Shown here: piece by piece, positions 1 to 64,000 of the stretch
Layout of the letters: each line of letters begins with the position of its first letter
Position numbering within the stretch: position 1 is the first letter of the stretch
Source: Marsupella aquatica
Taxonomy: Eukaryota; Plantae; Marchantiophyta
Direction: 5' to 3'
Assembly: GCA_973895155.1 (NCBI GenBank)
Contig: OZ316895.1
Location: 9,722,184 to 9,786,183, forward strand
DNA length: 64,000 nt
Program-made: the position numbers and the translations under genes
The notes under the pieces: model-generated
Seen by the model: the letters and a program-made list of their open reading frames with translations, nothing else
Told to the model about the DNA's origin: nothing
Databases searched by the model: none

Positions 1-981
1 ACTACTGTAAGAACCATAACAGTCATAGCTGCGAAAGACAACCGTCTAAGCCGCTGTTGCAGGCACAGCAGCTCTGTTTTATCTTTAAAATCAGAAACAG
101 TGCCCCCGGCTGGCAAACGCAACATTACTTTCCTAACACTTTGAATAGCTGCCGAGAGGACCACAAGCGCAACCCCTCTTATGAGTCCAAACAGCTTCGA
201 ACTGTCGAAAGTAGGATTAACAGACAACATACGTGCAACGATGTGCAGAGTCACCGCGACCCCAACCCCCGCAAACCCAACAGCCACTTGGTTAAAAACT
301 ACCAACAATTCCCCACCGAAATTCGTCCTCATTGCCAGAACGCTTGCAACACCTGAGCACTTGTGTGAGATTGGAAGGTCAAAGAACATATCGCACAGCT
401 GGGACTCATTCCGCCTTTCGGTGGTGCCTTTCTTCTTAGAAGCCGACTTTGTACTGCTAGTGCTTCCTCGTACTCGTGGATCTGTCTTTCTCTTCGCGTG
501 TCTGATAAAGATGCAGTTCAGGACACCGTCAGTATACACCCAACTCATACTAGAAGGAATTCATGAAACTGCACAATACGACCTAAATCCCATCATACAT
601 CCAAGTGAGAAATAGTAGTCAGGGCTTACTCTGTCGCTGTTGCTGTTGTTTTCTTGGTTTTGGATTTAACTTGTGATTTGTTACTCGTGAGAGCTCCCAC
701 CGACGTCGCAAGCACTTCCTCTTGCTCCCTGTCAACAGCCACGGCAATTCACAGTCAGACCCCGAGCTACAGTCCACAATTTGCCAGAAGTACACCCATC
801 CGATTGTAGGCAATCGTCTGGAAGACTCTCGAGGCCTACGCGGCTAAACGTTATGGACCCATGGGCAAAATGGAACAAAATGGAGCAAAACTCCGCGGAA
901 ATATTGAACTCTCTCACTCCTCTTCGGGCTGATTTCAGCACTGACGATTTGCCACGAAATTCCACTTGAATTATGATTCAC

Positions 982-1938
982 TCACCTATCTTCCAACAGG
1001 ACGAACTGATAACAAACCACTAAGATCCCTGAAACGGCACTGAAGTGCAGTTCATAAAACATCATCCTAGACATCGACATGAGCTCGTAAAGATCAACGT
1101 ACCATTCCAACATGGCCTGAATTGATCCAACAGGGAGTGTATCCACGTTTCTGAATGATGGTGCAAAGTGGAGATCGGCTACTGGTACGCTTTCTTCCAC
1201 CACCTCAGTCTTCCTTAAGACGTCTTCTAAAGCGTCCACTTGCGAAGAAGGGACCATGATGAAATCTAGACCTGATATATACTCGGCTCTCCCTGGTCCT
1301 CCTGGCCGAGAGGGGGACTCAGTCTCCTTGACGAAATCCAAAATTGAGGTCTTCGGGGGTTCCAAGTAGAGTCTATCGGACGGGCGAGCCAACCAGGGCA
1401 TTTCAGATGGCGGATCATTCCAGGTAAACTGCGTTATTGTTCTGTCTGTATCTACTGATTGACAGAACTTCGGCTTGAAAGGATGATAAGTGATGCGAGG
1501 ATTGAGTTTCTCATAATTCCCCGACCACTGCATCGGATGTCCCCCAAAATCTTCACATTCATGCTCTGGCTTGAAGTCCACCGACCCTTCTCCCACACCC
1601 AAGTAGTCGTCCAACCTCTTCCACCATTTGTCCATCCGAGACGAAAACCTCTGATAAGGTCTGACACTTCCTTTGCCGTAGCTGCCAACACTCGAAGGAG
1701 GGAGAAATTCGGAGGCAGCTTCTGCTAGCACTTGGCTGATGGTCTTCTCCATGTCCTCTGGGCTCGCGTCGCTATGGAGGCGAATTTCCGATGAAAGCAA
1801 ATCCACCATCCTCTGTTGGCTTCTGTAAGAAACGGGAACCCTGAACAGTTCAACGACGACACGAACGAATGACTCTGCTGAATGACTACGGAACGCCCCG
1901 CCAGTGAGAAATTCAAGTAGCCTATCGAGGTCCCACAA
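982..1938 (-). pseudogene. Large exon (318 codons) of an unidentified, apparently decayed multi-exon gene
   Basis: Long ORF ending at a GTGAGT donor, with an upstream ...GACTTGCAG acceptor near 1988. There is an in-frame TGA just upstream of the ORF, and more stop-interrupted coding-like sequence at about 2600-2930. No family recognised. Confidence 0.35.
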
Positions 1939-4602
1939 GTCCTCCAGCGCCCCATATTTGAAAGTGATGCATCCATCACCACTCTCTGCAAGTCACCCCG
2001 ATAGAGACAGTCAGTAGATTATCCAATATTTTCTATTCTAAAAAGCTCTCTCACTTCGAATGCAATCTTTCCTTCCACCAAACAAGATGCTGTAGGAAAT
2101 CCAAGCCGTTTCCGACACGTAAATCCTCCGGAACGCATGAATTGGTCTAATAATCGCGAGCTTTCCCCGTCCAACCTAAGAGTCCACTCACAATCTCCGT
2201 TATTAGAGACCATTATTAAAGACCATCGATCTATCTTACCATCATTGAATACCATACATCTAGCACCCTATTCTTGAAGACTCTTCACCCATTATTCCAA
2301 CAATGAAGGTGATGACCTGCGATATACTAAGTTGATCTAGCTACGAGGTGTCAATCTTGAAGACTGGCTGGGCACCTTCAATATCAATCAAAGCCGACGA
2401 ATTCGCTTCTAGATTTGGATGTGCTTCATTGCCAGGGACCCCAGTTCGCCGCTGCGTTGGATGAGTCCCTTTCTGTTGCTTGACAGGTTGCTGCCCTACT
2501 GTCTTAAAAGGTGAGCTCAACGATGTTGTGGACGACAACGATTCTTGTTGTCGGACGTTGCTCAAACGCTGCTTAAGCACTGGTCCGTGCAGACATACCG
2601 CACCTCCCTGCAATCAGTTACCGATGAGACTATCAAAATCATATGCAGCAAGTAACATTGCATGCCTCTAAACGGTGAGCTCGTCCCGAAACCTATCCTG
2701 AATAACTCCACTCCAATCAGTTCTGACTATATAGTAAAACGGCCATCAGGGAGGTCCAATTCTCAGGAAGAGAGATAGCAGCCTAGCTACGTAGCCGCCC
2801 AGTGGGGATAGATGGATAGAACTGAGAAACTAATGGAGAGCAAGGAAAGCTAGCTCATACATAGTTGGCCACTCCGCCGCTGGAATTCCGAGATTCAGAA
2901 GGAAACTGGCTACCAAGGCGACCATCCCGTGGAGATAATGGACACAAACAAAACTGAGATGAGAAATGAGAAATGAGAAAGGACAACTAGCGCAGAGAAA
3001 GCGGGAATGTCGAAGTCGCAATTCTCAGCTTAAAGAAAATAAAGAAGCAAAGGTGGCTGCTCACACAGATCGACCAAACCTCAACGAGAAAGAGAGAGGT
3101 TGAGAAAACCAGCACAAAACCAAGACAGCAAGATAATTTGCAAGACACAGCAAGGAGCGATGTCTTAAGATTCAAGGGTGACACAAGAAAACCAATATGA
3201 AAATCATCCTTACCTTGTTGTGATGCTTTCCACCAAAAGAATCAGCGGAAGGACCAAACGAACCGGCAGCTACAGAAATATTGCAAGCACTCAAAGGTTG
3301 ACCACCACTTCGCCCCGCCACCACGGTAACCTGCGTAGGAAGCCTCAGCGCCATAGAAGAACAGATGTTCCACCGCCGATTCCTTTACCTATCTCTCTCC
3401 TTTCCTGCAAGACCAATCTGCAGAGATTCTACTCCAATTCTTCGTTGCCTAAGAGAACCCACCGGATTGAATCCCTCGCTCTCAGAGCAAAGCCCATGAC
3501 ACCACACGACCTACGGCCGGCAATGGGTCAGCTGGAACCATCAACGTATCCACGCACCAAAAGAACATCGATAATTGCTCTAGATCGCCATACTCTGCTT
3601 CGCTCTGCTCTGTCCACACCTACTGCAAGAGTGGCCCTCGCACTTTTCTTCGTCCTCCTGTCCGCCATTTCTAAAGAGGAGCAGGAGAAGCTTGAAGAGG
3701 CTGAAGGAACGTCTAGTTGGACAACAAGAAGGAAGGATCGAGATGCCTCCGACACCGGTACGTACTCCTGCTCACTTGCCGACGACACTTGCCGGCGGTG
3801 ACGTCGCCGGTTTCTTTTCTCCCCCGTCGGGAGCTGGGAAATCTTGAACAAATCGACTGAGGCTTGTTTTCCGTTGCTGCAAACCGGTCAGACTCAGTTT
3901 GTACCACGCCGAGCCTTTCCTGGGCCCTGGGAAAGTCTTTGAACGACCCCATGCTCGAGACGAGTGTAGCTTGTTTGCGGTTGCTGAAAGCAAGATTCAA
4001 CATCCTTTTTTCCTGTTTGCAGATATCGGAAACAGACCATGTTCAGTTTGTGTCAGTCCGTCACCGGGAATTGTTCACGTCCATTTGTTCGAAACGAAAT
4101 AACTTGATTGGTTTGCTGAAAAGTAGTTTGTCGGGTTTGTAATCTACTTATTTATTAATTAATTGATTGATTGATGTGATATTCATCAATAGCAATTTGA
4201 AAATGGAAATCTGACCCAGACTGACCGAGGACTGACAGATAAACTGACCGAGACTGACAGATGACACTATCTCCGCCAGGCTGTCTATCCAGCGAAGCAC
4301 CGCTCATGGCCTCATGTACTGATGACATGATCATTATTTTATGAGTTTCATAATGTTTTGAAATTGAAATTATCATCGATAACCGAGGTTGATACCATGA
4401 TACTTTACTTTTCATAAATCGCCTCCTCACATAGAAATGCTCATATCAGCCACATAAGACTATCTTTTTTGTATGTATTGTGATGATAGAATAAAGCCAC
4501 ATGTCGATTTTATGTAGGCTTTGTGTAAGTCCAAAGAGTCAGATGTAGTGTAGATTATAAGTTTTTCCTTGGCAAGTTTTTGCAGGATGCCTCTACCACT
4601 TT

Positions 4603-7600
4603 CTTTCTTTTTTCTTTTTTTTTAGATAACTATGTGGGCCATAGGTTGCTTTTGCCTTTCTTTTTCTTTTTCTTTTTTTTCAAAGCAAAAGGCCTTGGCC
4701 AAAATATATTCATGGAGAAGGACAAAAAACAACATGCCTGCCTCAAGGGAGGAGACAGGAGAGAAAAAGAGGCAACAAAGAGGGGCATAATAGAGGGAGC
4801 ACCCCCAGAGAAATGAAAGAGAACCGAGAACTTCCTGACCATCTGCCTAATAGAAGGAGGCAGGAAAGAGTGGAGAGGAAGCCGAAGGCAGCAGAAGACT
4901 GCTAACTAACCTATCATAATATGGTGACAAAGCAAAACAACCTAGGGCTGCACCCAAGACTGGAGATCCCACGATGGACTGTCAAGGAGCCACAATCATC
5001 CACCTCCACAGGAAACCTCAATAACCACCACGTCAGCAACAGGATGATCCTTCGTATTGGAGCCAGGCCCAACAAGCACCGGAAAGGCGATACCATCATG
5101 AAGCCGCCACTTCCACAAGGAGAGCCAAGGAGACCACCCAGACAGCAGCTCCCCTAACGAGATGCTCCAATCAAACTTCACCAACCAAACAATTCTCCGC
5201 CATACATCATCGGAGAAGAGTCCCAACATACTGACCGAGTCCCCTTCGATCGGGCCTTCGATAACTTGTTTTCCGCTAGCCATCAGTAGTACCAACAAGA
5301 AGACTCCATCATCAAACCGGGCCCACCTCATTTGAGCTAGATAGCCGTACTCAGATAATAGATACACCAAAGCCTTCTTGTGTAGGAACAAATTTAATTG
5401 ATCCAGTGAATGTGTGATGAGGAGAAAGGAAACCGGAGAGGTGGGTAAATTCTGGGTCAGGAGATGAACATAGGGTGCTCTTCCAACGGGCCAGAGAGCA
5501 GAAGAGGAATCCAGAACAGAGAGTGGAATCAACCAAGTGTATGGAGAGACCCGGCACCCAACAGATGTGTGGCGCCACTGGAACCGTCCCTGGAAGCCTC
5601 CAAATGGATACACAGATGCAACGAATGAGCGGCGCCACTGGTACCACTGGCAGCAACAGATAACCCGGGGGGGAGGGAGGAGGTAACAACCGAGAGCAGT
5701 GCCAAAGAAGAATTCCAACCAAGAGTGCAGCCGAAGGAGCTCTACTAGGAACCAAAAATGAGAAACTACTTAATTATGCAGACTACTACATGCAGCCATC
5801 CTAATAGGGAGGAGCCTATAAAATAGCAGGCTGACACAACAGCCGAGGAGCAATGCAATCCATATAAACACCCTGGTAACTTGCCAATTGGAGCAAATCA
5901 ACAGAAGACAAAAGGAGATCATCCAAATGCAAGGATCCACACAAAAGCTGTTCGAACTTGCGCGTATCATCAAATAGGAAGCCGGAGAAGACCATCCCTT
6001 GTGGCTAGAAGGTACCCCGGCATGAGCTTGAAGAGAAAACGTGTCTGGTCCGTCGCAGTGCACCCGAGACGTACAACACCAAAGCCAATGATCCACCCTG
6101 AACATAGTGAATGAACATAATACAAGGAGGCACATAGAGAATGAGAGAAGTTAACTGGTGAAGCACATGGTCGATGGACGGGCAAGTGGGAAACAAAAAG
6201 CAATCTATAAATCGCCAAAAGAAAACACTTCCTATCTCGGTAGGAGAGAGCAGAAGAGGACATGGCAAAACATGATGAAGCCTACCCAGGAGGAAGGAGG
6301 AAATAACAGGAGAGGACGAAAGCAATACGGAAGGAGAGGTGCATCAGCCAGGGTGGCGAGGGCCAAGAGGGCCAGAGATATATTTCTCCACATAATGCAG
6401 TCTTTTTTTTTTGCTCTCAGAATCCGAGCAGAGGGCCACCGACCGTAGGTGGAAGACAATAGAAGAGGCAGTAGCATAGGGGGAGAAAACTAACTGGGTA
6501 CCCTGAAACAGCCGAGCGTTTCGATTTTTCCAAAGGGTCCACAGGGTTTTGTATAAGACAAATAGGCGAGCAGATAGACAAGGAGAACGCCCGAGGGCCA
6601 TATCTAAGGTGCTCAGAAAAGAGTGGCCGCCCGGGAGGTGAGACAAAGCTGGGACACGTTCGTAGAATCAGGCCGTGCGGTTCCAGGCAGCAATAGCTTG
6701 AGGACAGGAGACGAAAATGTGCTGGCTATCTTCGATCAACACTCTACAGAATGGGCAGCAGCCATCCTCCATTCCCACACTGGCGAGCTCTCTTCCCAGT
6801 GAACAGTCCAGCAGCGATGACTCTCCAGAGGAATACCTTCCCTCTATGAGACAAGTCCGAACGCCAGATCCTTCTCCAACGGCGCTGCCAAACCAAAGCC
6901 GAATCCAAAGAATTCCAACGAATGTTAAAAGAAGCATAATCACAAGAGGAATTATCCAGATAAGAATAAGCTAGCGAGCTGCTCAAAAGACAGGGACCAC
7001 GTAATTTTTTACATCCCTGGCAGTACCAATGAGAGGCATCAAAGCAACCAGAAGGAGAGGGAGGGGGTCCACTCTGGACGATCATAAAAATGTGTGCCAG
7101 AAGAGCCAGATACGTGGTGCCCAAGCCGCGACACCTGGAAAACCTGGCCGAAAAATCAACCCAGCCCCCCATGGTCCAATCCCACAGGTCATACACCAAA
7201 CGAATGTTAATACGAGTACAGGCCGAGATAATATAAGAAAGAGAAGAGAGAGGGAGGTCATGGGAACGGAAGGTCAGAAGAAGAAAATCCTGTATTCTCC
7301 ATCTGGCCGGAATAAGATGAGAACTAGAGACGCATAGAAGTTTCCTTCGAATCCGGACCCATGCCTTCCAGATCCCGGCTGTGTAATGCATTCCTCTAAA
7401 TCTAGAAGGGGAAGAGAACAGGAACCGGTCCATAATATTATAGCCTGATTGACGTAAGGAGACCGAATTGTGCCATGCAGCGAGGCGGAGATTCTCAGAG
7501 AAAAGGATTGATCACTCAGTGTTTGGTTCTGTAATCATCCTAACAGCCCATCTAGCAAGCAAAGCGGAAGCTTGCAAATGGATGTTCTTAAATTCGAGAC

Positions 7601-8902
7601 CCCCGTCTTGCTTACGGCCTGACATCCGATCCCAGGACACAAGCGGGGTCTTCCTTCCTCCATCTTTGTTAAATCCCCAAAGGAAGTCCTTACAAATCTT
7701 CTGAATTTTATCCGTTAGGCTCCCGGGAAAGAGAGTGTACATCATGTGATATACGGACATTGAAAGGAGCACTTGCTTAATCAAAAGGACTCTTCCTGTG
7801 AAGGAAAAACTTTTGTTGGACCAAGCAGCTAGTCGCTTATTTATTTTCTTCAAGCAAAATTCTTGAAACTGTAAACGTGTTAGATGCTGACCAAGCCCCC
7901 AGATAGCTTGTTAATTGGCCTTGCGGAATAATAATACAATTAGAGTTCACTAGCCAAACAGGTGGGGATTCCAGGCAGAAAAGCAGAACCTCCGTTTTTT
8001 CAAGGTTTAGGCGAGCACCTACAGCCAATTCATACAAATTCATAACCTCCCGGATTTCCAAAAAACACTGTTCCCTAGTTGGGGTCAGAATTCCTAGATC
8101 GTCCGCAAAGAAACGGTGAAAGAGGGAGAGTTGATTGTTTACTTTGATTCCGTGGACCTCACCAGACAACAAAGCAGTGTCGAAAACGTCCATAAGAGGC
8201 TGGGTTGACAATGCATAAATGAGGGGGGCAAGGGGACAGCCCTGACGAACACCACGAAGGAGGAGGATTGGTTCAGTAAATTGGCCATTAACGTGGACTT
8301 TCGCAGAGGCATGGTTCATTAGTCCCATTATAATACGGGTCAACTGTGTACTCATCCCCGAGGCCAAAAGAGTATCCCTTATGTAACGGTGATCTACTCT
8401 ATCGAATGCCTTAGAAAAATCCATCTTCAGGAAGAGAGCCGGAATGTTGGTGGTGGTGAGCCAATCCGAAGCTAACCAGGCCATCGATACGTTGTCCAGT
8501 ATCTGCCGCCCTGGCACAAAGCCTGTCTGCTGGATGTTAACCATCTTCGGTAGGACCCTGCGTAACCTCAAAGCAATCAGTTTTGCAACAATTTTATATG
8601 CTATGTTAAGGAGGGTAATGGGCCTCCAGTCTGAAAGTCTAGATCTATCTGATGTTTTCGGGACCAACTTGATGACGCCATCCAAGAACCCTGGCAGTAT
8701 AATACCATCACCCCAAAAGGATATAAGCATATCGAGGAAAAGCGGAGAAATAAACTCCCAACAACTCAGGAAAACCTCAATTGTGAGTCCGTCAATACCT
8801 GGGGCTTTCTTCCTTTTTATCTGATTTGCAGCAGAAAATAACTCATCGGCAGTAGGGACTGAGTCCAATAGTTGAGACTCAACGGGAGAAATACGGGGGA
8901 AC
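4603..8902 (-). mobile_element. 5'-truncated L1-clade non-LTR retrotransposon (LINE)
   Basis: A 17-bp direct repeat GATGCCTCTACCACTTT lies at 4586-4602 and 8903-8919 (TSD). A-rich tails on the minus strand at about 4603-4623 and 4657-4680. Contains an RT-coding region. Confidence 0.92.
6344..8902 (-). pseudogene. LINE ORF2 remnant: reverse transcriptase plus zf-RVT/C-terminal region, disrupted
   Basis: Motifs KAPGIDG, WRPITLLN, QTGFVPGR, DFSKAFDRV, GVRQGCPLAP and FADD (7837-8902). These are followed by GRVLLIKQVL (7512-7853), KVFLWR..CPFC..EDSQHIFVSCP and LWTLWKNRNARLF in shifted frames. Several frameshifts and stops; no endonuclease domain. Confidence 0.92.
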
Positions 8903-10639
8903 GATGCCTCTACCACTTTGTACTTTGTTTGGTCTTTTTGTGGATACATTTGGGATTTCTACTTTCTTTGTAACACCTGTGAAGATACACATTCGGCAAA
9001 GTCATAGTCTATGCTTTTCGGAATCAAGTTTACTAGAGTCTGGTTCCACTTAGGCACATTTAAAAGATTTTACTAAGATCACAACGGAGCTCAGGACCCT
9101 TTTTGTGCTCATATTCTTCCTATTCTAAGAATGTCCGTAGAGACATATCTCCTGTTGAGTCAAACAAATTGTTGCTTGATAAGCATTCAGCAGCTCAGCA
9201 CTAAAAACAAACTTAATTCCTTTAATGATTTTTTTGTAATTTGCAGTGCATTTAAGGAGACATGCCCAACCAGGATTGAATAGATCATTATGGATCTTCT
9301 AGTTTACTAAAAATAGTTAAAATTAGAAATGGATTAGGTTTTTAAGTGTATGGACATCTTGCTGTCAGAGCATTATTGGCAATAATAGCCCCTTATAACT
9401 CAAGCTAGAGCCCTACTGTAGTATTTCAGGGAGTTATAGTTCACAATGCCTTGTAAACAGGCAATTACTACAACCACTTTCTCTGCCCCAATGATATGGA
9501 GGTTTTCTCCTTTCCTCTTTCATGGGTGTGTAGCTTTTAGCAATGCAGTTGCTCTGCTAGAAGGAAAAAGGGAAAACCAAACAGTCTAAATATTCGGGAC
9601 TTCATAAGGAATGGGAGACCCGTCTTCTTTCTTCTAGCAATTGTAACCATTCAAATGTGTGAATTTATCAGATTTCACTTTACTTCAACTTGGGACGGAT
9701 CTTAGGGCACCTGGTAGTGAGGCCCTTGTGGGTCCCATGTTTTTGCTACGTGGCCATGTTTTTTTATAAAAAAAAGTATTACTTGGTTATTTTTATGTGG
9801 TATCATTTTGGATCTGGCATTTATGTTAAGTGTACGCAATCAGTTCCACCTTTGTGATGGGGAGTGAAATGCCATACAGAAAATAATTGATTATAAATAG
9901 TGAAGCCTGACATTGACATAGATATCCTATCCCCGGGCTTCGTTCGTTTAGGAGACACGTCTGGCGTCTCGCTTACCAACACGTGGCTGGAGAGTGCCCT
10001 TGACCCAGAAAAACGGGTGGTTACTTTTTGTCCTTGTCAGCGCCGAACACGCTGTGGAAATGCTCACCATACGGTACGCTTCTGTTTCAGATTGTACTGT
10101 ATGGTGTGGGACTGTACACTTGACCCAACAGATGAACGGACCGTATGGTAGTTAGTGAGTGGGTGCACCAGGACCGTCCATTTCCTCGTTGGCTCGTCCT
10201 GTATGAAAGTTTTCTAAAAGGTTTGTTTCGGGAATTTGAGAGGTAGGAGTGAAAAGAGAGTGATACCGAGGTTCAACTCGGTCCTTGCAACATAGCCGGC
10301 TCTTGATAAATGCAAAAGTTGCTAAGTGCAAGGTGTTATGTTCTTTTTTTCTTTTCTTTTTTTTAAAGGGAAATATGCGAAACCCCATAGAAAGTGAAGA
10401 GTTAGCCACAATAGTTGAATCCAAGACCTATCAATTATTACTCAAAATCAATAGCTTGAGTAATCAGTCATGTCTCTGTGGGCCTGTTCTTCCTTTTTTA
10501 ACAAGGAATTTACATTTTGTTGCACCTTTTTTAAGTGCAAAAAGGCTTAACATATTCTGGTGAAACCCTTGCAGACTTGTAGGTCAGTGCACAATCCCAT
10601 CAAATTGCATTTGATAAATGCATGGCTGCCCTTGGTTAT

Positions 10640-11050
10640 TAGAGTAGAACATGCACTTAAGTATAGAGAAGTCTGGCAACAACATACACAAGACACCAAC
10701 TAGCATGCACACACCTACATAGGAGAGATACGTGGTTCACCTTTGACAAAGGTTACGTCCACGGGAACGCAAGGGCTTTACTAAGCTTTGACCACCATAG
10801 CCACAACAATCCCCCAAGTACAAGCTCCACCATTGCCAGCCTAGCTCCTACCTTGCTCCTCCACAAATGAGCATGAGACTCTCCAAGGAGCTCTCCCTTG
10901 CCCCTCAAAATGCTAGAACTCTAGTTGTGTCTAATCACCACTGTCCCTAATGTTAATTAGAATAAGAGAGTTAACCAAGACTAGAGCTAACCCTGGCTAA
11001 CATTCTTAGGGAGAGTTAACCCTCACATTACGGAGTAGAACACCACATTT
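10640..11050. mobile_element. LTR-derived fragment related to the solo LTRs at 58274 and 60086 (boundaries approximate)
   Basis: Shares the core GTGGTTCACCT...GG(C/T)TACGTCCACGGGAAC...GCTTTACT (10732-10782) with 58354-58406. No clean TSD seen. Confidence 0.55.
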
Positions 11051-12204
11051 AGGGGAACATGGCTACAATGACAACATGCGCATAATCACAACATAAGATG
11101 CCTAAAGAACTTCCTTGCTTCACTTGCACTTCTTCAATCTTACACAATAATGTTGAACACCAAATTTAGGCCAACATGGGTGCAACAACAAGTGGACGCA
11201 TTGACACATTAGATGCCTTAACAACTTTCTTGCTTCACTTGCATTTCTTTGATCTTACTCAATATTGTGGAGTAAATGATTGCTAGTTAAGACATCATGC
11301 ACATGTGCAACATCTGATGAACACACAAATAATCAACACAAGAAATACACAGTTCACTTCTTCAAAGGATAGTCCACAGCCTGAATACACAAAACTAAAT
11401 TATTGAACTCTAAACATGTCTGAGTCTCCACAAAGTAAACTCTCTGTACCTATAAGATGGCTTGGTAACAATACAGCTAATTTTCATTCACAAGCTAAAT
11501 CCACTATCTGAATATAGTAGTGACATATCTAACCTTAACCAGGTACCTTATTATTGTTAGACTAATTTTAGATCTGAGAGTAAATGCACAAAAATTCTGT
11601 CTTCATTACGATCATTGTCTTCCTCAAACTCATGCTTGCATACTAAATTTGCACACTTGAGTGAAATGACAACATTGCTACAATGGCCACAATGCTTGCA
11701 TGGTTCAAACAACCTCATGGCTGCAATGACCTGCATGGTTGTGATGACAACATGGTCAGGATGATTGCATGGCCGCAATGACACATACCCTTAACAAATT
11801 TCTTGCTTCACTTACATGTGTTTGGCTCAACCCTCCAACAATAATACATATTACGTTTGAGAGTGAAAATGTGACAAGAAATTAAGCAATCATTTTTGGA
11901 AATGTGTCATTCTCGATTTTTAACAAAATTAAAAATATTACATTGGCGAAAGCTATTTCCAAACTCCTTCTAACCAGCCTAGGAACAAGTGAGACTTAAA
12001 GTGTAAGGGATGTCATTGTCCATGGAAGTTCTAGGGTTCAGGATTTGGGTCAATATCTTTTCTTTAAAGAGGGCAGCCCGCAAAAGAGGTCAAAGGCTGC
12101 TATAGTCATATGTCAAAGAATGGGGTGAAATGAAAAGACGATCACTATTGTAATTAAGTAAAAAAAACCATAAATTGTTAACACAGCCACTTACTGACTC
12201 ATGA

Positions 12205-12353
12205 AACTCTGGTTGAGGTCATATAGCAATGCTATGAACTCAAAGTTGTCTCATTATGGTTGTCTCATTTTTGTCCAGTAACTCTGGTTGAGGTCATGAA
12301 GCAATGCTATGAACTCAAAGTTGTCTCATTATGGTTGTCTCATTTCGGTCCAG
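12205..12353. repeat. Tandem duplication, 2 x ~75 bp
   Basis: AACTCTGGTTGAGGTCAT..AGCAATGCTATGAACTCAAAGTTGTCTCATTATGGTTGTCTCATTT..GTCCAG starts at 12205 and again at 12280. Confidence 0.9.
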
Positions 12354-13065
12354 CAAAATACCTAGTGAATTAAGGCAAAGCACATCCCAAATGCCTTTCT
12401 GGCAATTTCAGCCTCTATTTGAGCTGTGGGTAGTTTGATTGAAATTCACTGCTCAACTCATTCAGGATTCCTACACAAGAGCGTCACCCCAATTCGGCCA
12501 CATTATTACGGACCACTCTAGTAACCTCAAGAAGACTAGCCTGATCACCGGTTCCTTGAACATAAACAGAGATAAGGCAAAAGAAAATCTCGCAAATACA
12601 TTTTTGTAATTATTCCCATCTATCTTTCCTCCCATTCCTATTTTCTGGATACACTCCCCTTTGAGGCTTCACTCCATATAGGAGCCCTTAACATTCACTC
12701 CAGAGAGTAGCCCTTAACAGTAGGTTTGAATTGAGCCCTATTAGTAAAATACTAGCCCTGACTACTAGTGCTTTGAACAAGAATAGATCTGAAGACAATA
12801 AAATATCACCAAAATATATACCTTATTTACATTTGAATGATAAAGAAATCATCATACATGTAATAGTTTTAATAATCATTGAGAACATACCATACTCTTT
12901 TCTATTGCACATTTATCTTTCTATGCACATATGTTATGGTGGGGGCATAGAACACATTTTTCTAATGCAAATAGAAATCATGACCAAAAGCATATATGAT
13001 TATCATTCCACATACATTATAGTTATCTGTACACTTAGCTTATAATTGACTCTTTATAAGTAAGA

Positions 13066-13294
13066 CAAGCCCTATGCCCGTGTGTTGCATGGCGCAAGGA
13101 GGGCCGGTCCATAGGGAGTAGGGCAGGGGCATTTATGGGGCAGCGGGAAGCATAGGGGTGCACATTTACTCCATCAATGGTTAGGAAAAACAACCAATTG
13201 AAATCCAACCACTGTGGATCTTTATCGCCCAAGAGCTTTTTTGTATTGGGATGAAGGACCAAAAAAAAATGGGATCTGTTATTATAGTTGTAGA
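13066..13294 (-). mobile_element. Small non-autonomous Helitron-like element
   Basis: The minus strand begins A|TCTACAACTATAATAA and ends GCCATGCAACACACGGGCATAGGGCTTG|T (GC-rich subterminal segment, A|T insertion site). The last ~75 bp closely match 53250-53322. Confidence 0.6.
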
Positions 13295-13680
13295 TAATAA
13301 TAATATAGACCTGGTAGGCTAAGGCCTTTGGGATCAAGAAGAACATTAAAACTGTCCCATGGGAGTGTCAAAGTCTATGAACCCGCCCAACAAGGCTTTC
13401 ATTGCGACACAGGCTCTCGATTCTCGCCAAGGCTCCCAAAAACCCAAACCCACGAAATCCTTCCTACCGACCTTCTCAAGATTTTCCCCGGCACTCTCTT
13501 GTCTTCTGCAATCCAAAGTACCAAATTCGATACTGCAGCGCAAATCCAGACCTCCCTCCTCGTTGGCATTGCATCTTCGTCAGCATTCGCGGGATAATCA
13601 GCAACAGCGGACTGTTGTTCACTAAGATCGATTACAATCAGTCAATCTATCTGCCTGCGAAGAAATAGCTTGGAATCGAA

Positions 13681-16210
13681 ATGCCCGCGGAGGCCTCAGC
13701 TTCGGAGCGGCGGGGCATTCCCGCTGCCCCCTTCGTGCATGATGTGCAGAGCTTCCTCACGCAGTCCAACTACGACGCCTCCTCCGCTCTTGCCGCTCTG
13801 CAAGATCGGTAACTTTCTCTTCCTCTCTCCGTGCTCTCTTGCATTGATTCCTGCCTGTGTGATCTTTCTTCCATTCCATTTTGTTCGGTTCAGAGCAATG
13901 TAACGAGGTTTCTTTGCTGTTGTCAATTCACCTGCCGTTCTCAATTCCCCTTGTTGGAGGTTTTCTTTTGGCCCTTAGGGTACGGTGGTGCTCCATGGCA
14001 TTTCCCTCACTCATTCATTGATCTGGGGTCTGAAAAGGAGACGTGCTTGCTCGACTGAGTTTTAGGTCAACACCAGAGTGCTTTTGCAACGCTGCTGATA
14101 GATCTCTACTTTGGAAAATTAGCAAATGTAGTTTCTGGTCAGGGTAATTTACCCCGTGATGGACCGTGCCCTGTCACTATGTCTTATGCATGTTCTGCAA
14201 TGCACTTCAGGTGATTGCATGCCAGCAAAAATGAATGTTCTGATCCAAAGCTGAATTGAATGAAGGATTAGGGTTCAGAAATTCCTTTTGAAAATTGATC
14301 TTCAAGTTCCAGTACTCGAAAATGCTCATCCTTGGTTTATAAATATAATGACCTTTCCTTCCAATTTTTCTTTAGTTAGAACTTGAGTTCTTTGAGTGAT
14401 TGGATTAGGTTGGTTTCAGGTAGAGGATGTCTTTAAAATAAGGCGAGCTCGATTTAAGGGAGAGTTCGCGGTCCTCTTTGATTTTAGTGATCTGAGTTTT
14501 TCGCAGCTCAGGAGGTCCTTATTCTATATTAATGAAGTAGTGTGTAGTGTTTTGTCGACAGACTTCAGCAGTACAAACTTGCCGAGATGAAGCTTCTTGC
14601 TCAACGAAGAGATTTACAGGTATGGTGGTACAGCTCCCCGGTTCCTTTTTATGAAGGAGTTACTTACACTCTGCGTGCTCTTTCTCAATCTCTTTCAATT
14701 TCTTTTGTAGGTTTAGGTTGCCTCTGTTGCCATGACCATCACACGAGCCTTGTTAAAGCGACTGGAATCTAAGACCAAATTTTGAATCAATAGTCTTTGA
14801 AATACTCTCTCTTGAGGGTTGTGGAAGAGTTAGAAGGTTTTTGTCTTTCCAGCCTATGTGAAATTAAGTTCTACCCGGAGTTTAAATAAAGTCAATTCAC
14901 TTCACCCTAATTTTTAAATAGCTTTTGTGAGAGAAATGCCCGTAAGAAATATGCTGTATTGATCGATCCTAATGTGATTTGTCTTTCGGGGGACAGGCTA
15001 AGATTCCAGACATAAAGAAGTGCGTGGAGGTCGTTGGAACTCTTATCGCAAAGAAGGGTACAGGCGAGGTCTGCCCCCCTCTCAACTGCCCACAATATCC
15101 AAATTACGAAGTTTCATAAAGAGAGTGTATTATAGATGGAGTCCATTTGTCTCTGCCAATGTGTCGTATTTATGATCCACAATTGAGCTACGGAAGTAAG
15201 AATAGGCCTCCCTCAAGTCGAAAGGCGAATTACAGAAAGTCGAGGTTTCACTCGTTAACAACGAAGTCTCAGGAGATTTGGCAAGTCAGCCTCCTAGTGT
15301 TAGACAACTTGGTTGGCGAAAGGCAAATTTTCACTTGTGTGTTCGGACTTACTTGCTATTTGGTGTGTTATCCTCCTTTCCTTAGAGAAGCTTTAGCTAT
15401 GCCAAGTAAGGAACACTTCGATCCCATTGTCCCCTGTTCCATGCTAAGAGAGGGATGATATCCAAATTTCCAATTTCAAAATATGAAGGTGATTACTGTG
15501 ATACGGACATAATTCGTGCCTTTTTGATGATGCAGGTGATGAAGGCTGACTTTGAGCTGGCAGAAGGCATCTATTCAAGAGCACTCATAGAGGAGACTGA
15601 TTCTGTATGCTTGTGGTTGGGTGCAAATGTTATGCTTGAGTATTCAACTGAAGAGGTACGGTTGGGAGCCTTGCTGGACTGAAATGTTGGTCGATTCTGA
15701 AAGGAAATAACGAAATCCGGTTCTATAATATGTCATTGTGGCGGTGACCGTGAGGGCACAGGAAGCAGTGCAAGTACGTAATGACGTTTGTGTTCCGGAT
15801 GTTGATATATTCAAATGGACGGAATTTTTCAACTATTTCTAGGATCCTAGTCAATGCCATCAAGGGCCGGTAATTACGACTTTTCAAGTGACTTTAAGTT
15901 CTTCGTTGCAGGCTATGAGTTTGCTTCAGAAGAACTTGGAAAATGCCAAGGGTAGTCTGCAGGCTGTCATTGATGATCTGCAATTTCTCCGGGATCAAGT
16001 CACTATCACCGAGGTAAGGGCTGATGTAGGAATCATTGTTTAGGATATTTTTTGAAACAAGTACAGTAGGGTGGACCTCGGAAACCTCGTTTTATGCAAG
16101 AAGCCTGACGACCATTTTTATGTTCACAGGTTACAGTAGCACGAGTATATAACTGGGATGTGCACCAACGGCGGAAACTTAAGAACCAGCCAAAGGAGGA
16201 GTCGTCCTAA
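13681..16210 (+). CDS. PFD3: Prefoldin subunit 3 (VBP1-like), 6 exons: 13681-13808, 14562-14619, 14997-15068, 15536-15655, 15912-16013, 16130-16210; 186 aa
   Basis: GT-AG splicing gives an uninterrupted 561-nt frame: [93 protein letters not shown], typical of plant PFD3. Confidence 0.96.
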
Positions 16211-19129
16211 GGCTTATTGGCCTTCTTCTTCTTCCTCCAATAGTTACAAAGCTTTCAAATTCTCAGAAATATACTTGAACCAAGATGTCAGCAAAGAAGG
16301 CAGTCATTTTCCGTTTACGTTCACAAAGAGAGGATCGAGAGTTTAGATTATCTCCAATGTTGCAAGCTCTCAATTGATGGAGTCTAGATGTAGATGATGC
16401 TACAGTGGGTAGGACTGGAAATACTATGCGGGGAGATGCAAAGGAATGGCTCGGTTGAGTGCTTTCCCTTGATTATGGTCCGTTATCAGGTGGGTCACAC
16501 ATTTCTTTAACGAAGGTTTTTTTGGCTGGTATTCATGGAACTGGATTTTCGGAAGGCTCATTCAAGTAGATGCTCTTTGCCAATATTGCTATTCAAGCTC
16601 GTAATTAGTGGTGCTAGCTAGGAAGCACCAGTAGATATGGAGTAAGTTTGCCAGCAATTTATAGCTCGCTGGCTTCCTATTATCAAAGATGTGGTACCGT
16701 GCACTTGAAAGGGCAAGGATCAAGAGAGTTATGTATCCTCATATTTTCACAATGTATATTAGTCACATTGCCCGTTGATTGACCTTTGTATTTTGTATGT
16801 GTCACTGGCCACATCGCGTATGAAGTACAGTACTTAATATTCTGTGAACATCGATGTATTTAGATTGTAAGGGTGTCTTCTACAAGCCCATTGAACCAGC
16901 ACTTTGAGTGAGTGCCCTTGTCTTTTCCTCCGGGATCCCATGAAATGGTACAAAATGTAAAAGAGTTCTGGGAAAGACGAGTGATAGTCTAGACGTAACG
17001 AAGTTACCTTTTTACTCTGACAGTGAGATATGGATCCCTACTAAGGTAATGAATACTTCTTACCACTGGAACGATCATGCATGAAGTTAAAACTTAATAC
17101 TTCTACCTTTCAAGGTATAGGACAATGCTGTAGTAACGTTTTTAGCCATAATTTTGTAGCCTTTTTGGTCTGAGATGTTTTAAGTTGTTACCCAGCTTGA
17201 CGACCCACTTGAATAAATTTGAAGAAAAATGAATGACCCATCAAACCAAACAGACAAAAGAGATTGAAGGAAAACAGAAAAAGATTGAGCTAGGATCTGG
17301 GAATGAAAGAAAAAAGAAAACTGGTGGAATGTAATGGTGGGCAAGGAGAGGGAAAGAAATTTGGGGTGGAAGTTTCTATTCTGTTGAGACTTTGTTGAGC
17401 TTTGTACACTCATAACTTCACACTTTTGTTGAGCATTAATTTGGAGTTAGCCACTAATCATCGAAATTTGGTATTTTCATTAGACTAAACGGATCATGTC
17501 TAGTGAGAATGAGACGCCCTGAGGTTTTTTTGCGTGAGTTGCATGAAAAATTTAACAAGCAAGACAAGCAATACAATATACAAAGGCAGAAATCATCAAT
17601 TTAATTTTCGTGTGCACATAAGGTTTTGAAAGGGGTGTTATTTTACTCTTGTGGGCGCTTTATTAGTATTGTCAAAGCATCATCCCACCTTGAGTATGAA
17701 GAAAAGTGGAGACTTTTTTTGCATTTGGCTAAAATGTCCGCTTCTGACCATTGAATCACCTTTGCAATTATAATATTTTAAGCAATCCAAAACAAGGTGG
17801 TTTTCTACATCCACTGCTAAAATAAATAACTATTGAAATTTTACACCTGCCTAGAGTGCCTAGTAAACATCAAAATATTTTTGTGATGCAAATTTAAGAA
17901 TGCCATGAGCATTTTGATGTAAGCACTGACTTTGCAATGCATGCATTGTTTTTAAGACTAAAAAGTAACAAAACCAAGAGAGTATGTATTAGCTTCCTTA
18001 CAAGCATTATACCATACTTAAATAGGGGGTGGACTCACTTATTAAGGCTTGTTGCACGTACAGAATTAATCTTTACAATAAAAGTTATGGATTGCTAGTT
18101 TGGTAGTCCATAGCTTTTTCTGTCCCAAACCTTAACTTGGGCCCAACTCGCATGTGGCAGCCTTGAAGAAAGCAGCACCCAGTGCTCGTGAAATACTCAG
18201 CGAAAAGCACCTCTGGAATGGCAACAGGATCTCCTGCCCTGCAACATCTGCTTTTGTTTACTATGAGATGAAAGGTCTGGAAAGTGTCTGGCCCTTGCCG
18301 TTGGGATTCCACCAATATTGCCATCAGGCCCGGCACAAACGGGGGTTCAGGCATGTCATTTTCACTCACTCAAATGCTGGTATGTATGAAGTTCTGGGCT
18401 GGTTTCTTCAGGGCCTTGTACATGTGAGATGGGCCCTTGGATAATTAAGTCCATCAATTAAGGCTCTGCAGTTTGTGGATAGATAGGGTTAGATGATGAT
18501 TTTTTCTTAGTTGGCTTTTGCTGGCCTCCCCTTAGTTGAGGCTTTTGCTTGTGGGACCATGTCTGCCCTTGGGCACCTCTTGTTCTTTTGCAGTGTGATA
18601 TCAAAAGTTATAATAATGCCAAAATATGGAGTGGTCATCATTCAAATTTAACGTGCTATTTTGAGTGAGAAAAATGAAAACCTGAAAAAGTGGAAGGAAT
18701 AAGCCAAAAGTGAATTATGTTTGGTGTGGACGGTTCACCAAGGCAAGAAGAAAAAGCAAAAACCAATCATGACCCTTTATAAAAATATTGTTTTTTTACA
18801 CCATCAGATCTACCCAAGCTGCCCTTTAGCTTGCCATAACATTTAAATTATTAAATTTAAACAATTATAAAAAACCTTTGAAATTTTTGTAAAACTATTG
18901 AATATAAATAAAATATGGAAAATATTTATTTCTCTAAGCATTTAAAACAAAAAATAAAATTGCCCTGTCATTTGGTTGTTTTGGACTTTATGATGCGGTG
19001 GTCGTTATCTCGAGGCTCAAATTTCTATGTGCAACGCACAGGTTATTGAACAAGACCATAACAATTACATGGTCAAGATCACACATAGCATGTCTCAATA
19101 ATTACATCACTAAGTTTATATGTTTTTGA

Positions 19130-19582
19130 CTCGCTTTGACATCTTTTCTCACCTTGACATTTTAATCTAAAATTTACATATTTTAACATCTTTATTTCTA
19201 TCATCACATTTTCTTCTTCTCACCCTAACATATTTGCTCTCCTGAACATCTTTTTCTCTCCTCTCTATTTTTTTCACCTGGCTTGGCATGTCTTCCTCAT
19301 CTTGACATTTTTTTTCACCATGACATTTTTTCTCACGATGACATATTTCCTTCACCTTAGACATTTTTTCTCTCCTTGACATCTGTTACTCATCTTGACA
19401 ATCATCTTCTTTTCACCTTGTAGTCTTTTCTCTTTTGATACTTTTTTTTCTCATTTTGATATCTTTTTGTCAGCTAAATATATTTTTCTCTCATTGACAT
19501 CATTTTTCATCTGACATCATTTTTCATCTGAATATTTTTTTTTCATCTCCACATCTTTTGTGCAAAGGAGACATAGGGCTAG
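19130..19582 (+). repeat. Degenerate tandem array (TGACATTTTTTCTC-like units) ending in a Helitron-like 3' terminus
   Basis: Many TGACAT+pyrimidine units, then a small hairpin (CTTTTGTGCAAAGG) and CATAGGGCTAG|T at 19572-19583. The 5' end was not identified. Confidence 0.5.
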
Positions 19583-20443
19583 TATATAATATATTCTATC
19601 AGATTTTGAGTTTTGAGACCCTCTATGAGAGAGCCGAGTATGATATGATGTGGAATGATACGAAGATGCTAATGCGAGTGACGAGAGATAGGTGAGCTTC
19701 CAGTGCACCTGCACCAGCATCATTCTCATTGGCGGGGTCTATGCTGAAATGTATTGTCAAGACGCCAAGTGTGTAAAGGGACCTGTCAGCGGAGGCCATG
19801 ATGTCACCCTCTTGCTGCCGTCATTCAGGCTGCTCGAAATCTCGATTGCTGTTTCCTCAAAATCGCCATCCATTCGTTCGTTCTCTACAGTGCTCCAAGT
19901 CAAACGAGGTCTACTCTAAAATCACCACCTCCATTCCATCTGCCCATCTGTCCATCTGCCCACCTCTCTCCAGGAAACGAGTGATCGGTGACAGTGGTGG
20001 GCTCACATTCTCTGAAATCCAGGAAGCTCGAATAAAAGCATCGATCGTGCTGCGCTTCTGTGAACAACAGAGTACTTAAGTCCAGGAAATCTGTCAACGT
20101 TCAGAAGGACTCTGGGCTGTCAAATTCTGCAGATCTCTCGTTGTTCATTTCATTCTCGAAGGAACGCGTAACCTGCGGTGAGAAACTTGTTGAGATCGAT
20201 TCAGTTCGGTGCTTGATGCTGTGTGCCGTCTTCAATTCTGTGGCTTACCTCTTCTCGTGTCTTTAGATTGTGTTAGATGGACAGATGGAGTGGTTGCTTC
20301 CGTCCCTGAATTGATGAAACTGTTGTGTTCTCTTTGGTAGGGCTTTATTCTCGAAGGGGTGAGAGTGTTGTGAGCATTGAGAGGTGGGACCTTAACGAGA
20401 GAGGGGGAAGGAACGAAGGAATTCGAAGGAAGGTGCAGTCACC

Positions 20444-21916
20444 ATGCCAGGAGAAGGAGGATTGTCGAGGATTGGGCTGGCAGGGCTGGCTGTTATGGGA
20501 CAGAACTTGGCCCTCAACATTGCAGAGAAGGGGTTCCTGATCTCGGTGTACAACAGGTCCAGCAACAAGGTGGATGAGACCGTGGAGAGGGCCAAGGTGG
20601 AAGGCAATTTACCTCTGAAGGGATTCCATGATCCCAAGGACTTCGTGCTGTCCATCCAGAAGCCCCGATCGATCATCATTCTCGTGAAAGCGGGAGCTCC
20701 TGTGGATCAGACCATCGCCACGCTGTCCAAGTTTTTGGAACCCGGCGACCTAATCATCGATGGAGGGAACGAGTGGTACGAGAACACGGAGAGGCGAATG
20801 GAGCAGGCGAAGGAGAAGGGGTTGTATTACATGGGGATGGGAGTCTCAGGTGGAGAAGAGGGAGCTCGCAACGGGCCGTCGATGATGCCTGGAGGAACGA
20901 AGGAGGCTTACTCTTACATTGAAGAGGTGGTCACAAAGGTGGCGGCCCAGGTGGACGGGCCTTGCGTCACATACATCGGTCCGGGCGGAGCAGGGAATTT
21001 TGTCAAAATGGTGCATAACGGAATCGAATATGGTGACATGCAGCTCATTTCTGAAGCCTACGATGTACTGAAATCGGCCGGTGGACTCACCAACGCCGAG
21101 CTGCACAGCACCTTCACTGAGTGGAACAAGGGGGAGCTGGAGAGCTTCCTGATCGAGATCAGTGCGGACATATTCGGCGTGAAGGACGACAAGGGTCAGG
21201 GCGAGCTCTTGGACAAGATTCTGGACAAGACTGGATCGAAGGGCACTGGTAAGTGGACCGTGCAGCAAGCTGCTGAGCTCTCTGTCGCTGTGCCTACCAT
21301 TGCTGCTTCCTTGGATTCCCGTTTCCTGAGCAATCTCAAGGATGAGCGCGTCAAGTCTGCAAAGGCCTTCGAAGAGCACGGCGTGGGCGACATCTTGGCT
21401 GAGAAGAACTTGGACAAGAAGCAGCTAGTGGATGATGTTCGGAAGGCTCTGTACGCGTCTAAAATCACCAGTTACACGCAGGGAATGAACCTTATCCGCG
21501 CGAAGAGCATTAAGAAGGGCTGGAATTTGAATTTGGGAGATCTGGCCAGAATTTGGAAGGGTGGTTGCATTATTCGTGCCAAGTTTTTGGATCGAATCAA
21601 AAGTGCTTATGACCGCAATCCCAACCTCGCCAGTCTGCTCATGGATCCGGAATTCGCGAAAGAGCTGGTCGAGCGACAGGGTGCCTGGAGGCGTGTGGTG
21701 ACACTGGCCATCGGTGTGGGAATTAGCACTCCGGGTATGAGTGCCAGTTTGGCCTATTTCGACACCTATCGTAGGTCTCGCCTCCCAGCTAATTTGTTGC
21801 AGGCTCAGAGAGATTACTTTGGTGCTCACACCTACGAGCGTGTCGATGAGCCGGGCTCCTTCCATACCGAGTGGTACAAAATCTCACAACAAAACAAGGC
21901 AGCACCCAAAATCTAG
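20444..21916 (+). CDS. PGD: 6-phosphogluconate dehydrogenase, decarboxylating (cytosolic/peroxisomal type), 490 aa, intronless CDS
   Basis: Motifs IGLAGLAVMGQNLALN, YNR, IIDGGNE, MGVSGGEEGARNGPSMMPGG, GAGNFVKMVHNGIEYGDMQ, KGTGKWT and QAQRDYFGAHTYER. No transit peptide. Probable 5'UTR intron acceptor at 20340. Confidence 0.98.
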   Translation: MPGEGGLSRIGLAGLAVMGQNLALNIAEKGFLISVYNRSSNKVDETVERAKVEGNLPLKGFHDPKDFVLSIQKPRSIIILVKAGAPVDQTIATLSKFLEPGDLIIDGGNEWYENTERRMEQAKEKGLYYMGMGVSGGEEGARNGPSMMPGGTKEAYSYIEEVVTKVAAQVDGPCVTYIGPGGAGNFVKMVHNGIEYGDMQLISEAYDVLKSAGGLTNAELHSTFTEWNKGELESFLIEISADIFGVKDDKGQGELLDKILDKTGSKGTGKWTVQQAAELSVAVPTIAASLDSRFLSNLKDERVKSAKAFEEHGVGDILAEKNLDKKQLVDDVRKALYASKITSYTQGMNLIRAKSIKKGWNLNLGDLARIWKGGCIIRAKFLDRIKSAYDRNPNLASLLMDPEFAKELVERQGAWRRVVTLAIGVGISTPGMSASLAYFDTYRRSRLPANLLQAQRDYFGAHTYERVDEPGSFHTEWYKISQQNKAAPKI

Positions 21917-22049
21917 ACCGATACATAGTCTGTAAGTGTACATGAGCTGCAGGTGGAGATTGTGACCCGCTCTGGTGATTTCTTAGAAATTCCGAATTTA
22001 CAATCTTGGTTGTGCACGCCTGGCCAATAAAATTTGAAGTCCAAGTCAC

Positions 22050-22409
22050 GTGTGACACTAAATTCCATGAAGTAAGTTGTTCCTCATGTTGCACAACAGA
22101 ATTGACAGGAATTGACAGGTTTGAAGCGCCCAGCCTGAGCAGGCTGGTGCAGGTGTGACTCCACACATGAAGTACTCATTTGGGACTGCATTGAAGTAGT
22201 GTCATTCACTGTATTCATTTTTCTAGCCTTGAAACCGAAAGACGATCCACTCATCACTAGAGAATCATCTTGACATGTGACACTAAATCCCATCGAGTTG
22301 TCCTTCGTGTTGCCCAACAGAATTGCCTGAACGATGCCTGAACAGATGCAGTTTGGACTCTCTACATAAAGTATTCCACTTGAATCGGTAGTGTCATTCA
22401 CAGCATTCA
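22050..22409. repeat. Diverged tandem duplication downstream of PGD
   Basis: TGTGACACTAAAT(T/C)CCAT...CAACAGAATTG...GTAGTGTCATTCAC occurs twice, at about 22051-22218 and 22277-22409. Confidence 0.75.
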
Positions 22410-23486
22410 GGTCTGTTCACGAAGCTTGAAGGTTAGTCTTCTATGGACACTAACTGTGCCTAGAAAATTCCGCTTTATTGACTGAACGCAAAGAAGTGAA
22501 AGTATGTGTGGTGGGATCCCAAATCTCCTTACCCAATCCCACGGTAGGGTAGTCAACTAAGACCATATTACAGGACGGAAGACAGGTTTGTTCAGTCTTT
22601 TGAAACAGAGACTTGTTTCGTCACAGACCTGTTATTACAATAAATTGAAATAGCATATAGAACTGGTACCTCACAATGGGAAGACAAAACCCAAGTGGAC
22701 ACCATTGAATCGTTTTACATGACTCTGCCCAAACTCTTGAATGGTCTCTGGAAAGATTGATGCTGAAAGCTGTGCTTCTGGAGATGGATTAACTTTCATG
22801 TCTACCTGCTGAAAACGATCACCATCAGGTTGTCTACTCTGTACAAGAGAGAAAATCTCGTGCCAAATTGTAATGGAGGCACAAAAGCAATTGAGTCACG
22901 AGCTGGTGAGCAAGATGACGGCATCCAAACATGATGAAGGTTCTCCATCTCAGTGTCTGACATGGACTCAGGAAGAAGAGGCAAAGCTCTATAAGAAGTA
23001 CAATGTTATAGCTTGAGCACTCGGGACTGGATTAGTATGCAAAGCAACATTTGAACCTTGAATTAAGAAAGAGAGAGTAAATCACGAATTGAGAGAGGTG
23101 ATGTTCAATTAGCATTTGCCCCAATTCGTTAGTCCCTTGGGTCATTTCATGTAAGGAAGGTGGGGAATGTTTGTCCAGTTAGTCCCTGGGGTCAGTCCAT
23201 TTATTTGATCAAAGGGAGTGAGTGGTAGGACTGACTTAGTGCAGACAACACTAACTCCAATTCAATGTTTTTTTGGGTCCACTCACAAAATAGTGTTAGT
23301 CAGACTATTTTTGTACTAACTATATTTTTGTACTAACTATACTTTTCTTCTTCTTCTTTTAACAAAGGGAAGCTTTATAGCAGGCAGGTGCACAAGCCAC
23401 TCACGCCTGAGGGAACACGCAAAGAAAGATTGACTCTTCCCTGGAATGTCATTTATGGCATTTTTACAGTCCGTTGCTCAAGTCAC

Positions 23487-23568
23487 AAAAGCATGTCTAA
23501 TCCCCACTTTTGGGTGGGTATTGGTGTAAAAGCATGTCTAATCCCCACTTTTGGGTGGGTATTGGTGT
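23487..23568. repeat. Perfect tandem duplication, 2 x 41 bp
   Basis: AAAAGCATGTCTAATCCCCACTTTTGGGTGGGTATTGGTGT occurs twice. Confidence 0.92.
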
Positions 23569-25879
23569 AAGAAGCTATGGGCAGCAGCAGATTTTGAGCC
23601 CACTACCTCCACTTCCCAACTCAGCTTGACTACCGTTACGCCCTCCGCCTGCTGCTGTAAAATAAGGATCCATTTATGGTATTTATTTTAATAATAAATG
23701 TCCAGTCTGGGCAGTGGGTACGGAGAGTCGTTAATGACTTTTGAGGGACCCGGAGCCCTGAATAAAGAAGGAGGCTCACCCTAAAGGAAGGAACCCGCAT
23801 CCCCAAAAGACAAACAAAAGGGCCAGCCATCAATCAGGCCAGCTAGTCAAATGGACTCACTGATGCGTATTACCGCAGCAGTCCAATTGGGTTCACAAGA
23901 GTCAAACAAAGTAGATTAGGGGTCTTGGTGTTGAGCAGTGTTGTAATTTCTTGGCATCTGTTCTAAACCTTACTGCAACTATAGAAAAGATGCTCTGTGT
24001 GCTCAAAGTTGAGATTGCAGCATTCACCCAGACCTGAGCTAACTCCCTAGTGAGACTAGCTCTTCCATTAGTAACGAAGCCATGGTGAAGAAGGTGCCAG
24101 ATAAAGAAGCGAACCTTAGGCAGTGTCCAGCCTCCCCTAATCTTCTGCCATTGTGTCTCCAGTCAATCATTGTTCCAGGTTGGCCCCATCTCCTGTTCAA
24201 TTTCGAAGTGTGGTACACTAGTGCTTCTAGGGCTGGATGATCATCTTGATGCAGGTACTGCTTCTTCAAAAGGTGTGAAGAAGCAGAAAGATGGAGTAGT
24301 GGAAGAAAGCCAAGGTGATGATGGCCTTGCTTAGGCAAGTTATCTCTGACACCGAGTTGTATCACACTTCAGCCTTAGCAACAGCTAAGTAGACGAGCCC
24401 GAAACAAAAAGCCCTCAATTACAGTCATCCTACTCTTGTGCATTGCTCAATTACCAGATTAGTTAATGCATGGTGTAGACTACAACTAAAAATGCAGTTC
24501 CTCTCTTGATACACTAAATTAATCCATGGACTTTGCCTTTCTGTATGTCATAATGCTCAAGGAAGATGATACTAGTACTTAAACCACCCGAGAAACCACC
24601 AGTGTCCTTGTCCTTGAAGCAAACCCAGTTGGATCCAGGTTACCTAACTAGCTAGTAATGTTCTTAACATAGTAGAAAAAGGTTAACTACCTTGTCCTGC
24701 CACAGGTTTGAGGATAGTGGTGGTTAGTGAGCAAAATTGGATAACTATTTGTAAATAGAAAATCCTTTGAATTTATCATTCTTGAATTACAACTGATCCA
24801 TGGGCTTTATCTTGATCAACTTTCATCTGATTGGTTTGATAAGGGTCATCTTAAAGTTTTGGGGAATCCATTTTTTTGCAATTTTTTTTAGTAAGTGGAT
24901 CCCCAAGCTCGGTGCTAGCTTAGAATGTCACAGCCCAACTAGACTTGAGACAACAAGATGACGGCTAAAGCCTTGTTTGGTGCATCTTAGTATGCTTATA
25001 TATGTTCCCCAATAGCAGAGAAACAACTCCATGAAAACTGAAAAAGAATAACTGATTAGCTGGAAGTACCATCAGGCCAAGAAAAACGAAAAAATGTACT
25101 GTTGATTTATAGTGCACACCTCTCGCTGTTAATAAAAAAATCTGATTCCATCCATTGATGAAAAAAATCTGATGCATACACCTTCTCTTGTGATAGCTGC
25201 ACTGTTGTCCATTGACTGACTTTGTTCCGTTTGCTATTGTTAATTTGAACATGCTAATGTGAATTTTCTGGTTTTTTTCCAGTTCTCATGTCTAGCTGTT
25301 TTGTTGATCTTGTGTCAAATATGAACAGTAATGTGTGTTTGTTATCACAAACTTAGACATTGCTGTTTGTGATGGAAATCTATGATGTGGTCACACGTGG
25401 TGCCAATGTAATTAGAAGGCATCTTCATGGGGTACGTAACAATTGATCAGCGAGCTTTGTGATGGTAGCAGTAAGTTTCTCCAAGACTGAAGTAAACGCA
25501 AAGCAAACCATTTGGTCATTTTTCAGAAAAACACACTGTCTGCCAATGTTGGCTTTACAGGAAATTGAGTGGTCAGGTGTACAAGGAATCTCTTAATCCC
25601 ACCATAGCAAAAATACCTCTTGAGGTGGTATTTTGAAAGGAACTCTCAAACTCTTCTTATTTTGTCCCTTTGATACAGTATTAAATGCACTATATGACCA
25701 CCTTGTTTGGTTAGGAGGCAGTCTAAACAAATGGACCTGTATATCAGGTATGGCCAAACACACTGTCTGCCAATGTTTTGTCCCCTTGTTCTTGTAAAAC
25801 ACTCCTTAGTAATCTGTCTCCTTAGTACCCCATCATTGAATTCAAAAAATAATTAAATGAAATATCAAGGACATAGGCT

Positions 25880-26406
25880 TCAGGTTTGGGTGGACGCAGG
25901 GTGTAAGAGTAAACTGAATTCATGGTGTCAACCCAAGTTCATAAAGCAATTGCTTCACGAGGGTCTAAAAGCAAACTCCACCGAAATTCACCCAGACGCA
26001 AAAAAGAGGCCTAGTTTGCTTTTACACCCTCGTGAAGCAATGGCTTGAAGAACTTGGGTTGACACTCTAGTTTACTCTTACGTCCCATGGACCACGCATG
26101 AATTCAGTTGACTCTTACACCCGTTGACTGAAACTGGTTGACACTCTCTATTACTCTTACACCCCGTGTCCAAAATTCAGTTTCAGTCCAGTTTACTCCA
26201 GAGAGATACTTGATGGACCACCAAAATGTGAAGTGTTATATGATGGACCCATTAGTGATCCAGACAGTTGATAGACCTCAAATCAATGTACCCAAAAGCT
26301 CATGGGGTCTCATGCGGTCTAACAAGTAAGAAATTTCACTTCAGGGGTCCATCAAATATATCTCTCCAGTTTACTCTTACACCCAAGCCTGGACTGAAAC
26401 TGAATT
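25880..26406. repeat. Cluster of inverted repeats (MITE/foldback-like)
   Basis: 53-bp arms at 25925-25977 and 26013-26065 (4 mismatches). A second pair AATTCAGTTTCAGTCCAG at 26174 and its reverse complement ending at 26406. TTACTCTTACACCC recurs in both orientations. Confidence 0.75.
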
Positions 26407-27213
26407 GTAAACATGAATGTCGTATCAAGAGGCCGAAGGTTGCGTTTACAACCCCATCATGCATTTGGTCTGGAGAACTTTGGATTTGACACGGAGCAGG
26501 AACTTCATCAGTACTGGACCTGCCGCTTGTCAAACAGTCAATCGATCGAAGCGAAGCCACCCAACGAACACAGAGCACAAATTGCCTTGCATGGGCAACG
26601 AGATGCATGGGTGCCAGCGCCAACACGCGACTGTGGGGTCAGCCTGAAACTCTTGCATGACCTACACAGCTGGCTGTTTGTGAACATCAGGCATGGATGA
26701 AATCTAAACTTACTTAGAAGAAATGCGAGCGTGAACTACCAAGATCTGCGATTGGAAATGTTGGTAAGGTGAGGGCCACGTTTCAGGAACGGCTTCAGAA
26801 TCCAGAAATTACTCCAGAGCATGGTGGATTATGCGGAGCTTAAACCATCCAAAGCTGGGAATTGAAATGCTATCTGGGTGACAGTCTCCACTGTGTCGAT
26901 CTGTCGATCTGTCGATCGAGGTGAGTACTTGTCTGTGGAGCGCAAACAAAAAAATATCTCACAGATCCAGTTCCCTCCTGGACCCGGCTGTTAGTGAATT
27001 GCAAGCAGAAATCCTGAATGGTTTATAAACCACACTATCAGCTCATACCTCTGAAACGGCAATCAAAGACTCACGGCGTGCACAGAATTCTTCTTACCCA
27101 GCATTCACTCCAGATCAAAGACTTCAATTTCCGTGTCCCATCTTGTTCTACTGATTCGACCTCTTCTGTCTTGAGTTGGAAGCTTGTTTTCTTAGCCGAG
27201 ACCCAAAGCCATC

Positions 27214-30200
27214 ATGGCGGCAGCCACTTTGGGAACCATGGCAGTGGTGGCTGCTCCGGCCAGAAGCTGGACTATCCGTCCCGGGCTGGGAGGCGATGCC
27301 CACGCACTCAGGGGAGACGTTGTGAGGTTAAGTCTCGCACCTAGGAGAGTCCCCTTTCCACGGTGCCAAGCTGTTGAGAACACCCCTTCCGGAGTGTCCA
27401 AAACCGTCCAGAAGGAGACCCTCAACGGGAGATCGGTATGTAAAAGAGACCAATGCCGTAAATTATTCAGTCAGCGCTCCTCCTCCAAATTTTGACCATG
27501 ATTGCTCCTTTTCAATTTCGCCACCTATGCATGCATTACAACAACATGCACTCTCTCAATGGTGTACGTAGAACAACACCTAATGGACAGAGCTCCAGAG
27601 CAATATGAACAATCGCAACAATCTCGTTAGGTACTGCAGGGGGTGTAGACCCTTCAGGATTGGCACGTTTGTGGAATGCTTAGGCAGAGCAAGATAATAT
27701 GATACATGGTCATTCCTGAACGGAATTTCATGTGTTCATTATGCAGGAACAGCCCTCTGAGAGAGACCAGCAGGATGCTTTAGCGACCTCGACCCCGGCC
27801 GTCCGTGACACCTTTGAGCGTCCTCTTCCAACCGATCTGCAATTCGAAAAGCCATGTAAGTGAACCAGTTCCTCTTGTAAGACGGTAGTTTACAAATTTG
27901 AACGGTAAGGTGACTCGCTAGGGTCTTAAGGAGTCACATACGGTACCTCAGCCCTCGGGATAGTCGCAGTGGGATTAGCCTGAGGCAGGGAGAAATTAGG
28001 ATTGCCCGTCGACCGACGCGAACTTTGACGGCGATTTTGTAGAGACGGATCCTGAAGTTCATATTTTAAAGCTTTTCATCACGTCTACAGTACTTTCATA
28101 AAACTTCGTAGCTTCTAAATAGTCATCATTCAAGCGATTTCTTATGTTTAATCTCCGTCACCCTTGCCAGTCGCTTGCAAACCCTGAATTTAATAGAGAA
28201 GTGGGTCAGCGTGCGTAGCATATGCCTCTATGTGTGCTATCACTATTTATTTTCTTTCTCTCGAAGCAAAAAATGTAAGTGCTTTGGACTGAACGTGCAT
28301 GCAAGATTTTAGAGTCTCCTATCTCTCGTAATTTTTGCATAGAGATAATTGTTTGTCATTGACTCCAGAGGTTTCTCAATTCTAGAGATACTCATAGCAG
28401 CATCAGATTTTTTTCACTAAGTCATACTGAGTGAAACCACTACATTCCTCTGCCTCCTAGCTTGAGTCGGCCTAGTCGGCCTCGTGACCTCTCTTACTTT
28501 AGCGACTTAGTCATGCCGAGGTAAAAGACGGTAGGACAAGTGCACGAGCTGGCTGATTAGTGGCCATTTTCAGATTTGGCCCGGGCGTTGAAGGCTGTTG
28601 ACAGTGAGCATCCTTACGGAACGGAAGGCTATCCAGAAGACAGGAATCTCACAGTTTTGCAGCAACATGTGGATTTCTTCGATTTGAATAAGGACGGCAA
28701 AATTTATCCTTGGGAGACATATGCTGGTTTGTTCTCTTAGATCACTGCCCAACTTTTTCTTTATCAGAAGTTTGGTATTTCCCTTGGTCGCTTCGAGGGT
28801 GGACTCCTAGTTCTTATAGACTGTGTTACACTGTAGTAGATTGACTGACCGGAAATACTTTTGTTAGAAGAAATTTTTGCAGTGGGGTCGAATGGTACGC
28901 GCCTGATTTTCCTGTTTTCTGGATATGTAGAGCAAATGCAAAGATCCGAATTTTTTTCAGAACACTGACACTCAAATGAAATTGATCTAACCCTTGCAAA
29001 TTGTAGGATTCCGTCGCATTGGATTCAATCCCTTAATTTCTGGAGCCGCCGGATTCCTCATCAATGGCGCCTTCAGCTACCCGTCCACTCCGGTATTGTC
29101 TAAGAGTTTGACCTCGCAAGTGATTGCATACCGCAGGAGAACTTTGTTTTAGCATATGCTTTGACGAAAGGGTCAATCTACCTCCTTGATTGCCTGAAAT
29201 AGTAGAGATAGAATGTAAAAGACAGAACTACCTTGCAGTCGGCTGTTATCTATAACTGACAGCAATTCCTTCTTCTTGAAATTTTGGAGTGAAACGAAAA
29301 GGAACGGCCGCCAAATGCTTGCCTTACTGATTTCCCATTTTGGAAATTGAGAAAATATGAGGATGACTTCCTCTATGAAGTTGCAATTTAGAGCTTGAGA
29401 GAACATGAGACTGATGTTCAACGGCGATTGATACGTGGATTGCAGGGCTGGCTCCCTGACCCGCTCTTTGCAATCTACACGAAGAACATCCACAAAACAA
29501 AGCATGGAAGTGACACGGAGGTATACGATACCGAGGGCAGGTACAGCACGATGCAGACGATGTGAATGATATTTGTGGGTCAGCTTGTCCAATGGGATTC
29601 AAGGATGATGCATCTCGAATCGGTTGTGACAAGCGAATTGTAGATATATTCAGCTCTTAAACGAATGAATTTCTAGGCTGAAGAAGTAAATTTTCTCGTC
29701 TTGTTGCTCAGATTCTTATCTCATTCTGATCGATATTTTCTGATGCGTCCACTTTGTGCAGGTTTGTTCCTTCCAAATTCGAGGAAATCTTCTCCAAGTA
29801 TGCCAAAACTTATCCCGATCGTATCAGCCTCGACGAATTGAACGTCATGACTGACGCCCAGCGCAATGTGTTCGACTCATTTGGACGGTATGTACAGCAT
29901 ACCATCGAGTCTCTCCTCTCTAAAGCTGTTTCACCTATTCACAATCTAAAATGTTGCAGTATCTCGATATGCAACACACATACATATCCCCAAGGATTGT
30001 CGTTGCCCAGATTCTCCATGCCCTGTTTATTATATCTAGATGACATGTAGGGAAGTGACAGATTTAGGGAGATACCATCATGTAGAGAAGTGAAAAAATT
30101 GAGGGCAGTTCGAGTGATGTGACTCTCGGTACAGGGATTGGGGCTAGTCTCATACAGTCAAGGAAATAGAAAAGAAAAACACAGAATGTGTTACCATTTG

Positions 30201-30526
30201 AAAACTTCTTTCTCCCTCTGACCTCACTTTCCTAGATTCTTTTGGTTACCCTGCTGCCTCTTTCTTCATGTGGTCTTGTCAGTACCAAATAACCTGAAGT
30301 AGATTATTGAATGGAATTGTGTTGGAAGTACTGTGGTGGTGTGGAAACTGATAGTTACATTTGATGACACGGGCTGCTCATGTGATTTTGCAGCCTTGCG
30401 AGCAAATTGGAGTGGTATATAACGTACTTGCTGGTGAAAGACGAGGAAGGATTTTGTTCCAAAGATGCCATTCGTGGAGTGTACGATGGTAGCATATTTG
30501 TGTACATGGAAAAAAAGAATGCCTAG
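27214..30526 (+). CDS. Caleosin/peroxygenase, 7 exons: 27214-27435, 27747-27855, 28574-28726, 29007-29092, 29446-29540, 29762-29887, 30394-30526; 307 aa
   Basis: GT-AG splicing gives a 924-nt frame. It contains [23 protein letters not shown] (heme His plus EF-hand), a hydrophobic stretch with the proline knot [40 protein letters not shown] and [10 protein letters not shown]. Confidence 0.94.
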
Positions 30527-31976
30527 AAAGCCAAAACAAAGTTGAAAACGGAGCTCAGGATAGTGTTACAGGTCAAACATGAAATAATAATCTATTTGCA
30601 ACCATGGATTTGTCTTGGGGTACTCGAGAATGTCTCCTGATTCTACGTGCTCACAACGTGGGACACCACCTACAACAGAGTTCTTTACATGATGGCTGGG
30701 TATTCATGGATCTTCCCTACCATGCAAGTTAATCTCTCTAGCTGGTGGTTTCACTTTGATTTTTCCTCGGATTGTATCTATCTCGAGTTCTTGGACTCTA
30801 TGCTTGGAATAGCACAAGCTTGAAATTGGATTTCCAAACAGAAACCAGGACTCCGAGCTGAGAATTTCCTTGGCCAGTGACCAATGTTACATGAACGTAC
30901 CATTCTAACCTTGGAGTCATCATGATTGTAATGAGAACCGAGAAGGAAAAATTGTGAGTGGCCCATAACTGCTGACAATGCTATGACCTACAGATTAGCC
31001 CCATGCCCCTGCACTTCTCATACAAGTTGAAGGCAACAATGGTTTTCTCTTGAAAAATCAAGCTGATTCCATTAAGCCACAGAAATAACAGGGCAGAGGA
31101 GCGCAGCTCAGTGATGGTAACAACTTGCTATCACGAGCACCTGTCGTAAAATCTATCTTTCGTGGGGAATGATTGAAGCTTCATGCATGTTTTTGAGGAA
31201 ATAGATTTGATAGAAAAATAGATCTATGAGCAGACCAGCGACTACCCTATACGTTGCCTTCACTACATATATGACGCTGCCAACGAACAATAAAAGCCTA
31301 AACGGAAAAGGGCCGAACCAGGACACAGTATATATCCCATTAAAGCGGAGCACAGCAGGGAAAACAGCAAAGACCAAAGAGCAAAAAATCCTGAGAGCAC
31401 CCTCAAGGCAACAAACTGAAAGGTCTGGTAAAGCTCCAGAATAAATACATAGGAATTTTCCTAGTCCATTCCCAGGATATTCTTACTGCCAACTGAATCT
31501 TTCAAAAACTTTCCCCAAGTTTCACTATCATTATTCATGTCAGCTTGATCATTGGAGTCTTTGCACTCCATAGTTTCCTTGAGGGTTTAGTGATGTTTTC
31601 TGGGTTTCTCACTCCTGTACCTCAAAGTTTCTCTCATGGTAAAAGAGGTCACCCTCCACCATGGCTATGAGAGAACTAGGCTAGATGGGCGCCCCATCCA
31701 TACCCCACACATGTCCTCCTGATTCCTTTCCGCAGCACAGAACCACGGAAGGTCCATCATCATCAATGGCCAACCTCGTTCCACGGCAGGCACAATTCAG
31801 AAGTGGGAACCATTCAATCAGGATGGCTTGCATTTGCCTTCACTTTATGGAGCCCATGACTGCTCGTTGGAGGGGAAATTTGGCAATCCTGGCTCTCAAC
31901 CTCAGTGATAGCAAGGCACGGTTGGCTTCAATCATGTAGATGACAAGCTCACAATCCTGTTTTTGCTCTAGACCTC

Positions 31977-32443
31977 TGTCGTGCGCATACACATCGCTAC
32001 ACAACATACATCGCTTGTCACATACATCCAGACATAGTCACACTGCCACATCACAAACACAAGAGAATGGAATACAAGTGGAACTCATGTCCACACATGT
32101 CCAAAACCCACAATAATCTCAATACAATCGACACAACGATCCCGGTCAACAATACCCCATCGATCCCGCACCGATCCGATCACACACGTATGTCAAGCCA
32201 ACGCACCTTGCACTACTCAAGGAATCCACATTACACAAGCGGAGCTCACAGCCACCATAGCCACACTCAAGCTCCTCTCTCTCCAAGGCTCAACATTGAA
32301 AGATGACCTTTCAATGCCTCACAAGAGAGAAGTACCCTCTCACACAAACCTGACGAAACCTTATCTGCTCATATAACACACATACCAAACATACGGATCT
32401 AGATAGTACAATATACTCTAACACTACCTAGAATGGTGTGACA
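31977..32443. mobile_element. Solo LTR
   Basis: TGTC...GACA termini with a 4-bp direct repeat CCTC on both sides (31973-31976, 32444-32447); CA-rich LTR-like composition. Confidence 0.65.
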
Positions 32444-32940
32444 CCTCCCTTCCCCATACCATTTCCATAGGTGGCTGGGAATCCACACTTGGGGGCAACT
32501 TTGGCCGACTCGGTTCAGTATGGCGTCTCAAAGAAGGGCTTTAAAGAAAAGTTCAGGACACCAGTTGTGCCCATGAAACACCTTATAACCAGACTTTACA
32601 CGCCATTGGTTGTAAGAAGATATGCATTGACCCCCCATTGACTAGTGCCATAAGGGATGAGTTATGGGCACTCCCACTCAAAGTAAGTGTTTTGGTCCAT
32701 CCCTGTCAGACAAGCCCAAGCCTGTTACCTTGACAAGCGGTCATGATAGTATTCTAATAATACACAATGATTGGCATGTCATTTCTGTCCCTGGACGACG
32801 CAATGTTGTGATGACTCTATGTTGTGATTATGCATATTCAAAGTCTTTTGGGAACGTTGGTTAGACAAAAAAATTACATAGTGTTCATGCTCCGTGTTAG
32901 GGCTCAGAGTTCAAGTTATGGGTTTTGGTCAGCGATCGCG

Positions 32941-32995
32941 CACTTTCTCACAGAAGCCGATGGAAACTTGACCCATCGGCTTCTATGAGAAAGTG
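32941..32995. repeat. Near-perfect hairpin (23-bp arms, 9-nt loop)
   Basis: CACTTTCTCACAGAAGCCGATGG-AAACTTGAC-CCATCGGCTTCTATGAGAAAGTG; one mismatch. Confidence 0.9.
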
Positions 32996-34589
32996 TCGCG
33001 AAGCCAAATGAAAACGACAATAATTTCCCAACAGGAAGACAGTCCATTGGAGGACTTATTGGGTGAGTTGGAAAGTTCTCAAGGAGGACTACACCCTCCT
33101 GAGCTCAGCTGGGTCTGGGAGTGCCATGGGTTCTCCGGGTTTACGGGAGCTATCTCGCCCACTCCCACGCCCATTTGCCAAATCCTGCTGAAACAACAAC
33201 CAAGTCGCGTTCAGTCTTCCAAGGGAGCTTGCGTTGGGGAGGCAAGGCCAAGTAGGCATGGAGGTTGAGTTCCAAGGGCACTTGGCCCCAGGACATTAGT
33301 GGGGTGAGAACCGGCCCGAGAACTGGGAGTCGGCCGCTAGAATTGGGGCCATTATGGTCCCCTCATGTTGGGACAAGCTATGCTATTTGGGCCATGAGCA
33401 TGTCCTGGGGACAGGGCGGTCAATTGATGATGGATAGGTACAAGGGGGAACCCGGGCTGCACCCGAAGAGGGGTTGTTTTGGACAAATAATGGGTGTCGG
33501 CTTTGGTTCCAGCTTATGGCAACGGGAGGACCTATCACTGACCTACTCACCAATGTCTATTGAGTTTGAGTTAGGATGCTAGACTTGGGGAGATGTAGAT
33601 CCTGTCGGGTTACTTACCAAGGTACTTGGTTGCTTGTGCAAACAACAAAGATCGTTGAGTGGTGGTCGTGTTAGGGAGCAAGTGCGGCTTTGTATGGGAG
33701 TGACCGCAAATGGTGCAAGGGGCATCTAGTTGCTTGCTCAAGGAGTTCCGTGGAGACGTTCGGGCACTAGGGGCACTTAGGCGTGGGTGTGGGATTGGTG
33801 AGGGCGCTGGGTGGCTAGGTCCATCATTGATGGGCTGTTTTATAAAGTTTTAACGTCCGGATAGGGGCTCTTTGCTTTCAGAACCTCCTCTCCTTTAAGT
33901 CCTTTGTATTCGTATACTTTGTGTGTGTTCGTAGGGCTTCATGGGTGTGATCTAGGTGTGTCTTGCATGTGAGGTCCTGAAATAATCTGCAATGTTTGTG
34001 ATGAACCATGGGACTTACATAGACTTTCCTGCCTTGCCCTCACCCCGGTTTGGAATTGTCCGACAAATGAGGGGTCTGGACCCCAATGTCCCACATGTGT
34101 CACACCTGGTCTCCCAGCCCCGGCCCTGACCCTGTCCCAGCCCGACCCCCACCTGTCCCAACCCCTGCCTCGACCTGTCCCGGGTGGCTGGGGAATATAA
34201 GCGAATATCTGACATTTGACCCCTTTTGGAGCCGACAAATGACAAGTTGTTGTGTCCAACAACATGACAACTTGTCTGTCAGTTCACCCAACTCTAGGTT
34301 CTTGTTGTGATTTATTAGTAAGATTTGCTTACACTGCCTTTGTGCTTCAGCTAACCCTACCAAAGAATTCAAACCGTCGTTCAAGTCAAGGCATGCTTGA
34401 GTAGGGTTGGGCAGAAACCATCACCAGATCAATTGCAAAAAAGTAAATTGTTCTTTTACAGCCCATTTGTTAAAAATGCCTCAAAGAGTGTAATTTGTTG
34501 GGGAAAATGTTTATACTCTATTATAAGGTCCATAAAGCTTTGCATACATGCCCTCAAGGTCATAACGAAGACACCTCCAACTACTATAT

Positions 34590-34615
34590 AACCCCAATTT
34601 AAGGAAAACCGAACT
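34590..34615 (+). repeat. Left terminal inverted repeat
   Basis: AACCCCAATTTAAGGAAAACCGAACT; 23/26 identity to the reverse complement of 57691-57716. Looser similarity (AATTCCAA..CTAAATATTAT) continues for about 40 bp inward. Confidence 0.9.
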
Positions 34616-34957
34616 TTGGAAATTCCAAAAATACCTAAATATTATTATTTTAATATGACAGCAATTGCCTGTCAACGCTTCCGATTACCACGCTTAAAAA
34701 ATGACAAGAAAAGGGGGCGACATGACGCGTCGCTGCGCGTGATACCCTGAAAATGACTGCAACATCACATTTTAACAACACTAAGATTTGACGCAATCCA
34801 ACTTGACGGGACCAACAGACAACGAATAATAAAAATAGAGAAATAAATCTTTGAGATCCTTTATATATGATAACCCGTTTAGGGAGATTACAAATAGTTT
34901 CTAGCACGACAATACCAATGGGGAGTTTCTCTTGCCGAATATTATTTCGGAAGCGTC

Positions 34958-35651
34958 CTAAACTGGGCGTCTGTTAAACTGCTCTACTAGATATCTATCT
35001 CCATGCCTCTGAATCAAAGGGTCTTCCCATATAGTATGATTATAATCATAATCTCTAAAAAGAGATTTAACTGACCAATCAGGATAACCTATTCCATTGG
35101 CAACGAGAAGCGGCTCAGAAGATTTTGCGAGCTTGCTAAGATACGGAATCAACACGTTAATCAGGAAACAGTCGTCGATCGACCCAAAATATTTGGGCGG
35201 AAATAATGATCCAAAAACAGGATCTAAACAAGCACGAAATGCATCGGATTCGATAAGCATTATATTTTTCTGCAGATACATCTCCGTATAACTTTCAACT
35301 TTATCAAAACACTTCAAAAATATCCGCTTATTTGAGGTCGCCCCATCGCATAAGTAACAATGAGACTCATCCCAAATATACTTAAATGAGGCCATTTCCA
35401 TCGCAGTAAAAATAGACGCTAAAATCTGATCTAAAAGGTTCTTCTTAACTAAGAGATGACCAGATCCCTACGTCGAAATTCTCAAAACAGAATCTCACAA
35501 ATTTGTGAAGCTAAGGCCTTGGAAAAACGTATACATTCCCAATACGAATTCCAGTTGAGACCACCATCAGTCGGGAATGCGGTGCAGTGTAACAGAGTAG
35601 ATGCTCCACATCTAAAACTATGAGCTGAGTTTCTCTGCTACAATGTATCTC
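34958..35651 (-). pseudogene. FCP1/SCP(NIF)-like HAD domain, copy 3 (one stop and one frameshift)
   Basis: After the acceptor at 35652 it reads QLIVLDVEHLL..VFPRP*LHKFVRFCFENFDVGIWSS, then FKYIWDESHC..IFLKCFDKV..NIMLIESD; collinear with copies 1 and 2. Confidence 0.75.
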
Positions 35652-35744
35652 CTGTAGAGAAACACAATACAAGATAAATGAGCCTGTGTGGATGTTGCCA
35701 CGTGAATAGTCGCGTCACGGATTTACAGACAAATAACATATCCT

Positions 35745-36452
35745 CTACACTCTGGCCTTTGATAAGTGACGTCTGTTGAAGTACTTCATAAGAACTTGAT
35801 CAGCATGTCTCTGCACGTACAGATGCTCCCATATATCTTCGTTCAAAGTCCAATCTAGATGTAGATTTCTAATCGACCAGATGGGATAATCCAACTTGTT
35901 AGCAAACGCAAGACAAAGCCCGGAATCTGATAGCTTCAGTAAATGTGGAATGAGAGTATCCCTAAAAAAGACATCATCCAAGGATCCTTGAAACGTCTTT
36001 GTAAACAACAATCCACATACACCTGTCTGGCATGTATGGGATGGACAGGCATCAATCTGGATTATATTCTCTAATCGATAATCTTGAAACATATCACGTA
36101 GTCTGTCCATAGATTTGAAGACAACTCTCTTATAACATTTCTTCACATAACCAAGATGCCAGCAATGATCTTGGGTGAAAACATATCTCAGTTGCGACAG
36201 GTCCGTGATCGACAACATTTCTGAAAGTATCTGATAAACCAGTTTATCCTCGAGGGTAGACCAAACCATCACATCAAAATTATCATAACAGAATTTTAGA
36301 AAATCATGAAGATATGGCCTCGGAACGACACATAGAGATCCGATAAGAATTGCCGTAGTCCACTTGAGCTCAGGAGTATATTTCTTAATATAGCATAGAA
36401 AGTTTTCCACTCCTAAAACTAGAAGTTGACGCGATTTGCTCCACTTAGTCTC
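35745..36452 (-). CDS. FCP1/SCP(NIF)-like HAD domain, copy 2 (open exon; catalytic Asp missing)
   Basis: After the acceptor at 36453 it reads QLLVLGVENFL..VVPRPYLHDFLKFCYDNFDVMVWST..VFTQDHC..VFKSMDRL..ENIIQID. Confidence 0.78.
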   Translation of the reverse strand, partial: ETKWSKSRQLLVLGVENFLCYIKKYTPELKWTTAILIGSLCVVPRPYLHDFLKFCYDNFDVMVWSTLEDKLVYQILSEMLSITDLSQLRYVFTQDHCWHLGYVKKCYKRVVFKSMDRLRDMFQDYRLENIIQIDACPSHTCQTGVCGLLFTKTFQGSLDDVFFRDTLIPHLLKLSDSGLCLAFANKLDYPIWSIRNLHLDWTLNEDIWEHLYVQRHADQVLMKYFNRRHLSKARV

Positions 36453-36722
36453 CTGTAAATCAACAATTCGATTCTCATATTAACCCCTAAACATAACACA
36501 CAAATTTTAAAAATATAAGTAAACGACGAATGTTTACCCGCGCACGGTCGCGTGACTAATGTATCCATAGTTCAATTCTCATATTATGCAATCAATTCAA
36601 CCACGCCACCCGACACGATACTCACATAACAATATAAATAAATCCACACAGCGACGCGACCGGGCGCGTCACTCACAACACAAAGTCAAAAGTATAAATA
36701 AGAATTATAAATAAATAAATGT

Positions 36723-39517
36723 TTACTTTTCTTTGGCTTCCATTTCACGGTCTTTCCTATCTGATAATATTCTCATGAAATCGTCAAACTCTCGTAAATG
36801 GTCAGGATTACCCTAAGTACGAATGGTCACATTTTTCCTCCAAAGATTCGCCTTATCAATATAATCCTTCTGAAGATTGTCTCGAGAAAACTCTGGAATA
36901 CCATATCCCCGAAGTCGCTCATGGAATTTCAACTTCGGATTGAACATATCGCACAGATACGGATATAGTTTTTTTTGAAAATGTGTGTCATCTTCCAGCC
37001 CAAAATACACGTCGGGATACACAGACGAGTAGAAGCTATTTAAGCTCGTCTTATAAGCAGCATCATCCATAATAATCACATTCTCCTTGTCGTAATTGTA
37101 AGTAGTGGGTAATTCCAAAAGCATGAAGAAACTAAAATTTTTAATTTTTTTTACGGTGTTTAGACTGCAATTATTGCTAACTGTAACTGAAACAACATTC
37201 AAAGTTACTAAGTTCCTAAGTTACGAGTAAACTCAGTTTACGAGTTTACTAGTTCACTGCTTTACGAGTTTACGAGTTACGCCTTAAGAGTTGGCGACCC
37301 TGTGATCGTGACATCTTACGACTAGTTCAACGTGACTCCACAATGGATGAAGAGCTCACCTTGAAAGGGAAGGAATGCAAAGACATAGGCGCTCATTACT
37401 GACTTCTCTTCCACCTTACCTCTCAAACTCTGGCCAACTTCAACCGGTACTTCAGAGATGTCAGATGGAGACTTCGACCTTTCTATTCCAGGATGATGAA
37501 TAGTGATAAGTTCCTGTATCATTATCCCCAAGTGTATGCTGCTACCTGTAACAACTATGATGTGATCGGGATGTACAGAGAAGCTCTTCGTATAGATTCA
37601 TGTTATTTGATGAAGAGAATGCCTTTGATGTATCCTGAGAGACAACTGAGGTGCCTACCTTACTCTAGAGGATTCCCACGCCAGGCTGAACTAATGGAAG
37701 TTACCCAGAATTGAACTGTCACGGCAGTGGAGCTACTCGAACCAGAAGACATCCGACAACAAGCTTGAGTAGTCTACGTCTTTTTAGTTAGTTTTAAGAG
37801 TAGTGCATCTTTCCCTATTTTTCAAAATGTGTTATAGAGCTGTAAAAGCTATGAGACTTCTTCAATAGGTAGTCTGTACCTAGGAAAACCTGCTGGCAAA
37901 ATTTCAGAGTTTTCCAGACCAAGAGTAGAAAGTTAAAAATAGTTGAATTTGCTCAGTTTTTAAGTGTACCGGAATACGCTTTTACGCTATACGTTTTTAC
38001 GTTTTTACGCTTTTAAGGGTTTACGGGTTCATACTTAGCCACTTTTCTAGCTTTTCACTTACTGAATTGCTATTTTGACTTTTTGAGGAGTATGAAGAGG
38101 CATGTCTCTTCGACCCTATGACCTCTCACTCTGTAGATTTTTACTATAAGACCTCTCCACCACTAGTGTAGTTTATGGTTAAGTTATACATTTTTGCCTC
38201 TTCTTTGTGTTAAACTAGTTGATCATGAATCTATGAGTTCGAGATCAGGTTTAACATTTGGAGAGACTTACCTCCTTCTTGTGTTTTTATCTATGATTAT
38301 AAACACAGGAAGTAAAATTCCTTTTGTGCAAATCTTTTGAGTTGTAATGACAGATTCCTTGTTGGTGACTCATTGCAATCTCTTGATTTCTTAAAGTTAA
38401 CTCATTGAGTTTAAGCCTTATTGAAATTGATGGATTTTCTTTCATGTTGCTTAGTACCATCTAAATGTTGAAGTAGTCACTCTTTTAGATCTTGTCTGAG
38501 TACCACTTAGAAAGAAAAGACAAGATGTGTTGACGGCATTTTAAAAGGTACTCTAGTAAGCATTTTAGAACTGAAAAGCAATATGGATTTGAATCCTTAA
38601 GTCTTTTCATTTTGACTTATGTCTAAGGAGCAACCTTGGTCAATTCCAGACTCCCTAAGTAGCATACTTTAAGATATTTTCTCTTGTGTTTTGTTAATCA
38701 TTCCTTTTTCATTAATTTATGTTTACATGATGCTGAGATATCATTGAAAACTACTCACCGCTGTGGAGCGATCTTCAAAATACCTTATTAAAGTAATCAA
38801 ACTTGATTACTATGTGTGGAAAACATTTTTAGTTCTTTATTATTGTTTAAATCTAGTAAACCAACCCCATCTTGTTCTTTACGGGAACGAATACCGAGTT
38901 TGAAGACCTATAAATGTGTTTTTGGTTCTTCATAGCAAACTACAATAATCCTTAATATCGGTGGCAATGTCGGAGAGACATTTGACAAATAGGGGAATGT
39001 CATTATTACTCTTACCAATAGGTCGTGTTGATTCTTGTCCCCAGATAAATTTAATATGGCTCAAAACCTCGGGTCGGAGAATCAGCCTTACACATGATAG
39101 AATATTTTGTTTCAACATACACGACCAAATGACAATGTCGTAAAGTTCTGACACCTTCACAAGAAATGTCATTAAGTCAGGCCTTGGATAGAAAACCTTG
39201 TGCATGTGTTTGACACCCCTTGACCGAATAGGCATCCCAGGGCTGCTTTGCTCTGACCAGATAAGTACCCGATTCAGGTCAAAAATTACAAGTCTCTTCA
39301 TTCGAATTACCGGACCTTTCTGTACCGGTGGCCTCTGCGCCGATGGATTAGGCGTCGTCTGTACCTGTGATTTCTGTGCCGAAGGATTTGGAGCCCGTAC
39401 TACCAAGGTCTTTCCCGCCTCCGGGAAATCAGCGGACTTCAGGATTGGTGCCTTCTTTACTGGTGCCTTCTTTATTGGTGCCTTCTTTACTTGATCAGGG
39501 GGTTTCGGGCTAGGTTC
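36723..39517 (-). pseudogene. FCP1/SCP(NIF)-like HAD domain, copy 1, split by a solo LTR; spliced to the Ulp1 exon
   Basis: KRLVIFDLNRVL..YPRPDLMTFL..YDIVIWS..IWGQES..LFVKCL..DIKDY joins in frame to DKENVIIMDDAAYK once the LTR and one TSD copy are removed. In-frame TAG at 36813-36815; the next stop is TAA at 36723-36725. Confidence 0.82.
37097..38944. mobile_element. Nested solo LTR (1848 bp)
   Basis: TGTA...TACA termini with flanks GTAAT/ATAAT (5-bp TSD, one mismatch). Removing it restores the HAD reading frame. Confidence 0.88.
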
Positions 39518-39603
39518 CTGTAAAACATTATAAAATGAAAAATAAGTTTTATAACGCGAACGGTCGCGTGACTATAAAGACAGACTGAAATGAAGTATAA
39601 TAC

Positions 39604-40395
39604 CTGCCCAAGAAGATGGTCGTTCAGCAATTGAATTCCGCCGGCAATGTCAATCATAGTAGCACGTATCCCGGTACCATGGTTGTCTCCGGACGCCGGC
39701 TTTCGGAAGTCCATGTCATATAACAACAAGACAACTTCCCTACGGAATTTTGCAATGTCTGCAGCGGAGAAACTAATTTCGCTGCCTTGGCACAAACACT
39801 TGGCGTATTTCAACGTAAAAACACCACAACTGTACCCGTCACTTTGGTATGGAATATCGTTCCGATATATCCGTTCCCAACCTGATATATCCACCTTGAC
39901 TCCATTTCTCCATAGAATTTTGTCGACGTAATACTGCCCAACGACATCGAGCACCTTAGGATTTTGTCGATTTTGAACTAGAGAATCCAGGTACTCGAAT
40001 CGTTTCTCCTTCGAATAGACAACTGCCAATGACCAATGTTCTTTCCCAACAATGTGAACTGGAAAGACTAGTTTTTCGTATTCATTGATTCTTAACGGAA
40101 AGTCAACTGTCCAAGATGCTCGGTCCTCATCAAAAACGGTAGGACCCATGGAGAGAAGCTCGAAATGGTGTGTTTGGAAGAATTTTACAACCTCTGATTT
40201 TCCAACTCTATTGAGAATCAACTCGATAAAGCTCAAATAAACATTAATTATATCATTGGTAAGCAACTCGCGCGGTCTCAAACACATCATATGTTTCCTC
40301 TTGATCGATTGGTGTAAAAACTTGGTCAATACCTCTTCCATATCCCTAGAAGGATCGAGGCATTGATCTATTTGACTACCCAAATTTTCAAAAAA
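39604..40395 (-). CDS. Ulp1/SENP-type (peptidase C48) SUMO-protease exon
   Basis: LRPRELLTNDIINVYL, LVFPVHIVGKEHWSLAVV (His), EYLDSL (Asp) and YQSDGYSCGVFTLKYA (Gln, Cys). Bounded by an AG acceptor at 40396 and a GT donor at 39603. Confidence 0.92.
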
Positions 40396-40579
40396 CTGCA
40401 AAAAATAGAGAATTCAATACGCCTTCAAATAACGTACTAAGGTTGTAGCCTACGAGTAAACAGAAACAACAATAAATCAATAATAAAATATAATGACAGG
40501 TCCAAAATCCTAACGACAAAGAAAATACTAGCTGCTAGACTAGAAACAAAATCCTTTCAACTTATAGCTTGCGAATGAC

Positions 40580-42604
40580 CTTTGGATTGGGTGGATCCGG
40601 CCTTTTTGCACCGGATTTCTTGGGTGCCTCCTTCGCAGCTATATTGCTAGGAGCTCCCCGGGAGCGCAGTGATCGATCCACCAAACCGGTTTGTGAAGGT
40701 TGGAGAGATGAGGCGGGAAGACCTTCGAATGGTTGTGGTAGTTTATTTAGGTATTTGACCATCTGTGAGTCTGACAAATCAGGTTCCGCAATATCCACTT
40801 CGCTAGTCTCCGGTTGGGCTTCCGAGTGTGTCGTCTCTGGGTTATATCATGGCCGAGACCACGAACCCGGTCGTGTGAAGTCAGACTTTAGTCTCTTCAC
40901 AGTTTGAGCGGATTCAGAAGCCAACTCCGTTCCCAGTTCTTCCACTCGATTCTCACAAAATCGTACATTATTGGTAATTATCTCTAGTCTCGATTCACTT
41001 GCACTCGTCTCCTCTGTAATCAGAACACCCTTCCAGTAATGCACAGCCAAAACTGCCTGGACACGTAGCAGCTCGGGTGAATATTTATTCCAATCCTCCA
41101 AGGAGACTGTACCTAATGGTGGATCGTCAAACTCAAAGTCCGGACGCAGAAAATAGTCTAATATTTTCTTCTTAATTCCAGCGGACGGCGACGAAGGCTT
41201 CCTCAAATTGAGCTTTATTTTAGGTAATCAGTTTGCCTCAGGAATAAGCGAAAGGGCCCTGGCCTTCTCGGCCTCCTTCTTTGCCTCCTGCTTCTCCGCT
41301 TGTTCCTCCTTCTCCGCCTGCTCCTCCTTCTTCTCGGCCTCCTTCTTCTCAGCCTCTTTCTTCTCAACCTCTTTCTTCTTTGCCTTCTCAGCCTCTTTCT
41401 TCTCTGCCTCCTTCTTAGCCTTCTCAGCCTCCTTCTCAACCTCCTTCTTCTCAGCCTCTTTCTTCTCAGCCTGCTCTTTCTTCTCAGCCTCCTTCTCGGC
41501 CTCCTTCTTCTCGGCCTGCTCCTTCTTCTCGGCCTCCTTCTTCTCGGCCTTCTCAGCCTCTTTCTTCTCTGCCTTCTCAGCCTCTTTCTTCTCTGCCTTC
41601 TCAGCCTCTTTCTTCTCAGCCTAGCTCCTTCTTCTCGGCCTGCTCCTTCTTCTTGGCCTCCTTCTTCTCAGCCTCCTTCATCTTCTCCTTCGTCTTCTTG
41701 GCCTCCTTCGTCTTCTCGGCCTCCTTTTTCTTTTCGGCCGCCTTCTTCTTGTCGGCCGCCTTCTTCTTCTCGGCCGCCTTCTTTTTTTCGGCCTCTTTCT
41801 TTTTGACCTCCTTCTTTTCAGCCTCCTTCTTTTTGGCCTCCATCCTTGCCTGCGCCCTCTCCGCTTCCGCCCTCTCCGCCTCCTCCCTCTCTGCCTTCAT
41901 ATTCTGTGACTCTTCTCTCTCCTCCTCCTCGCTCTCGGCCTCCTTTCTTGTGGGTTCCTCCTCCTCGCTCTCGACCTCCTATCTTGTCGGTTCCTCCTCC
42001 CCGCTCTCAGCCTCCTGTCTTGTCAGTTCCTCCTCCCCGCTCTCAGCCTCCTCTCTTGTTTGGCCCTGCCTCCTATCCTCATCCACCCTGTCGGCCACTT
42101 CTCTCTCTGCTTCAACCGCGGCCTGGACTCTCGCTACCTCTGCCAATGCCTCTGCCTGAAGTTTGGCTGTCTCAACTCTCTCCGCTTCAGCTCTTGACTT
42201 CCTCTTTGCGGTAGCTGCCTTTTGAGCTGCCGCCTTCTGCTTCTTGGCTTCTACCTTTTGAGTCTCTTGTCGGGACGCTTCTAGTGTAAGTGCTTCTTCT
42301 CGGGCCTCCTCTTGTCTCACCGCTTCTAGCCGGGCCGCCTCCTCCTGTCTGGCCTCATCATCCACATCCTCCATGTCTTCGCCGGACCCTGTTGTATCCT
42401 CGTCAGTCCCCTCGTCAAATTTATCAACTTGCTGATATTCATCAATTTCATCGGCTTCCTCATTGTCACTCTCTTTTTTGATTTGGTCATCATCATCGAC
42501 ATCGTTCTGCGGCTCGGTCATCCAATCTGGATCTTGGTCGTCATTGACGTCCCCATGCCTGTCGTTCACTTTGTCCTCACCAGTAAAGCCACTTTGGACT
42601 TCAT
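40580..42604 (-). pseudogene. Acidic plus K/E/A-rich coiled-coil exon of the cargo gene, disrupted
   Basis: A D/E-rich stretch, then many AEKKE/AEK repeats. In-frame stops at 41979, 41228 and 40847, and a 1-nt insertion near 41622 (GAGCTAGGCT versus the repeat unit GAGCAGGCT). Confidence 0.75.
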
Positions 42605-42999
42605 CTGACAAAAATAAAATATATAAATAAATATAATACACAGTAAAAACAATGTTCACGCGTATGTTTGCGTGAAGCTCAACAATGTTTTGTTATGTAG
42701 AAGAAGAAATTGTTTAGGGTTTGATAGAAATTTACCTTGGATGGCCCACGAGGGTACTCTGTTGGCCAAATGTACATTCTATCTGAATCTTCCGAGAGGG
42801 AATACTCTTGCAACAATTGATAACAAATATGATCAGGAATATGTTGTTCTTGGAGGACTTCCAAAACATCAGCCTTGAGAGCAGATATGGATGGACTTCA
42901 TTAGTTTATCTATACATTTTTCTGTACTAGCCCGTACTGGGTCAATCAACGACAGCGTTGTATCATTCATCGCAGTGGTGTGTTGTAGGAAACAAGACA

Positions 43000-44462
43000 A
43001 TTCCCCGTGCGTTGTTACGGGGCAGTAATATTTTACATTGGATCCAGCATCCTGTAAAATAAGAAACAGAAATTAGTTTGACCAATATAAATTGATAGTT
43101 CAAAATCCAAATCATCTGAAAAGCTAAACCCCACAATGTAAATCTAAGAACTTACCATTAGGCACTGGATCAAATTCTTTCCTTCGTCGAAGCATATAGC
43201 CCATTCTCCAGATTGGACGAATTGACTAACAATACTTTCAAAGAATGGAGGCATCTTTTCTGGCGAAGTCGTCGATATCTCGCCGCTCTCTTCAAAATCA
43301 ATTATTTTCTCAATCCGATATTTGGACAGCAATTGGAGCTCAAAGACATCCGAGTCGCCCATTGTGCTGAAGGCCGAGATGTGAAAGGCGTATGTTACAA
43401 TAAGCTTCCTTTCCTTTTGCCGCTTCTGAATATAATTGCTATCCACAGCAATGTACTGTGTGTATTTCACTAATTCCCGTTTGATTAAATAAGACTCAAT
43501 GGGAGTGGCCACAATAATAACCACATGGTGTGGTTTAGCCCCTATTTTGCTAGTAGCACGGAATAACCCCTCATAGAATGCGCAATTTGACGGACGCATC
43601 GCTCCCATTGATGAGGAATCAAAATAAATCAAGCTTGCAAGGTTCTTCTCTTCACGTACGTGATACAGTCTGCAAACCCAACATTTTGTATATCCTACAG
43701 GGATCGAAATATCAGCCTCTCACCGACCGGCCGCACTAGTTGGTTTCCTTGACTATCAACTGATTTCTGTATTCCTTCCACCAACCTGTAGAATATCGGG
43801 TCGATCTCTTTCAACAAATTATCATTACTAATATTTACATTTAAGCACTTCTTCAGATAACCACTCAGCGCATCTCTCAGCTGCTTCAGTACCATCTTGT
43901 TGAGCTTAAAGCAATCAATCATTCCTTGGACCCGCAATTTCCGGGCGGCGTTGGTAAGACTTTTCAGCTCGGCCCGGGTGCCTGTATCCCCGTTGAGTTT
44001 ACTCAACAAAAGAATCTCAAACTCAACTTTTGTCTTCTTCTCTACACAGAATTCCTCCAAACTCCTGCCGCTTGTTGACATCACTAGGGCTTCAGAGGAC
44101 TTCCTAGCCTTCACGGATTTCACTTTGATGCTTCTGTTTTTGAGAATAGACAATTTCCCACTCAACATGTACTCCGCTGTCTTTCGAAGAACTTTGTCCG
44201 AGCACCCTTGACAAGAACGGAATGACTTCTTAAGAAGATGAAAAGCATTTGGATTCTTCGCAACCTTGAGGATCTTCTTCTGCAAAATTCCATTGTATAT
44301 AACAAGCTCTCCTTTCCTTGAAAGTTCATAAACTTCCATCCACTTCTTGAATGTTTCGTCCTCCATGGTAAAGAGGAACGGAGCCAACTCTCCAAATTTC
44401 ATTACCTCGTTTTTGCCCATTTGCACCCATGGGCAGACTAAACTTGTAGCCCTCATAAATAC
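43000..44462 (-). pseudogene. Central cargo exons, including a degenerate amino(N6A/N4C)-methyltransferase-like region
   Basis: ORFs 43695-44489 and 43144-43632, with GT-AG introns 44463-44628 and 43052-43155 in frame. LASLIYFD...EKMPPFFESIVSQFVQSGEWAICFDEG..CLMDAGSNV follows beta-class MTase motif order but lacks DPPY and FxGxG. Confidence 0.45.
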
Positions 44463-44628
44463 CTGGAAAATGAGATAACAAAGGAGCATAACAATTCTAA
44501 GATTGACGCGCCCAGTTGCGTGACAAAATTAACTTCATAAATCTGTAAGAAAATGTAATGCATATATCTGTAAGACAATGTAATGCATAAATCTGTAAGA
44601 ATATAATCGACAAGGGTTTGGTCCATAC

Positions 44629-45830
44629 CTTCCAATTAGGATGACGAGAATGTGATCCAGGCCGACCAAATGAGTTCCATATATTACGACACTGTCTGAC
44701 GATGGTGAGAAATTGCCCCTCTTCCATGGATGTTTGATGACAGTGGTTTAGGGCCCTTGATAGTCCCATCAAATGTATATTATTCTCGTTATTGAGCGTT
44801 GCCCAAAACATGACAGCTTCTACTGTCCTGCATGCATCTCGAACATCTTGGCTGACATTAGCGTCGTCTTTCAGCAATTTGTAGGCCATTATTGTGTGTT
44901 GGCCTCCGAGTATCCAAAAATGACTTCTCTTAATGTCCTCCTCTGTTGGCGCTGATTTGTAGGCCGTTCCATTGTAGTCAGCAATTTCGTCGGCTTCAGA
45001 CTGAACCCACTTTATAGGGACTAAGAAGCAGCATCTCTTCTCAAACTTTATAGTTGAATGAGAAAGGAGTGAATTCTTCAGCCTCTCAGTGTAATCCTGA
45101 TTCCACTCTCGGCATTTGATGTGATCTGGTGCTGTTAAATATGTTCACAACACTATATTCCTTGAGGAAACTATCGAACAGAGCACCGACATTCTGTGCG
45201 GTGATAACTTTTGGAAGATTCTCCGCCGTGTATGTTTCAGCCTCGGTCACTGGAATGGGCTTTCCCAAGCGAAATTCCTTCTTGAAAGGAATTCTCTTGA
45301 ACTCAAGGACGTCAATAATATATTGACAAATCAAATCACCAGTTAATCCCCGTGGATTGGAGGGGTATCCCACACTAGTAACCTTTTCCAAGGTGTGTCT
45401 AGCACCTAGGAGATCATCGATTCTCCTCTGATTGAAGGTCACATATTGCGTGCGATCCAAATATATGCTGATGTTGTCATCTTGGTTATCGTCGCTGACT
45501 AACAGAACCAATCCCTCAGTACACTCTTGAACACTCAAGTTCTTCTCAAAGAAGCACCCAAGAATTTTTGAATTCTCCAAAATTGTAGCCTTCTCATTTT
45601 TTGCAACCACAAGACGGAGACTCCCATTCTGAACAATTATTCCAAGTTTGGTTATCTCTGTCGAGTCAAAGAGATGGAGTGTCTTTGTCTCCGTTGTTCT
45701 CTCCCTGATAGATCTTCCTCGATAAGCAAGAATGGATGTCTCCGTGGGCATCACTCTGGTCTTGGCTTTCTTTTGAGCAACCGATTTAGAGGAGTCTCTT
45801 TTTCGCTTTGATGTCACCATTGGATCCATT
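44629..45830 (-). pseudogene. Cargo exon with a basic NLS-like start and a ParB/Sulfiredoxin-like domain (1-nt frameshift near 45116)
   Basis: Starts with SKRKR..KKAK. Correcting one extra A joins ORF 45086-45829 to an open frame reading HQCREWNQDYTERLKNSLL..FLVPI..FWILGGQHTIMAYKLL..LSRALN. Confidence 0.6.
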
Positions 45831-46029
45831 CTGAAAAATACAAATATTGAAAGTCAAACCTTTATTTCAGAATGACAATACGCGCATGGTCACATCGCGT
45901 CGAATTACATTTTAGGAACTAATCAAACCGAATGGTTTCTTTTCTTGAGGTCAACTCGTCAAAATCTATATCTATAAATAACTATGCGACTGAAAAATTG
46001 AAGCACGCGCATGGTCGCGTCGCCCCAAA

Positions 46030-46635
46030 TTACATTTTAGGAATGTATTTCTTGACCCAATCCTTTCGCTCCTTGTCATCTAACCGAATCCAATGGTTTC
46101 TAAACGTGTCAAGCTCGGTCCCATCAAAACCACCAAGAATGTCCAGAGGTGGAAGAAGTTTGATAGATTCTCTATATCTGAATGCTACATTTCGTGCAGT
46201 CAAATGCCTTCCAAGCGATTCATATCCAGGTCTATCAGTGAAATCGTTTGCTACCAAGGTGACCGTCACCCAAGTACTACTATAAGTAACTATATGATGC
46301 CACTTCTTACTGACTGTTCGAATGGCGATCAAGTCCATGACCCGTTTTTTAATCGCATTATCTGACAAATTCCCAAGTGAATGGAAAAACACTTTGACTA
46401 AAGGCCAAATATATTTCTCGACAATATCGTCCGGGAGGCCAGGTATCAGTGCTTCTGCATCACTCCATATCATTTTCCAATTTATAACCTTTGCACTTGC
46501 AATTCGATCCATCATCATTTGACGATGAGATTTTTGATTCATGTCAAAGGACTGCAACATCATATGGAAAAGATTAAGAAAGGGAACCTGTCCATCAGGA
46601 ACTGGAACCACCAAGATTCTGAGTAAATGTACCAA
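46030..46635 (-). CDS. F-box-like repeat 3
   Basis: LIPGLPDDIVEKYIWPLV...LIAIRTVSKKWHHIV. Confidence 0.7.
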   Translation of the reverse strand: MVHLLRILVVPVPDGQVPFLNLFHMMLQSFDMNQKSHRQMMMDRIASAKVINWKMIWSDAEALIPGLPDDIVEKYIWPLVKVFFHSLGNLSDNAIKKRVMDLIAIRTVSKKWHHIVTYSSTWVTVTLVANDFTDRPGYESLGRHLTARNVAFRYRESIKLLPPLDILGGFDGTELDTFRNHWIRLDDKERKDWVKKYIPKM

Positions 46636-46756
46636 ACCTTTCGACTAGAAGAAGTCGCTCTTCTTCATCTAAATAGTCATATCTGTCACTAAATAATAAC
46701 ACGTCGCCGCAACTAGTAGTCCCAAGAATGGGTATTTCTAGGAGCAGAGAGATATC

Positions 46757-47161
46757 CTATCGAATAACTCGATAGACTGAGTCAAATTCCAAATCCTCAG
46801 TCTCGGGTATGTAGGAAAGTGCGTCATTTGCGTTATCGACCATCCGATTTGCTTGTTTTAGGCTAGCCCATAACTTGGTATTCGTAACTAGAAAGTCCCA
46901 CTTCTTGCTACACGCTCCAAGCCGGATAAGGTCTCGGACCCGAGCCACAACCAAATCGTTTTTGGTAAGTCGATATCTACTCAATCCTTGAATTGAAATA
47001 AAGTATTCGTATAATATTGGCCATATTCTCGAAATGACCAAAACATCTGGTAATCCTCCTATGAGACTAGAGGAGGTTTTATCGAGCATGTCCCAGATAT
47101 CTTTCTGTTCCCTTTCATGAGATGAAAGAAAATCTTGAGCCAGATTGAGGAGTTCGCTCAT
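46757..47161 (-). pseudogene. F-box-like repeat 2 (the TAG at 46757 looks premature)
   Basis: LIGGLPDVLVISRIWPIL...LIRLGACSKKWDFLV. Paralogous sequence (KYPFLG; FSDRYDYLDEEER) continues beyond the stop. Confidence 0.68.
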
Positions 47162-47222
47162 CCTGTTGTTATCAAATCACAAAACATTGTTAGAAGTTGT
47201 CTCACGCGCCCGGTCACGTATG

Positions 47223-47771
47223 TTAACAACTAGCATTTAGGTCATCCTCAAGGTACCCAACTTTGTGGCATCTTATTGTAAACTGCCATTTTTCAACTGG
47301 GTGAAGAGCATCGTAGGTCTTCGTAAATAGTTCTCTAAGAACGCTGGACATCGACCCCAGGAATTTAATTCTTGGGTATTTCTTGAAGAAACTTTGCACA
47401 GTCGATGAGAGAGACTCATTTGGGATCGATTTAGCAGTATGTCTTGGGAAATCTAAATCTAATAAACTCAACTTGATTATACCCAATAGATAGGTATTAC
47501 CAACAAGGTGGCGCCATCTGCAACACATCGAAGATAGTCCAATCAACTCATTCAATTCCTTTGTTGAGAAATTTCCTGCATTAGCCAAGCAATTAAAAGA
47601 ATCCTTGATTCGAGGCCAAATCAATTCCGCGACAATGTTATCTGGAAGTCCAGGTAATAGTGTCTCAACAAAGACAGAATATCCCTCCATTAGGCCATCT
47701 TGGGTTTTGTCGAGAATGTCAAATATGGGGCAGAGATATTTGAAGCTCTCAAGACCAGGTTCCCCCATCAA
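47223..47771 (-). CDS. F-box-like repeat 1
   Basis: LLPGLPDNIVAELIWPRI...LIGLSSMCCRWRHLV. Confidence 0.7.
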   Translation of the reverse strand: MMGEPGLESFKYLCPIFDILDKTQDGLMEGYSVFVETLLPGLPDNIVAELIWPRIKDSFNCLANAGNFSTKELNELIGLSSMCCRWRHLVGNTYLLGIIKLSLLDLDFPRHTAKSIPNESLSSTVQSFFKKYPRIKFLGSMSSVLRELFTKTYDALHPVEKWQFTIRCHKVGYLEDDLNASC

Positions 47772-48033
47772 TGAACCTCTATTTTGATTTGTGATGCGAC
47801 TGGTCGCGTCAAATAATCAAAACGTTTCCTTCGGTCACGGAACTAACTATAAGAGGTCTAACGGGCATGCGACTGGTCGCGTTAACTGCACCTAACATGC
47901 GACTAGTCGCGTCACCTAATCCTCGGAAATCTCTAAACCTCCCGTGTGGAGATCTACCTCACACGCAACTGGTCGCGTCAAAAGATAATCCAAAATTGAT
48001 CGAACAACAAACCAGGAGTAGTCACAATATCGA

Positions 48034-50708
48034 TTGATACCTGTACGGACTGATAAATCCAAATGCGAACATGGAATTATTAAAGTGAGATACATTCATG
48101 CAAAGATATATTTATTAACTGGATTCAGGCAGACCAGTATTGAGTGTATTCATTTAGATAACAGGCGATCAATGGGATTCATTCATAATTATAAGCAATC
48201 ATAACATTCATGAAGTTTCCAATATTACTATTCAGATGTTAGCACGCTATGATTGTGAAACAATCATATGTCAGAAGTTTTCATATTGCAAAGAATTCAG
48301 TTTAGCATGATTCACAGAGCATCGGTCAGTTAAAATTATTAAATTGTACAGGTTGCTGCTGGTTGTTGAGTCGATTGATATGATTCAGTGTAATATAATA
48401 AGATGAGTCAATTGCACAGCCTGGAAGTTGTATGACATCGTTAATATGATCAGGTTATATTTGAGTTGGCTTGTATGATTCAGTCATATTTGAGTTTACA
48501 GACATAAACTGCATCAAACTCAGCTTAATGATCTGTAGAATGATCTCAGGAAAAGTACCTGAATTCTGACAAATTGATCGATGTAATTGATCGATGTAAT
48601 CGTCTGAGAGATAGAAATTAATTTCCACTTAAAGACCTTGCTGCGGCATTCCAGAAAGAACGTATAAGATTGAAATCCCATATTGATGTATTAAAGATAG
48701 AAGCTAAGCGAATATCTCGAGGTAAACAGTTCTTCCACTAAAATTGCAATCAAGGCGGCAAGGAACTCACGATCTCGAGGTAAACAGCCACTTCTAGAGA
48801 TAGAATCATACGCTGTCGGTAGAATGTTGAGAATGAATTAAAGCATAAACCTGATCAATGAAAGAGCTGAAACAAACTTGATGAATGAAACGATCTGAGA
48901 CAGGCTGCCGAAAATGAGTTCGAGCTGCTGGAACAAGCTAAAATTTGCTGGTACAAGCTGATACGAGCTTATACGAGCTGATACAAGCTGAACACGAGCT
49001 GAAACTCTCGCAACTTCAGAGCTCCAAACAAACAAGTTGTGACGAACCCAAGAAGCCCTTCGAACAAACCAGAAGCCCTTCAATTGAGCAAACAAGAAGT
49101 GAATATGAGATGTGAGATCGAGCTGAAGCGCGCCAACCACCTCCGGACCACAACAAATGAGAGCTCCTGACCACAATGAACGATCGAGCTTCGGACCACA
49201 ATGAATGAATGATCGAGCTCCTGACCACAATGACCGAGCTACAACAAACGAAATGGGGCGAACGAGAGCAGGCACGTGAAGGTCCTATGGAGCTGGCGCG
49301 GGAGACAACAACAATGAACGAGAGAAATGACAAGAAGTGAACAACAATGAACTCGAGACCGTGTGCGCCGTCACTAAGTAATGCGAATTAGGATAACCAT
49401 TTTAACATAACCCTAATAAGCCTACACATCCTACGGATCAAAAGGTTCCGGATGATCTCCGTACACCTTCCTAAGACTCAATCAGTACGAAGTAGGCAAT
49501 CGTGAAAAGAAGATTACCGGAATCTTCTTGATTGGCCGTACTCAACGAGATTTTAGTTGGATCGCCAATTTGAAATTTAAACCGGTAATTATGCAGTTGC
49601 GATAGATTTTGGTAGTGGAGACCCCCGGATCCGGATCCATATCTCCACTCTCTACATCATGCCAATTCAAATTTGAGTATCGAGCCAATTGAAATCCAAA
49701 CTCCTGGATAACGTAAAAAGATTCTCACGATCGGAGTGAATCGATATTCAAAATCAATCCATTTTGGAAGTGGACAATACCAGATCCGTATGTCCACTCG
49801 CACGTTGAATAGCAACTCAATTCAAAACTCAAGAAAGTATCGTGCCAAATCCTAATTCCTGAACAACATACAATGATTCTCACGACTGGAGATTGAATCA
49901 ATTTTCAAAATCAAAACCAATCCAGATGAACACATCCTTCATGGAGTCAGACTACTCTCATCGTTCACGGATCATTCTTCATTTTCAGTTTCTCCTGACT
50001 AGCGGAACTCTCAACGGACGCTGATCCAAGGAAAATTTGAGGTGGAGCTCATTGGATCATTCGACCATTCCAGCCAGGGCGGGGCTCATGCAAGCAACTC
50101 AGGCGCAGTTCATTGTATGACATTCTAGGGAAGGGCTCAACCGACCCTAGCGTAGGAGTTCTGGCGGAAGCGAGACGACAAAGTTATAGGATCTCTATAG
50201 TCATCCTCGCTTATTCGGAGCATTCTAGTGGACCAACAAAGAGCGGCTAGTTAGAAGGCACTTTCTGTTCGAGGATTTTGATCTCGATACGATCAAGAAG
50301 CTTTTATTTTCTGGTTGAGGCATTCGGTCTGGATACAATCACGATACTCAAGGCAATTGGAGTCCGACGGAAGGTTTGCGAGGAGCAGGAGGCTTGGCTG
50401 GGAGGAGGGTTATCGCCATAATTGCTGACGAAGACAACACGCAACTGAACATCTTGTAAGTACGCAATTCCGCAATCAATGACGAGATTAATTGCCTTCA
50501 ATCACGCATTTAATTCATGATTTGACTCCATGAAGTTCTGGTCGAATTCAATCACTCCTCAATCAAGTCCAATCCAGAAGAAATCTATCACCATGAATTC
50601 CTTCTATGAAGTACTATGGTAGTCGTCGATCAAAATGAAATCTTCGCAGTCCAAACTAGTGTGTCTTCCAATTTTACATGGTGGTACATATGGGTATTTT
50701 AACATACA
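48034..50708. mobile_element. Probable nested insertion (~2.7 kb, LTR-like, non-coding)
   Basis: Flanked by ATCGA direct repeats (48029-48033, 50709-50713); begins TTGATACC and ends ATACA. Has internal GAGCT-rich low-complexity repeats and lacks the dyad motif that clusters on both sides. Confidence 0.55.
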
Positions 50709-51439
50709 ATCGACTCTAGCGAATTAGCCATAATTTACTTTTATATTGAAAGTCTTCGTTTCATCACGCGCCTAGTCGCGTGATTGTTTTAGAGGAGAGG
50801 ATATACTCTCCACTCTTAAATCTAATCGCGCTCCATTTCTGAGATCCGATTAATCTCTATTTATTAGTTACTTTACTTAGTCATTGAGTAGAACTCCACG
50901 CGCACAGTCGCGTGACATAACTGACCTCAGGTCAAATTCTCTCAAGAATTGAAGCCAATATCTGTTCGTTTACCGCCTTGTTTGGGGATGACGGGCACGT
51001 TCCCCATTCTGGTTGACTGACCACGCGCACAGTCGCGTCATTCTTCCTGCTGTATTCTAAGGTAATATAGATGTAGTATAGTATCACTCAAGCCTCTGTT
51101 ATTTTGATCATTAGGAAAAGACTCTCAGCCCTAGGTGGTCTAAACTGACTTCATTCAGATGAACCTAATTATTCCAGACGCTAGTAAACATGCAAGGCAT
51201 TCCAAACATACATACATGGAGCACTATTCATGGATTTAATACCCAATCTTGTTCACAGTGCACGCGCACAGTCGCGTCAAAATTATTGTTGTCTTCTAAG
51301 GTAATTTAGATATAGGATCGAATCACTCCAGTCTTAGCGGTTCTCGTTGTTGACTAAGAAGCCATCTTGAGAATCATTTCAACAAGAATTCACTTCATTC
51401 AAATGACTTGAATTATAGTAGAAGCCAGAAAACATAAAT

Positions 51440-52217
51440 GACCATTCTGGAATATTTTTTCGTCGATTACCAAAAAAGACTACATCCATCCCGAAGGACT
51501 TCGAATGTGGAATCCATTTCCATTGAACTGATTCCGTTAAAATATATCCCTACGGGATTAAATCTAGCTACATCGTATCCCTACCGAGTTCTAACTTGGA
51601 CTACGTTTTACTCAAATTCAATAAGCTCTAGCCTTACATCGAGTCAATCATTCCACGAAGATGGCATCCACTCATCCGTGTCTGGCGTGGATTCGCCAGA
51701 ATCCAAGAATGCCTCCTTTGCCCAAGCTCTATGGTCCATAAATTTGCGTGCGTTGCTCGGCTTCCTCCTTCTGTAATACAGTTCACAATCTTCCTTCATC
51801 TCTAATTTCCTTTTTGTAGTTGCGTCCACGTTCTTGGCCTCCTTCTTGACTTTCTTAGCATCAGCTGCTGCCTTGACCGTAATAGAATCGACGCGTACTT
51901 TGGCCTTCAACTTTTCCCCGGATTCCATCTTTGGATTCGACACGGTTGGATTGCTCTCCATCTTATCTTCCGTCATCAAATGTGGCGAACAGTGGGTTCT
52001 CACAAAAAATTTGACCTCTAGATGTAGTCACCGCAAACATGATATCACATCGCTTACACAATCTGAAAGGAGTACCACGATAGATAGAATCTTCTGCATT
52101 GTCTGTTGGAACATCCACATTCTTCAAGCTCACCGGCTTAGCCATCCCTTCAAGCAAGAGATGCGGACCGAGACTAAGAATTTGGAGTGAGAGGAAAGAC
52201 TCTTCTATTGGGAGCAA
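51440..52217 (-). pseudogene. Decayed first ORF/exon of the leftward cargo unit
   Basis: Overlapping ORFs 51963-52217 (CKRC..C) and 51644-52003 (K-rich) run on into stop-interrupted coding-like sequence. No family recognised. Confidence 0.4.
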
Positions 52218-52344
52218 AGGAAGGGAGAGCTGATGTGCGATTACATTATCCAGTAACCAGAATGTTCAATGCATGGGGAATGGGCAGTTTAGACATCATC
52301 TCAATGCTTTATAGTCTTTACTCTTCACTACTGTGGATATTGTC

Positions 52345-52527
52345 AATTAAGTGGCATGAATGTAGGGCGGAATCTAGGTTGGTTTCTAGAAGAGAGTAAT
52401 CATCTATCAATTCAGTGGCACGGATGTAGCGCGGCATGTAGGATGGTTCTACAATAGAATAACCGTGTGTCAATTAAATGGCACGAATATAGGGCGGAAT
52501 CTAGGGTGGTTTCTCGAAGAGAGTAAA
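52345..52527. repeat. Three diverged ~60-bp tandem repeats in the divergent spacer of the transposon
   Basis: CAATT(A/C)A(G/A)TGGCA..(A/G)AT(G/A)TAG(G/C)GCGG..T(C/G)TAGG.TGGTT occurs three times. Confidence 0.75.
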
Positions 52528-52714
52528 CGTCAGACTGGCGCGGAATAGAATTGGCTGCAAGCTAAATTGTCGTATAATTATGGCTTTAATTTCACTGTCG
52601 GCGACTGGCCCGGAATGTACTGATTGTTAGTGATGTACTGGAATGATTATGGGGTTCTCAGTAGATACTGACTGTCGAGTGTCCACTCAGTGGTACTGTC
52701 CACTCAGTGGTGTA

Positions 52715-53322
52715 TCTTATTATAAATTGCAATCATATCTTACTTATGAATCGCCAACTACGAGCTAGAGTTTGGGCCTAAGCTTCTAGCTTCTAGGTTT
52801 TAGACCCTATGGGAAATAGGAATCTATAATGTTGAATCGGTCATGGGCTAGCCTAAGGGTGTCCCACACATTTTCAGGCTGTGTCCACCCGAACCTAACT
52901 CGGGCGACTGCAAAACTCTCCCGGCCCGATATTTGAGTCCCCCAATAGGAAAACCACTTCACGCACAGCGCCGCAACACAACTCATTGCTAACTACCCCA
53001 GCAAATATTGGCCCGAGTATACCTAGTTTCGGCTGCCCATAAGGTCAGATTTTTCCCCATATCTGAGACGCCCTAATAATGCTTGTGAAGAGGTCAGTCG
53101 TGTCATTGAGGGTCTCCCCCGTGTCTTTGGCAAGGGCCTCCCACTCCCGTGCCTTCATTATGGACCCCCCCTTGGGATATATATTTTTGAGCGATGCGTC
53201 GCCCTCCCCTCGGTCCCGATGCGCTCGCTCCTTCCTCTCGCCCTCCGCTCCATAAATGGCCTGGCCCGACTCCTTATGGGCCGGCCCTCCTTGCACCCTA
53301 CAACGCACGAGTATAGGGCTTG
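52715..53322 (+). mobile_element. Nested non-autonomous Helitron-like element
   Basis: Starts A|TCTTATTATA (less certain) and ends ...CAACGCACGAGTATAGGGCTTG|T. The 3' ~75 bp match the reverse complement of 13066-13140. Confidence 0.58.
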
Positions 53323-53518
53323 TTCCACAATAGAATGTTACGGAAGAAGCATGACGCGACTGGTCGCGTAATGGATTGGTTCATACGGCTACTAAGTCCT
53401 CAAGAAGCATCACGCGACAGGTCGCGTGCAGTACTTTGTCCTTACTTTGGTAGTTGACGGCCGTGACAGGACAGCACGCTTATAGTCATATTCGCTATTG
53501 TGCAGGATCATAATTAGT

Positions 53519-56500
53519 ATGGTGACATCGACAGTCTGGATCAGGGAAGGCGGACAAGTTATTATAGGCATCCGTGAAAAACAAGTTGGAAAAGGTCGTG
53601 TGATAAGTCTTGATCCTTCCAGGGTTTGTCACAATGTCACATAGTTCTTCTTCTATTGGAGGAAGTTTTTGACGAGACTATTCAATGCCGAGATGGCAAA
53701 CTTTTGAAGGACATGATTGGGGGCTACCTTGTATGGGAAAGGAATCAACTTTTTCAAGCTCCCATGGAATCGGAGGATTTGTTTGGCGAGGTTGGTGATG
53801 ATCAAGATCCAGTTGAGAAAAATTATGTTGGGAACCACCATAATGAGAGTCGGTCTCGTGTGGAAATAGTTTTACCAAAGGCCTTGTGGATGGGCATGCC
53901 TATAAAGGTGGTGGATGAGAACAAGTTGATTTTTGCAGTGGCAACTATACATGTTCTAGATCCTATAGTCAAGCTTGGGGATGTCACCCTTGGGAATACA
54001 CATGTGGGAATTCTGATCAACAATTTTGTTGAGGGAGCTACGGTTGACCATCTGAAGCATAGAGATTGCTTAAAAGCTTGGTCGATAGACCAACTCATTG
54101 CCAAGGATGGCAACTTGTTGTCTTTCCACAACATTAGGCAAGAAGTGGGAGGGAACACATCTCCTACAAGTGGAAAGCGGTCCTACGTCCATAAAACTAG
54201 AAAAAGAAAGAGTCCATCTTCCCAGACATCTAGAAGAGACACATCTCTGGCACGTCAAGATGTGTTGTTGATAAACACAAAGGACTGTTGTAGTGAACAT
54301 TGTTGCCAATATTTGGACCGCAACTTGGCTATGGCAATTAGGCAAAAGTGGTGGTCAAAATCTTTTGCGGAGCGCAAGGAGGAGGAGGAAATCAAGGCTA
54401 TAAAAAATACAATACACTTGGGTACGGGCAAAAGGATTCTAGTAGTGGAGGGCAAAGTATTGTGCTTGGAGGCATGGAGAATCATTCATTCAAGAGGAAA
54501 GACTCAATTTTATGCCTTGAAGACGACTATGATGGCTGGAATGAACATAGGTACCCATGGTAATGCTGGAAAAAGGCGTATGTCTGAGAAAGTATCTCAA
54601 GCATTCATGTCAATGAAAGAGATTATTGAGGAGGCAGCTGATCATCATCCAGCCAAGTTGAGAACCATGGTAGATAATTCAAGGGTGGATTTGAGGGAAT
54701 TGCCAACCAATCTTACTTGGGAGAATATTATAAACAGGGTTAATGTTGGCAACAAGGAGGCTGGTCTTCCTCCAATTTCCCAACCCACCTTGAGTCATCT
54801 ACATCAGATGTATTTCAGGGAGTTCTTGCGTCACAAAAAGGGCAACAACTTTTCAAAGTGTACAACTTGTAGTGAGTTGCTTCAACGGAAAGCAAACCTT
54901 ACAGGAGCTAAGGAAGAGTTAGATTGCCTAAGGCGTGATGAGGAGGAACATCACCAAGACCACACACAACAAAGAATGTGCTATCATACCTGGAGATATG
55001 AGTCCATCCATCGTCCAAAGGAAGTGTTATGCCTTATTCATGATAAGATGGATCATTCAAAGACATCTCTCCCAAGAATGCCCTTCAATCCTAAGCATGT
55101 GGATGGTGCCCAAAAGTTCCCAATTACTGTCACTGGTATCCTTACTCATGGTCATGGTCCCAAGGCCATAGCCCAATATCATGTTGGAGTGTGGCCAGGT
55201 GATGTCAACGTCACTATTGGGTCAATTGATTCAATACTAAGGATGTTGGAAAACCCAAATCTAATGATCAAATCTCTTGTGGAGGGGCCAGACTCGACAA
55301 GTCTTTTAATTTAAAGACCTCCTTTTTGGGAGAAAAGATATCTTGGAGGCAAGTGTCCTTAGAGCATTTGAGGATGACATTGCCTACATCTCAAGCCTAG
55401 GTACTTTACTCACAATCCTTTTATTATTAATAATATAAGCTCACACACACTAACACTCTACTTTATGTAGTTGTTGCTCCTCCTAGCCAAGGTTTCATTA
55501 ATAGGATTTAAACCCTAAACCCTAAATTGGGGTTTAGGGTCTGACTAGGGTTTTATTTAAAAGCATTCTGAGATTGTTACATTGTGATGCAGCACCCGAG
55601 GCACCAAAGTTCAGGCCCCTTCCACGAGTATTGAAGCTACAACTGGATAATTGTGCCTCAGACAACAAGAACAGATATACGATGGTTTATTTGTCATTGT
55701 TGACGGCAAGGGAGGTGTTTGAAGAGGTTCATCTTGGTTTTATGGTGGTTGGGCATACTCATGAGGACGTTGATGGTATGTTTGGGCATTTTTTAGAGTC
55801 TATGATGCATAACCCCACATACTCATTGCCTGAGTTAATGTCCTTGTTCATGAGAGCAAGGACACCCAATGTAGTCCCACATTTTCTACAGGAGGTCCCA
55901 GATTTCAAAAACTACTTAGCTCCATTCATGTTGAAGGGCCTTGAGGCATTGGTGGGGCATTTAAAACCCAGGCTGTTTAGGTTCTATGTTCGTCATGATA
56001 GTATGCCATGCTTCCAATACAAAATGAAGTCAACTGATCAGGGATGGTTACCCAAGGAAGGTATTGAAATGTGGTCATGGAAAGATGACAAAAGTCCTCA
56101 CATCCCAATTGGGGTGCCCAAACGGCTACCAATGATGGAGTTGAAAATGCTTCCTGAAGTGCTGACAGGGTTGAAGAAGCATGTGTCATTCTTTGAGTTT
56201 ATTCTAAAGCGAACAAAAGAGGAAGAACCAAAGTGACGTTGGACAACTCTCATCAATTATTGGAATGACATTGTAGATACTCTACAGGGTGAGCAGGTGC
56301 AATATGAACCTGAAGGTGCACACAACTTGGAATACGGGTTTTGGCCTTTATCAATATGGAGAGAGCACGTTCCACCAGAATATCAAAATGTGGCATGTGA
56401 GTTGGAGGCAACAATGGATTATGTGGGACCAGCAAAAGATAAACCTTCTGAGAGTTTTAACCCTAGGGTTGATGTTGTGAAGGGCTGTTATGTGTTGGTA

Positions 56501-56881
56501 CGGCCGGACGACTCAAACCTGGATGTTTATCCCGTCCATATGGGGTTAGTTGTTACAGATGTGGTAGAAGGACCAGTGAATGAACAAAACCTTCTTACTC
56601 ATGTATGTGGCGTTGAGTGGTTTAGACCATTTATGGCAAAGAAGCAACGTGGTCAATCAAACTGGTAGCCAAGAGAGCGGTGGGCAGATTCTTGGGATAA
56701 AAAATGTGAACGTGATCCAACTCCAATATACAAGGAAGCTAAGACAATAGATGTTTCCTCTGCCTTGTGGTGTTTCAAAGCACGCAAAGGACCAGTGACA
56801 GGGCTGGTAGGAATTCCAAAGAATGTTGCTGCCAAGGCAAGAGACTATCTCTTGACATGCATAGCAAGTGACAAATCCTAG
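53519..56881 (+). pseudogene. Sola1/DUF7869-type DDD transposase (about 1,050 codons reconstructed; intron 55401-55592)
   Basis: Cys-rich DCCSEHC..VLCLEAW, then FSKCTTC..H, CLIHDKMD (D1), LQLDNCASDNKN (D2) and FMVVGHTHEDVDGMFG (D3). Frameshifts near 53640 and 55309; in-frame stops at 56234 (TGA) and 56666 (TAG); final TAG at 56879-56881. Confidence 0.87.
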
Positions 56882-56976
56882 ACAATAATGAAGCATGTAG
56901 TTTAGCATACAGTTTAAAAGGCAACTCAGAATAGTAGTAGCCAGAGAACTCAAGTTTAGACAAGTCTTATCGTCTA

Positions 56977-57499
56977 AGTTAGTTAGTTGGTTAGTTTATT
57001 TAAGATATAATATTAGTTAGTGGGGCCTTAGTTTGGTGATATTAAGGCATGATATTATTGACATTCAAATGAATGTCCAGTAGACATTGTAATATACAAC
57101 AATCCTATTAATAAATAATAATTATAGTTACACCTTCAAGTGAACTCAACTTTCAATGATTTCTGATTTGATATGGTTCCATGCCTGATTGAGTCAAAGC
57201 AATAGAAACTAACTAATTAAAGGGTGATATGATTGTAGGTCACGCACCCTGGTGCGTGTCAATCTTTTTTTGTATTCAACCCTATAGTAATTAAATAGAC
57301 AAGTTAGTTAGTTGGTTAGTTTATTTAAGATATAATATTAGTTAGATAGTGGGGCCTTAGTTTGGTGATATTAAGGCATGATATTATTGACATTCAAATG
57401 AATGTCTAGTAGACATTGTAATATACAACAATCCTATTAATTGTTGTAAAGAGTGGTCAATCTTTTTTGTATTCAACCCTATAGCAATTAAATAGACAA
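56977..57499. repeat. Internal duplications in the transposon's right arm
   Basis: A ~135-bp block TTAGTTAGTTGGTTAG...CAATCCTATTAAT at about 56979-57112 and 57304-57441. A ~43-bp block GTCAATCTTTTTTGTATTCAACCCTATAG.AATTAAATAGACAA at about 57258 and 57456. Confidence 0.85.
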
Positions 57500-57690
57500 T
57501 TGAAACAATGAATGACAGTTTAATTAAGGATTTGTGCATGGATCAAGAGGTACTTGATGTCATTTAGTGATGCATTGTTATAAAGATCTTGCAACAAAAC
57601 ATTTGAAGTTTTTGACTATCCCACCAAATGTTAAAGAGGTTGATCATTCATTAACTTATAATATTTAGATAAAATTGGAATTAATCTAAT

Positions 57691-57716
57691 ACTTCAGTAT
57701 TCCTTAAATTGGGGTT
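57691..57716 (-). repeat. Right terminal inverted repeat
   Basis: ACTTCAGTATTCCTTAAATTGGGGTT, followed by ATAT. Confidence 0.9.
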
Positions 57717-58273
57717 ATATCTCAAATTGCAAAGATGACTCAAGCTGAGTAAAGAATAGACGGCTAGCATGGCAACTGAACAATTTCATATCCAAAAAGA
57801 TTTCCACCCATTCCCAAAACCTAAGCTCTCATGGACCACATAATTGACATGATATCCTTATGAATTGTCATAACTGACATGGGCCACAAACAAACCAAAA
57901 GTTACATGAATTAAAGATACCCACCAAATAGACAAATCTGAGGTCCGTCGACAGTGTTTTGAATTAACTTGGGATGATGGGTAAGAAAATTAAAACTTGA
58001 GTTATTAACTCACACATAGACATAGGGAACAGAATACCAATTAGAAGTTTTTTCACCGGATTCAAACAATATGTGACACCTTGAATTTTTTGTAAATTAT
58101 TGAAAGATGGAAGTGAGGTGCAAATTACCCCAATTATTGCCCTTTTGAAGCCCAAATGCCCAAATTTACCTTGCTGAGCACTTTTGTGAAGGACGCCACC
58201 CAAAGGCGTCCCAAAGGAGGCACTTTTATGAAGGACGCCACCGAGAAGCGTCCCAAAGGCAGACTGTATTTAG

Positions 58274-58622
58274 TGTTGAACTTAACATAGACGACATTTG
58301 TAACGGCAAGCCCATGAACCATCCAACGCACAAGAGTCGACATAGAGAGATATGTGGTTCACCTCCACATGAGGCTACGTCCACGGGAACACACAAGAGC
58401 TTTACTGCACTCTAGGTTGACCGGCCATACCAAGCATCCATAGCACAAGCTCTCCCTATCTCTCAACTAGCTCCGTAACAATGAGCCTAAGTTCCATCAG
58501 GGTCTGGCATCAACCCCGGCTATATGCACAACAGGACTACCGCTAACATTAGCTAAGTACTAACCCAAGTTAGCCTAACTGTAGTTAGCTCATGAGTCAC
58601 AAGACTAGAGCAATATCTAACA
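58274..58622 (-). mobile_element. Solo LTR (349 bp)
   Basis: TGTT...AACA termini with a perfect 5-bp TSD TTTAG (58269-58273, 58623-58627). Homologous, in the opposite orientation, to 60086-60417. Confidence 0.88.
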
Positions 58623-60085
58623 TTTAGCAGATCCCCCTAATTGTTCAAAGGTCTTCCCGACCTTAGTTTAATCTGAGATTTTTTGTGCTTGATCTTTGTT
58701 ATTCAAACTCCTTATTGGCAGGAATTCAACCTTTTTCATGTTGTGTAGTTTAGATTTTAAATTAAGTTCTTACAACACCTAGGTGTTTCCTCTTACACTT
58801 TCTGTATGCACCCCTCAACTTCTCTTCTCTTTCCAGGTATGGAAAGGCATGTCTTTCCATTTCCCTTACTTGCATCCCACTTAGACCTATAAAACCTTTT
58901 AGGATTGCTCATTTTCCTAGGGCAAAACATTATTCAGTAATGGAGATTGCTGATTAGTTTTTTCCTCCTTCCATTTTAACAAGTCATTGAGAGTCAAGGT
59001 CTTGTATAGAAGTAAAGCTTGTTGTTATAAAGAGTGATTGAATTCAGGAGATTCTTTCGGGTGACTGAATTTGATTACTAGCTCATGAGGTTCATATTGA
59101 ATTCATTGCTAGGCCTGCTTGTTGTGACAAGATTTGCTAGCCAATTTGAGAACGAATGCTTGAATGTGAGAAGCAAAATTCCATTTTCATAGTAAATAGT
59201 ACCGTTACTTTGCACTGGAATAAACCTTAGTGTTCGACTTGAATTGCGTTTCGCTAAGAGTTGAACCATGTTGACGTCATCTTAAGGTTTATCTTTGCAT
59301 TCGTAACCTGAAATCTACTTTGGGTTTGGTGAGCAAGATTCTTTCATTCAGTATTGTTATAGATTAAGAGGAAGGAAAGATTGGCAAGATTAATTTCCAT
59401 TTGCATATGATAAGACCATATTCCTTTCTGAAGGAGTGACAGTATCAAATTGTGAATTTAGTTCTCTCAATCTAAACCTACTTTTAATCATAACTCAGAA
59501 GTTTACTCTGGTTGTGTTTTGATTAATTTATTCATTTTTGCTTTGAGTAGTAGGAGATGTGTGAGTAGAGACTGTAAAACTCTCAAATGGATAAAAGTAT
59601 TCAATCTCTTCCAATTTTGTTCTTGAAGGGATTGAAACTCGAGTTTTAAAGTGTAAAGCGTCACTTTTGGTTCTTTCGACCATACGACACAATAGTTACC
59701 AAAAAAAATGAGGGTGAAATTTATGTGTTATCTCCAAGATCATAGGTGGAACAACCATGTTGAGGGTGAGAATTTCAGCCATGGTGGCGGTGGAGAAGTA
59801 GCTTCAACCAAAAAGGATCAAGCTTGGTCAACTAATTGCCCCATATAGTATTGAATAAGGATGATGCTGACACAAGAATTTGGCGACACTGGGCAGGAAG
59901 AGAGTTCGAGAGTGCTTATGTAAGCAAGCTGGGCATTCAGAAGGTTATGTGGATGGAAAAAGGCTTGCACAAGCAGAGTGTGAACCAGTCAGTGGCTTAA
60001 AGGTTCCAGTGGAGACTGGAAACACTAGGGCGTCTCAGACCTGCAGGCAAACCCCAAGTTACGGGAAACCACATATGGCATTAAC

Positions 60086-60417
60086 TGTTAAGGATTGCTC
60101 TTAGTCTTATGACTCATAGGTTACAGTACTTAGGCTAACCATAGTTAGGATCTTAACTGAGGTTAGATTAGTCATGTGTGACCTTGTATATACCAGGGCT
60201 AGTGTAAGCCGCTGGAGTGTGGTGCTTACTCATTGTAATAGAGCAACTTGAGGAAGAGGGAGAGCATGTGTGTTCGTCTACTCTTGAAGTAAAGCTTGAG
60301 TGTTCGTGTGGACGTAGCCTTGGAGAAGAGGTGAACCACGTAGAGATTGTGTCGACTACGTGTGCATGGAATGAGTCATGGTTGTATTGTCGTTGCGAAT
60401 GACGTCTTAGTTCAACA
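60086..60417 (+). mobile_element. Solo LTR (332 bp)
   Basis: TGTT...AACA termini with a perfect 5-bp TSD TTAAC (60081-60085, 60418-60422). Confidence 0.88.
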
Positions 60418-62996
60418 TTAACTCCAGTAATTGCCACATGAAATGGGTTTGGACCAGAGAAGGGAGCCGGGTTTGATCCGTCTCATGAGGCACTAGTTGC
60501 GGGAAGTGGCCTGCTCAAACTGAACTCGGTTTTCCAAAATGTCCACAACAGCAAGGCAGGAAAGTGTCAACTCGCAAGAGATTGTCGGCGTTTGAATTCG
60601 TATTTGAGCAAATCTCTTGTGTCATTTTTGCAATCAACTTATTGATTGGCGAGGTCCTTTGATGGCGCCCAGGAAATTCAAACATGGAGAGGAGGCTCAG
60701 CTGCGCCCAACTGATAAATATGCACTCGACCTTAACTCATCCGCCTTTCTGAAGAGCAGTATGATTTCTGTCTAATCAAAGAATTACCATTACTCCCCCG
60801 TAGTTAGTGTTAAGCCACCCCGCACTCAAAAGACGGATGACTTCACGTCTTCACAGACAGCTTTCATGTTCATAAATTTTTCATGGCAAAGACGTTATGG
60901 TATGGTTCATCTGGATATTTTTAGGTCAACTGTTATGGTCTGTTGAAGCATCAACTTCCCACTTCCCCCTTCCCCCTTCCCCACATAGTAGGGAAACTGG
61001 AAACTTTACTTTGGTGAGACCTGGAAGAAACGCCCTCACTTGCCTTGAAAAATCAACTCAAACGGTTTAGGCTTTAGTGCAAATTTTATTACTTGGGAAA
61101 AGTGCCAGAAAAGTACAATAAAAGAAAAATTGAAAAGTGGATTGCTTCTGTAGTAGGTGACTTGGTCCACACCGGGAACCTCTCACGGATTGGGCGGAGG
61201 TCCAAGTGTGAACAATTAGTTAGATATAGTCAATAACTGCAAGTGCATGGACAGAAGCATTCTACAGTCGGGCATGTCGTGTCAATCAGCTATGGAGGGA
61301 AATGTATTATTGGCTTCCTTGGTTTGCTATTTTTATAATATACTATAGATGACGCCATGTGATCATGCACAAGAATCCCCATGCAGGACCCCATTGTCAA
61401 GAATAGAATACCAAACCTTTCTGTTGCCAAACAGATTGGGGCCTACGGCTGTAAGGAGTAGACCATGAAAGGTAGACTTCACTCATGTATCAAAGCAGAT
61501 GTTTGACCATCTTCTCTCTGTAAATGCCAATCTTTGGGGAACTAATGTAGGAGTTTTGCACTTAGAGACCACTTAAATAAGTGCAAATTATCGGGTTAAT
61601 TTTAGTAATCGATCAATGAAAAAATTAGGTGAAAATTACAATTGCTGACAATAGCAATACACTAGTCATTGCCCCTTTCAATTAACAATGGATTTCAAAA
61701 CAGCCTACTTCAGAACTGAGCGAGTGTTTGGTAGAATCAATTTGTTAAGTAATACTAAATTAGACCTGGAGTGTAATACTAACCCAATCCTCATTAATTG
61801 CATACACAATCCTACAATAAGTGCAATTATAACAGAAATTTTGTCTTGTCAATTAATCACAAGTGTTGCCAAGACGATGCATTTACTTATTAGTTTCCAT
61901 CTGCAGTTTTCATAGGTCTTTCCTGCCACCCAAATTTTGCAATAAGCAACAAGCAAGTGAAGCTCCAAATCCATTGTTTCCCCATTGGGGGTTGATTGAT
62001 TATTTGCCGTCAATGTGATTTTGCCCTGACACTAATTTGCACTTACGGTGGCTTTACAAAAAGTGAAGGACCCATTGTTCTTTAATTTAGTTCCCGCTTA
62101 ATCTGAACAGTCTAATGAGTGGAAACTTCTCGAGTTGGCTTTGGAAGAACATGGGCCCACTAGGTTTGGTGTCTATCAACCTTACATGGCCCAAGAAGAT
62201 GCTGATGTGGAGAAATGTGTCTAGAATTTAAAACTACCTTCAGGGGTGGTCCAAATTCACTTCAACAGATTTTTGGTATGGTGCCCATCTTAAGAACAAG
62301 AAGGGCCATCCTGTTTGCTTTGGTGAAAAATAGTCACTAGTGGAGGGGACTCTTTGTAAAGTCACCCTTTAGAACAAGAAGTGCCATGTTTCATGCATCA
62401 AAGAATGCATACATACGATAAGTTTGCTCCAAGGGTCCACCACTCGTGGAGTCAACGGGCAGCCAATGAAAAGGGCAGTCTCAGGCACTTGGGCCATGGT
62501 CCCCTGCTCCCAGCTATTGACTATGTCAGGTTGTGAGTTTCAAACAACTCCCAAGTAATCCATTTTTTCCATATGACTTACCCACAACATGTGGTACAAA
62601 GTATGGACTGCAACCAGTCATGGAGAGGCAGGAGCAGTCCAGGTGGGTAGCGGGGAGCACCAAAATGAGGGGCGTCAGGGGAAGCAACTCTCCCCACTCC
62701 CCACAGAAGTGCCCCTTGCCCCAAGTGTGCGCTCCTTGGCTTTTGCTAACTCACAGATCTCCTGACCGTACTCCTCATTTGTAAGCAATCCTCGTTGCAT
62801 GGAACCTTAAGCCTGATGGTAATTGTACATAAAAAATGAGCAGCATAAGGTGTATTGTGCTATGACAAGCTTTCACTAGTTGAATCTATTTTCCATTTCA
62901 TGTTAAATCCAATCATTTTTTGTATCAGTGAGTGTTGCTCCTTCTCCTTGTCCAGTTGCTCGTCCAGTTGCTGCTGCTTTTTGATGTGCAGTTATC

Positions 62997-63178
62997 ATGA
63001 CCCTAACCGTGCCATACTTACTATGACCTGCTTGTTTACGTGCAGTTACCTTGACCCTAACCACGCTATACTTACCATCACCCAAACCTTGCCATTAGAG
63101 AGGGATTATTGAATATTTTTATGACCCTGACCGTGCCATACTTACCATGACCCGAAACTTGCCATTAGAGAGGGATTC
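62997..63178. repeat. Short diverged tandem repeats
   Basis: TGACCCT(A/G)ACC..GC(C/T)ATACTTAC three times and CTTGCCATTAGAGAGGGATT twice. Confidence 0.75.
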
Positions 63179-64000
63179 TTGTATACTTTTCTCATTACTT
63201 GCATGTGATTTTTGCCTTGCACGAGGTTGCACTTAGAGATGGACTAATTATTCGCCAGGAATTCTGCACGAGACATTATTTAACAGCCGGGAAAAGGACC
63301 TGGGGGCGGCCGGAGCCCCGGTCCAGGATGCATGGATTATGTATATAATATAGGATAGAAACAGAGAAGTGAACTGTAGCAAGTCAACTCTTTAAATTAA
63401 GATAATCTGATGGGAAGCTGCACGGTTGGCAACGCGTATCAATCTGCTACGCTATGGATAACTTCGTGGAAAGTTGATTGTGGGTCTCGAGCAATTATTC
63501 CGTCGCTCGTCAGCTACTCGTCGGCGGAGGTGGGTAGCTGAACAGAAGAGGTTTCGATTCTCAGGCGCAACTGGGGAAGAGATTCCCGTGTACAGTGACG
63601 AGTGAAATGAATGAATCTCCCTTCTCTGCGACCTTCCTTGATCCCTCTGATTGCGAGCACGCGAGGTGGAGGGATGAGGACTGACCGAGCAGTCCAGTGG
63701 GTTGCAGACAGAGGTATTCACCGCTGAAGCATGAACCGCACCTAGTACAGACAGTTAGCCCTGTACTGAGATACAAAGAGAGACTGTTATCTACAGAAGT
63801 GATTGAAGTCTTGCATAATTGCCCAGCAGATGACTAGGAATTGCAGCACAAGCCTCAAATCATTCCAGTTTCAATTGAGCAGTGAGAGAGGTAGGAAATA
63901 TTGTAGATTGACTTGGAATTCGTGAATTCCAACCAGCCCAGTCATATTGAACACCCTCTGCTAGTCTTCGTTGCTAATCAGTCAATAAGCAAGTCGACCG

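Follow-up and report, generated by a model that had tools for sequence, protein, structure and literature searches.

This locus of Marsupella aquatica raises the question of whether 23 kb of a 64,000-nucleotide stretch (the window, i.e., the whole DNA that was analysed) belong to one transposon, and what the genes and the dispersed palindrome carried on it may be doing there.

Element boundaries and transposase

The element spans 34590-57716 (23,127 bp) and, as a preliminary description had claimed, ends in 17-bp perfect TIRs, with AACCCCAATTTAAGGAA found at 34590-34606 on the plus strand and at 57700-57716 on the minus strand with 0 mismatches. Since a 17-nt perfect inverted pair also arises by chance (in 7/20 shuffles of the window), the boundary is based on a longer alignment of both ends (63 nt, 82.5% identity, E 7e-9), the drop in read depth at the right end and the confinement of a palindrome to the inside of the element, which together support the earlier view of a fully delimited 23-kb transposon. 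ATAT, previously described as the TSD, was found at both ends as a single, self-complementary instance; because it equals its own reverse complement, TSD and TIR are not separable from one copy alone, and the border between them was placed by reference to the AACC terminus of Sola1-1_Ec32, to which the first four terminal bases of the element are equal. The features at the ends and the transposase are as follows:

34586..34589, no strand: left TSD ATAT, same letters as 57717-57720
34590..34645, plus strand: left TIR, 17 bp perfect, then imperfect out to about 56 bp
57658..57716, minus strand: right TIR, across which depth drops to single-locus level
57717..57720, no strand: right TSD ATAT, adjoining the right TIR
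53520..56900, plus strand: broken DDD transposase, about 3.4 kb, DUF7869 E 9e-36

The transposase carries three Asp motifs (IHDKMD, LQLDNCASDNKN and GHTHEDVD) that are kept in long homologues, with a CxxC preceding the core and one intron near 55390-55470. These motifs and the DUF7869 match agree with the single DDD transposase of about 3.4 kb proposed earlier, which is broken in the examined copy: 4 additional bases near 55306 are absent from deep contigs, a stop lies at 56234-56236 and the frame changes near 56665. We take DUF7869 to be a Sola domain. No MULE match was found for the transposase, and the element was not placed in Mutator. A suspected resemblance of the transposase N-terminus to TnpA was set aside, having no Pfam support.

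A 4-bp AWWT TSD is the hallmark of Sola1 (PMC3845634), and AWWT TSDs are also given for Sola2 in the available part of PMC3627910; the ATAT of the element fits this pattern, as one palindromic instance of a TSD common to Sola1 and Sola2. The DDD triad in an RNase H-like transposase and the TIRs, by which Sola1 is recognized, are both present. Based indirectly on the AWWT TSD, the AACC termini common to Sola1-1_Ec32 and the DDD motifs, the element is likely a Sola1 member, as had been suggested.

In public contigs the right half of the element is repeated, and the repetition stops at the TIR. The transposase depth in single contigs was about 700-730 in X1 and 1100-1450 in X2, and that of the junction was 19.7 (X1) and 27.4 (X2), with the junction contigs (57693-58165) showing 0 differences both in X1 and in X2. 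The right half is present in roughly tens of copies, the read-depth test covering this half and the right boundary. Depth drops between 47.7 and 52.7 kb, and the spacer at 47817..53519 is covered by deep contigs carrying indel variants.

Cargo genes and decay

The claim of about 13 kb of divergent cargo also held, in that minus-strand genes with Ulp1, NIF and weak F-box matches run from 47.8 kb to 34.96 kb:

44629..45829, minus strand: exon 1 of a predicted giant gene, predicted PH-like then weakly ParB/DUF3723-like (FWILGGQHT), frameshift near 45130
42737..44462, minus strand: predicted middle exons of the giant gene, GT-AG introns 44628-44463 and 43155-43052
40560..42604, minus strand: acidic, then Lys/Glu/Ala repeat linker of the predicted giant gene, with stops and frameshifts
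39603..40385, minus strand: Ulp1/C48 SUMO-protease domain, PF02902 E 3e-21, SENP1 E 4e-17
36816..39517, minus strand: NIF/HAD domain (DLN motif), PF03031, likely the final part of the giant gene, interrupted by the nested insert
37095..38944, no strand: nested insert of about 1.85 kb, likely a solo LTR, TG...CA ends, ATTAT/ATTAC flanks at both junctions, no Pfam match
35748..36479, minus strand: degenerate NIF/HAD-like gene 2, PF03031 E 9.5e-10, TIGR02245 E 7e-7, no DxD
34961..35663, minus strand: degenerate NIF/HAD-like gene 3, internal stop, no DxD, tblastn to gene 2 E 1e-41
46033-46644, 46760-47176 and 47226-47816, minus strand: three tandem F-box-like genes, mutual tblastn E 1e-4 to 3e-13
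47817..53519, no strand: divergent spacer holding tandem repeats, clusters of the motif and, at 51647-52265 (minus strand), a pair of small ORFs

The exons from PH-like to NIF/HAD are predicted to form one giant gene, modelled from sequence alone by joining exons across stops, with the domain order PH-like fold, ParB/DUF3723-like, charged repeats, Ulp1 and NIF/HAD. Open-frame relatives of exon 1 at 36-59% identity mark it as an ancient and conserved gene of transposons, and the relatives P0157 and P0158 run uninterrupted across its break. The AF2 model of exon 1 had a pLDDT of about 80 for residues 21-180, with PH-fold rows at Z 4.2-5.5; single-sequence AF2 of P0157 gave pLDDT 35, and Foldseek returned no match at E<=0.001. 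For the ParB-like region, Atlas scored 0.96/0.95 for DUF3723 and 0.92 for ParB_N, and hhalign put the ParB GxxR motif on exon 1 (E 0.11, probability 0.5%), with 0/50 column shuffles reaching the score. The signature there reads GGQHT, not GxxR, at AF2 pLDDT <50, and no match to the region was found in Pfam, PHROGs, NCBIfam, PADLOC, PDB sequences or phages; a ParB/DUF3723-like assignment is weakly indicated by these comparisons. A methyltransferase remnant suggested by eye at 43.7-43.1 kb was not supported (hhalign probability 0.1%), as 46/60 shuffles scored equally well when a profile of 16 beta-class enzymes was compared with the one decayed query, which could still hide a remote remnant, and 43147-43692 gave no usable Atlas match.

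In alignment to SENP1, the His-Asp-Cys triad and the oxyanion Gln of the Ulp1 domain are intact. The PF03031 profile matches 38933-39571 with its positions 2-108 (E 1.9e-7) and 36816-37220 with 88-153 (E 0.026); the NIF matches are at fold-family level, and the DxDxT/V motif of FCP1/SCP (NIF) phosphatases is missing, the first domain reading DLNRV and the others GVENF and DVEHL. The F-box-like genes reached 20.0 bits for PF00646 (cut-off 20.5) and E 0.003 for PF12937. Both these and the NIF genes are tandem paralogues with a palindrome before each. None of the 16 spacer ORFs had a Pfam match, and a giant-virus origin is without support, since 0/208 pattern matches in viral contigs were confirmed.

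The examined copy is dead, decayed and non-autonomous, given the frameshifts and stops in transposase and cargo and the nested 1.85-kb insert; every cargo gene is broken except the F-box-like ones and one NIF.

The palindrome array and CpG retention

With up to 3 mismatches allowed, a 16-bp palindrome (ACGCGAC-NN-GTCGCGT, a consensus derived from the same sequence in which it was counted) has 19 copies inside the element and 0 in the 41 kb of flanks, and 100 dinucleotide shuffles gave a mean of 0.18 and a maximum of 2. Neither this array nor the ParB-like domain was part of the preliminary description. The copies are located as follows:

34715..53427, no strand: palindrome array, dispersed, in introns or spacers only
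Palindromes 1-10: 34715, 34725, 35700, 36538, 36654, 39554, 44506, 46005, 47204, 47794
Palindromes 11-19: 47867, 47897, 47963, 50766, 50898, 51023, 51262, 53354, 53412

All of them (19/19) lie in non-coding DNA, which by approximate gene models is about 44% of the element, and two introns of the predicted giant gene contain them. Starting 125 bp in from the left end, the array reaches the promoter of the transposase and goes no further, being missing from both TIRs and from the final 4.3 kb before the right end, and the copies in cargo introns reach up to 17 kb away from the transposase.

CpGs are kept in the motif-bearing part and lost in the motif-free transposase: with motifs masked, CpG observed/expected was 0.81 for the cargo in comparison to 0.31 for the transposase (p about 3e-7), and by bin 0.46-1.11 over 34.6-53.5 kb in comparison to 0.14-0.41 past the last motif. 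This retention could alternatively come from a younger or CpG-rich cargo origin, or from codon use.

Among 51 non-redundant related loci, 8 have one palindrome at 4-12 copies (shuffles, at most 2), comprising about six different sequences unlike that of the examined element and, at several loci, lying directly upstream of the transposase. ParB-like, Ulp1 and F-box genes were found at 0/80 related transposase loci, on contigs that are short or decayed. A NIF-like match was found at 1 of the 80 by tblastn (L017) and at 3 by HMM at iE<0.05 (L017, L025, L066), and the 131 ORFs of related loci gave one weak NIF match (L079), the rest being host or other-transposon domains. The linkage of cargo and transposase is known from the examined copy, contigs of other copies being short. 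The TIR 17-mer was found at 0/102 loci and AACC...GGTT ends with a 4-bp duplication at 0/80; inverted pairs at L011 and L017 were rejected as element ends, having no duplication and resembling other repeats.

Known systems and competing explanations

Comparisons here follow the available parts of the cited sources. Sola1-1_Ec32 of Ectocarpus, of about 21.5 kb and with the moss element Sola1-1_PPa as its best match, resembles the examined element in size, 4-bp TSD, nested insertions and an opposite-strand accessory gene that is ParB-like, tentatively so here; its termini are AACCG...CGGTT in comparison to AACCC...GGGTT here, its TIR is 282 bp in comparison to about 60 bp, and its accessory protein (1104 aa) is ParB + N4C/N6A methyltransferase, whereas the protein predicted here ends in Ulp1 + NIF, with F-box-like and extra NIF genes alongside (PMC12477816). 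In the available text of that paper a palindrome array is not mentioned. Giant ParB-carrying Sola1 elements are therefore already known. The Ulp1/NIF/F-box cargo, a combination that the preliminary description did not know as a described system, was not found in the literature searched; since a giant Sola1 whose accessory gene runs against the transposase has been published, the architecture is less new than had been implied.

The Plavaka elements of Bostrychia that carry PAG3 are likewise giant DNA transposons, in which arrays of inverted repeats lie close to a ParB-like accessory gene and for which binding and modification of the element's own DNA have been proposed; they differ in their red algal host, EnSpm/CACTA transposase, 2OG-oxygenase and methylase-SET effectors, and in tandem arrays of repeats, which are dispersed in introns and spacers here (bioRxiv 10.1101/2025.02.11.637652). 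VANDAL elements share family-specific motifs limited to introns and spacers (PMC5735166), and VANC/KIU proteins likewise have repeats of low complexity and, in some cases, a Ulp1 domain (PMC13317346); VANDAL differs in its Mutator transposase, absence of TIRs and non-palindromic 8-9-bp motifs (PMC5735166), and a VANC domain was not detected in the examined element. VANC causes local CG hypomethylation, a proven function (PMC5735166, PMC13317346), whereas anti-silencing is here a deduction of which CpG retention is an indirect sign. Sola2-Fanzor chimeras are similar in that passenger genes travel on a Sola element whose TIRs are short and whose TSDs follow the AWWT pattern that ATAT fits, and differ in being smaller, in Fanzor nuclease cargo and in amoebozoan hosts (PMC3627910).

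Palindrome confinement, the CpG contrast, the ParB/DUF3723-like signal, the intact Ulp1 triad, the palindromes of related loci, the published parallels and the repetition lead us to an explanation to which we give an even chance, namely that a repeated cut-and-paste transposon of giant size and likely of Sola1 type, represented here by a dead copy, has palindromes that bind its own ParB-like protein, preventing silencing. Counted against it were the absence of ParB-like, Ulp1 and F-box genes from the 80 loci, the weak ParB signal, a consensus taken from the very sequence searched, the other possible sources of CpG retention, the joining of exons across stops and the short contigs of other copies. 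Possible, though rather unlikely, is that it is the transposase whose duplicated N-terminal domains bind the palindromes, activating the element's promoters or bridging its ends, with the cargo separate. Transposases and TnpA activate their own families in a sequence-specific way (bioRxiv 10.64898/2026.08.24.746577, available part), and palindromes of related loci cluster just upstream of the transposase where no ParB-like gene was found; however, the palindrome is missing from the TIRs and the final 4.3 kb, and copies in cargo introns up to 17 kb off are unlike the terminal motif clusters of Spm given in the same source.

Passive Pack-type capture of host or foreign cargo, the motif being a host-factor site or duplicated along without an element-encoded reader, we consider improbable. 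It would suit the tandem F-box-like and NIF paralogues with their preceding motifs, the largely broken cargo and the common capture of Ulp1 by plant DNA transposons (PMC13317346, available part), but motifs that sit in introns, close to the left end or ahead of the transposase are not explained by tandem duplication, the flanks are free of palindromes, which differ between families, and relatives with open frames exist for the first exon of the cargo. That a short Sola element merely lies beside a separate cargo repeat, with a coincidental left inverted repeat, seems very improbable: the read-depth boundary test concerns the right end only, inverted pairs of this length recur in shuffles, depth drops within the spacer region and CpG content is unequal between the halves, yet the longer end alignment comes with matching ATAT, one motif recurs from the left end up to the promoter of the transposase and ends there, deep contigs that vary by indels extend over the spacer, and layout and size match those of Sola1-1_Ec32 (PMC12477816, available part).

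Under the anti-silencing explanation, intact sister copies would be excised at their TIRs and reinserted at 4-bp targets rich in AT, and the giant accessory protein would bind the palindromes as a dimer via its ParB-like region, bringing to the element both a NIF/HAD module and the Ulp1 domain, which would remove SUMO from chromatin or silencing proteins. Lacking catalytic or canonical residues, the additional NIF genes and the F-box-like ones would serve as decoys or adaptors, and the outcome would be family-specific anti-silencing that resembles the action of VANC in VANDAL elements, with unrelated proteins.

To our knowledge, only VANDAL and Spm-type factors have been shown to shield their own transposon family from silencing, the strategy being demonstrated for transposons of flowering plants and proposed for those of algae, both of other kinds than the examined element; ParB-like accessory genes, although noticed in algal giant transposons, were as far as we know never tested. 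The element supplies candidates for the site, a defined sequence of 16 bp, and for its reader, as well as a catalytic-looking Ulp1 effector and a motif-tracking CpG footprint, and sister families with other palindromes, together with the candidate site and reader, make the anti-silencing hypothesis directly testable; if true, it would be a new modular DNA-targeting system in plants. More speculatively, and with doubt outweighing belief, the giant Sola1s of early land plants may represent a third independent sequence-specific anti-silencing system, in which a parS-like palindrome would be read by a ParB-derived clamp carrying a SUMO protease and pseudo-phosphatase along the element, with F-box-like decoys and with motif and reader co-diversifying by family; if true, plants would have a programmable de-repressor of chromatin whose ancestry is bacterial.

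Ends and repetition of the element

The results showed that the 23,127-bp Sola1-like element is real, repeated and decayed in the window copy. Its ends, placed by the preliminary description at 34590 and 57716, were confirmed: AACCCCAATTTAAGGAA, the TIR at 34590-34606, has an inverted copy at 57700-57716 with 0 mismatches, ATAT adjoins the element at both ends, and the end-to-end inverted alignment covers 63 nt at 82.5% (E 7e-9), while the 17-nt inverted pair alone arises in 7 of 20 shuffled windows. Because ATAT is palindromic, one copy cannot separate the TSD from the TIR. A direct duplication of ~140 nt (96%), with joint variants among copies, lies near the right end at 56976-57499.

Contigs from 4 of 12 listed sequencing runs were placed on window 45500-59000, where the element is repeated and short contigs cover transposase and cargo separately. 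The right-junction contigs (57693-58165, 0 differences) had a depth of 19.7 in run X1 and 27.4 in run X2, the junction was common to X1, X2 and a third run, X3 (two studies), and no empty site was seen in the run contigs over this junction within window 45500-59000. Single-contig depth of the transposase was 698-729 in X1 and 1103-1454 in X2, a transposase/junction ratio of ~35-50, and the copies are taken only as tens, since summed depth is no copy number. The cargo bins at 45.5-47.7 kb were deep as well (205-665 in X1), and the spacer was overlaid by deep contigs with indel variants. One 572-nt X3 contig (record 23) matched the last 12 TIR bases and right flank exactly (57705-58165), and its first 111 letters misfit the element; the contig may represent a further end variant at this site.

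Immediately to the right of the element, an extremely high-copy repeat with many loose ends (58286-58622) reached a summed depth of ~119,000 in X1 versus 20 at the junction, and has an inverted relative at 60082-60428. The window also holds an intact intronless 6-phosphogluconate dehydrogenase host gene (20396-21916, +, PF00393 E 5e-126), which points to a plant host, probably a seed-free land plant, a reverse transcriptase fragment adjoined by broken ORFs, probably a decayed retroelement (7837-8958, -, PF00078 E 2e-29), and a MITE-like hairpin of nested long inverted repeats (25891-26172; 53 nt at 92% and 26 nt at 96%).

Transposase and cargo genes

Features of the element
47816-46033, -, three F-box-like paralogues (domain matches, mutual similarity)
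from 45829, -, predicted giant gene start (first exon with relatives)
~53520-56900, +, transposase (DUF7869 match E 9e-36)

The transposase previously proposed was upheld by the DUF7869 match and by the motifs IHDKMD, LQLDNCASDNKN and GHTHEDVD, which are common to long homologues. In all, 2842 representatives match the transposase at E<=0.001, and four close relatives share 50-60% identity with its first half. The window copy is disrupted by 4 surplus bases near 55306, absent from deep contigs of 3 of the 4 runs; it also has a stop codon at 56234 and changes frame near 56665, and cannot move by itself. A telomere-like AAACCCT hairpin (55505-55540), with a 14/17 match to the TIR, lies just within the transposase past the intron, and an 83-nt GC-rich stretch upstream (53241-53323) recurs inverted at 82% in the flank (13065-13147).

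On the opposite strand, GT-AG borders suggest that the giant-gene exons encode one predicted protein. Five sequences are related to the first exon, and in two of them the reading frame stays open where the window copy has its frameshift. The AF2 model of one such relative, P0157 (7 sequences), is confident only at residues 21-180, which in the model resemble PH/PTB folds at middling Z of 4.2-5.5. For the domain after this PH-like part, DUF3723 clusters of the Atlas scored 0.96 and one of its ParB clusters 0.92, and hhalign aligned FWILGGQHT with the GxxR motif of ParB at E 0.11, a score that 0 of 50 shuffles equalled; the HMM libraries searched yielded no confirming match for a ParB-like domain. 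A methyltransferase remnant in the middle exons was tested and found unsupported. There follow a linker, acidic and then with KKEAE repeats, a Ulp1 domain with intact triad, an intron, and a NIF domain interrupted by a 1.85-kb TG...CA insert; two further NIF paralogues without the catalytic motif lie at the cargo's end. Two small ORFs with a single stop between them (51647-52265, -), the first Cys-containing and the second Lys-rich, are repeated in contigs, have 0 Pfam matches and are possibly another accessory gene.

Palindromic motif and its possible reader

The palindrome ACGCGAC-NN-GTCGCGT, a consensus drawn from the same sequence as counted, occurs 19 times in the element and 0 times in the 41 kb of flanks at <=3 mismatches (shuffles 0.18). 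By estimated coding intervals all 19 lie in introns or spacers, the leftmost 125 bp in from the left end and the rightmost shortly ahead of the transposase, with none in the TIRs or the element's last 4.3 kb. With motifs masked, CpG observed/expected was 0.81 in the cargo versus 0.31 in the transposase (p about 3e-7).

The most likely reading, to which we give about an even chance, is that the palindromes are binding sites for the putative ParB-like accessory protein, which would recruit its SUMO protease and NIF module to the element and keep it expressed; the CpG contrast is the footprint that would be expected in the long term. The main rival, that the transposase itself binds the palindromes, has precedents in AtMu1 and TnpA (bioRxiv 10.64898/2026.08.24.746577) and is judged rather unlikely. 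Among 80 loci with related transposases (53 non-redundant, 51 long enough for the palindrome scan), 8 of the 51 carried 4-12 copies of a palindrome, in about six different sequences and mostly directly upstream of the transposase, and GTGGCCAC-type words numbered at least 4 in 13 of the 53 (a raw count without shuffle control). In the six loci listed below, every transposase is accompanied by a different palindrome of 20-22 bp between A/T runs, often at ~70-80 bp spacing upstream of the gene.

Palindromes in related loci
L003, 4726-5401
L004, 5-548
L007, 28-886
L010, 5-143
L011, 3797-4710
L014, 1113-1623

NIF-like sequence was found in at most 3 of the 80 loci, and ParB-like, Ulp1 and F-box sequences in 0 of 80, which counts against linkage of the cargo. 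We consider a merely passive cargo less likely still, and a chance composite of the whole element very improbable. One related locus, L017, has a NIF-like ORF (2101-2514, -) upstream of and divergent from its transposase, like the window layout.

Comparison with known elements

Indirect evidence makes the element probably a member of Sola1; the AWWT TSD is termed a Sola1 hallmark in one source (PMC3845634) and is given for Sola2 too in another (PMC3627910). The Ectocarpus element Sola1-1_Ec32 has a length of 21.5 kb, AACCG termini, a 4-bp TSD and a ParB-methyltransferase gene on the opposite strand, with moss Sola1-1_PPa as best match (PMC12477816). In Plavaka elements, the ParB domain of the accessory gene PAG3 goes together with arrays of inverted repeats (bioRxiv 10.1101/2025.02.11.637652), Ulp1 is present in KIU versions (PMC13317346), and VANC binds intron and spacer motifs (PMC5735166); by analogy, we infer that the element may work like VANDAL/VANC. 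In the literature search, which covered papers, no description of a plant Sola element carrying Ulp1, NIF, F-box or palindromes was found. Giant ParB-carrying transposons are already known, and the element differs from them as a variant.

Follow-up and report, generated by a model that had tools for sequence, protein, structure and literature searches.

Twenty-one copies of a short CpG-rich dyad are spread through the non-coding DNA of a giant, Sola1-like DNA transposon in the window (the whole 64-kb stretch of DNA that was analysed; Table 1). Our leading, still tentative, explanation is that these dyads are parS-like sites, bound dimerically by the element's own ParB-like cargo protein, and that this binding marks the element as self in a VANC-like form of anti-silencing.

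Table 1. Features of the element and positions of its dyads (window coordinates).
Feature	Position	Strand	Remarks
Sola1-like DNA transposon, whole	34590..57716		23.1 kb including nested inserts; AACCC...GGGTT ends, ATAT flanks
Left terminal inverted repeat	34590..34645	+	First 17 bp equal to right repeat, imperfect beyond
Dyad near left end	34725..34740
NIF/FCP1-like phosphatase domains	34958..39518	-	Two by Pfam (E=2e-7, 1e-9), third by eye
Dyad in predicted intron	35700..35715		Acceptor ~35652
Two dyads (36538, 36654) in predicted intron 36487-36726	36538..36669		Divergent contigs land on 36654-36678
Nested solo-LTR-like insertion	37097..38944		TG..CA; flanked by GTAAT/ATAAT; motif-free; contigs of three runs bridge it
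Dyad in 86-nt intron (39518-39603)	39554..39569		Between Ulp1 and NIF exons
Ulp1 / peptidase C48 exon	39605..40397	-	E=3e-21
Acidic and K/E-rich repeat coding region	40562..42605	-	Internal stops
Dyad in predicted intron 42605-42735	42658..42673
Candidate degenerate N4/N6-methyltransferase-like region	42736..43670	-	Weak hints
Helical region after ParB-N	43675..44462	-	DNA-binding domain predicted from position alone
Dyad in intron 44463-44628	44506..44521		Right after ParB-fold exon; homolog P0083 spans junction
Cargo exon with predicted ParB/Srx-fold domain (44632-45138)	44629..45831	-	Frameshift near 45140
Two dyads (45880, 46005) in predicted intron 45831-46033	45880..46020		125-bp tandem duplicate
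Three related F-box-like exons	46035..47770	-	Two sub-cutoff in Pfam (E=6e-4, 3e-3), third by eye
Dyad in predicted intron 47163-47256	47204..47219		14/16 kept in divergent group
Four-dyad cluster (47794, 47867, 47897, 47963)	47794..47978		Directly upstream of cargo ORFs
Four-dyad cluster (50766, 50898, 51023, 51262)	50766..51277		Last two form 239-bp duplicate
Two perfect 7-2-7 dyads	53354..53427		Directly upstream of transposase ORF
DUF7869 (PF25273) transposase	53614..56880	+	One intron ~55300-55592; interrupted by stops
Variant dyad near right end	57242..57257		Perfect palindrome; holds 2 of the 3 CpGs in 56880-57716
Right terminal inverted repeat	57658..57716	-

A first-pass annotation of the window had listed about 21 dyad starts and perfect 7-2-7 palindromes at 53354 and 53412; a position check found the dyad at all 21 starts and both palindromes as described. 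Relative to ACGCGACNNGTCGCGT, 18 of the 21 copies had at most three mismatches and three (42658, 45880 and 57242) had four; the last of these is a perfect 8-2-8 palindrome. Between 34590 and 57716, 19 places matched with at most three mismatches, namely these 18 copies and 34715, which overlaps 34725. At the same threshold, no dyad occurred in the 40.9 kb of the window outside the element, in agreement with the claim that no full copy lies beyond the terminal inverted repeats (TIRs), and 60 dinucleotide shuffles yielded a mean of 0.08 dyad (maximum 1). Paired ACGCG and CGCGT words were separated by 6 nt in ten cases and by any other positive gap in one, and the consensus could be widened to approximately 20 bp (TSACGCG-N6-CGCGTSA). 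In a scan of the window with a symmetric 20-bp position weight matrix (PWM; 24 bits), a check that the annotation had suggested, the 21 copies took the top places. The best non-copy, at 40861 (12.9 bits), lies within a coding exon, and all matches below it reached at most 7.4 bits. Since 40861 scores like the two weakest copies when these were left out of training (12.6 and 13.3 bits), it may represent one decayed coding copy that was overlooked earlier.

Twelve of the 13 deviations within the ACGCG halves were CpG transitions, as had been claimed for many deviations. The accompanying proposal that the ancestral motif was tighter was supported at 47216, where the window has an A and near-identical contigs have a G, but a divergent group of contigs also carries CACGT at this site (47204), which indicates that the CACGT variant is tolerated rather than a product of mere decay. 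Where both outer positions were C or G, they could pair in 8 of 16 copies, which amounts to no covariation, with a spacer fixed at 6 nt. The inner halves were unlike, with AC in 7 of 21 left and 17 of 21 right halves. The two halves of the dyad vary independently, like protein sites.

It is very improbable that the motif works at the RNA level, by forming a hairpin within introns or as a splicing signal. Such a role would fit the location of one copy, ending 36-53 nt from the acceptor, in all seven motif-bearing introns, and the single polarity that the halves hold along the element (p=0.004 for the inner-half counts, duplicates uncorrected). However, short introns constrain position anyway, upstream spacers hold ten of the copies, with two more close to the element ends, and no Rfam family matched the motif. 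A hairpin was rejected on the absence of compensatory pairing between the halves. It is hardly plausible, too, that local duplication left the copies behind as relics without function. Some clusters do consist of plain tandem duplicates (45880/46005, 51023/51262 and the 47794-47963 cluster). The solitary intron copies, in contrast, are not duplicates and share no common flanks (mean identity 10.9/40), and the CpG-rich word persists in a group of approximately 14% divergence and within a CpG desert, the area around 57242.

None of the 21 dyads overlapped a modelled exon, while non-coding DNA makes up 26% of the element in this exon model, which was drawn with the motif known and is based on ORFs, Pfam matches, GT/AG sites and the homolog P0083. 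Seven cargo introns contained a dyad; none was present in the transposase intron or at roughly three further cargo junctions. These counts bear out the earlier statements that every copy is non-coding and that most cargo introns hold one. Introns and spacers would host the sites because coding DNA cannot. The TIRs contained no dyad half-site. Of three nested insertions that had also been described as motif-free, the one at 37097-38944, which has no motif, was verified as an insertion; a search for the ends of the second and third yielded nothing convincing.

ATAT on both flanks of the element represents a 4-bp target-site duplication, although a TATA register fits this one insertion equally. 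A 4-bp AWWT duplication is a hallmark of Sola1 transposons (PMC3845634), and the duplication expected of that group was thus present in the single insertion available. Together with the AACCC/GGGTT ends and a transposase that matched only PF25273/DUF7869, it identifies the element, as judged from its sequence, as a decayed Sola1-like transposon.

One cargo exon was predicted by AF2 to fold like the N-terminal domain of ParB/KorB (Z 6-9). In the model of the window exon (pLDDT 84.8), seven of the nine top VIA matches belonged to the ParB/Srx family (PadC, Z 6.3; KorB, Z 5.9). A model of the homolog P0075 matched KorB with Z 9.2 (rmsd 2.6, 94 aligned) and PadC with 8.5, its top eight matches were all ParB/Srx, and its best Foldseek matches were KorB, Noc and ParB. 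Atlas neighbours included ParB_N and DUF3723 clusters; the Atlas model of P0083 was unusably poor (pLDDT 0.35). Searching PDB and phages by sequence with the ParB-like pieces gave either nothing or noise. The region following ParB-N, covered by only three sequences, was modelled at pLDDT ~30-60 and gave no ParB-type match. The exon with the predicted fold had gone unnamed in the first-pass annotation. Its ParB-like domain is encoded on the strand opposite to the transposase.

The GxxR box is a ParB motif, with an arginine for CTP binding. In KorB, the R117A substitution abolishes binding (PMC11790492). In the window and in all 18 readable homologs (of 28), this box reads G-[QM]-H-[TS]. With T or S in place of the arginine, a CTP-gated clamp is doubtful.

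The first of the NIF/FCP1-like domains is split by the nested insertion. For the methyltransferase-like region, searches of Pfam, PHROG, NCBIfam and PDB yielded no match to a methyltransferase domain, and [DNS]PP[YFW] and FxGxG motifs were absent from every minus frame. With a 28-sequence PF01555 profile, P0083 ranked 1/1001 against shuffles and the window exons were not significant; an earlier four-sequence methyltransferase profile was uninformative. The region looks catalytically dead, so that a role as reader or scaffold is likelier than base-writing. Homolog searches with the helical exon and with long full-length forms gave nothing.

The first-pass annotation had interpreted the dyads as sites for a dimeric, element-encoded protein. 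Several properties of the dyads are consistent with this interpretation, namely a spacer constant at 6 nt, half-sites that vary independently, restriction to the element and retention in a divergent sister group, and so is the ParB-fold exon; the identity of the binder is what we infer. One dimer of the ParB-like cargo protein would occupy each dyad and so mark the element as self, and the dyad clusters would have grown by local duplication. The bound protein, perhaps by spreading, would oppose methylation as VANC does and would likely keep the cargo arm and both promoters unsilenced, perhaps with help against methylation from the deSUMOylase, phosphatase and F-box domains encoded alongside it.

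Conservation and base composition bear on this proposal. A sister group of approximately 86% identity retained the motif, with 14 of 16 bases at 47204. In this intron, the one compared base by base, the 7 nt preceding the motif matched at 1 of 7 positions, but the 7 nt following it and 34 nt by the acceptor were about as conserved as the motif. At two other places, divergent contigs jump unalignable DNA and land on motif-bearing pieces of 25-28 nt, although joints with sides of this length are of a kind flagged as unreliable; near the left end, their alignment resumes 16 nt ahead of the motif. With motifs masked, CpG:GpC counts were 457:494 in the cargo arm versus 44:133 in the transposase arm (p=6e-9): the motif-rich arm has retained CpG, which is depleted in the transposase arm. 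Within the cargo arm, CpG retention was not clearly local to motifs (rho=-0.21, p=0.08), the motif-free stretch 48045-50690 was also CpG-rich (107:107), and the surroundings of the dyad at 57242 were a CpG desert.

The absence of clear locality would also suit a ParB-like protein that binds the dyads but represses in the manner of KorB, or gives structure to the 23-kb transposition complex, instead of opposing silencing. The best fold match, KorB, is a long-range silencer (PMC11790492), and sites cluster before both divergent genes, with one near each end. We nevertheless consider this reading unlikely, as a CpG-rich array that extends through the introns of an arm where CpG is retained suits protection better than repression and the TIRs are devoid of sites.

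The CAMTA-type box has the consensus vCGCGb or vCGYGb. Binding by a transcription factor of the host (CAMTA/CG-1 or some other protein that binds CGCG/ACGTG), whose sites the element would have collected to drive its expression, could account for the 13 of 42 half-sites that fit the former and the 17 of 42 that fit the latter, and for the paired E/G-boxes of a distant DUF7869 locus (L006). It is nonetheless quite unlikely: the majority of half-sites do not fit the box, the 24-bit, fixed-spacer dyad was absent from 40.9 kb of flanking host DNA in this one window, and single vCGCGb boxes were not enriched (0.30 per kb in the element versus 0.24 per kb). It is likewise improbable that the transposase itself binds the dyads to regulate its own element. 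The two best copies do lie directly upstream of the transposase, as in L006, and the AtMu1 transposase is described as binding and activating cognate copies (10.64898/2026.08.24.746577). That binding, however, takes place at TIRs, which here lack half-sites; most copies are in cargo introns and none in the transposase intron; and a ParB gene with inverted repeats also accompanies an unrelated EnSpm transposase (10.1101/2025.02.11.637652).

In favour of the ParB-like binder, L006 has two ACGTG-N6-CACGT dyads directly upstream of its transposase and a head-to-head ParB-like ORF; this is a single locus, its profile score is weak (E=0.015 among 736 ORFs), and the two dyads may stem from one duplication (p ~0.04). 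With the PF01555 profile, two L006 exons aligned in order (P 0.04-0.09). No significant similarity linked the downstream exons of L006 to the plant exons, and a search for the ends of the L006 element gave none that was convincing. The short DUF7869 contigs L002-L005 contained no dyad at one mismatch or fewer and no ParB match. Of 51 genomes around G001, one contained PF25273; in G001-G003 the plant ParB profile gave no match at E<=0.1, and the relaxed dyad pattern was not enriched across G001 (72 versus 94 in the control). L001, the sole match of a metagenome scan, was rejected because it lay in the wrong frame within a bacterial urease operon. Viral scans for relatives of ParB and the transposase were empty. 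The 20-bp pattern matched two viral contigs, once each and with no second copy within 3 kb; both matches were taken as chance.

VANDAL transposons belong to the Mutator family, and the first-pass annotation had cited them as precedent. The present element, with its DUF7869 transposase and 4-bp target-site duplication, falls outside that family and yielded no VANC-like match, so this comparison stands as an analogy only. In Arabidopsis, the VANDAL21- and VANDAL6-encoded proteins VANC21 and VANC6 read short motifs of 8-9 nt (PMC5735166, PMC10398659), which are located, as here, in introns, spacers and terminal non-coding DNA. VANDAL motifs are amplified by tandem duplication, which is seen here in some clusters but not in the solitary intron copies. 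The VANDAL motifs are not dyads, and binding and demethylation, demonstrated there, are what we infer here.

Brown and red algae offer nearer parallels in their giant, ParB-carrying transposons. Sola1-1_Ec32 from Ectocarpus is a 21.5-kb Sola1 element with AACCG-CGGTT termini, a 4-bp target-site duplication and a ParB-like accessory gene opposite in strand to the transposase, for which its authors propose self-binding and self-modification (PMC12477816). The present element shares its giant size, AACC-type ends, 4-bp duplication and opposite-strand ParB-like gene. In contrast, the Ectocarpus protein has a recognisable N4C/N6A methyltransferase, here at best degenerate, and the present element, from a likely land plant of moss- or liverwort-like kind, also carries Ulp1, NIF and F-box-like exons. 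In the text of that paper covered by the search no target motif is named, and palindromes are not mentioned in its main text. In Bostrychia, 17-19-kb Plavaka transposons carry the ParB-like accessory protein PAG3, with inverted repeats as its proposed target (10.1101/2025.02.11.637652). As described there, these elements resemble the present one in being large DNA transposons with a ParB-like accessory protein and a candidate inverted-repeat target, but their transposase is of the EnSpm/Plavaka type, PAG3 forms a fusion with a putative 2OG oxygenase, and the repeats form tandem arrays adjoining the gene rather than single dyads dispersed through introns. Bacterial ParB/parS, KorB/OB and Noc/NBS systems share the predicted ParB N-terminal fold and dispersed palindromic sites on their own replicon (PMC11790492). 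Unlike ParB/parS, the present element is an intron-split eukaryotic transposon, its GxxR arginine is replaced, its HTH is putative, and no ParA-type ATPase was found among 29 element ORFs scanned (shorter ORFs only partly covered).

For Sola1-1_Ec32 and for Plavaka with its inverted repeats, the literature thus already describes giant transposons that carry ParB accessory genes and proposes self-binding; what the present element adds is a candidate target that is defined, dispersed and carried in introns, in a Sola1 likely to be from a land plant. A wider generalisation, speculative and unlikely as matters stand, is that giant eukaryotic transposons borrowed ParB/parS as a self-recognition code, in which a ParB-fold dimer would load at intron dyads and spread, fused or co-encoded deSUMOylase, phosphatase and F-box domains would undo silencing, and an ACGYG-N6-CRCGT geometry would be common to Sola-like elements of plants and animals. 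According to the Bostrychia preprint, VANDAL is the sole transposon for which binding and modification of its own sequence are known (10.1101/2025.02.11.637652), and ParB-like accessory proteins are proposed to do likewise in two algal papers, whose available parts define no target site (PMC12477816, 10.1101/2025.02.11.637652). Because the present element pairs a sharp 20-bp candidate site with a ParB-fold gene, it makes the algal self-binding proposal directly testable. If true, our explanation would mean that plants harbour a second anti-silencing code of independent origin, read by a protein of prokaryotic type and possibly of use in targeted epigenome editing.

The dyad array is real and specific to its element, a giant Sola1-like transposon whose cargo includes a plausible reader. 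At each of the 21 start coordinates in the first-pass annotation, the word described there was present, and these copies took the top ranks in a PWM scan of the window. The scan also returned a weak 22nd candidate within a coding exon (40861-40876, 12.9 bits), which may be a missed, decayed copy. Confinement of the motif to the element was borne out: 19 places with at most three mismatches from ACGCGACNNGTCGCGT lay inside and none in the 40.9 kb outside, against a mean chance expectation of 0.08 (60 dinucleotide shuffles). A host factor as the protein that binds this confined array is improbable. The gap between half-sites was 6 nt in ten instances and any other positive length in one, and the conserved block was longer than the 16-bp word (approximately 20 bp, TSACGCG-N6-CGCGTSA). 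Many deviations had been read as CpG transitions, which in the ACGCG halves applied to 12 of 13. The halves were polarised, with AC in 7/21 versus 17/21, and this polarity may reflect descent by duplication.

None of the 21 copies overlapped the exon model, which leaves 26% of the element as non-coding DNA, consistent with the non-coding placement originally proposed. Seven cargo introns contained a dyad, and in each of them a copy lay at a distance of 36-53 nt from its acceptor; approximately three further cargo junctions had none. Near splice acceptors the dyads could be an RNA element, a reading to which we assign very little probability. Outer C/G positions paired in just 8 of 16 cases, which disfavours a hairpin, and such independent variation of half-sites fits protein contacts.

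Features of the window
Feature	Position	Strand	Remarks
Element	34590-57716		bounded by inverted repeats beginning AACCCCAATTTAAGGAA; ATAT flanks
Transposase ORFs	53614-56880	+	DUF7869 match, E=9e-36
ParB-fold cargo exon	44632-45138	-	no Pfam match; ParB_N and DUF3723 clusters among its Atlas neighbours
Short ORFs (100-137 aa, one K-rich)	51438-52265		between two motif clusters; possibly a further cargo gene; no Pfam or PHROG match for three ORFs scanned
Near-perfect duplication	56976-57499		around the 57242 copy; 325-bp spacing, 141 bp at 96%
Inverted match, 83 bp at 82%	53241-53323 and 13065-13147		the latter a repeat outside the element
Nested inverted repeats, MITE-like	25891-26413		53-nt arms at 92%, among others
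Inverted pair, right of element	58263-60428		26-nt arms; 380 bp at 67%; possibly another TIR element
Host 6-phosphogluconate dehydrogenase gene	20444-21916		intronless
Reverse-transcriptase fragment	7840-8958		

The element is probably Sola1-like, because an AWWT duplication is a Sola1 hallmark in the accessible text of PMC3845634 and its ends resemble those of Sola1-1_Ec32, a 21.5-kb Ectocarpus element described, in the available part of PMC12477816, with AACCG-CGGTT ends and a 4-bp TSD. Relatives of the transposase showed 62-72% identity. Minus-strand cargo matched Ulp1 (E=3e-21) and, twice, NIF phosphatase, with two F-box matches below cutoff and one K/E-rich repeat. Among the three nested insertions originally proposed, the solo-LTR-like one at 37097-38944 was bridged in three runs, whereas the other two had no convincing ends. 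Part of the region occurred in five of the six sequencing runs listed, four of which contained more than half of its words; the runs carry two organism labels, and one of them may be the source. Their contigs, whose depth does not represent copy number, sorted into a group with 99% identity and one or more deeper groups with about 85-87%.

The candidate reader is the ParB-fold exon. Among its 28 homologs, the only one with a eukaryote species name was from the liverwort Calypogeia fissa (30-34% identity), and another was filed under an archaeal MAG; a bryophyte-like host is thus inferred. An AF2 model of the window exon (pLDDT 84.8) aligned with PadC (Z 6.3), KorB (5.9), and SerK (5.3); seven of its nine top structural matches were ParB/Srx-family proteins, and Foldseek returned nothing under E 0.001. 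With the model of the intronless homolog P0075, scores rose to 9.2 for KorB (rmsd 2.6, 94 aligned) and 8.5 for PadC, and the top eight matches were all ParB/Srx-family. Textbook ParB has a GxxR box arginine. At this position the window and all 18 readable homologs had T or S (10 of 28 lacked the stretch), which argues against a textbook ParB. The helical region that follows, modelled from three sequences with a pLDDT of about 30-60, showed no HTH. Further on, a methyltransferase-like region is only hinted at by sequence: against a PF01555 profile built from 28 sequences, homolog P0083 scored above 1000 shuffles but the window exons did not, and no catalytic motif was present. We tentatively propose, at somewhat below an even chance, that the ParB-like protein binds the dyads with an anti-silencing outcome; it would bind as a dimer, then spread and alter chromatin. 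That the same protein acts as a repressor or structural factor is unlikely.

Conservation relative to neighbouring intron sequence gave a mixed result. At the 47204 site, 14 of 16 positions were kept in the divergent group (ACGCGCTTGGTCACGT; window, ACGCGCCCGGTCACGT) and 1 of 7 before it, whereas 6 of 7 matched after it. At its 3' end (47163-47196), too, the intron is better preserved across the sister groups than the exon next to it; taken by itself, this intron therefore does not mark the motif as special. Divergent contigs skipped unalignable DNA, landed on motif-bearing pieces at 36654-36678 and from 47949 onward, and rejoined at 34709, although the tool flags joints as frequently spurious when a side is shorter than 30 nt. 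The 57242 copy held two of the three CpGs within 837 bp. The window copy of the element is dead, with stops and frameshifts. That its dyads are neutral relics is highly doubtful.

With motifs masked, CpG:GpC was 413:739 in the flanks and 457:494 in the cargo arm, against 44:133 for the transposase arm (cargo versus transposase arm, p=6e-9). Within the element, observed/expected CpG stepped sharply from about 0.6-1.2 (34590-53400) to about 0.0-0.5 (53600-57716). Such retention would fit a motif-rich arm protected over the long term, but the contrast would look the same if that arm had another origin. Across 70 bins, no clear local effect around the motifs emerged (rho=-0.21, p=0.08). A motif-free 2.6 kb (48045-50690), as CpG-rich as the motif-rich arm and containing short tandem repeats, is likely an insertion, for which no ends were found.

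A lead towards a parallel system, from sequence comparison, is L006, a distant DUF7869 locus (L006:2966-11564; G001:C41). Its intron-split, animal-like 589-kb contig is filed in a bacterial MAG and is likely host contamination. Of five DUF7869 loci, only L006 paired its transposase head to head with a ParB-like ORF, which had a profile E-value of 0.015 (736 ORFs compared) and outscored 2000 shuffles; the other four loci are short and showed neither such an ORF nor a dyad pair. Its exons showed weak likeness to the end of an N4/N6 methyltransferase. Two exact ACGTG-N6-CACGT dyads, CACGTG-N6-CACGTG when flank-extended, lay at most approximately 140 nt upstream of the likely transposase start; they may stem from one duplication (p about 0.04) or be host E-boxes. 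This placing matches that of window copies 53354 and 53412. The transposase intron carried no copy, and binding of the dyads by the transposase itself appears quite improbable.

Literature searches, with thin coverage of subscription journals, found no paper on DUF7869, on DUF3723 with ParB, or on ParB, CTPase, and DNA transposons together, and further searches turned up only the Ectocarpus and Bostrychia algal papers. In the parts of these sources available, Sola1-1_Ec32 carries an opposite-strand ParB and N4C/N6A methyltransferase gene, with proposed self-binding and self-modification (PMC12477816), and Bostrychia Plavaka PAG3 is ParB-like and lies adjacent to inverted-repeat arrays (10.1101/2025.02.11.637652). 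Accessible text on VANC describes binding to motifs within VANDAL introns and spacers (PMC5735166, PMC10398659). The dyad array with its candidate reader gene is a new form of a recently recognised kind for which self-binding has been proposed.

Follow-up and report, generated by a model that had tools for sequence, protein, structure and literature searches.

Sequence-specific anti-silencing by transposons is already established for VANDAL elements in flowering plants. There, VANC is described as binding short motifs in VANDAL introns and intergenic regions and as removing methylation (PMC5735166, PMC10398659), and Ulp1 is reported in some anti-silencing accessory proteins of VANDAL and KIU (Kaonashi) elements (PMC13317346). 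Elements of the Sola superfamily are described with a 4-bp TSD, TIRs and a size that can be more than 15 kb, and are reported from the moss Physcomitrella (PMC10741241). ParB-linked methylases are described from phage ParB-terminase loci and from algal derivatives (PMC4738411).

We analysed a window of 64,000 nucleotides from the liverwort Marsupella aquatica (contig OZ316895.1) and found in it a DNA transposon of 23,127 bp that carries a genuine, unusual accessory gene, for which we put forward an anti-silencing role as a hypothesis. The element has short, imperfect TIRs and is flanked by an ATAT target duplication (34586-34589 and 57717-57720); as ATAT is palindromic, the limits of TIRs and duplication may move by a few bases. 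The match to contigs of other copies starts exactly at 34590. TIRs, target duplication, a transposase and dispersed copies with differing flanks identify it as a cut-and-paste TIR transposon. Divergent copies were numerous in four sequencing runs from two studies, with one high-depth subfamily that is about 13% different from the window copy. All four show the pattern of DNA: the introns are covered, and none of the joints listed is splice-like; RNA runs were not found. The high-depth subfamily suggests that intact copies exist.

As far as VANDAL/VANC and the KIU MULEs of Arabidopsis are described, the window element resembles them in being a large DNA transposon with accessory genes and with Ulp1 in the accessory protein. 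As is described for VANDAL, its non-coding sequence (introns, intergenic stretches, termini) has gathered copies of a short motif, in part through tandem duplication. Unlike VANDAL, the element has a DUF7869 transposase and not MuDR, and no MULE or VANC-related Pfam family was found in it. It also differs in its TIRs and 4-bp duplication, in its motif, a 20-bp CG-rich palindrome (the dyad), and in its extra F-box and NIF modules. The candidate DNA-binding part is ParB-like with an amino-methyltransferase (amino-MTase) fold, whereas VANC is described with a MAIN-related fold (PMC13547354). The ATAT duplication agrees with the 4-bp TSD of Sola, a likeness in TSD, TIRs and size; such cargo is not mentioned in what the cited account says of Sola (PMC10741241). 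The element looks like an independent solution, reached in another superfamily and from other components: a ParB-like domain, an amino-MTase fold, Ulp1, NIF and F-box modules. The motif of its transposase and the AWWT preference may be linked to Sola. The features of the element are:

34590..57716, no strand: whole DNA transposon (TIRs, ATAT, start of the match to other-copy contigs)
53614..56668, forward strand: DUF7869 transposase gene, decayed and CpG-depleted (profile E 9e-36)
47792..47980, no strand: dyad cluster, four 20-bp copies, upstream of F-box 1 (motif scans)
34723, 35698, 36536, 36652, 39552, 42656, 44504, 45878, 46003, 47202, no strand: further dyads (motif scans)
50764, 50896, 51021, 51260, 53352, 53410, 57240, no strand: further dyads, continued (motif scans)
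47223..47768, reverse strand: F-box-like ORF 1, with its own ATG and stop (paralogue alignment; no Pfam hit)
46595..47161, reverse strand: F-box-like ORF 2, ATG two bases past the acceptor, internal stop at 46757 (PF12937, E 0.003)
46030..46563, reverse strand: F-box-like ORF 3, Met-stop end over the GT donor at 46033 (PF00646, E 0.002)
44629..45830, reverse strand: core exon A, with ATG 45829, basic N-terminus, an unnamed domain and a ParB-like domain; frameshift near 45133 (homologue alignments)
44463..44628, reverse strand: intron with a dyad inside, conserved in relatives (homologues, gene models)
43156..44462, reverse strand: core exon B, helical domain and beta-class amino-MTase-like fold; frameshift near 43670-43710 (homologues, fold)
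43052..43155, reverse strand: intron, donor conserved in relatives (homologues)
42736..43051, reverse strand: core exon C, end of the MTase-like domain; frameshift near 42871 (frames, splice sites)
42605..42735, reverse strand: likely intron, T 0.42, donor 8/9, degenerate dyad; out of phase in the window copy (splice-site scores)
40580..42604, reverse strand: core exon D, acidic region, Glu/Lys/Ala repeat coil and linker; three stops and one frameshift (frames)
39604..40395, reverse strand: core exon E, Ulp1/SENP protease, His-Asp-Cys and Gln intact (PF02902, triad)
36724..39517, reverse strand: core exon F, Pro/Lys linker and NIF/HAD-like domain 1 (HAD1); insertion inside, one internal stop (Pfam NIF, paralogues)
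37097..38944, no strand: high-copy TG...CA insertion, LTR-like, with a 5-bp duplication with one mismatch (missing in other copies)
35745..36452, reverse strand: NIF/HAD-like module 2 (HAD2), phase-0 acceptor, no start codon, own stop (NIF, E 9.5e-10)
34958..35651, reverse strand: NIF/HAD-like module 3 (HAD3), phase-0 acceptor, own stop; frameshift near 35470 (36% to module 2)

An earlier, sequence-only reading had proposed that the cargo ORFs are exons of one or a few long proteins, joined by introns at 47163-47256, 45831-46033, 44463-44628, 43052-43155, 40396-40579, 39518-39603 and 35652-35750. All seven are indeed GT-AG introns that join the flanking frames in frame. Conservation of the splice sites outside the window copy was found in relatives for 44463-44628 and for the donor at 43155. 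These relatives came from a profile-free scan of 1.84 billion representatives, which yielded 31; most are unspliced ORFs, so that exon ends are visible in them. To the ParB-like exon, 20 relatives were aligned. Of these, 17 (including a near-duplicate pair) extend to its end, and each has the donor Val (in-frame GT) there, followed by unrelated tails. The same holds for the donor Val at the end of the MTase-like exon in all nine relatives reaching that point (11 aligned; seven distinct sequences). Moreover, the ParB-like exon is joined to the next one at the predicted point in the Calypogeia fissa gene models P0013, P0025 and P0039, and the frameshifts near 45133 and 43700 are bridged by P0001, P0003 and other relatives. 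C. fissa proteins are the only plant-named relatives, with 29-37% identity. Contig scans gave a sole match, L001, which was a bacterial false match, and were otherwise empty. Judged by the relatives, the ParB-like and MTase-like exons are spliced together via introns conserved among them.

The ParB identity of the domain in exon A is a lead. A cluster in which 35% of members carry ParB_N resembled it in the Atlas (0.93, 140 shared features); searches for Pfam, NCBIfam or PDB matches gave none. We take a G/D-G-Q-H motif in the exon to resemble ParB. The DUF3723 of Starships also resembles the exon in the Atlas (0.94, family on 31% of members), while Pfam DUF3723 had 0 matches in 21 members. DUF3723 is likewise described as a conserved accessory gene of giant mobile elements, although Starships are described as fungal tyrosine-recombinase elements (10.1101/2021.12.13.472469). 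With the phage and algal ParB-linked methylases the element shares a putative ParB-type domain joined to an amino-methyltransferase fold, but as described those are not transposon cargo in land plants (PMC4738411). No phage homologue of the ParB-like domain was detected, the best PHROG ParB match having E 0.099 in 1 of 21 members.

For the following domain, AlphaFold2 with a 13-sequence alignment led by P0001 gave a model of this relative with pLDDT 76. Foldseek retrieved beta-class amino-methyltransferases with this model (best M1.HpyAVI, E 7.9e-6; also CcrM, M.BceJIV, M.RsrI, MTA1 and METTL3), and the model has a permuted Rossmann fold whose last strand is encoded in the next exon. No significant match came from sequence searches of the PDB in which P0001, A1, A2 and HAD1 were the queries. 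As in M1.HpyAVI, CcrM, M.RsrI, MTA1 and METTL3, the first strand ends in Asp, which is retained in most relatives, and a Phe-x-x-Gly-like motif comes last. Unlike in beta-class methyltransferases, the fold here is transposon-encoded and has a ParB-like domain as its fusion partner. The PPY of the catalytic (D/N/S)PP(Y/F/W) motif is missing in all aligned relatives, at a position taken from the strand order of the model and not from a residue-level structural alignment. Because no relative keeps PPY, the amino-methyltransferase fold is predicted to be inactive. This differs from Marchantia MpDN4MT1, for which TSPPY is described (10.1101/2021.02.12.428880).

Downstream of the MTase-like exons, no homologue support for the junctions was found among the 31 relatives. 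The core introns in this part have a T content of 0.42-0.47 and donors of 6-8/9, a level reached by at most 64 of 552 GT sites; both 40396-40579 (donor 7/9) and 39518-39603 have good sites, with T 0.45-0.46. The Ulp1 domain is clear (PF02902, E 3e-21) and aligns with SENP1, with the catalytic His, Asp, Gln and Cys all retained. Decay of the window copy, which the sequence-only reading had recognised, was seen in the core as frameshifts and premature stops, at least four of each, and also as a 1.85-kb insertion in HAD1 that it had missed. This insertion is missing from other copies (joint 37092-38946 in four of four runs), and the NIF frame is restored once it is left out. A linker stop in exon D (41228-41230) is Arg in other copies and thus private to the window copy. 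Because of the good splice sites and this private stop, the chain likely continues to Ulp1 and HAD1, giving one core protein of about 2,190 residues (2,193 codons) from the ParB-like domain through the acidic coil. Such a core is the part of the earlier proposal of one or a few long proteins that stood, on the conserved introns and good sites; the all-in-one giant was not supported. The SCF recruitment, deSUMOylation and phospho-CTD binding suggested in that reading are putative.

The core could also be divided between two genes, one for the ParB-like, MTase-like and acidic coil parts and one for Ulp1 and HAD1, which we regard as improbable. It would fit P0031, an ORF of 2264 amino acids whose ParB-like domain also runs on into the next exon at the predicted point, there with a weak match, and which ends in a long tail of low complexity; it had no Pfam hit, and Ulp1 and NIF are missing from it. 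It would also fit the early Met in the Ulp1 exon and the junction 42605-42735, where a phase-0 donor faces a phase-1 acceptor. Against it, 40396-40579 is in frame with T 0.46, the frame upstream of it runs into the intron, and one linker stop is the private one. A relative that combines the ParB-like domain with Ulp1, NIF or F-box was not found, in a weak word search of proteins of 857-2445 amino acids (0 of 6966 candidates); a separate search for long relatives, also weak, gave one protein only.

The widest form of the earlier proposal, in which the core and all three F-boxes and HADs form a single polypeptide of some 3,200 residues, is unlikely, and the same low probability covers a fusion of F-box 3 to the core as the main product. 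The seven in-frame junctions speak for it, as do a possible phase-2 donor near the end of each F-box repeat and two phase-2 acceptors. The F-box repeats are paralogues (25-37% identity), and the Pfam matches of F-boxes 2 and 3 are sub-threshold; SKP1 binding is putative. From F-box 2 to F-box 3, a phase-2 donor meets a phase-0 acceptor, and no indel at a share of at least 30% in the other copies restores the phase within 45780-46700, which argues against the giant. This is one of three junctions (with 42605-42735 and HAD1 to HAD2) that the sequence-only reading could not phase in the window copy, and the phases confirm each mismatch. The donors of F-box 1 (47163-47256) and HAD2 (35652-35750) are no better than random GT sites: the former has 5/9 of the consensus, reached by 216 of 552 GT sites, and the latter, previously noted as weak, 4/9, reached by 383 of 552. 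Intron 47163-47256 is moreover not T-rich (T 0.29) and takes in the last 11 codons and the stop of the F-box 1 frame.

At the junction of F-box 3 with the core (45831-46033), the frames are joined, the donor is 7/9 and the acceptor good. The spacer varies internally between subfamilies, with donor and acceptor unchanged among 40 of 85 rows listed, and an F-box 3-core fusion may exist. Against an obligatory fusion, P0039 (a C. fissa model) and P0003 (an ORF) have no F-box and start at the position of ATG 45829, with a Met followed by basic residues; P0004 starts further inside exon A, gene-model starts being predictions. Each F-box has its own stop, and for F-box 2, F-box 3 and the core an ATG lies at most 10 nt past the acceptor. 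In F-box 3, 12 of 28 changed codons were synonymous against 23.5% expected (p 0.018; 32 coding differences among 40 of 85 rows listed), and 13 of 34 in a second variant listing (p 0.08). None of 16 candidates was an F-box 3 homologue.

At the other end, the three NIF modules are also paralogues (23-36% identity). HAD1 and HAD2 pass the Pfam cut-off for NIF, and HAD3, whose main frame has no Pfam NIF match, was assigned by paralogy; other copies have Tyr in place of a stop at 35511-35513 in it, which is private to the window copy. FCP1/SCP (NIF) phosphatases have the catalytic consensus DxDx(T/V), and the modules have DLNRV, GVENF and DVEHL at this position, none of which fits. Among the domains named before, Ulp1, NIF in HAD1 and HAD2 and the MTase-like fold stood, whereas the F-boxes are weak or below cut-off, the HAD motifs degenerate and ParB a lead. 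All three HADs start at phase-0 ACAG acceptors compatible with the Ulp1 donor. HAD2 and HAD3 have no start codon and both end in Val-stop, with HAD3 last, so that they look like duplicated last exons and count against the giant. The end of HAD1 is in phase 2 and the HAD2 acceptor in phase 0. We rejected the insertion as the only cause, as the mismatch persists with the insertion skipped. The HAD1 tail is altered in the commonest subfamily (joint 36678-36773), which leaves room for HAD1 to HAD2 phasing and tandem splicing and favours the giant.

The spacers between modules (43-271 nt) are too short for independent genes, which argues for one transcription unit and rules out an own promoter for each module. 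This unit probably yields the F-boxes and HAD2/HAD3 as products of their own or as alternative ones. A spliced core with alternative F-box and HAD products in the accessory arm of the transposon is our best overall explanation, to which we give an even chance. In this model, ATG 45829 is where translation of the core would begin. F-box 2, F-box 3 and the core each have an acceptor immediately ahead of their ATG, to which a common leader from upstream would be spliced, and the Ulp1 exon would be spliced to any one of the three HAD last exons.

The dyad is specific to the element. A scan for its core pattern that allowed at most three mismatches counted 19 sites within the element and none in the 40.9 kb outside it; 20 Markov shuffles gave 0-2. 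With a PWM, all 23 hits lie inside the element and 22 of 23 outside cargo exons; the matrix was trained on 17 of these sites, which is circular for score but not for position. As observed before, five of the seven introns contain a dyad, all strong ones (PWM 22-28), with no strong one in 43052-43155 and 40396-40579. Comparison with other copies indicated that the number of dyads has grown through local duplication. The dyad was discarded as a marker telling introns from gene boundaries, as it occurs in both.

With dyads masked, CpG o/e in 2-kb bins is 0.64-0.96 at 34-54 kb versus 0.26-0.28 at 54-58 kb. NCG codons make up 73 of 396 in the cargo versus 10 of 177 in the transposase (p 3e-5), and 22 of 101 in a host gene. 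CpG kept near dyads and depleted in the transposase suggests long-term, VANC-like protection near dyads; the step also fits a differing origin of the two parts, or gene-body methylation of the transposase. The dyads could instead be promoter sites or be bound by the transposase, with another role for the accessory protein, e.g. as a transposition cofactor, a reading that we find doubtful. Dyad clusters stand before both gene arms (47792-47980; 53352 and 53410), strong plus-strand donors follow two dyads, and a 2026 preprint describes transposases that activate their own copies (10.64898/2026.08.24.746577). Most dyads lie in internal introns far from the termini, however, and CpG retention tracks the dyad-bearing part.

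Our tentative proposal, held at somewhat below even chances as a whole, is the anti-silencing mechanism. The ParB-like domain with the predicted-inactive amino-MTase fold would bind the palindromic dyad as a dimer, and the Ulp1 domain would strip SUMO off silencing factors at dyads. The pseudo-phosphatase tail would serve as a binding module and the small F-box proteins would draw host SCF ligases away, with the net outcome that the element is locally shielded from DNA methylation, like VANC does for VANDAL. A bolder version has a low probability: a giant plant transposon family, with relatives in liverworts, in which ParB and amino-MTase would read an intron palindrome, or mark it with 4mC/6mA, and exclude host 5mC, and in which alternative splicing of a single transcript would yield F-box decoys and phosphatase-like tails, three of each, or in the extreme case one 3,200-residue protein. 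No description of the architecture was found in the literature searched; most subscription journals, Repbase reports and the supplements of PMC4738411, which could list ParB-MTase architectures, lay outside the search. For tests, the element supplies a defined palindrome of 20 bp paired with its candidate binding protein, together with a sequence footprint, CpG retained near dyads and lost in the transposase arm. Elsewhere in the window lie what we take to be a plant-type 6-phosphogluconate dehydrogenase and LINE remains.

Two strong plus-strand splice donors, at 51062 and 51301, each lie about 22 nt after a copy of the dyad, the CG-rich palindrome of the element, and were found at two of the four dyads of one group. 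These donors may belong to leader exons of the transposase gene. This group and the further features of the stretch are as follows:

50764-51310, plus strand: group of four dyads, spaced 125-240 bp apart
51644-52265, minus strand: two overlapping frames of 99 and 127 codons
37097-38944: high-copy TG...CA insertion
25891-26413: nested inverted repeats with arms of 53, 26, 25 and 22 nt

One of the overlapping frames is Lys-rich and carries CxxC, and a Pfam search of both gave no match; together they might represent a small accessory gene. CpG depletion was observed in the transposase arm (53500-57700), but not in the cargo arm (34590-53500). Between these two intervals of a single element, the CpG content drops abruptly, directly past the last dyad pair.

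P0032, a database relative of the ParB-like exon, is labelled as coming from an archaeal metagenome bin (contig of 2.5 kb). However, its C-terminal end coincides with the plant-type donor position of this exon, and the archaeal label likely reflects eukaryotic contamination.

The insertion in HAD1 had a contig depth several-fold to ~25-fold above that of its flanking sequence. The nested repeats are MITE- or hairpin-like. An 83-nt inverted match (82%) links 13065-13147, outside the element, with 53241-53323, upstream of the transposase. Also outside the element are what we take to be a decayed LINE reverse transcriptase (6744-8958, minus strand) and, presumably, a 6-phosphogluconate dehydrogenase frame without introns (20396-21916, plus strand).

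Follow-up and report, generated by a model that had tools for sequence, protein, structure and literature searches.

The element and its cargo

The window analysed here is a stretch of 64,000 nucleotides from Marsupella aquatica (Marchantiophyta; contig OZ316895.1), and it contains a giant DNA transposon of Sola1 type (Table 1). The sequence-only reading had placed the locus in a plant transposon, and such an element was indeed found. Inverted repeats at 34586–34650 and 57653–57720 resolve to ATAT + AACCC...GGGTT + ATAT, and the ATAT flanks (34586–34589 and 57717–57720) are taken as a 4-bp target duplication; ATAT being palindromic, the element end is uncertain by 1–2 bases. The combination of TIRs with a 4-bp AWWT-type target duplication is that of Sola1, and the assignment rests on the ends and this duplication, the transposase being matched to DUF7869. 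AWWT targets are given as a Sola1 hallmark (PMC3845634), and Physcomitrella is listed as a carrier of Sola1 (PMC9033089), both in the accessible parts of these sources. DUF7869 is named in no paper found by literature search. The element is multi-copy in sequencing runs X1–X4.

The minus-strand arm carries F-box-like frames, the gene for a predicted ParB-fold protein (hereafter the accessory gene), an acidic repeat frame, and Ulp1 and NIF-like frames. The Ulp1 and NIF-like exons join in phase via a predicted 86-nt intron (39518–39603) that contains one of the 16-bp dyads described below. F-box-like frames 2 and 3 have a dyad just upstream (47204 and 47794), and the dyad at 46005 comes after the stop of frame 1. 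The acidic/EKKEA frame is possibly the tail of the accessory protein; the distant homologue P0019 has an acidic, coiled-coil-like tail. Fusion of the ParB-fold protein to effector domains, as proposed earlier, found no support for Ulp1 and NIF, the predicted junction 42735–42605 being out of phase. No longer homologues were recovered by a profile search limited to 1013–2890 aa; because of this restricted span, fused forms are poorly sampled.

Several other features lie in and around the element. A lysine-rich frame of 127 aa (51644–52027, minus strand), which gave no Pfam match, lies upstream of the dyad cluster 50766–51262. Plant telomere-like repeats (TTTAGGG/CCCTAAA) form an inverted pair at 55508–55540 between two transposase frames, and the core of this pair resembles the start of the element's own TIR. 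The segment 53241–53323 is 82% like 13065–13147 outside the element, inverted, over 83 nt, and is possibly a small nested repeat; an Rfam search of 34500–58000, this inner copy included, gave no match. A second, unrelated inverted-repeat pair at 58372–60320 encloses some 1.9 kb and is likely a non-autonomous TIR element; an end like it recurs at 10749–10782. Judged by eye, an intact single-exon gene at 20444–21916 (plus strand) reads as a plant 6-phosphogluconate dehydrogenase, and 6744–8958 (minus strand) as a broken reverse transcriptase region of LINE type. At 25899–26122, nested inverted repeats (53 and 26 nt) form a long hairpin like that of a MITE or a small-RNA precursor.

Table 1. Features of the transposon, its accessory gene and its dyads, in window coordinates
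Feature	Position	Strand	Remarks
Sola1-type DNA transposon, 23,127 bp	34590..57716		Imperfect TIRs of ~60 bp; AACCC..GGGTT ends
Three further frames, two with NIF-like phosphatase matches, one alike by eye	34958..37220	-	E 9.5e-10, 0.026, none
Ulp1 (C48) protease exon and NIF-like phosphatase exon	38930..40413	-	E 3e-21; 1.9e-7
Long acidic and EKKEA-repeat (coiled-coil-like) frame	40580..42605	-	Broken by stops and a frameshift
Accessory gene, exon 2: helical region of ~250 aa, then alpha/beta region	43156..44462	-	P0002 in frame across both lesions
Predicted intron, GT..AG	44463..44628	-	Contains dyad 44506–44521; predicted from sequence and homologue continuity
Predicted ParB/Srx-fold domain, end of exon 1	44629..45131	-	Motif WILGGQHT; invariant Asn in LSRALN
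35-nt deletion behind the hidden frame	45130..45132	-	Contigs of X1, X2, X3; P0001 in frame
Accessory gene, exon 1, N-terminal domain, ~233 aa	45132..45829	-	No Pfam family; 40% identity to P0001
Three paralogous F-box-like frames	46030..47816	-	F-box E 6e-4, 3e-3, none
Transposase gene (DUF7869), broken in the window copy	53614..56668	+	PF25273, E 9e-36; no dyads; strongly CpG-depleted
23 dyads, consensus ACGCG(A/C)C-YR-G(T/G)CGCGT	34715..57257		Weight matrix
Dyad starts, part 1	34715, 34725, 35700, 36538, 36654, 39554, 40861, 42658, 44506, 45880, 46005, 47204		
Dyad starts, part 2	47794, 47867, 47897, 47963, 50766, 50898, 51023, 51262, 53354, 53412, 57242		

The accessory gene and its lesions

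The open frame that the ORF track had missed is present on the minus strand: it is open from stop to stop over 44497–45144, in the same frame as ORF 44497–44889, and extends upstream of the first ATG of that ORF. Its translation runs ...PDHIKCREWNQDYTERLKNSLL...FWILGGQHTIMAY, or in a longer reading ...APDHIKCREWNQDYTERLKNSLL...FWILGGQHTIMAY...HPNWK. The sequence-only reading had quoted QCREW from this frame; the letters give KCREW, so that the Q-x-R motif built on it is absent, Q having been misread for K. A second frame upstream (45086–45853, minus strand) holds an ATG at 45829, directly preceded by an AG acceptor ending at 45831.

The earlier idea that a frameshift hides the domain was right as to the break between these frames and wrong as to what the break represents. 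The homologue P0001 covers both frames as one ORF, in frame across the break, and contigs of three of the four sequencing runs (X1, X2 and X3) hold 35–36 extra letters at the same place; the frameshift is therefore a 35-nt deletion particular to the window copy. Programmed frameshifting was ruled out, given that other copies keep the missing 35 nt and that the window copy has two further lesions. These lie in exon 2 and comprise a premature TAG (43695–43697) and an apparent 2-nt insertion (43659–43660), across both of which P0002 remains in frame, with loose contig ends at that place. By virtue of the deletion, the stop and the apparent insertion, the accessory gene, which belongs to a multi-copy family, is a pseudogene in the window copy.

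The gene appears to be of spliced type, with a predicted exon layout. The coding part of exon 1 runs to a GT donor (44628), coding restarts at 44462, and the homologues P0026, P0018 and P0019 are continuous across the predicted intron into the next exon. The stretch 44628–44497 of the open frame would then be read-through into the intron (44628–44463), past which the reading is out of frame.

The search of 1.84 billion representatives for homologues returned 29 matches at E 0.001 or better. The only named plant homologues come from the liverwort Calypogeia fissa. P0023, which carries an archaeal MAG label, was left aside as probably due to a binning error, and P0019 gave no phage match. In a metagenome scan, one locus out of 39 pattern matches was a bacterial urease region, which was judged a chance match.

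Fold prediction for the N-terminal domain

A model of the domain built from a 27-row alignment reached a pLDDT of 86.3 and a pTM of 0.70. In a VIA comparison with 48,161 chains, eight of the ten best structural neighbours were ParB/Srx-fold proteins, with PadC first (Z 6.7, rmsd 2.9, 85 aligned) and KorB second (Z 6.5, rmsd 2.8, 84 aligned). Further members of the top ten were SerK (5.4), a designed protein (5.3), Pnob8 ParB-N (5.0), two sulfiredoxins, Atu1540 and SbnI; we take SerK, SbnI and Atu1540 to belong to the ParB/Srx fold class. Among the top 20 of the Foldseek search of BFVD were several viral proteins named ParB, all at E 0.02 or worse. In the Atlas, unnamed eukaryotic clusters came first, followed by a DUF3723 and a ParB_N cluster, both at 0.94; 35% of the members of the ParB_N cluster carry PF02195, and 31% of the fungal DUF3723 cluster carry DUF3723. 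DUF3723 is a Starship cargo family. No paper found by literature search contains both DUF3723 and ParB.

Taken one at a time, none of the structural matches is significant, the best Z being below 8 (called common by the tool) and the E-values at least 0.28 for Foldseek PDB and at least 0.02 for BFVD. At the sequence level, no ParB family came above the cut-off in Pfam, NCBIfam (0 relevant, 27 members) or PDB profile and sequence scans, and a PHROG ParB match (E 0.028) was confined to one of 15 proteins. Through the agreement of many weak matches, the prediction that the domain has a ParB/Srx fold is nevertheless well supported, and the sequence-only reading, which had recognised a ParB/Srx-like domain, agrees with the predicted fold. 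That reading had looked to Foldseek for a ParB/Srx match with a DNA-binding fold beside it: ParB-CDP ranks first in the PDB at E 0.28, and the adjacent DNA-binding fold was not found.

The arginine patch and the regions after the domain

In Caulobacter ParB, the corresponding motif is G101-ERRxR; the R104A variant neither hydrolyses CTP nor spreads, and the whole arginine patch is needed for spreading, according to the accessible part of the report (PMC7053999). The G-Q-H-T-I-M-A of the window protein aligns with G-E-R-R-x-R-A, such that all three arginines are replaced, in a register set by the sequence motif and not by a residue-level structural overlay. The GxxRxR patch of CTP-dependent ParB clamps (ParB, SopB, KorB) is accordingly not present. 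Among 31 proteins, 10 are fragments without the motif; in the 21 motif-bearing homologues the R104 equivalent is always T or S and never Arg, the variants being GGQHT (11), NGQHS (7), DGQHS (1), DGQHT (1) and GGMHT (1). The caveat voiced in the sequence-only reading, that GQHT lacks the usual Arg, thus holds across the family, and comparison of the homologues identifies the loss of the patch as a family trait, not decay of the window copy. This argues against a CTP clamp.

The same reading had also cautioned that no HTH was identified, and none was found in the accessory protein: a five-sequence profile of the helical region, aligned by hhalign with single SopB and F ParB-like sequences, yielded no match, and a PDB profile search with this region was empty. 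Single-sequence folding of P0002, helical region included, gave a pLDDT of 30, and the Atlas matches to its C-terminal part were all below 0.9. The alpha/beta region of exon 2 shows an unconfirmed resemblance to a dead N4/N6 methyltransferase. In an hhalign comparison with an eight-sequence N4/N6 methyltransferase profile, EKMPPFFESIVSQFVQSGEWAICFDEG is set on EKP..DPFAGSG, the SAM-binding segment, with a score of 15.9, which does not exceed the maximum of 16.2 among 60 block shuffles. Pfam gave no match to Beta-class N4C/N6A methyltransferases (PF01555) in the accessory protein. By eye, neither of the motifs (D/N/S)PP(Y/F) and FxGxG is intact; the region, if homologous, is therefore likely inactive. 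Among eukaryotic amino-methyltransferases, some are reported to be inactive and some to be fused to a ParB-type HTH, in the available part of a survey (PMC4738411).

The 16-bp dyads

The many 16-bp dyads noticed in the sequence-only reading are a property of the element. With up to three mismatches, all 19 matches to ACGCGAC-NN-GTCGCGT fall inside 34586–57720 and none in the other 40.9 kb of the window. Simulation of 20 sequences as long as the element gave a mean of 0.15 matches and a maximum of 1, so that the dyads far exceed what chance would give. A weight matrix raises the number inside the element to 23 at a score of 11.5 or more, the first site outside scoring 7.6. With one exception, the 23 dyads lie outside hand-drawn putative exons that cover 52% of the element (P about 1e-6). 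Three are mid-way in short internal introns and others precede acceptors or starts; the stretch 53428–57241 is free of them. The dyads are oriented, the better inner half facing the cargo strand in 13 cases against 3, with 7 ties (p 0.02). In their arms, 14 of the 18 deviations are CpG-type transitions, which implies that the dyads are methylated at times.

In other copies of the element, contig depth peaks on the dyads while the flanks diverge (in X1, about 1200 vs 45), a contrast to be read with the fact that word-seeded contig placement favours conserved stretches. Of 341 positions, 42 are non-spacer dyad positions, and one of the 33 variable places among copies falls in these (P 0.07). These data are no more than suggestive of conserved dyad positions among copies. 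At 45880–46030, 47204–47223 and 35700–35745, a cassette-like layout was also observed: a stop, a dyad within 4–30 nt, an AG acceptor and the next frame. The dyads concerned are 46005, 47204 and 35700, and that at 45880 seems to duplicate the 46005 unit; this layout points to alternative 3' splicing or to units of dyad plus ORF that were duplicated in tandem.

CpG contrast between the two arms

Observed/expected CpG is 0.69–0.99 in 2-kb bins over 34–54 kb and 0.26–0.30 over 54–58 kb. Across codon boundaries, the transposase has a CpG odds ratio of 0.15 and the 12 cargo frames one of 0.73 (p 1.7e-7); C3 use is otherwise equal between the two (p 0.81). A host gene in the window, at 0.75, is like the cargo. 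The contrast fits long-term protection near dyads by a VANC-like binder, with the proviso that arm identity is fully confounded with both CpG depletion and distance from dyads, and that a cargo differing in origin or age would yield the same contrast.

Interpretation

The reading preferred here, which we consider an even call, is that the ParB-fold protein of intact copies binds the element's own dyads without CTP-driven sliding and thereby keeps the dyad-bearing arm unmethylated or expressed. Intact copies would supply the protein in trans; the ParB-fold protein would itself be the dyad binder, presumably dimerising via the helical region that follows the domain. Coverage would come from many sites, one per 0.1–2.9 kb in introns and spacers, rather than from a single loading site, and the outcome may be anti-silencing (VANC-like) or transcriptional control (KorB-like). 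A broader proposal is that, in non-flowering land plants, giant Sola1 elements employ a ParB-fold protein of bacterial origin that no longer uses CTP, together with intron dyads, as self-marking against CG methylation of their cargo; this generalisation is doubtful at present.

Alternatively, the dyads may be cis-regulatory sites for a host factor or another protein of the element, with the ParB-fold protein acting otherwise, for example by scaffolding Ulp1, NIF and F-box partners. Several dyads do precede the acceptor or start of a cargo frame by 35–55 nt, two lie ahead of the transposase, and the search that found no HTH in the accessory protein would be in keeping with another binder. The dyad arms contain CGCG, which is bound by plant CAMTA-type factors. 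However, full dyads are absent from the 40.9 kb of flanking host DNA and also occur in internal introns, and in the algal elements described in print, ParB-like genes occur together with inverted repeats, as far as the accessible reports go. We consider this alternative unlikely.

The sequence-only reading had favoured load-and-spread delivery: a nucleotide-gated ParB clamp would load at the dyads and slide, carrying fused effector domains along the element. For such a clamp speak the CTP-binding PadC, KorB and ParB among the structural neighbours, the parS-like length of the 16-bp dyad, and the conservation of G-Q-H and of the downstream Asn, through which some ligand pocket may survive. Yet all three patch arginines are replaced, with T or S at the R104 equivalent in 21 of 21 homologues, and R104A is reported to abolish both CTP hydrolysis and spreading (PMC7053999, accessible part). 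Delivery over the element is further at odds with the 13:3 orientation of the sites and with the transposase gene, which holds no dyads and shows no protection. With the patch replaced family-wide and no HTH found in the accessory protein, load-and-spread is not supported, and we regard it as decidedly improbable.

It is very improbable that the dyad is an RNA splicing or processing signal in a multi-gene transcript. Its orientation follows the cargo strand (13:3) and at least seven sites lie 35–55 nt upstream of a predicted 3' AG, but the inner positions lose complementarity and would make a poor hairpin. Moreover, the three internal introns measure only 86–166 nt, so that any central site is near the AG; the clusters 47794–47963 and 53354–53412 have no acceptor link; the predicted intron 43052–43155 has no dyad; and Rfam gave no match. 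Binding of the dyads by the transposase as subterminal transposition sites is hardly credible. In its favour, weak dyads occur at 125–135 bp from the left terminus and about 460 bp from the right one; against it, 20 of the 23 are internal, tracking gene structure rather than ends, and those near the termini belong to the more degenerate ones.

Comparison with known systems

The window protein shares with bacterial ParB-parS, KorB and PadC the predicted N-terminal fold and, in its dyad, the parS-like length; it differs in the lost arginine patch and in having no demonstrated HTH, ParA or CTP use. The dyad sequence itself is, we believe, unlike parS, and the xGQH motif presumably stands closer to DGQHR/DndB-type members, which still keep Arg.

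Among eukaryotic transposons, the closest layout described is that of Sola1-1_Ec32 from Ectocarpus, in which a ParB-like plus N4C/N6A methyltransferase gene lies opposite the transposase (PMC12477816). In the accessible part of that report, the likeness extends to a giant Sola1 element (21.5 kb in Ectocarpus, 23.1 kb in the window), a 4-bp TSD, AACC-type ends (AACCG-CGGTT in Ectocarpus, AACCC..GGGTT in the window), a ParB-like gene on the strand opposite the transposase, and a proposal of self-binding and self-modification; it is a likeness of layout and description. The window element differs in its land-plant host, in a methyltransferase-like part that is at best degenerate, in extra Ulp1, NIF and F-box cargo, and in a dyad repeated across introns and spacers, whereas no Ectocarpus motif is mentioned in that part of the report (PMC12477816).

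In red algae, PAG3 of Plavaka (EnSpm) has a ParB-like domain beside inverted-repeat arrays proposed as its sites (bioRxiv 10.1101/2025.02.11.637652). As in the window, the ParB-like N-terminal domain is found by remote homology only and the inverted repeats lie on its own transposon; unlike in the window, the superfamily is another, the effector is a 2OG-oxygenase, and the repeats form tandem arrays by the gene instead of single sites along the element. The concept of a ParB protein with inverted repeats is thus already published for red-algal transposons, in the available portion of that preprint, where self-binding by algal ParB-like accessory genes stands at the stage of proposal. What is new here is a land-plant case, an Arg-less family motif, sites planted in introns and a CpG boundary; literature searches found no report of a ParB-like transposon accessory gene in a land plant.

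In Arabidopsis, the VANC proteins of VANDAL elements recognise motifs within noncoding regions of the element they belong to, from which they remove methylation (PMC10398659). The accessible part of that work shows a likeness in the short noncoding motifs, and the CpG pattern of the window is consistent with such protection. The VANC motifs differ in standing in tandem repeats, and binding and hypomethylation are experimental there and predicted in the window; there is no sign of homology. No transposon other than VANDAL has been described as known to bind its own sequence and modify it, according to the red-algal study (bioRxiv 10.1101/2025.02.11.637652, available portion). If the self-marking proposed above is true, it would be a second plant anti-silencing system, independent of VANC, with a footprint in the element's CpG content. 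With its defined 16-bp site, its protein family and a methylation boundary predicted at ~53.5 kb, the element makes the proposal directly testable in a land plant, which would also reveal the role of a ParB fold after loss of its arginine patch.
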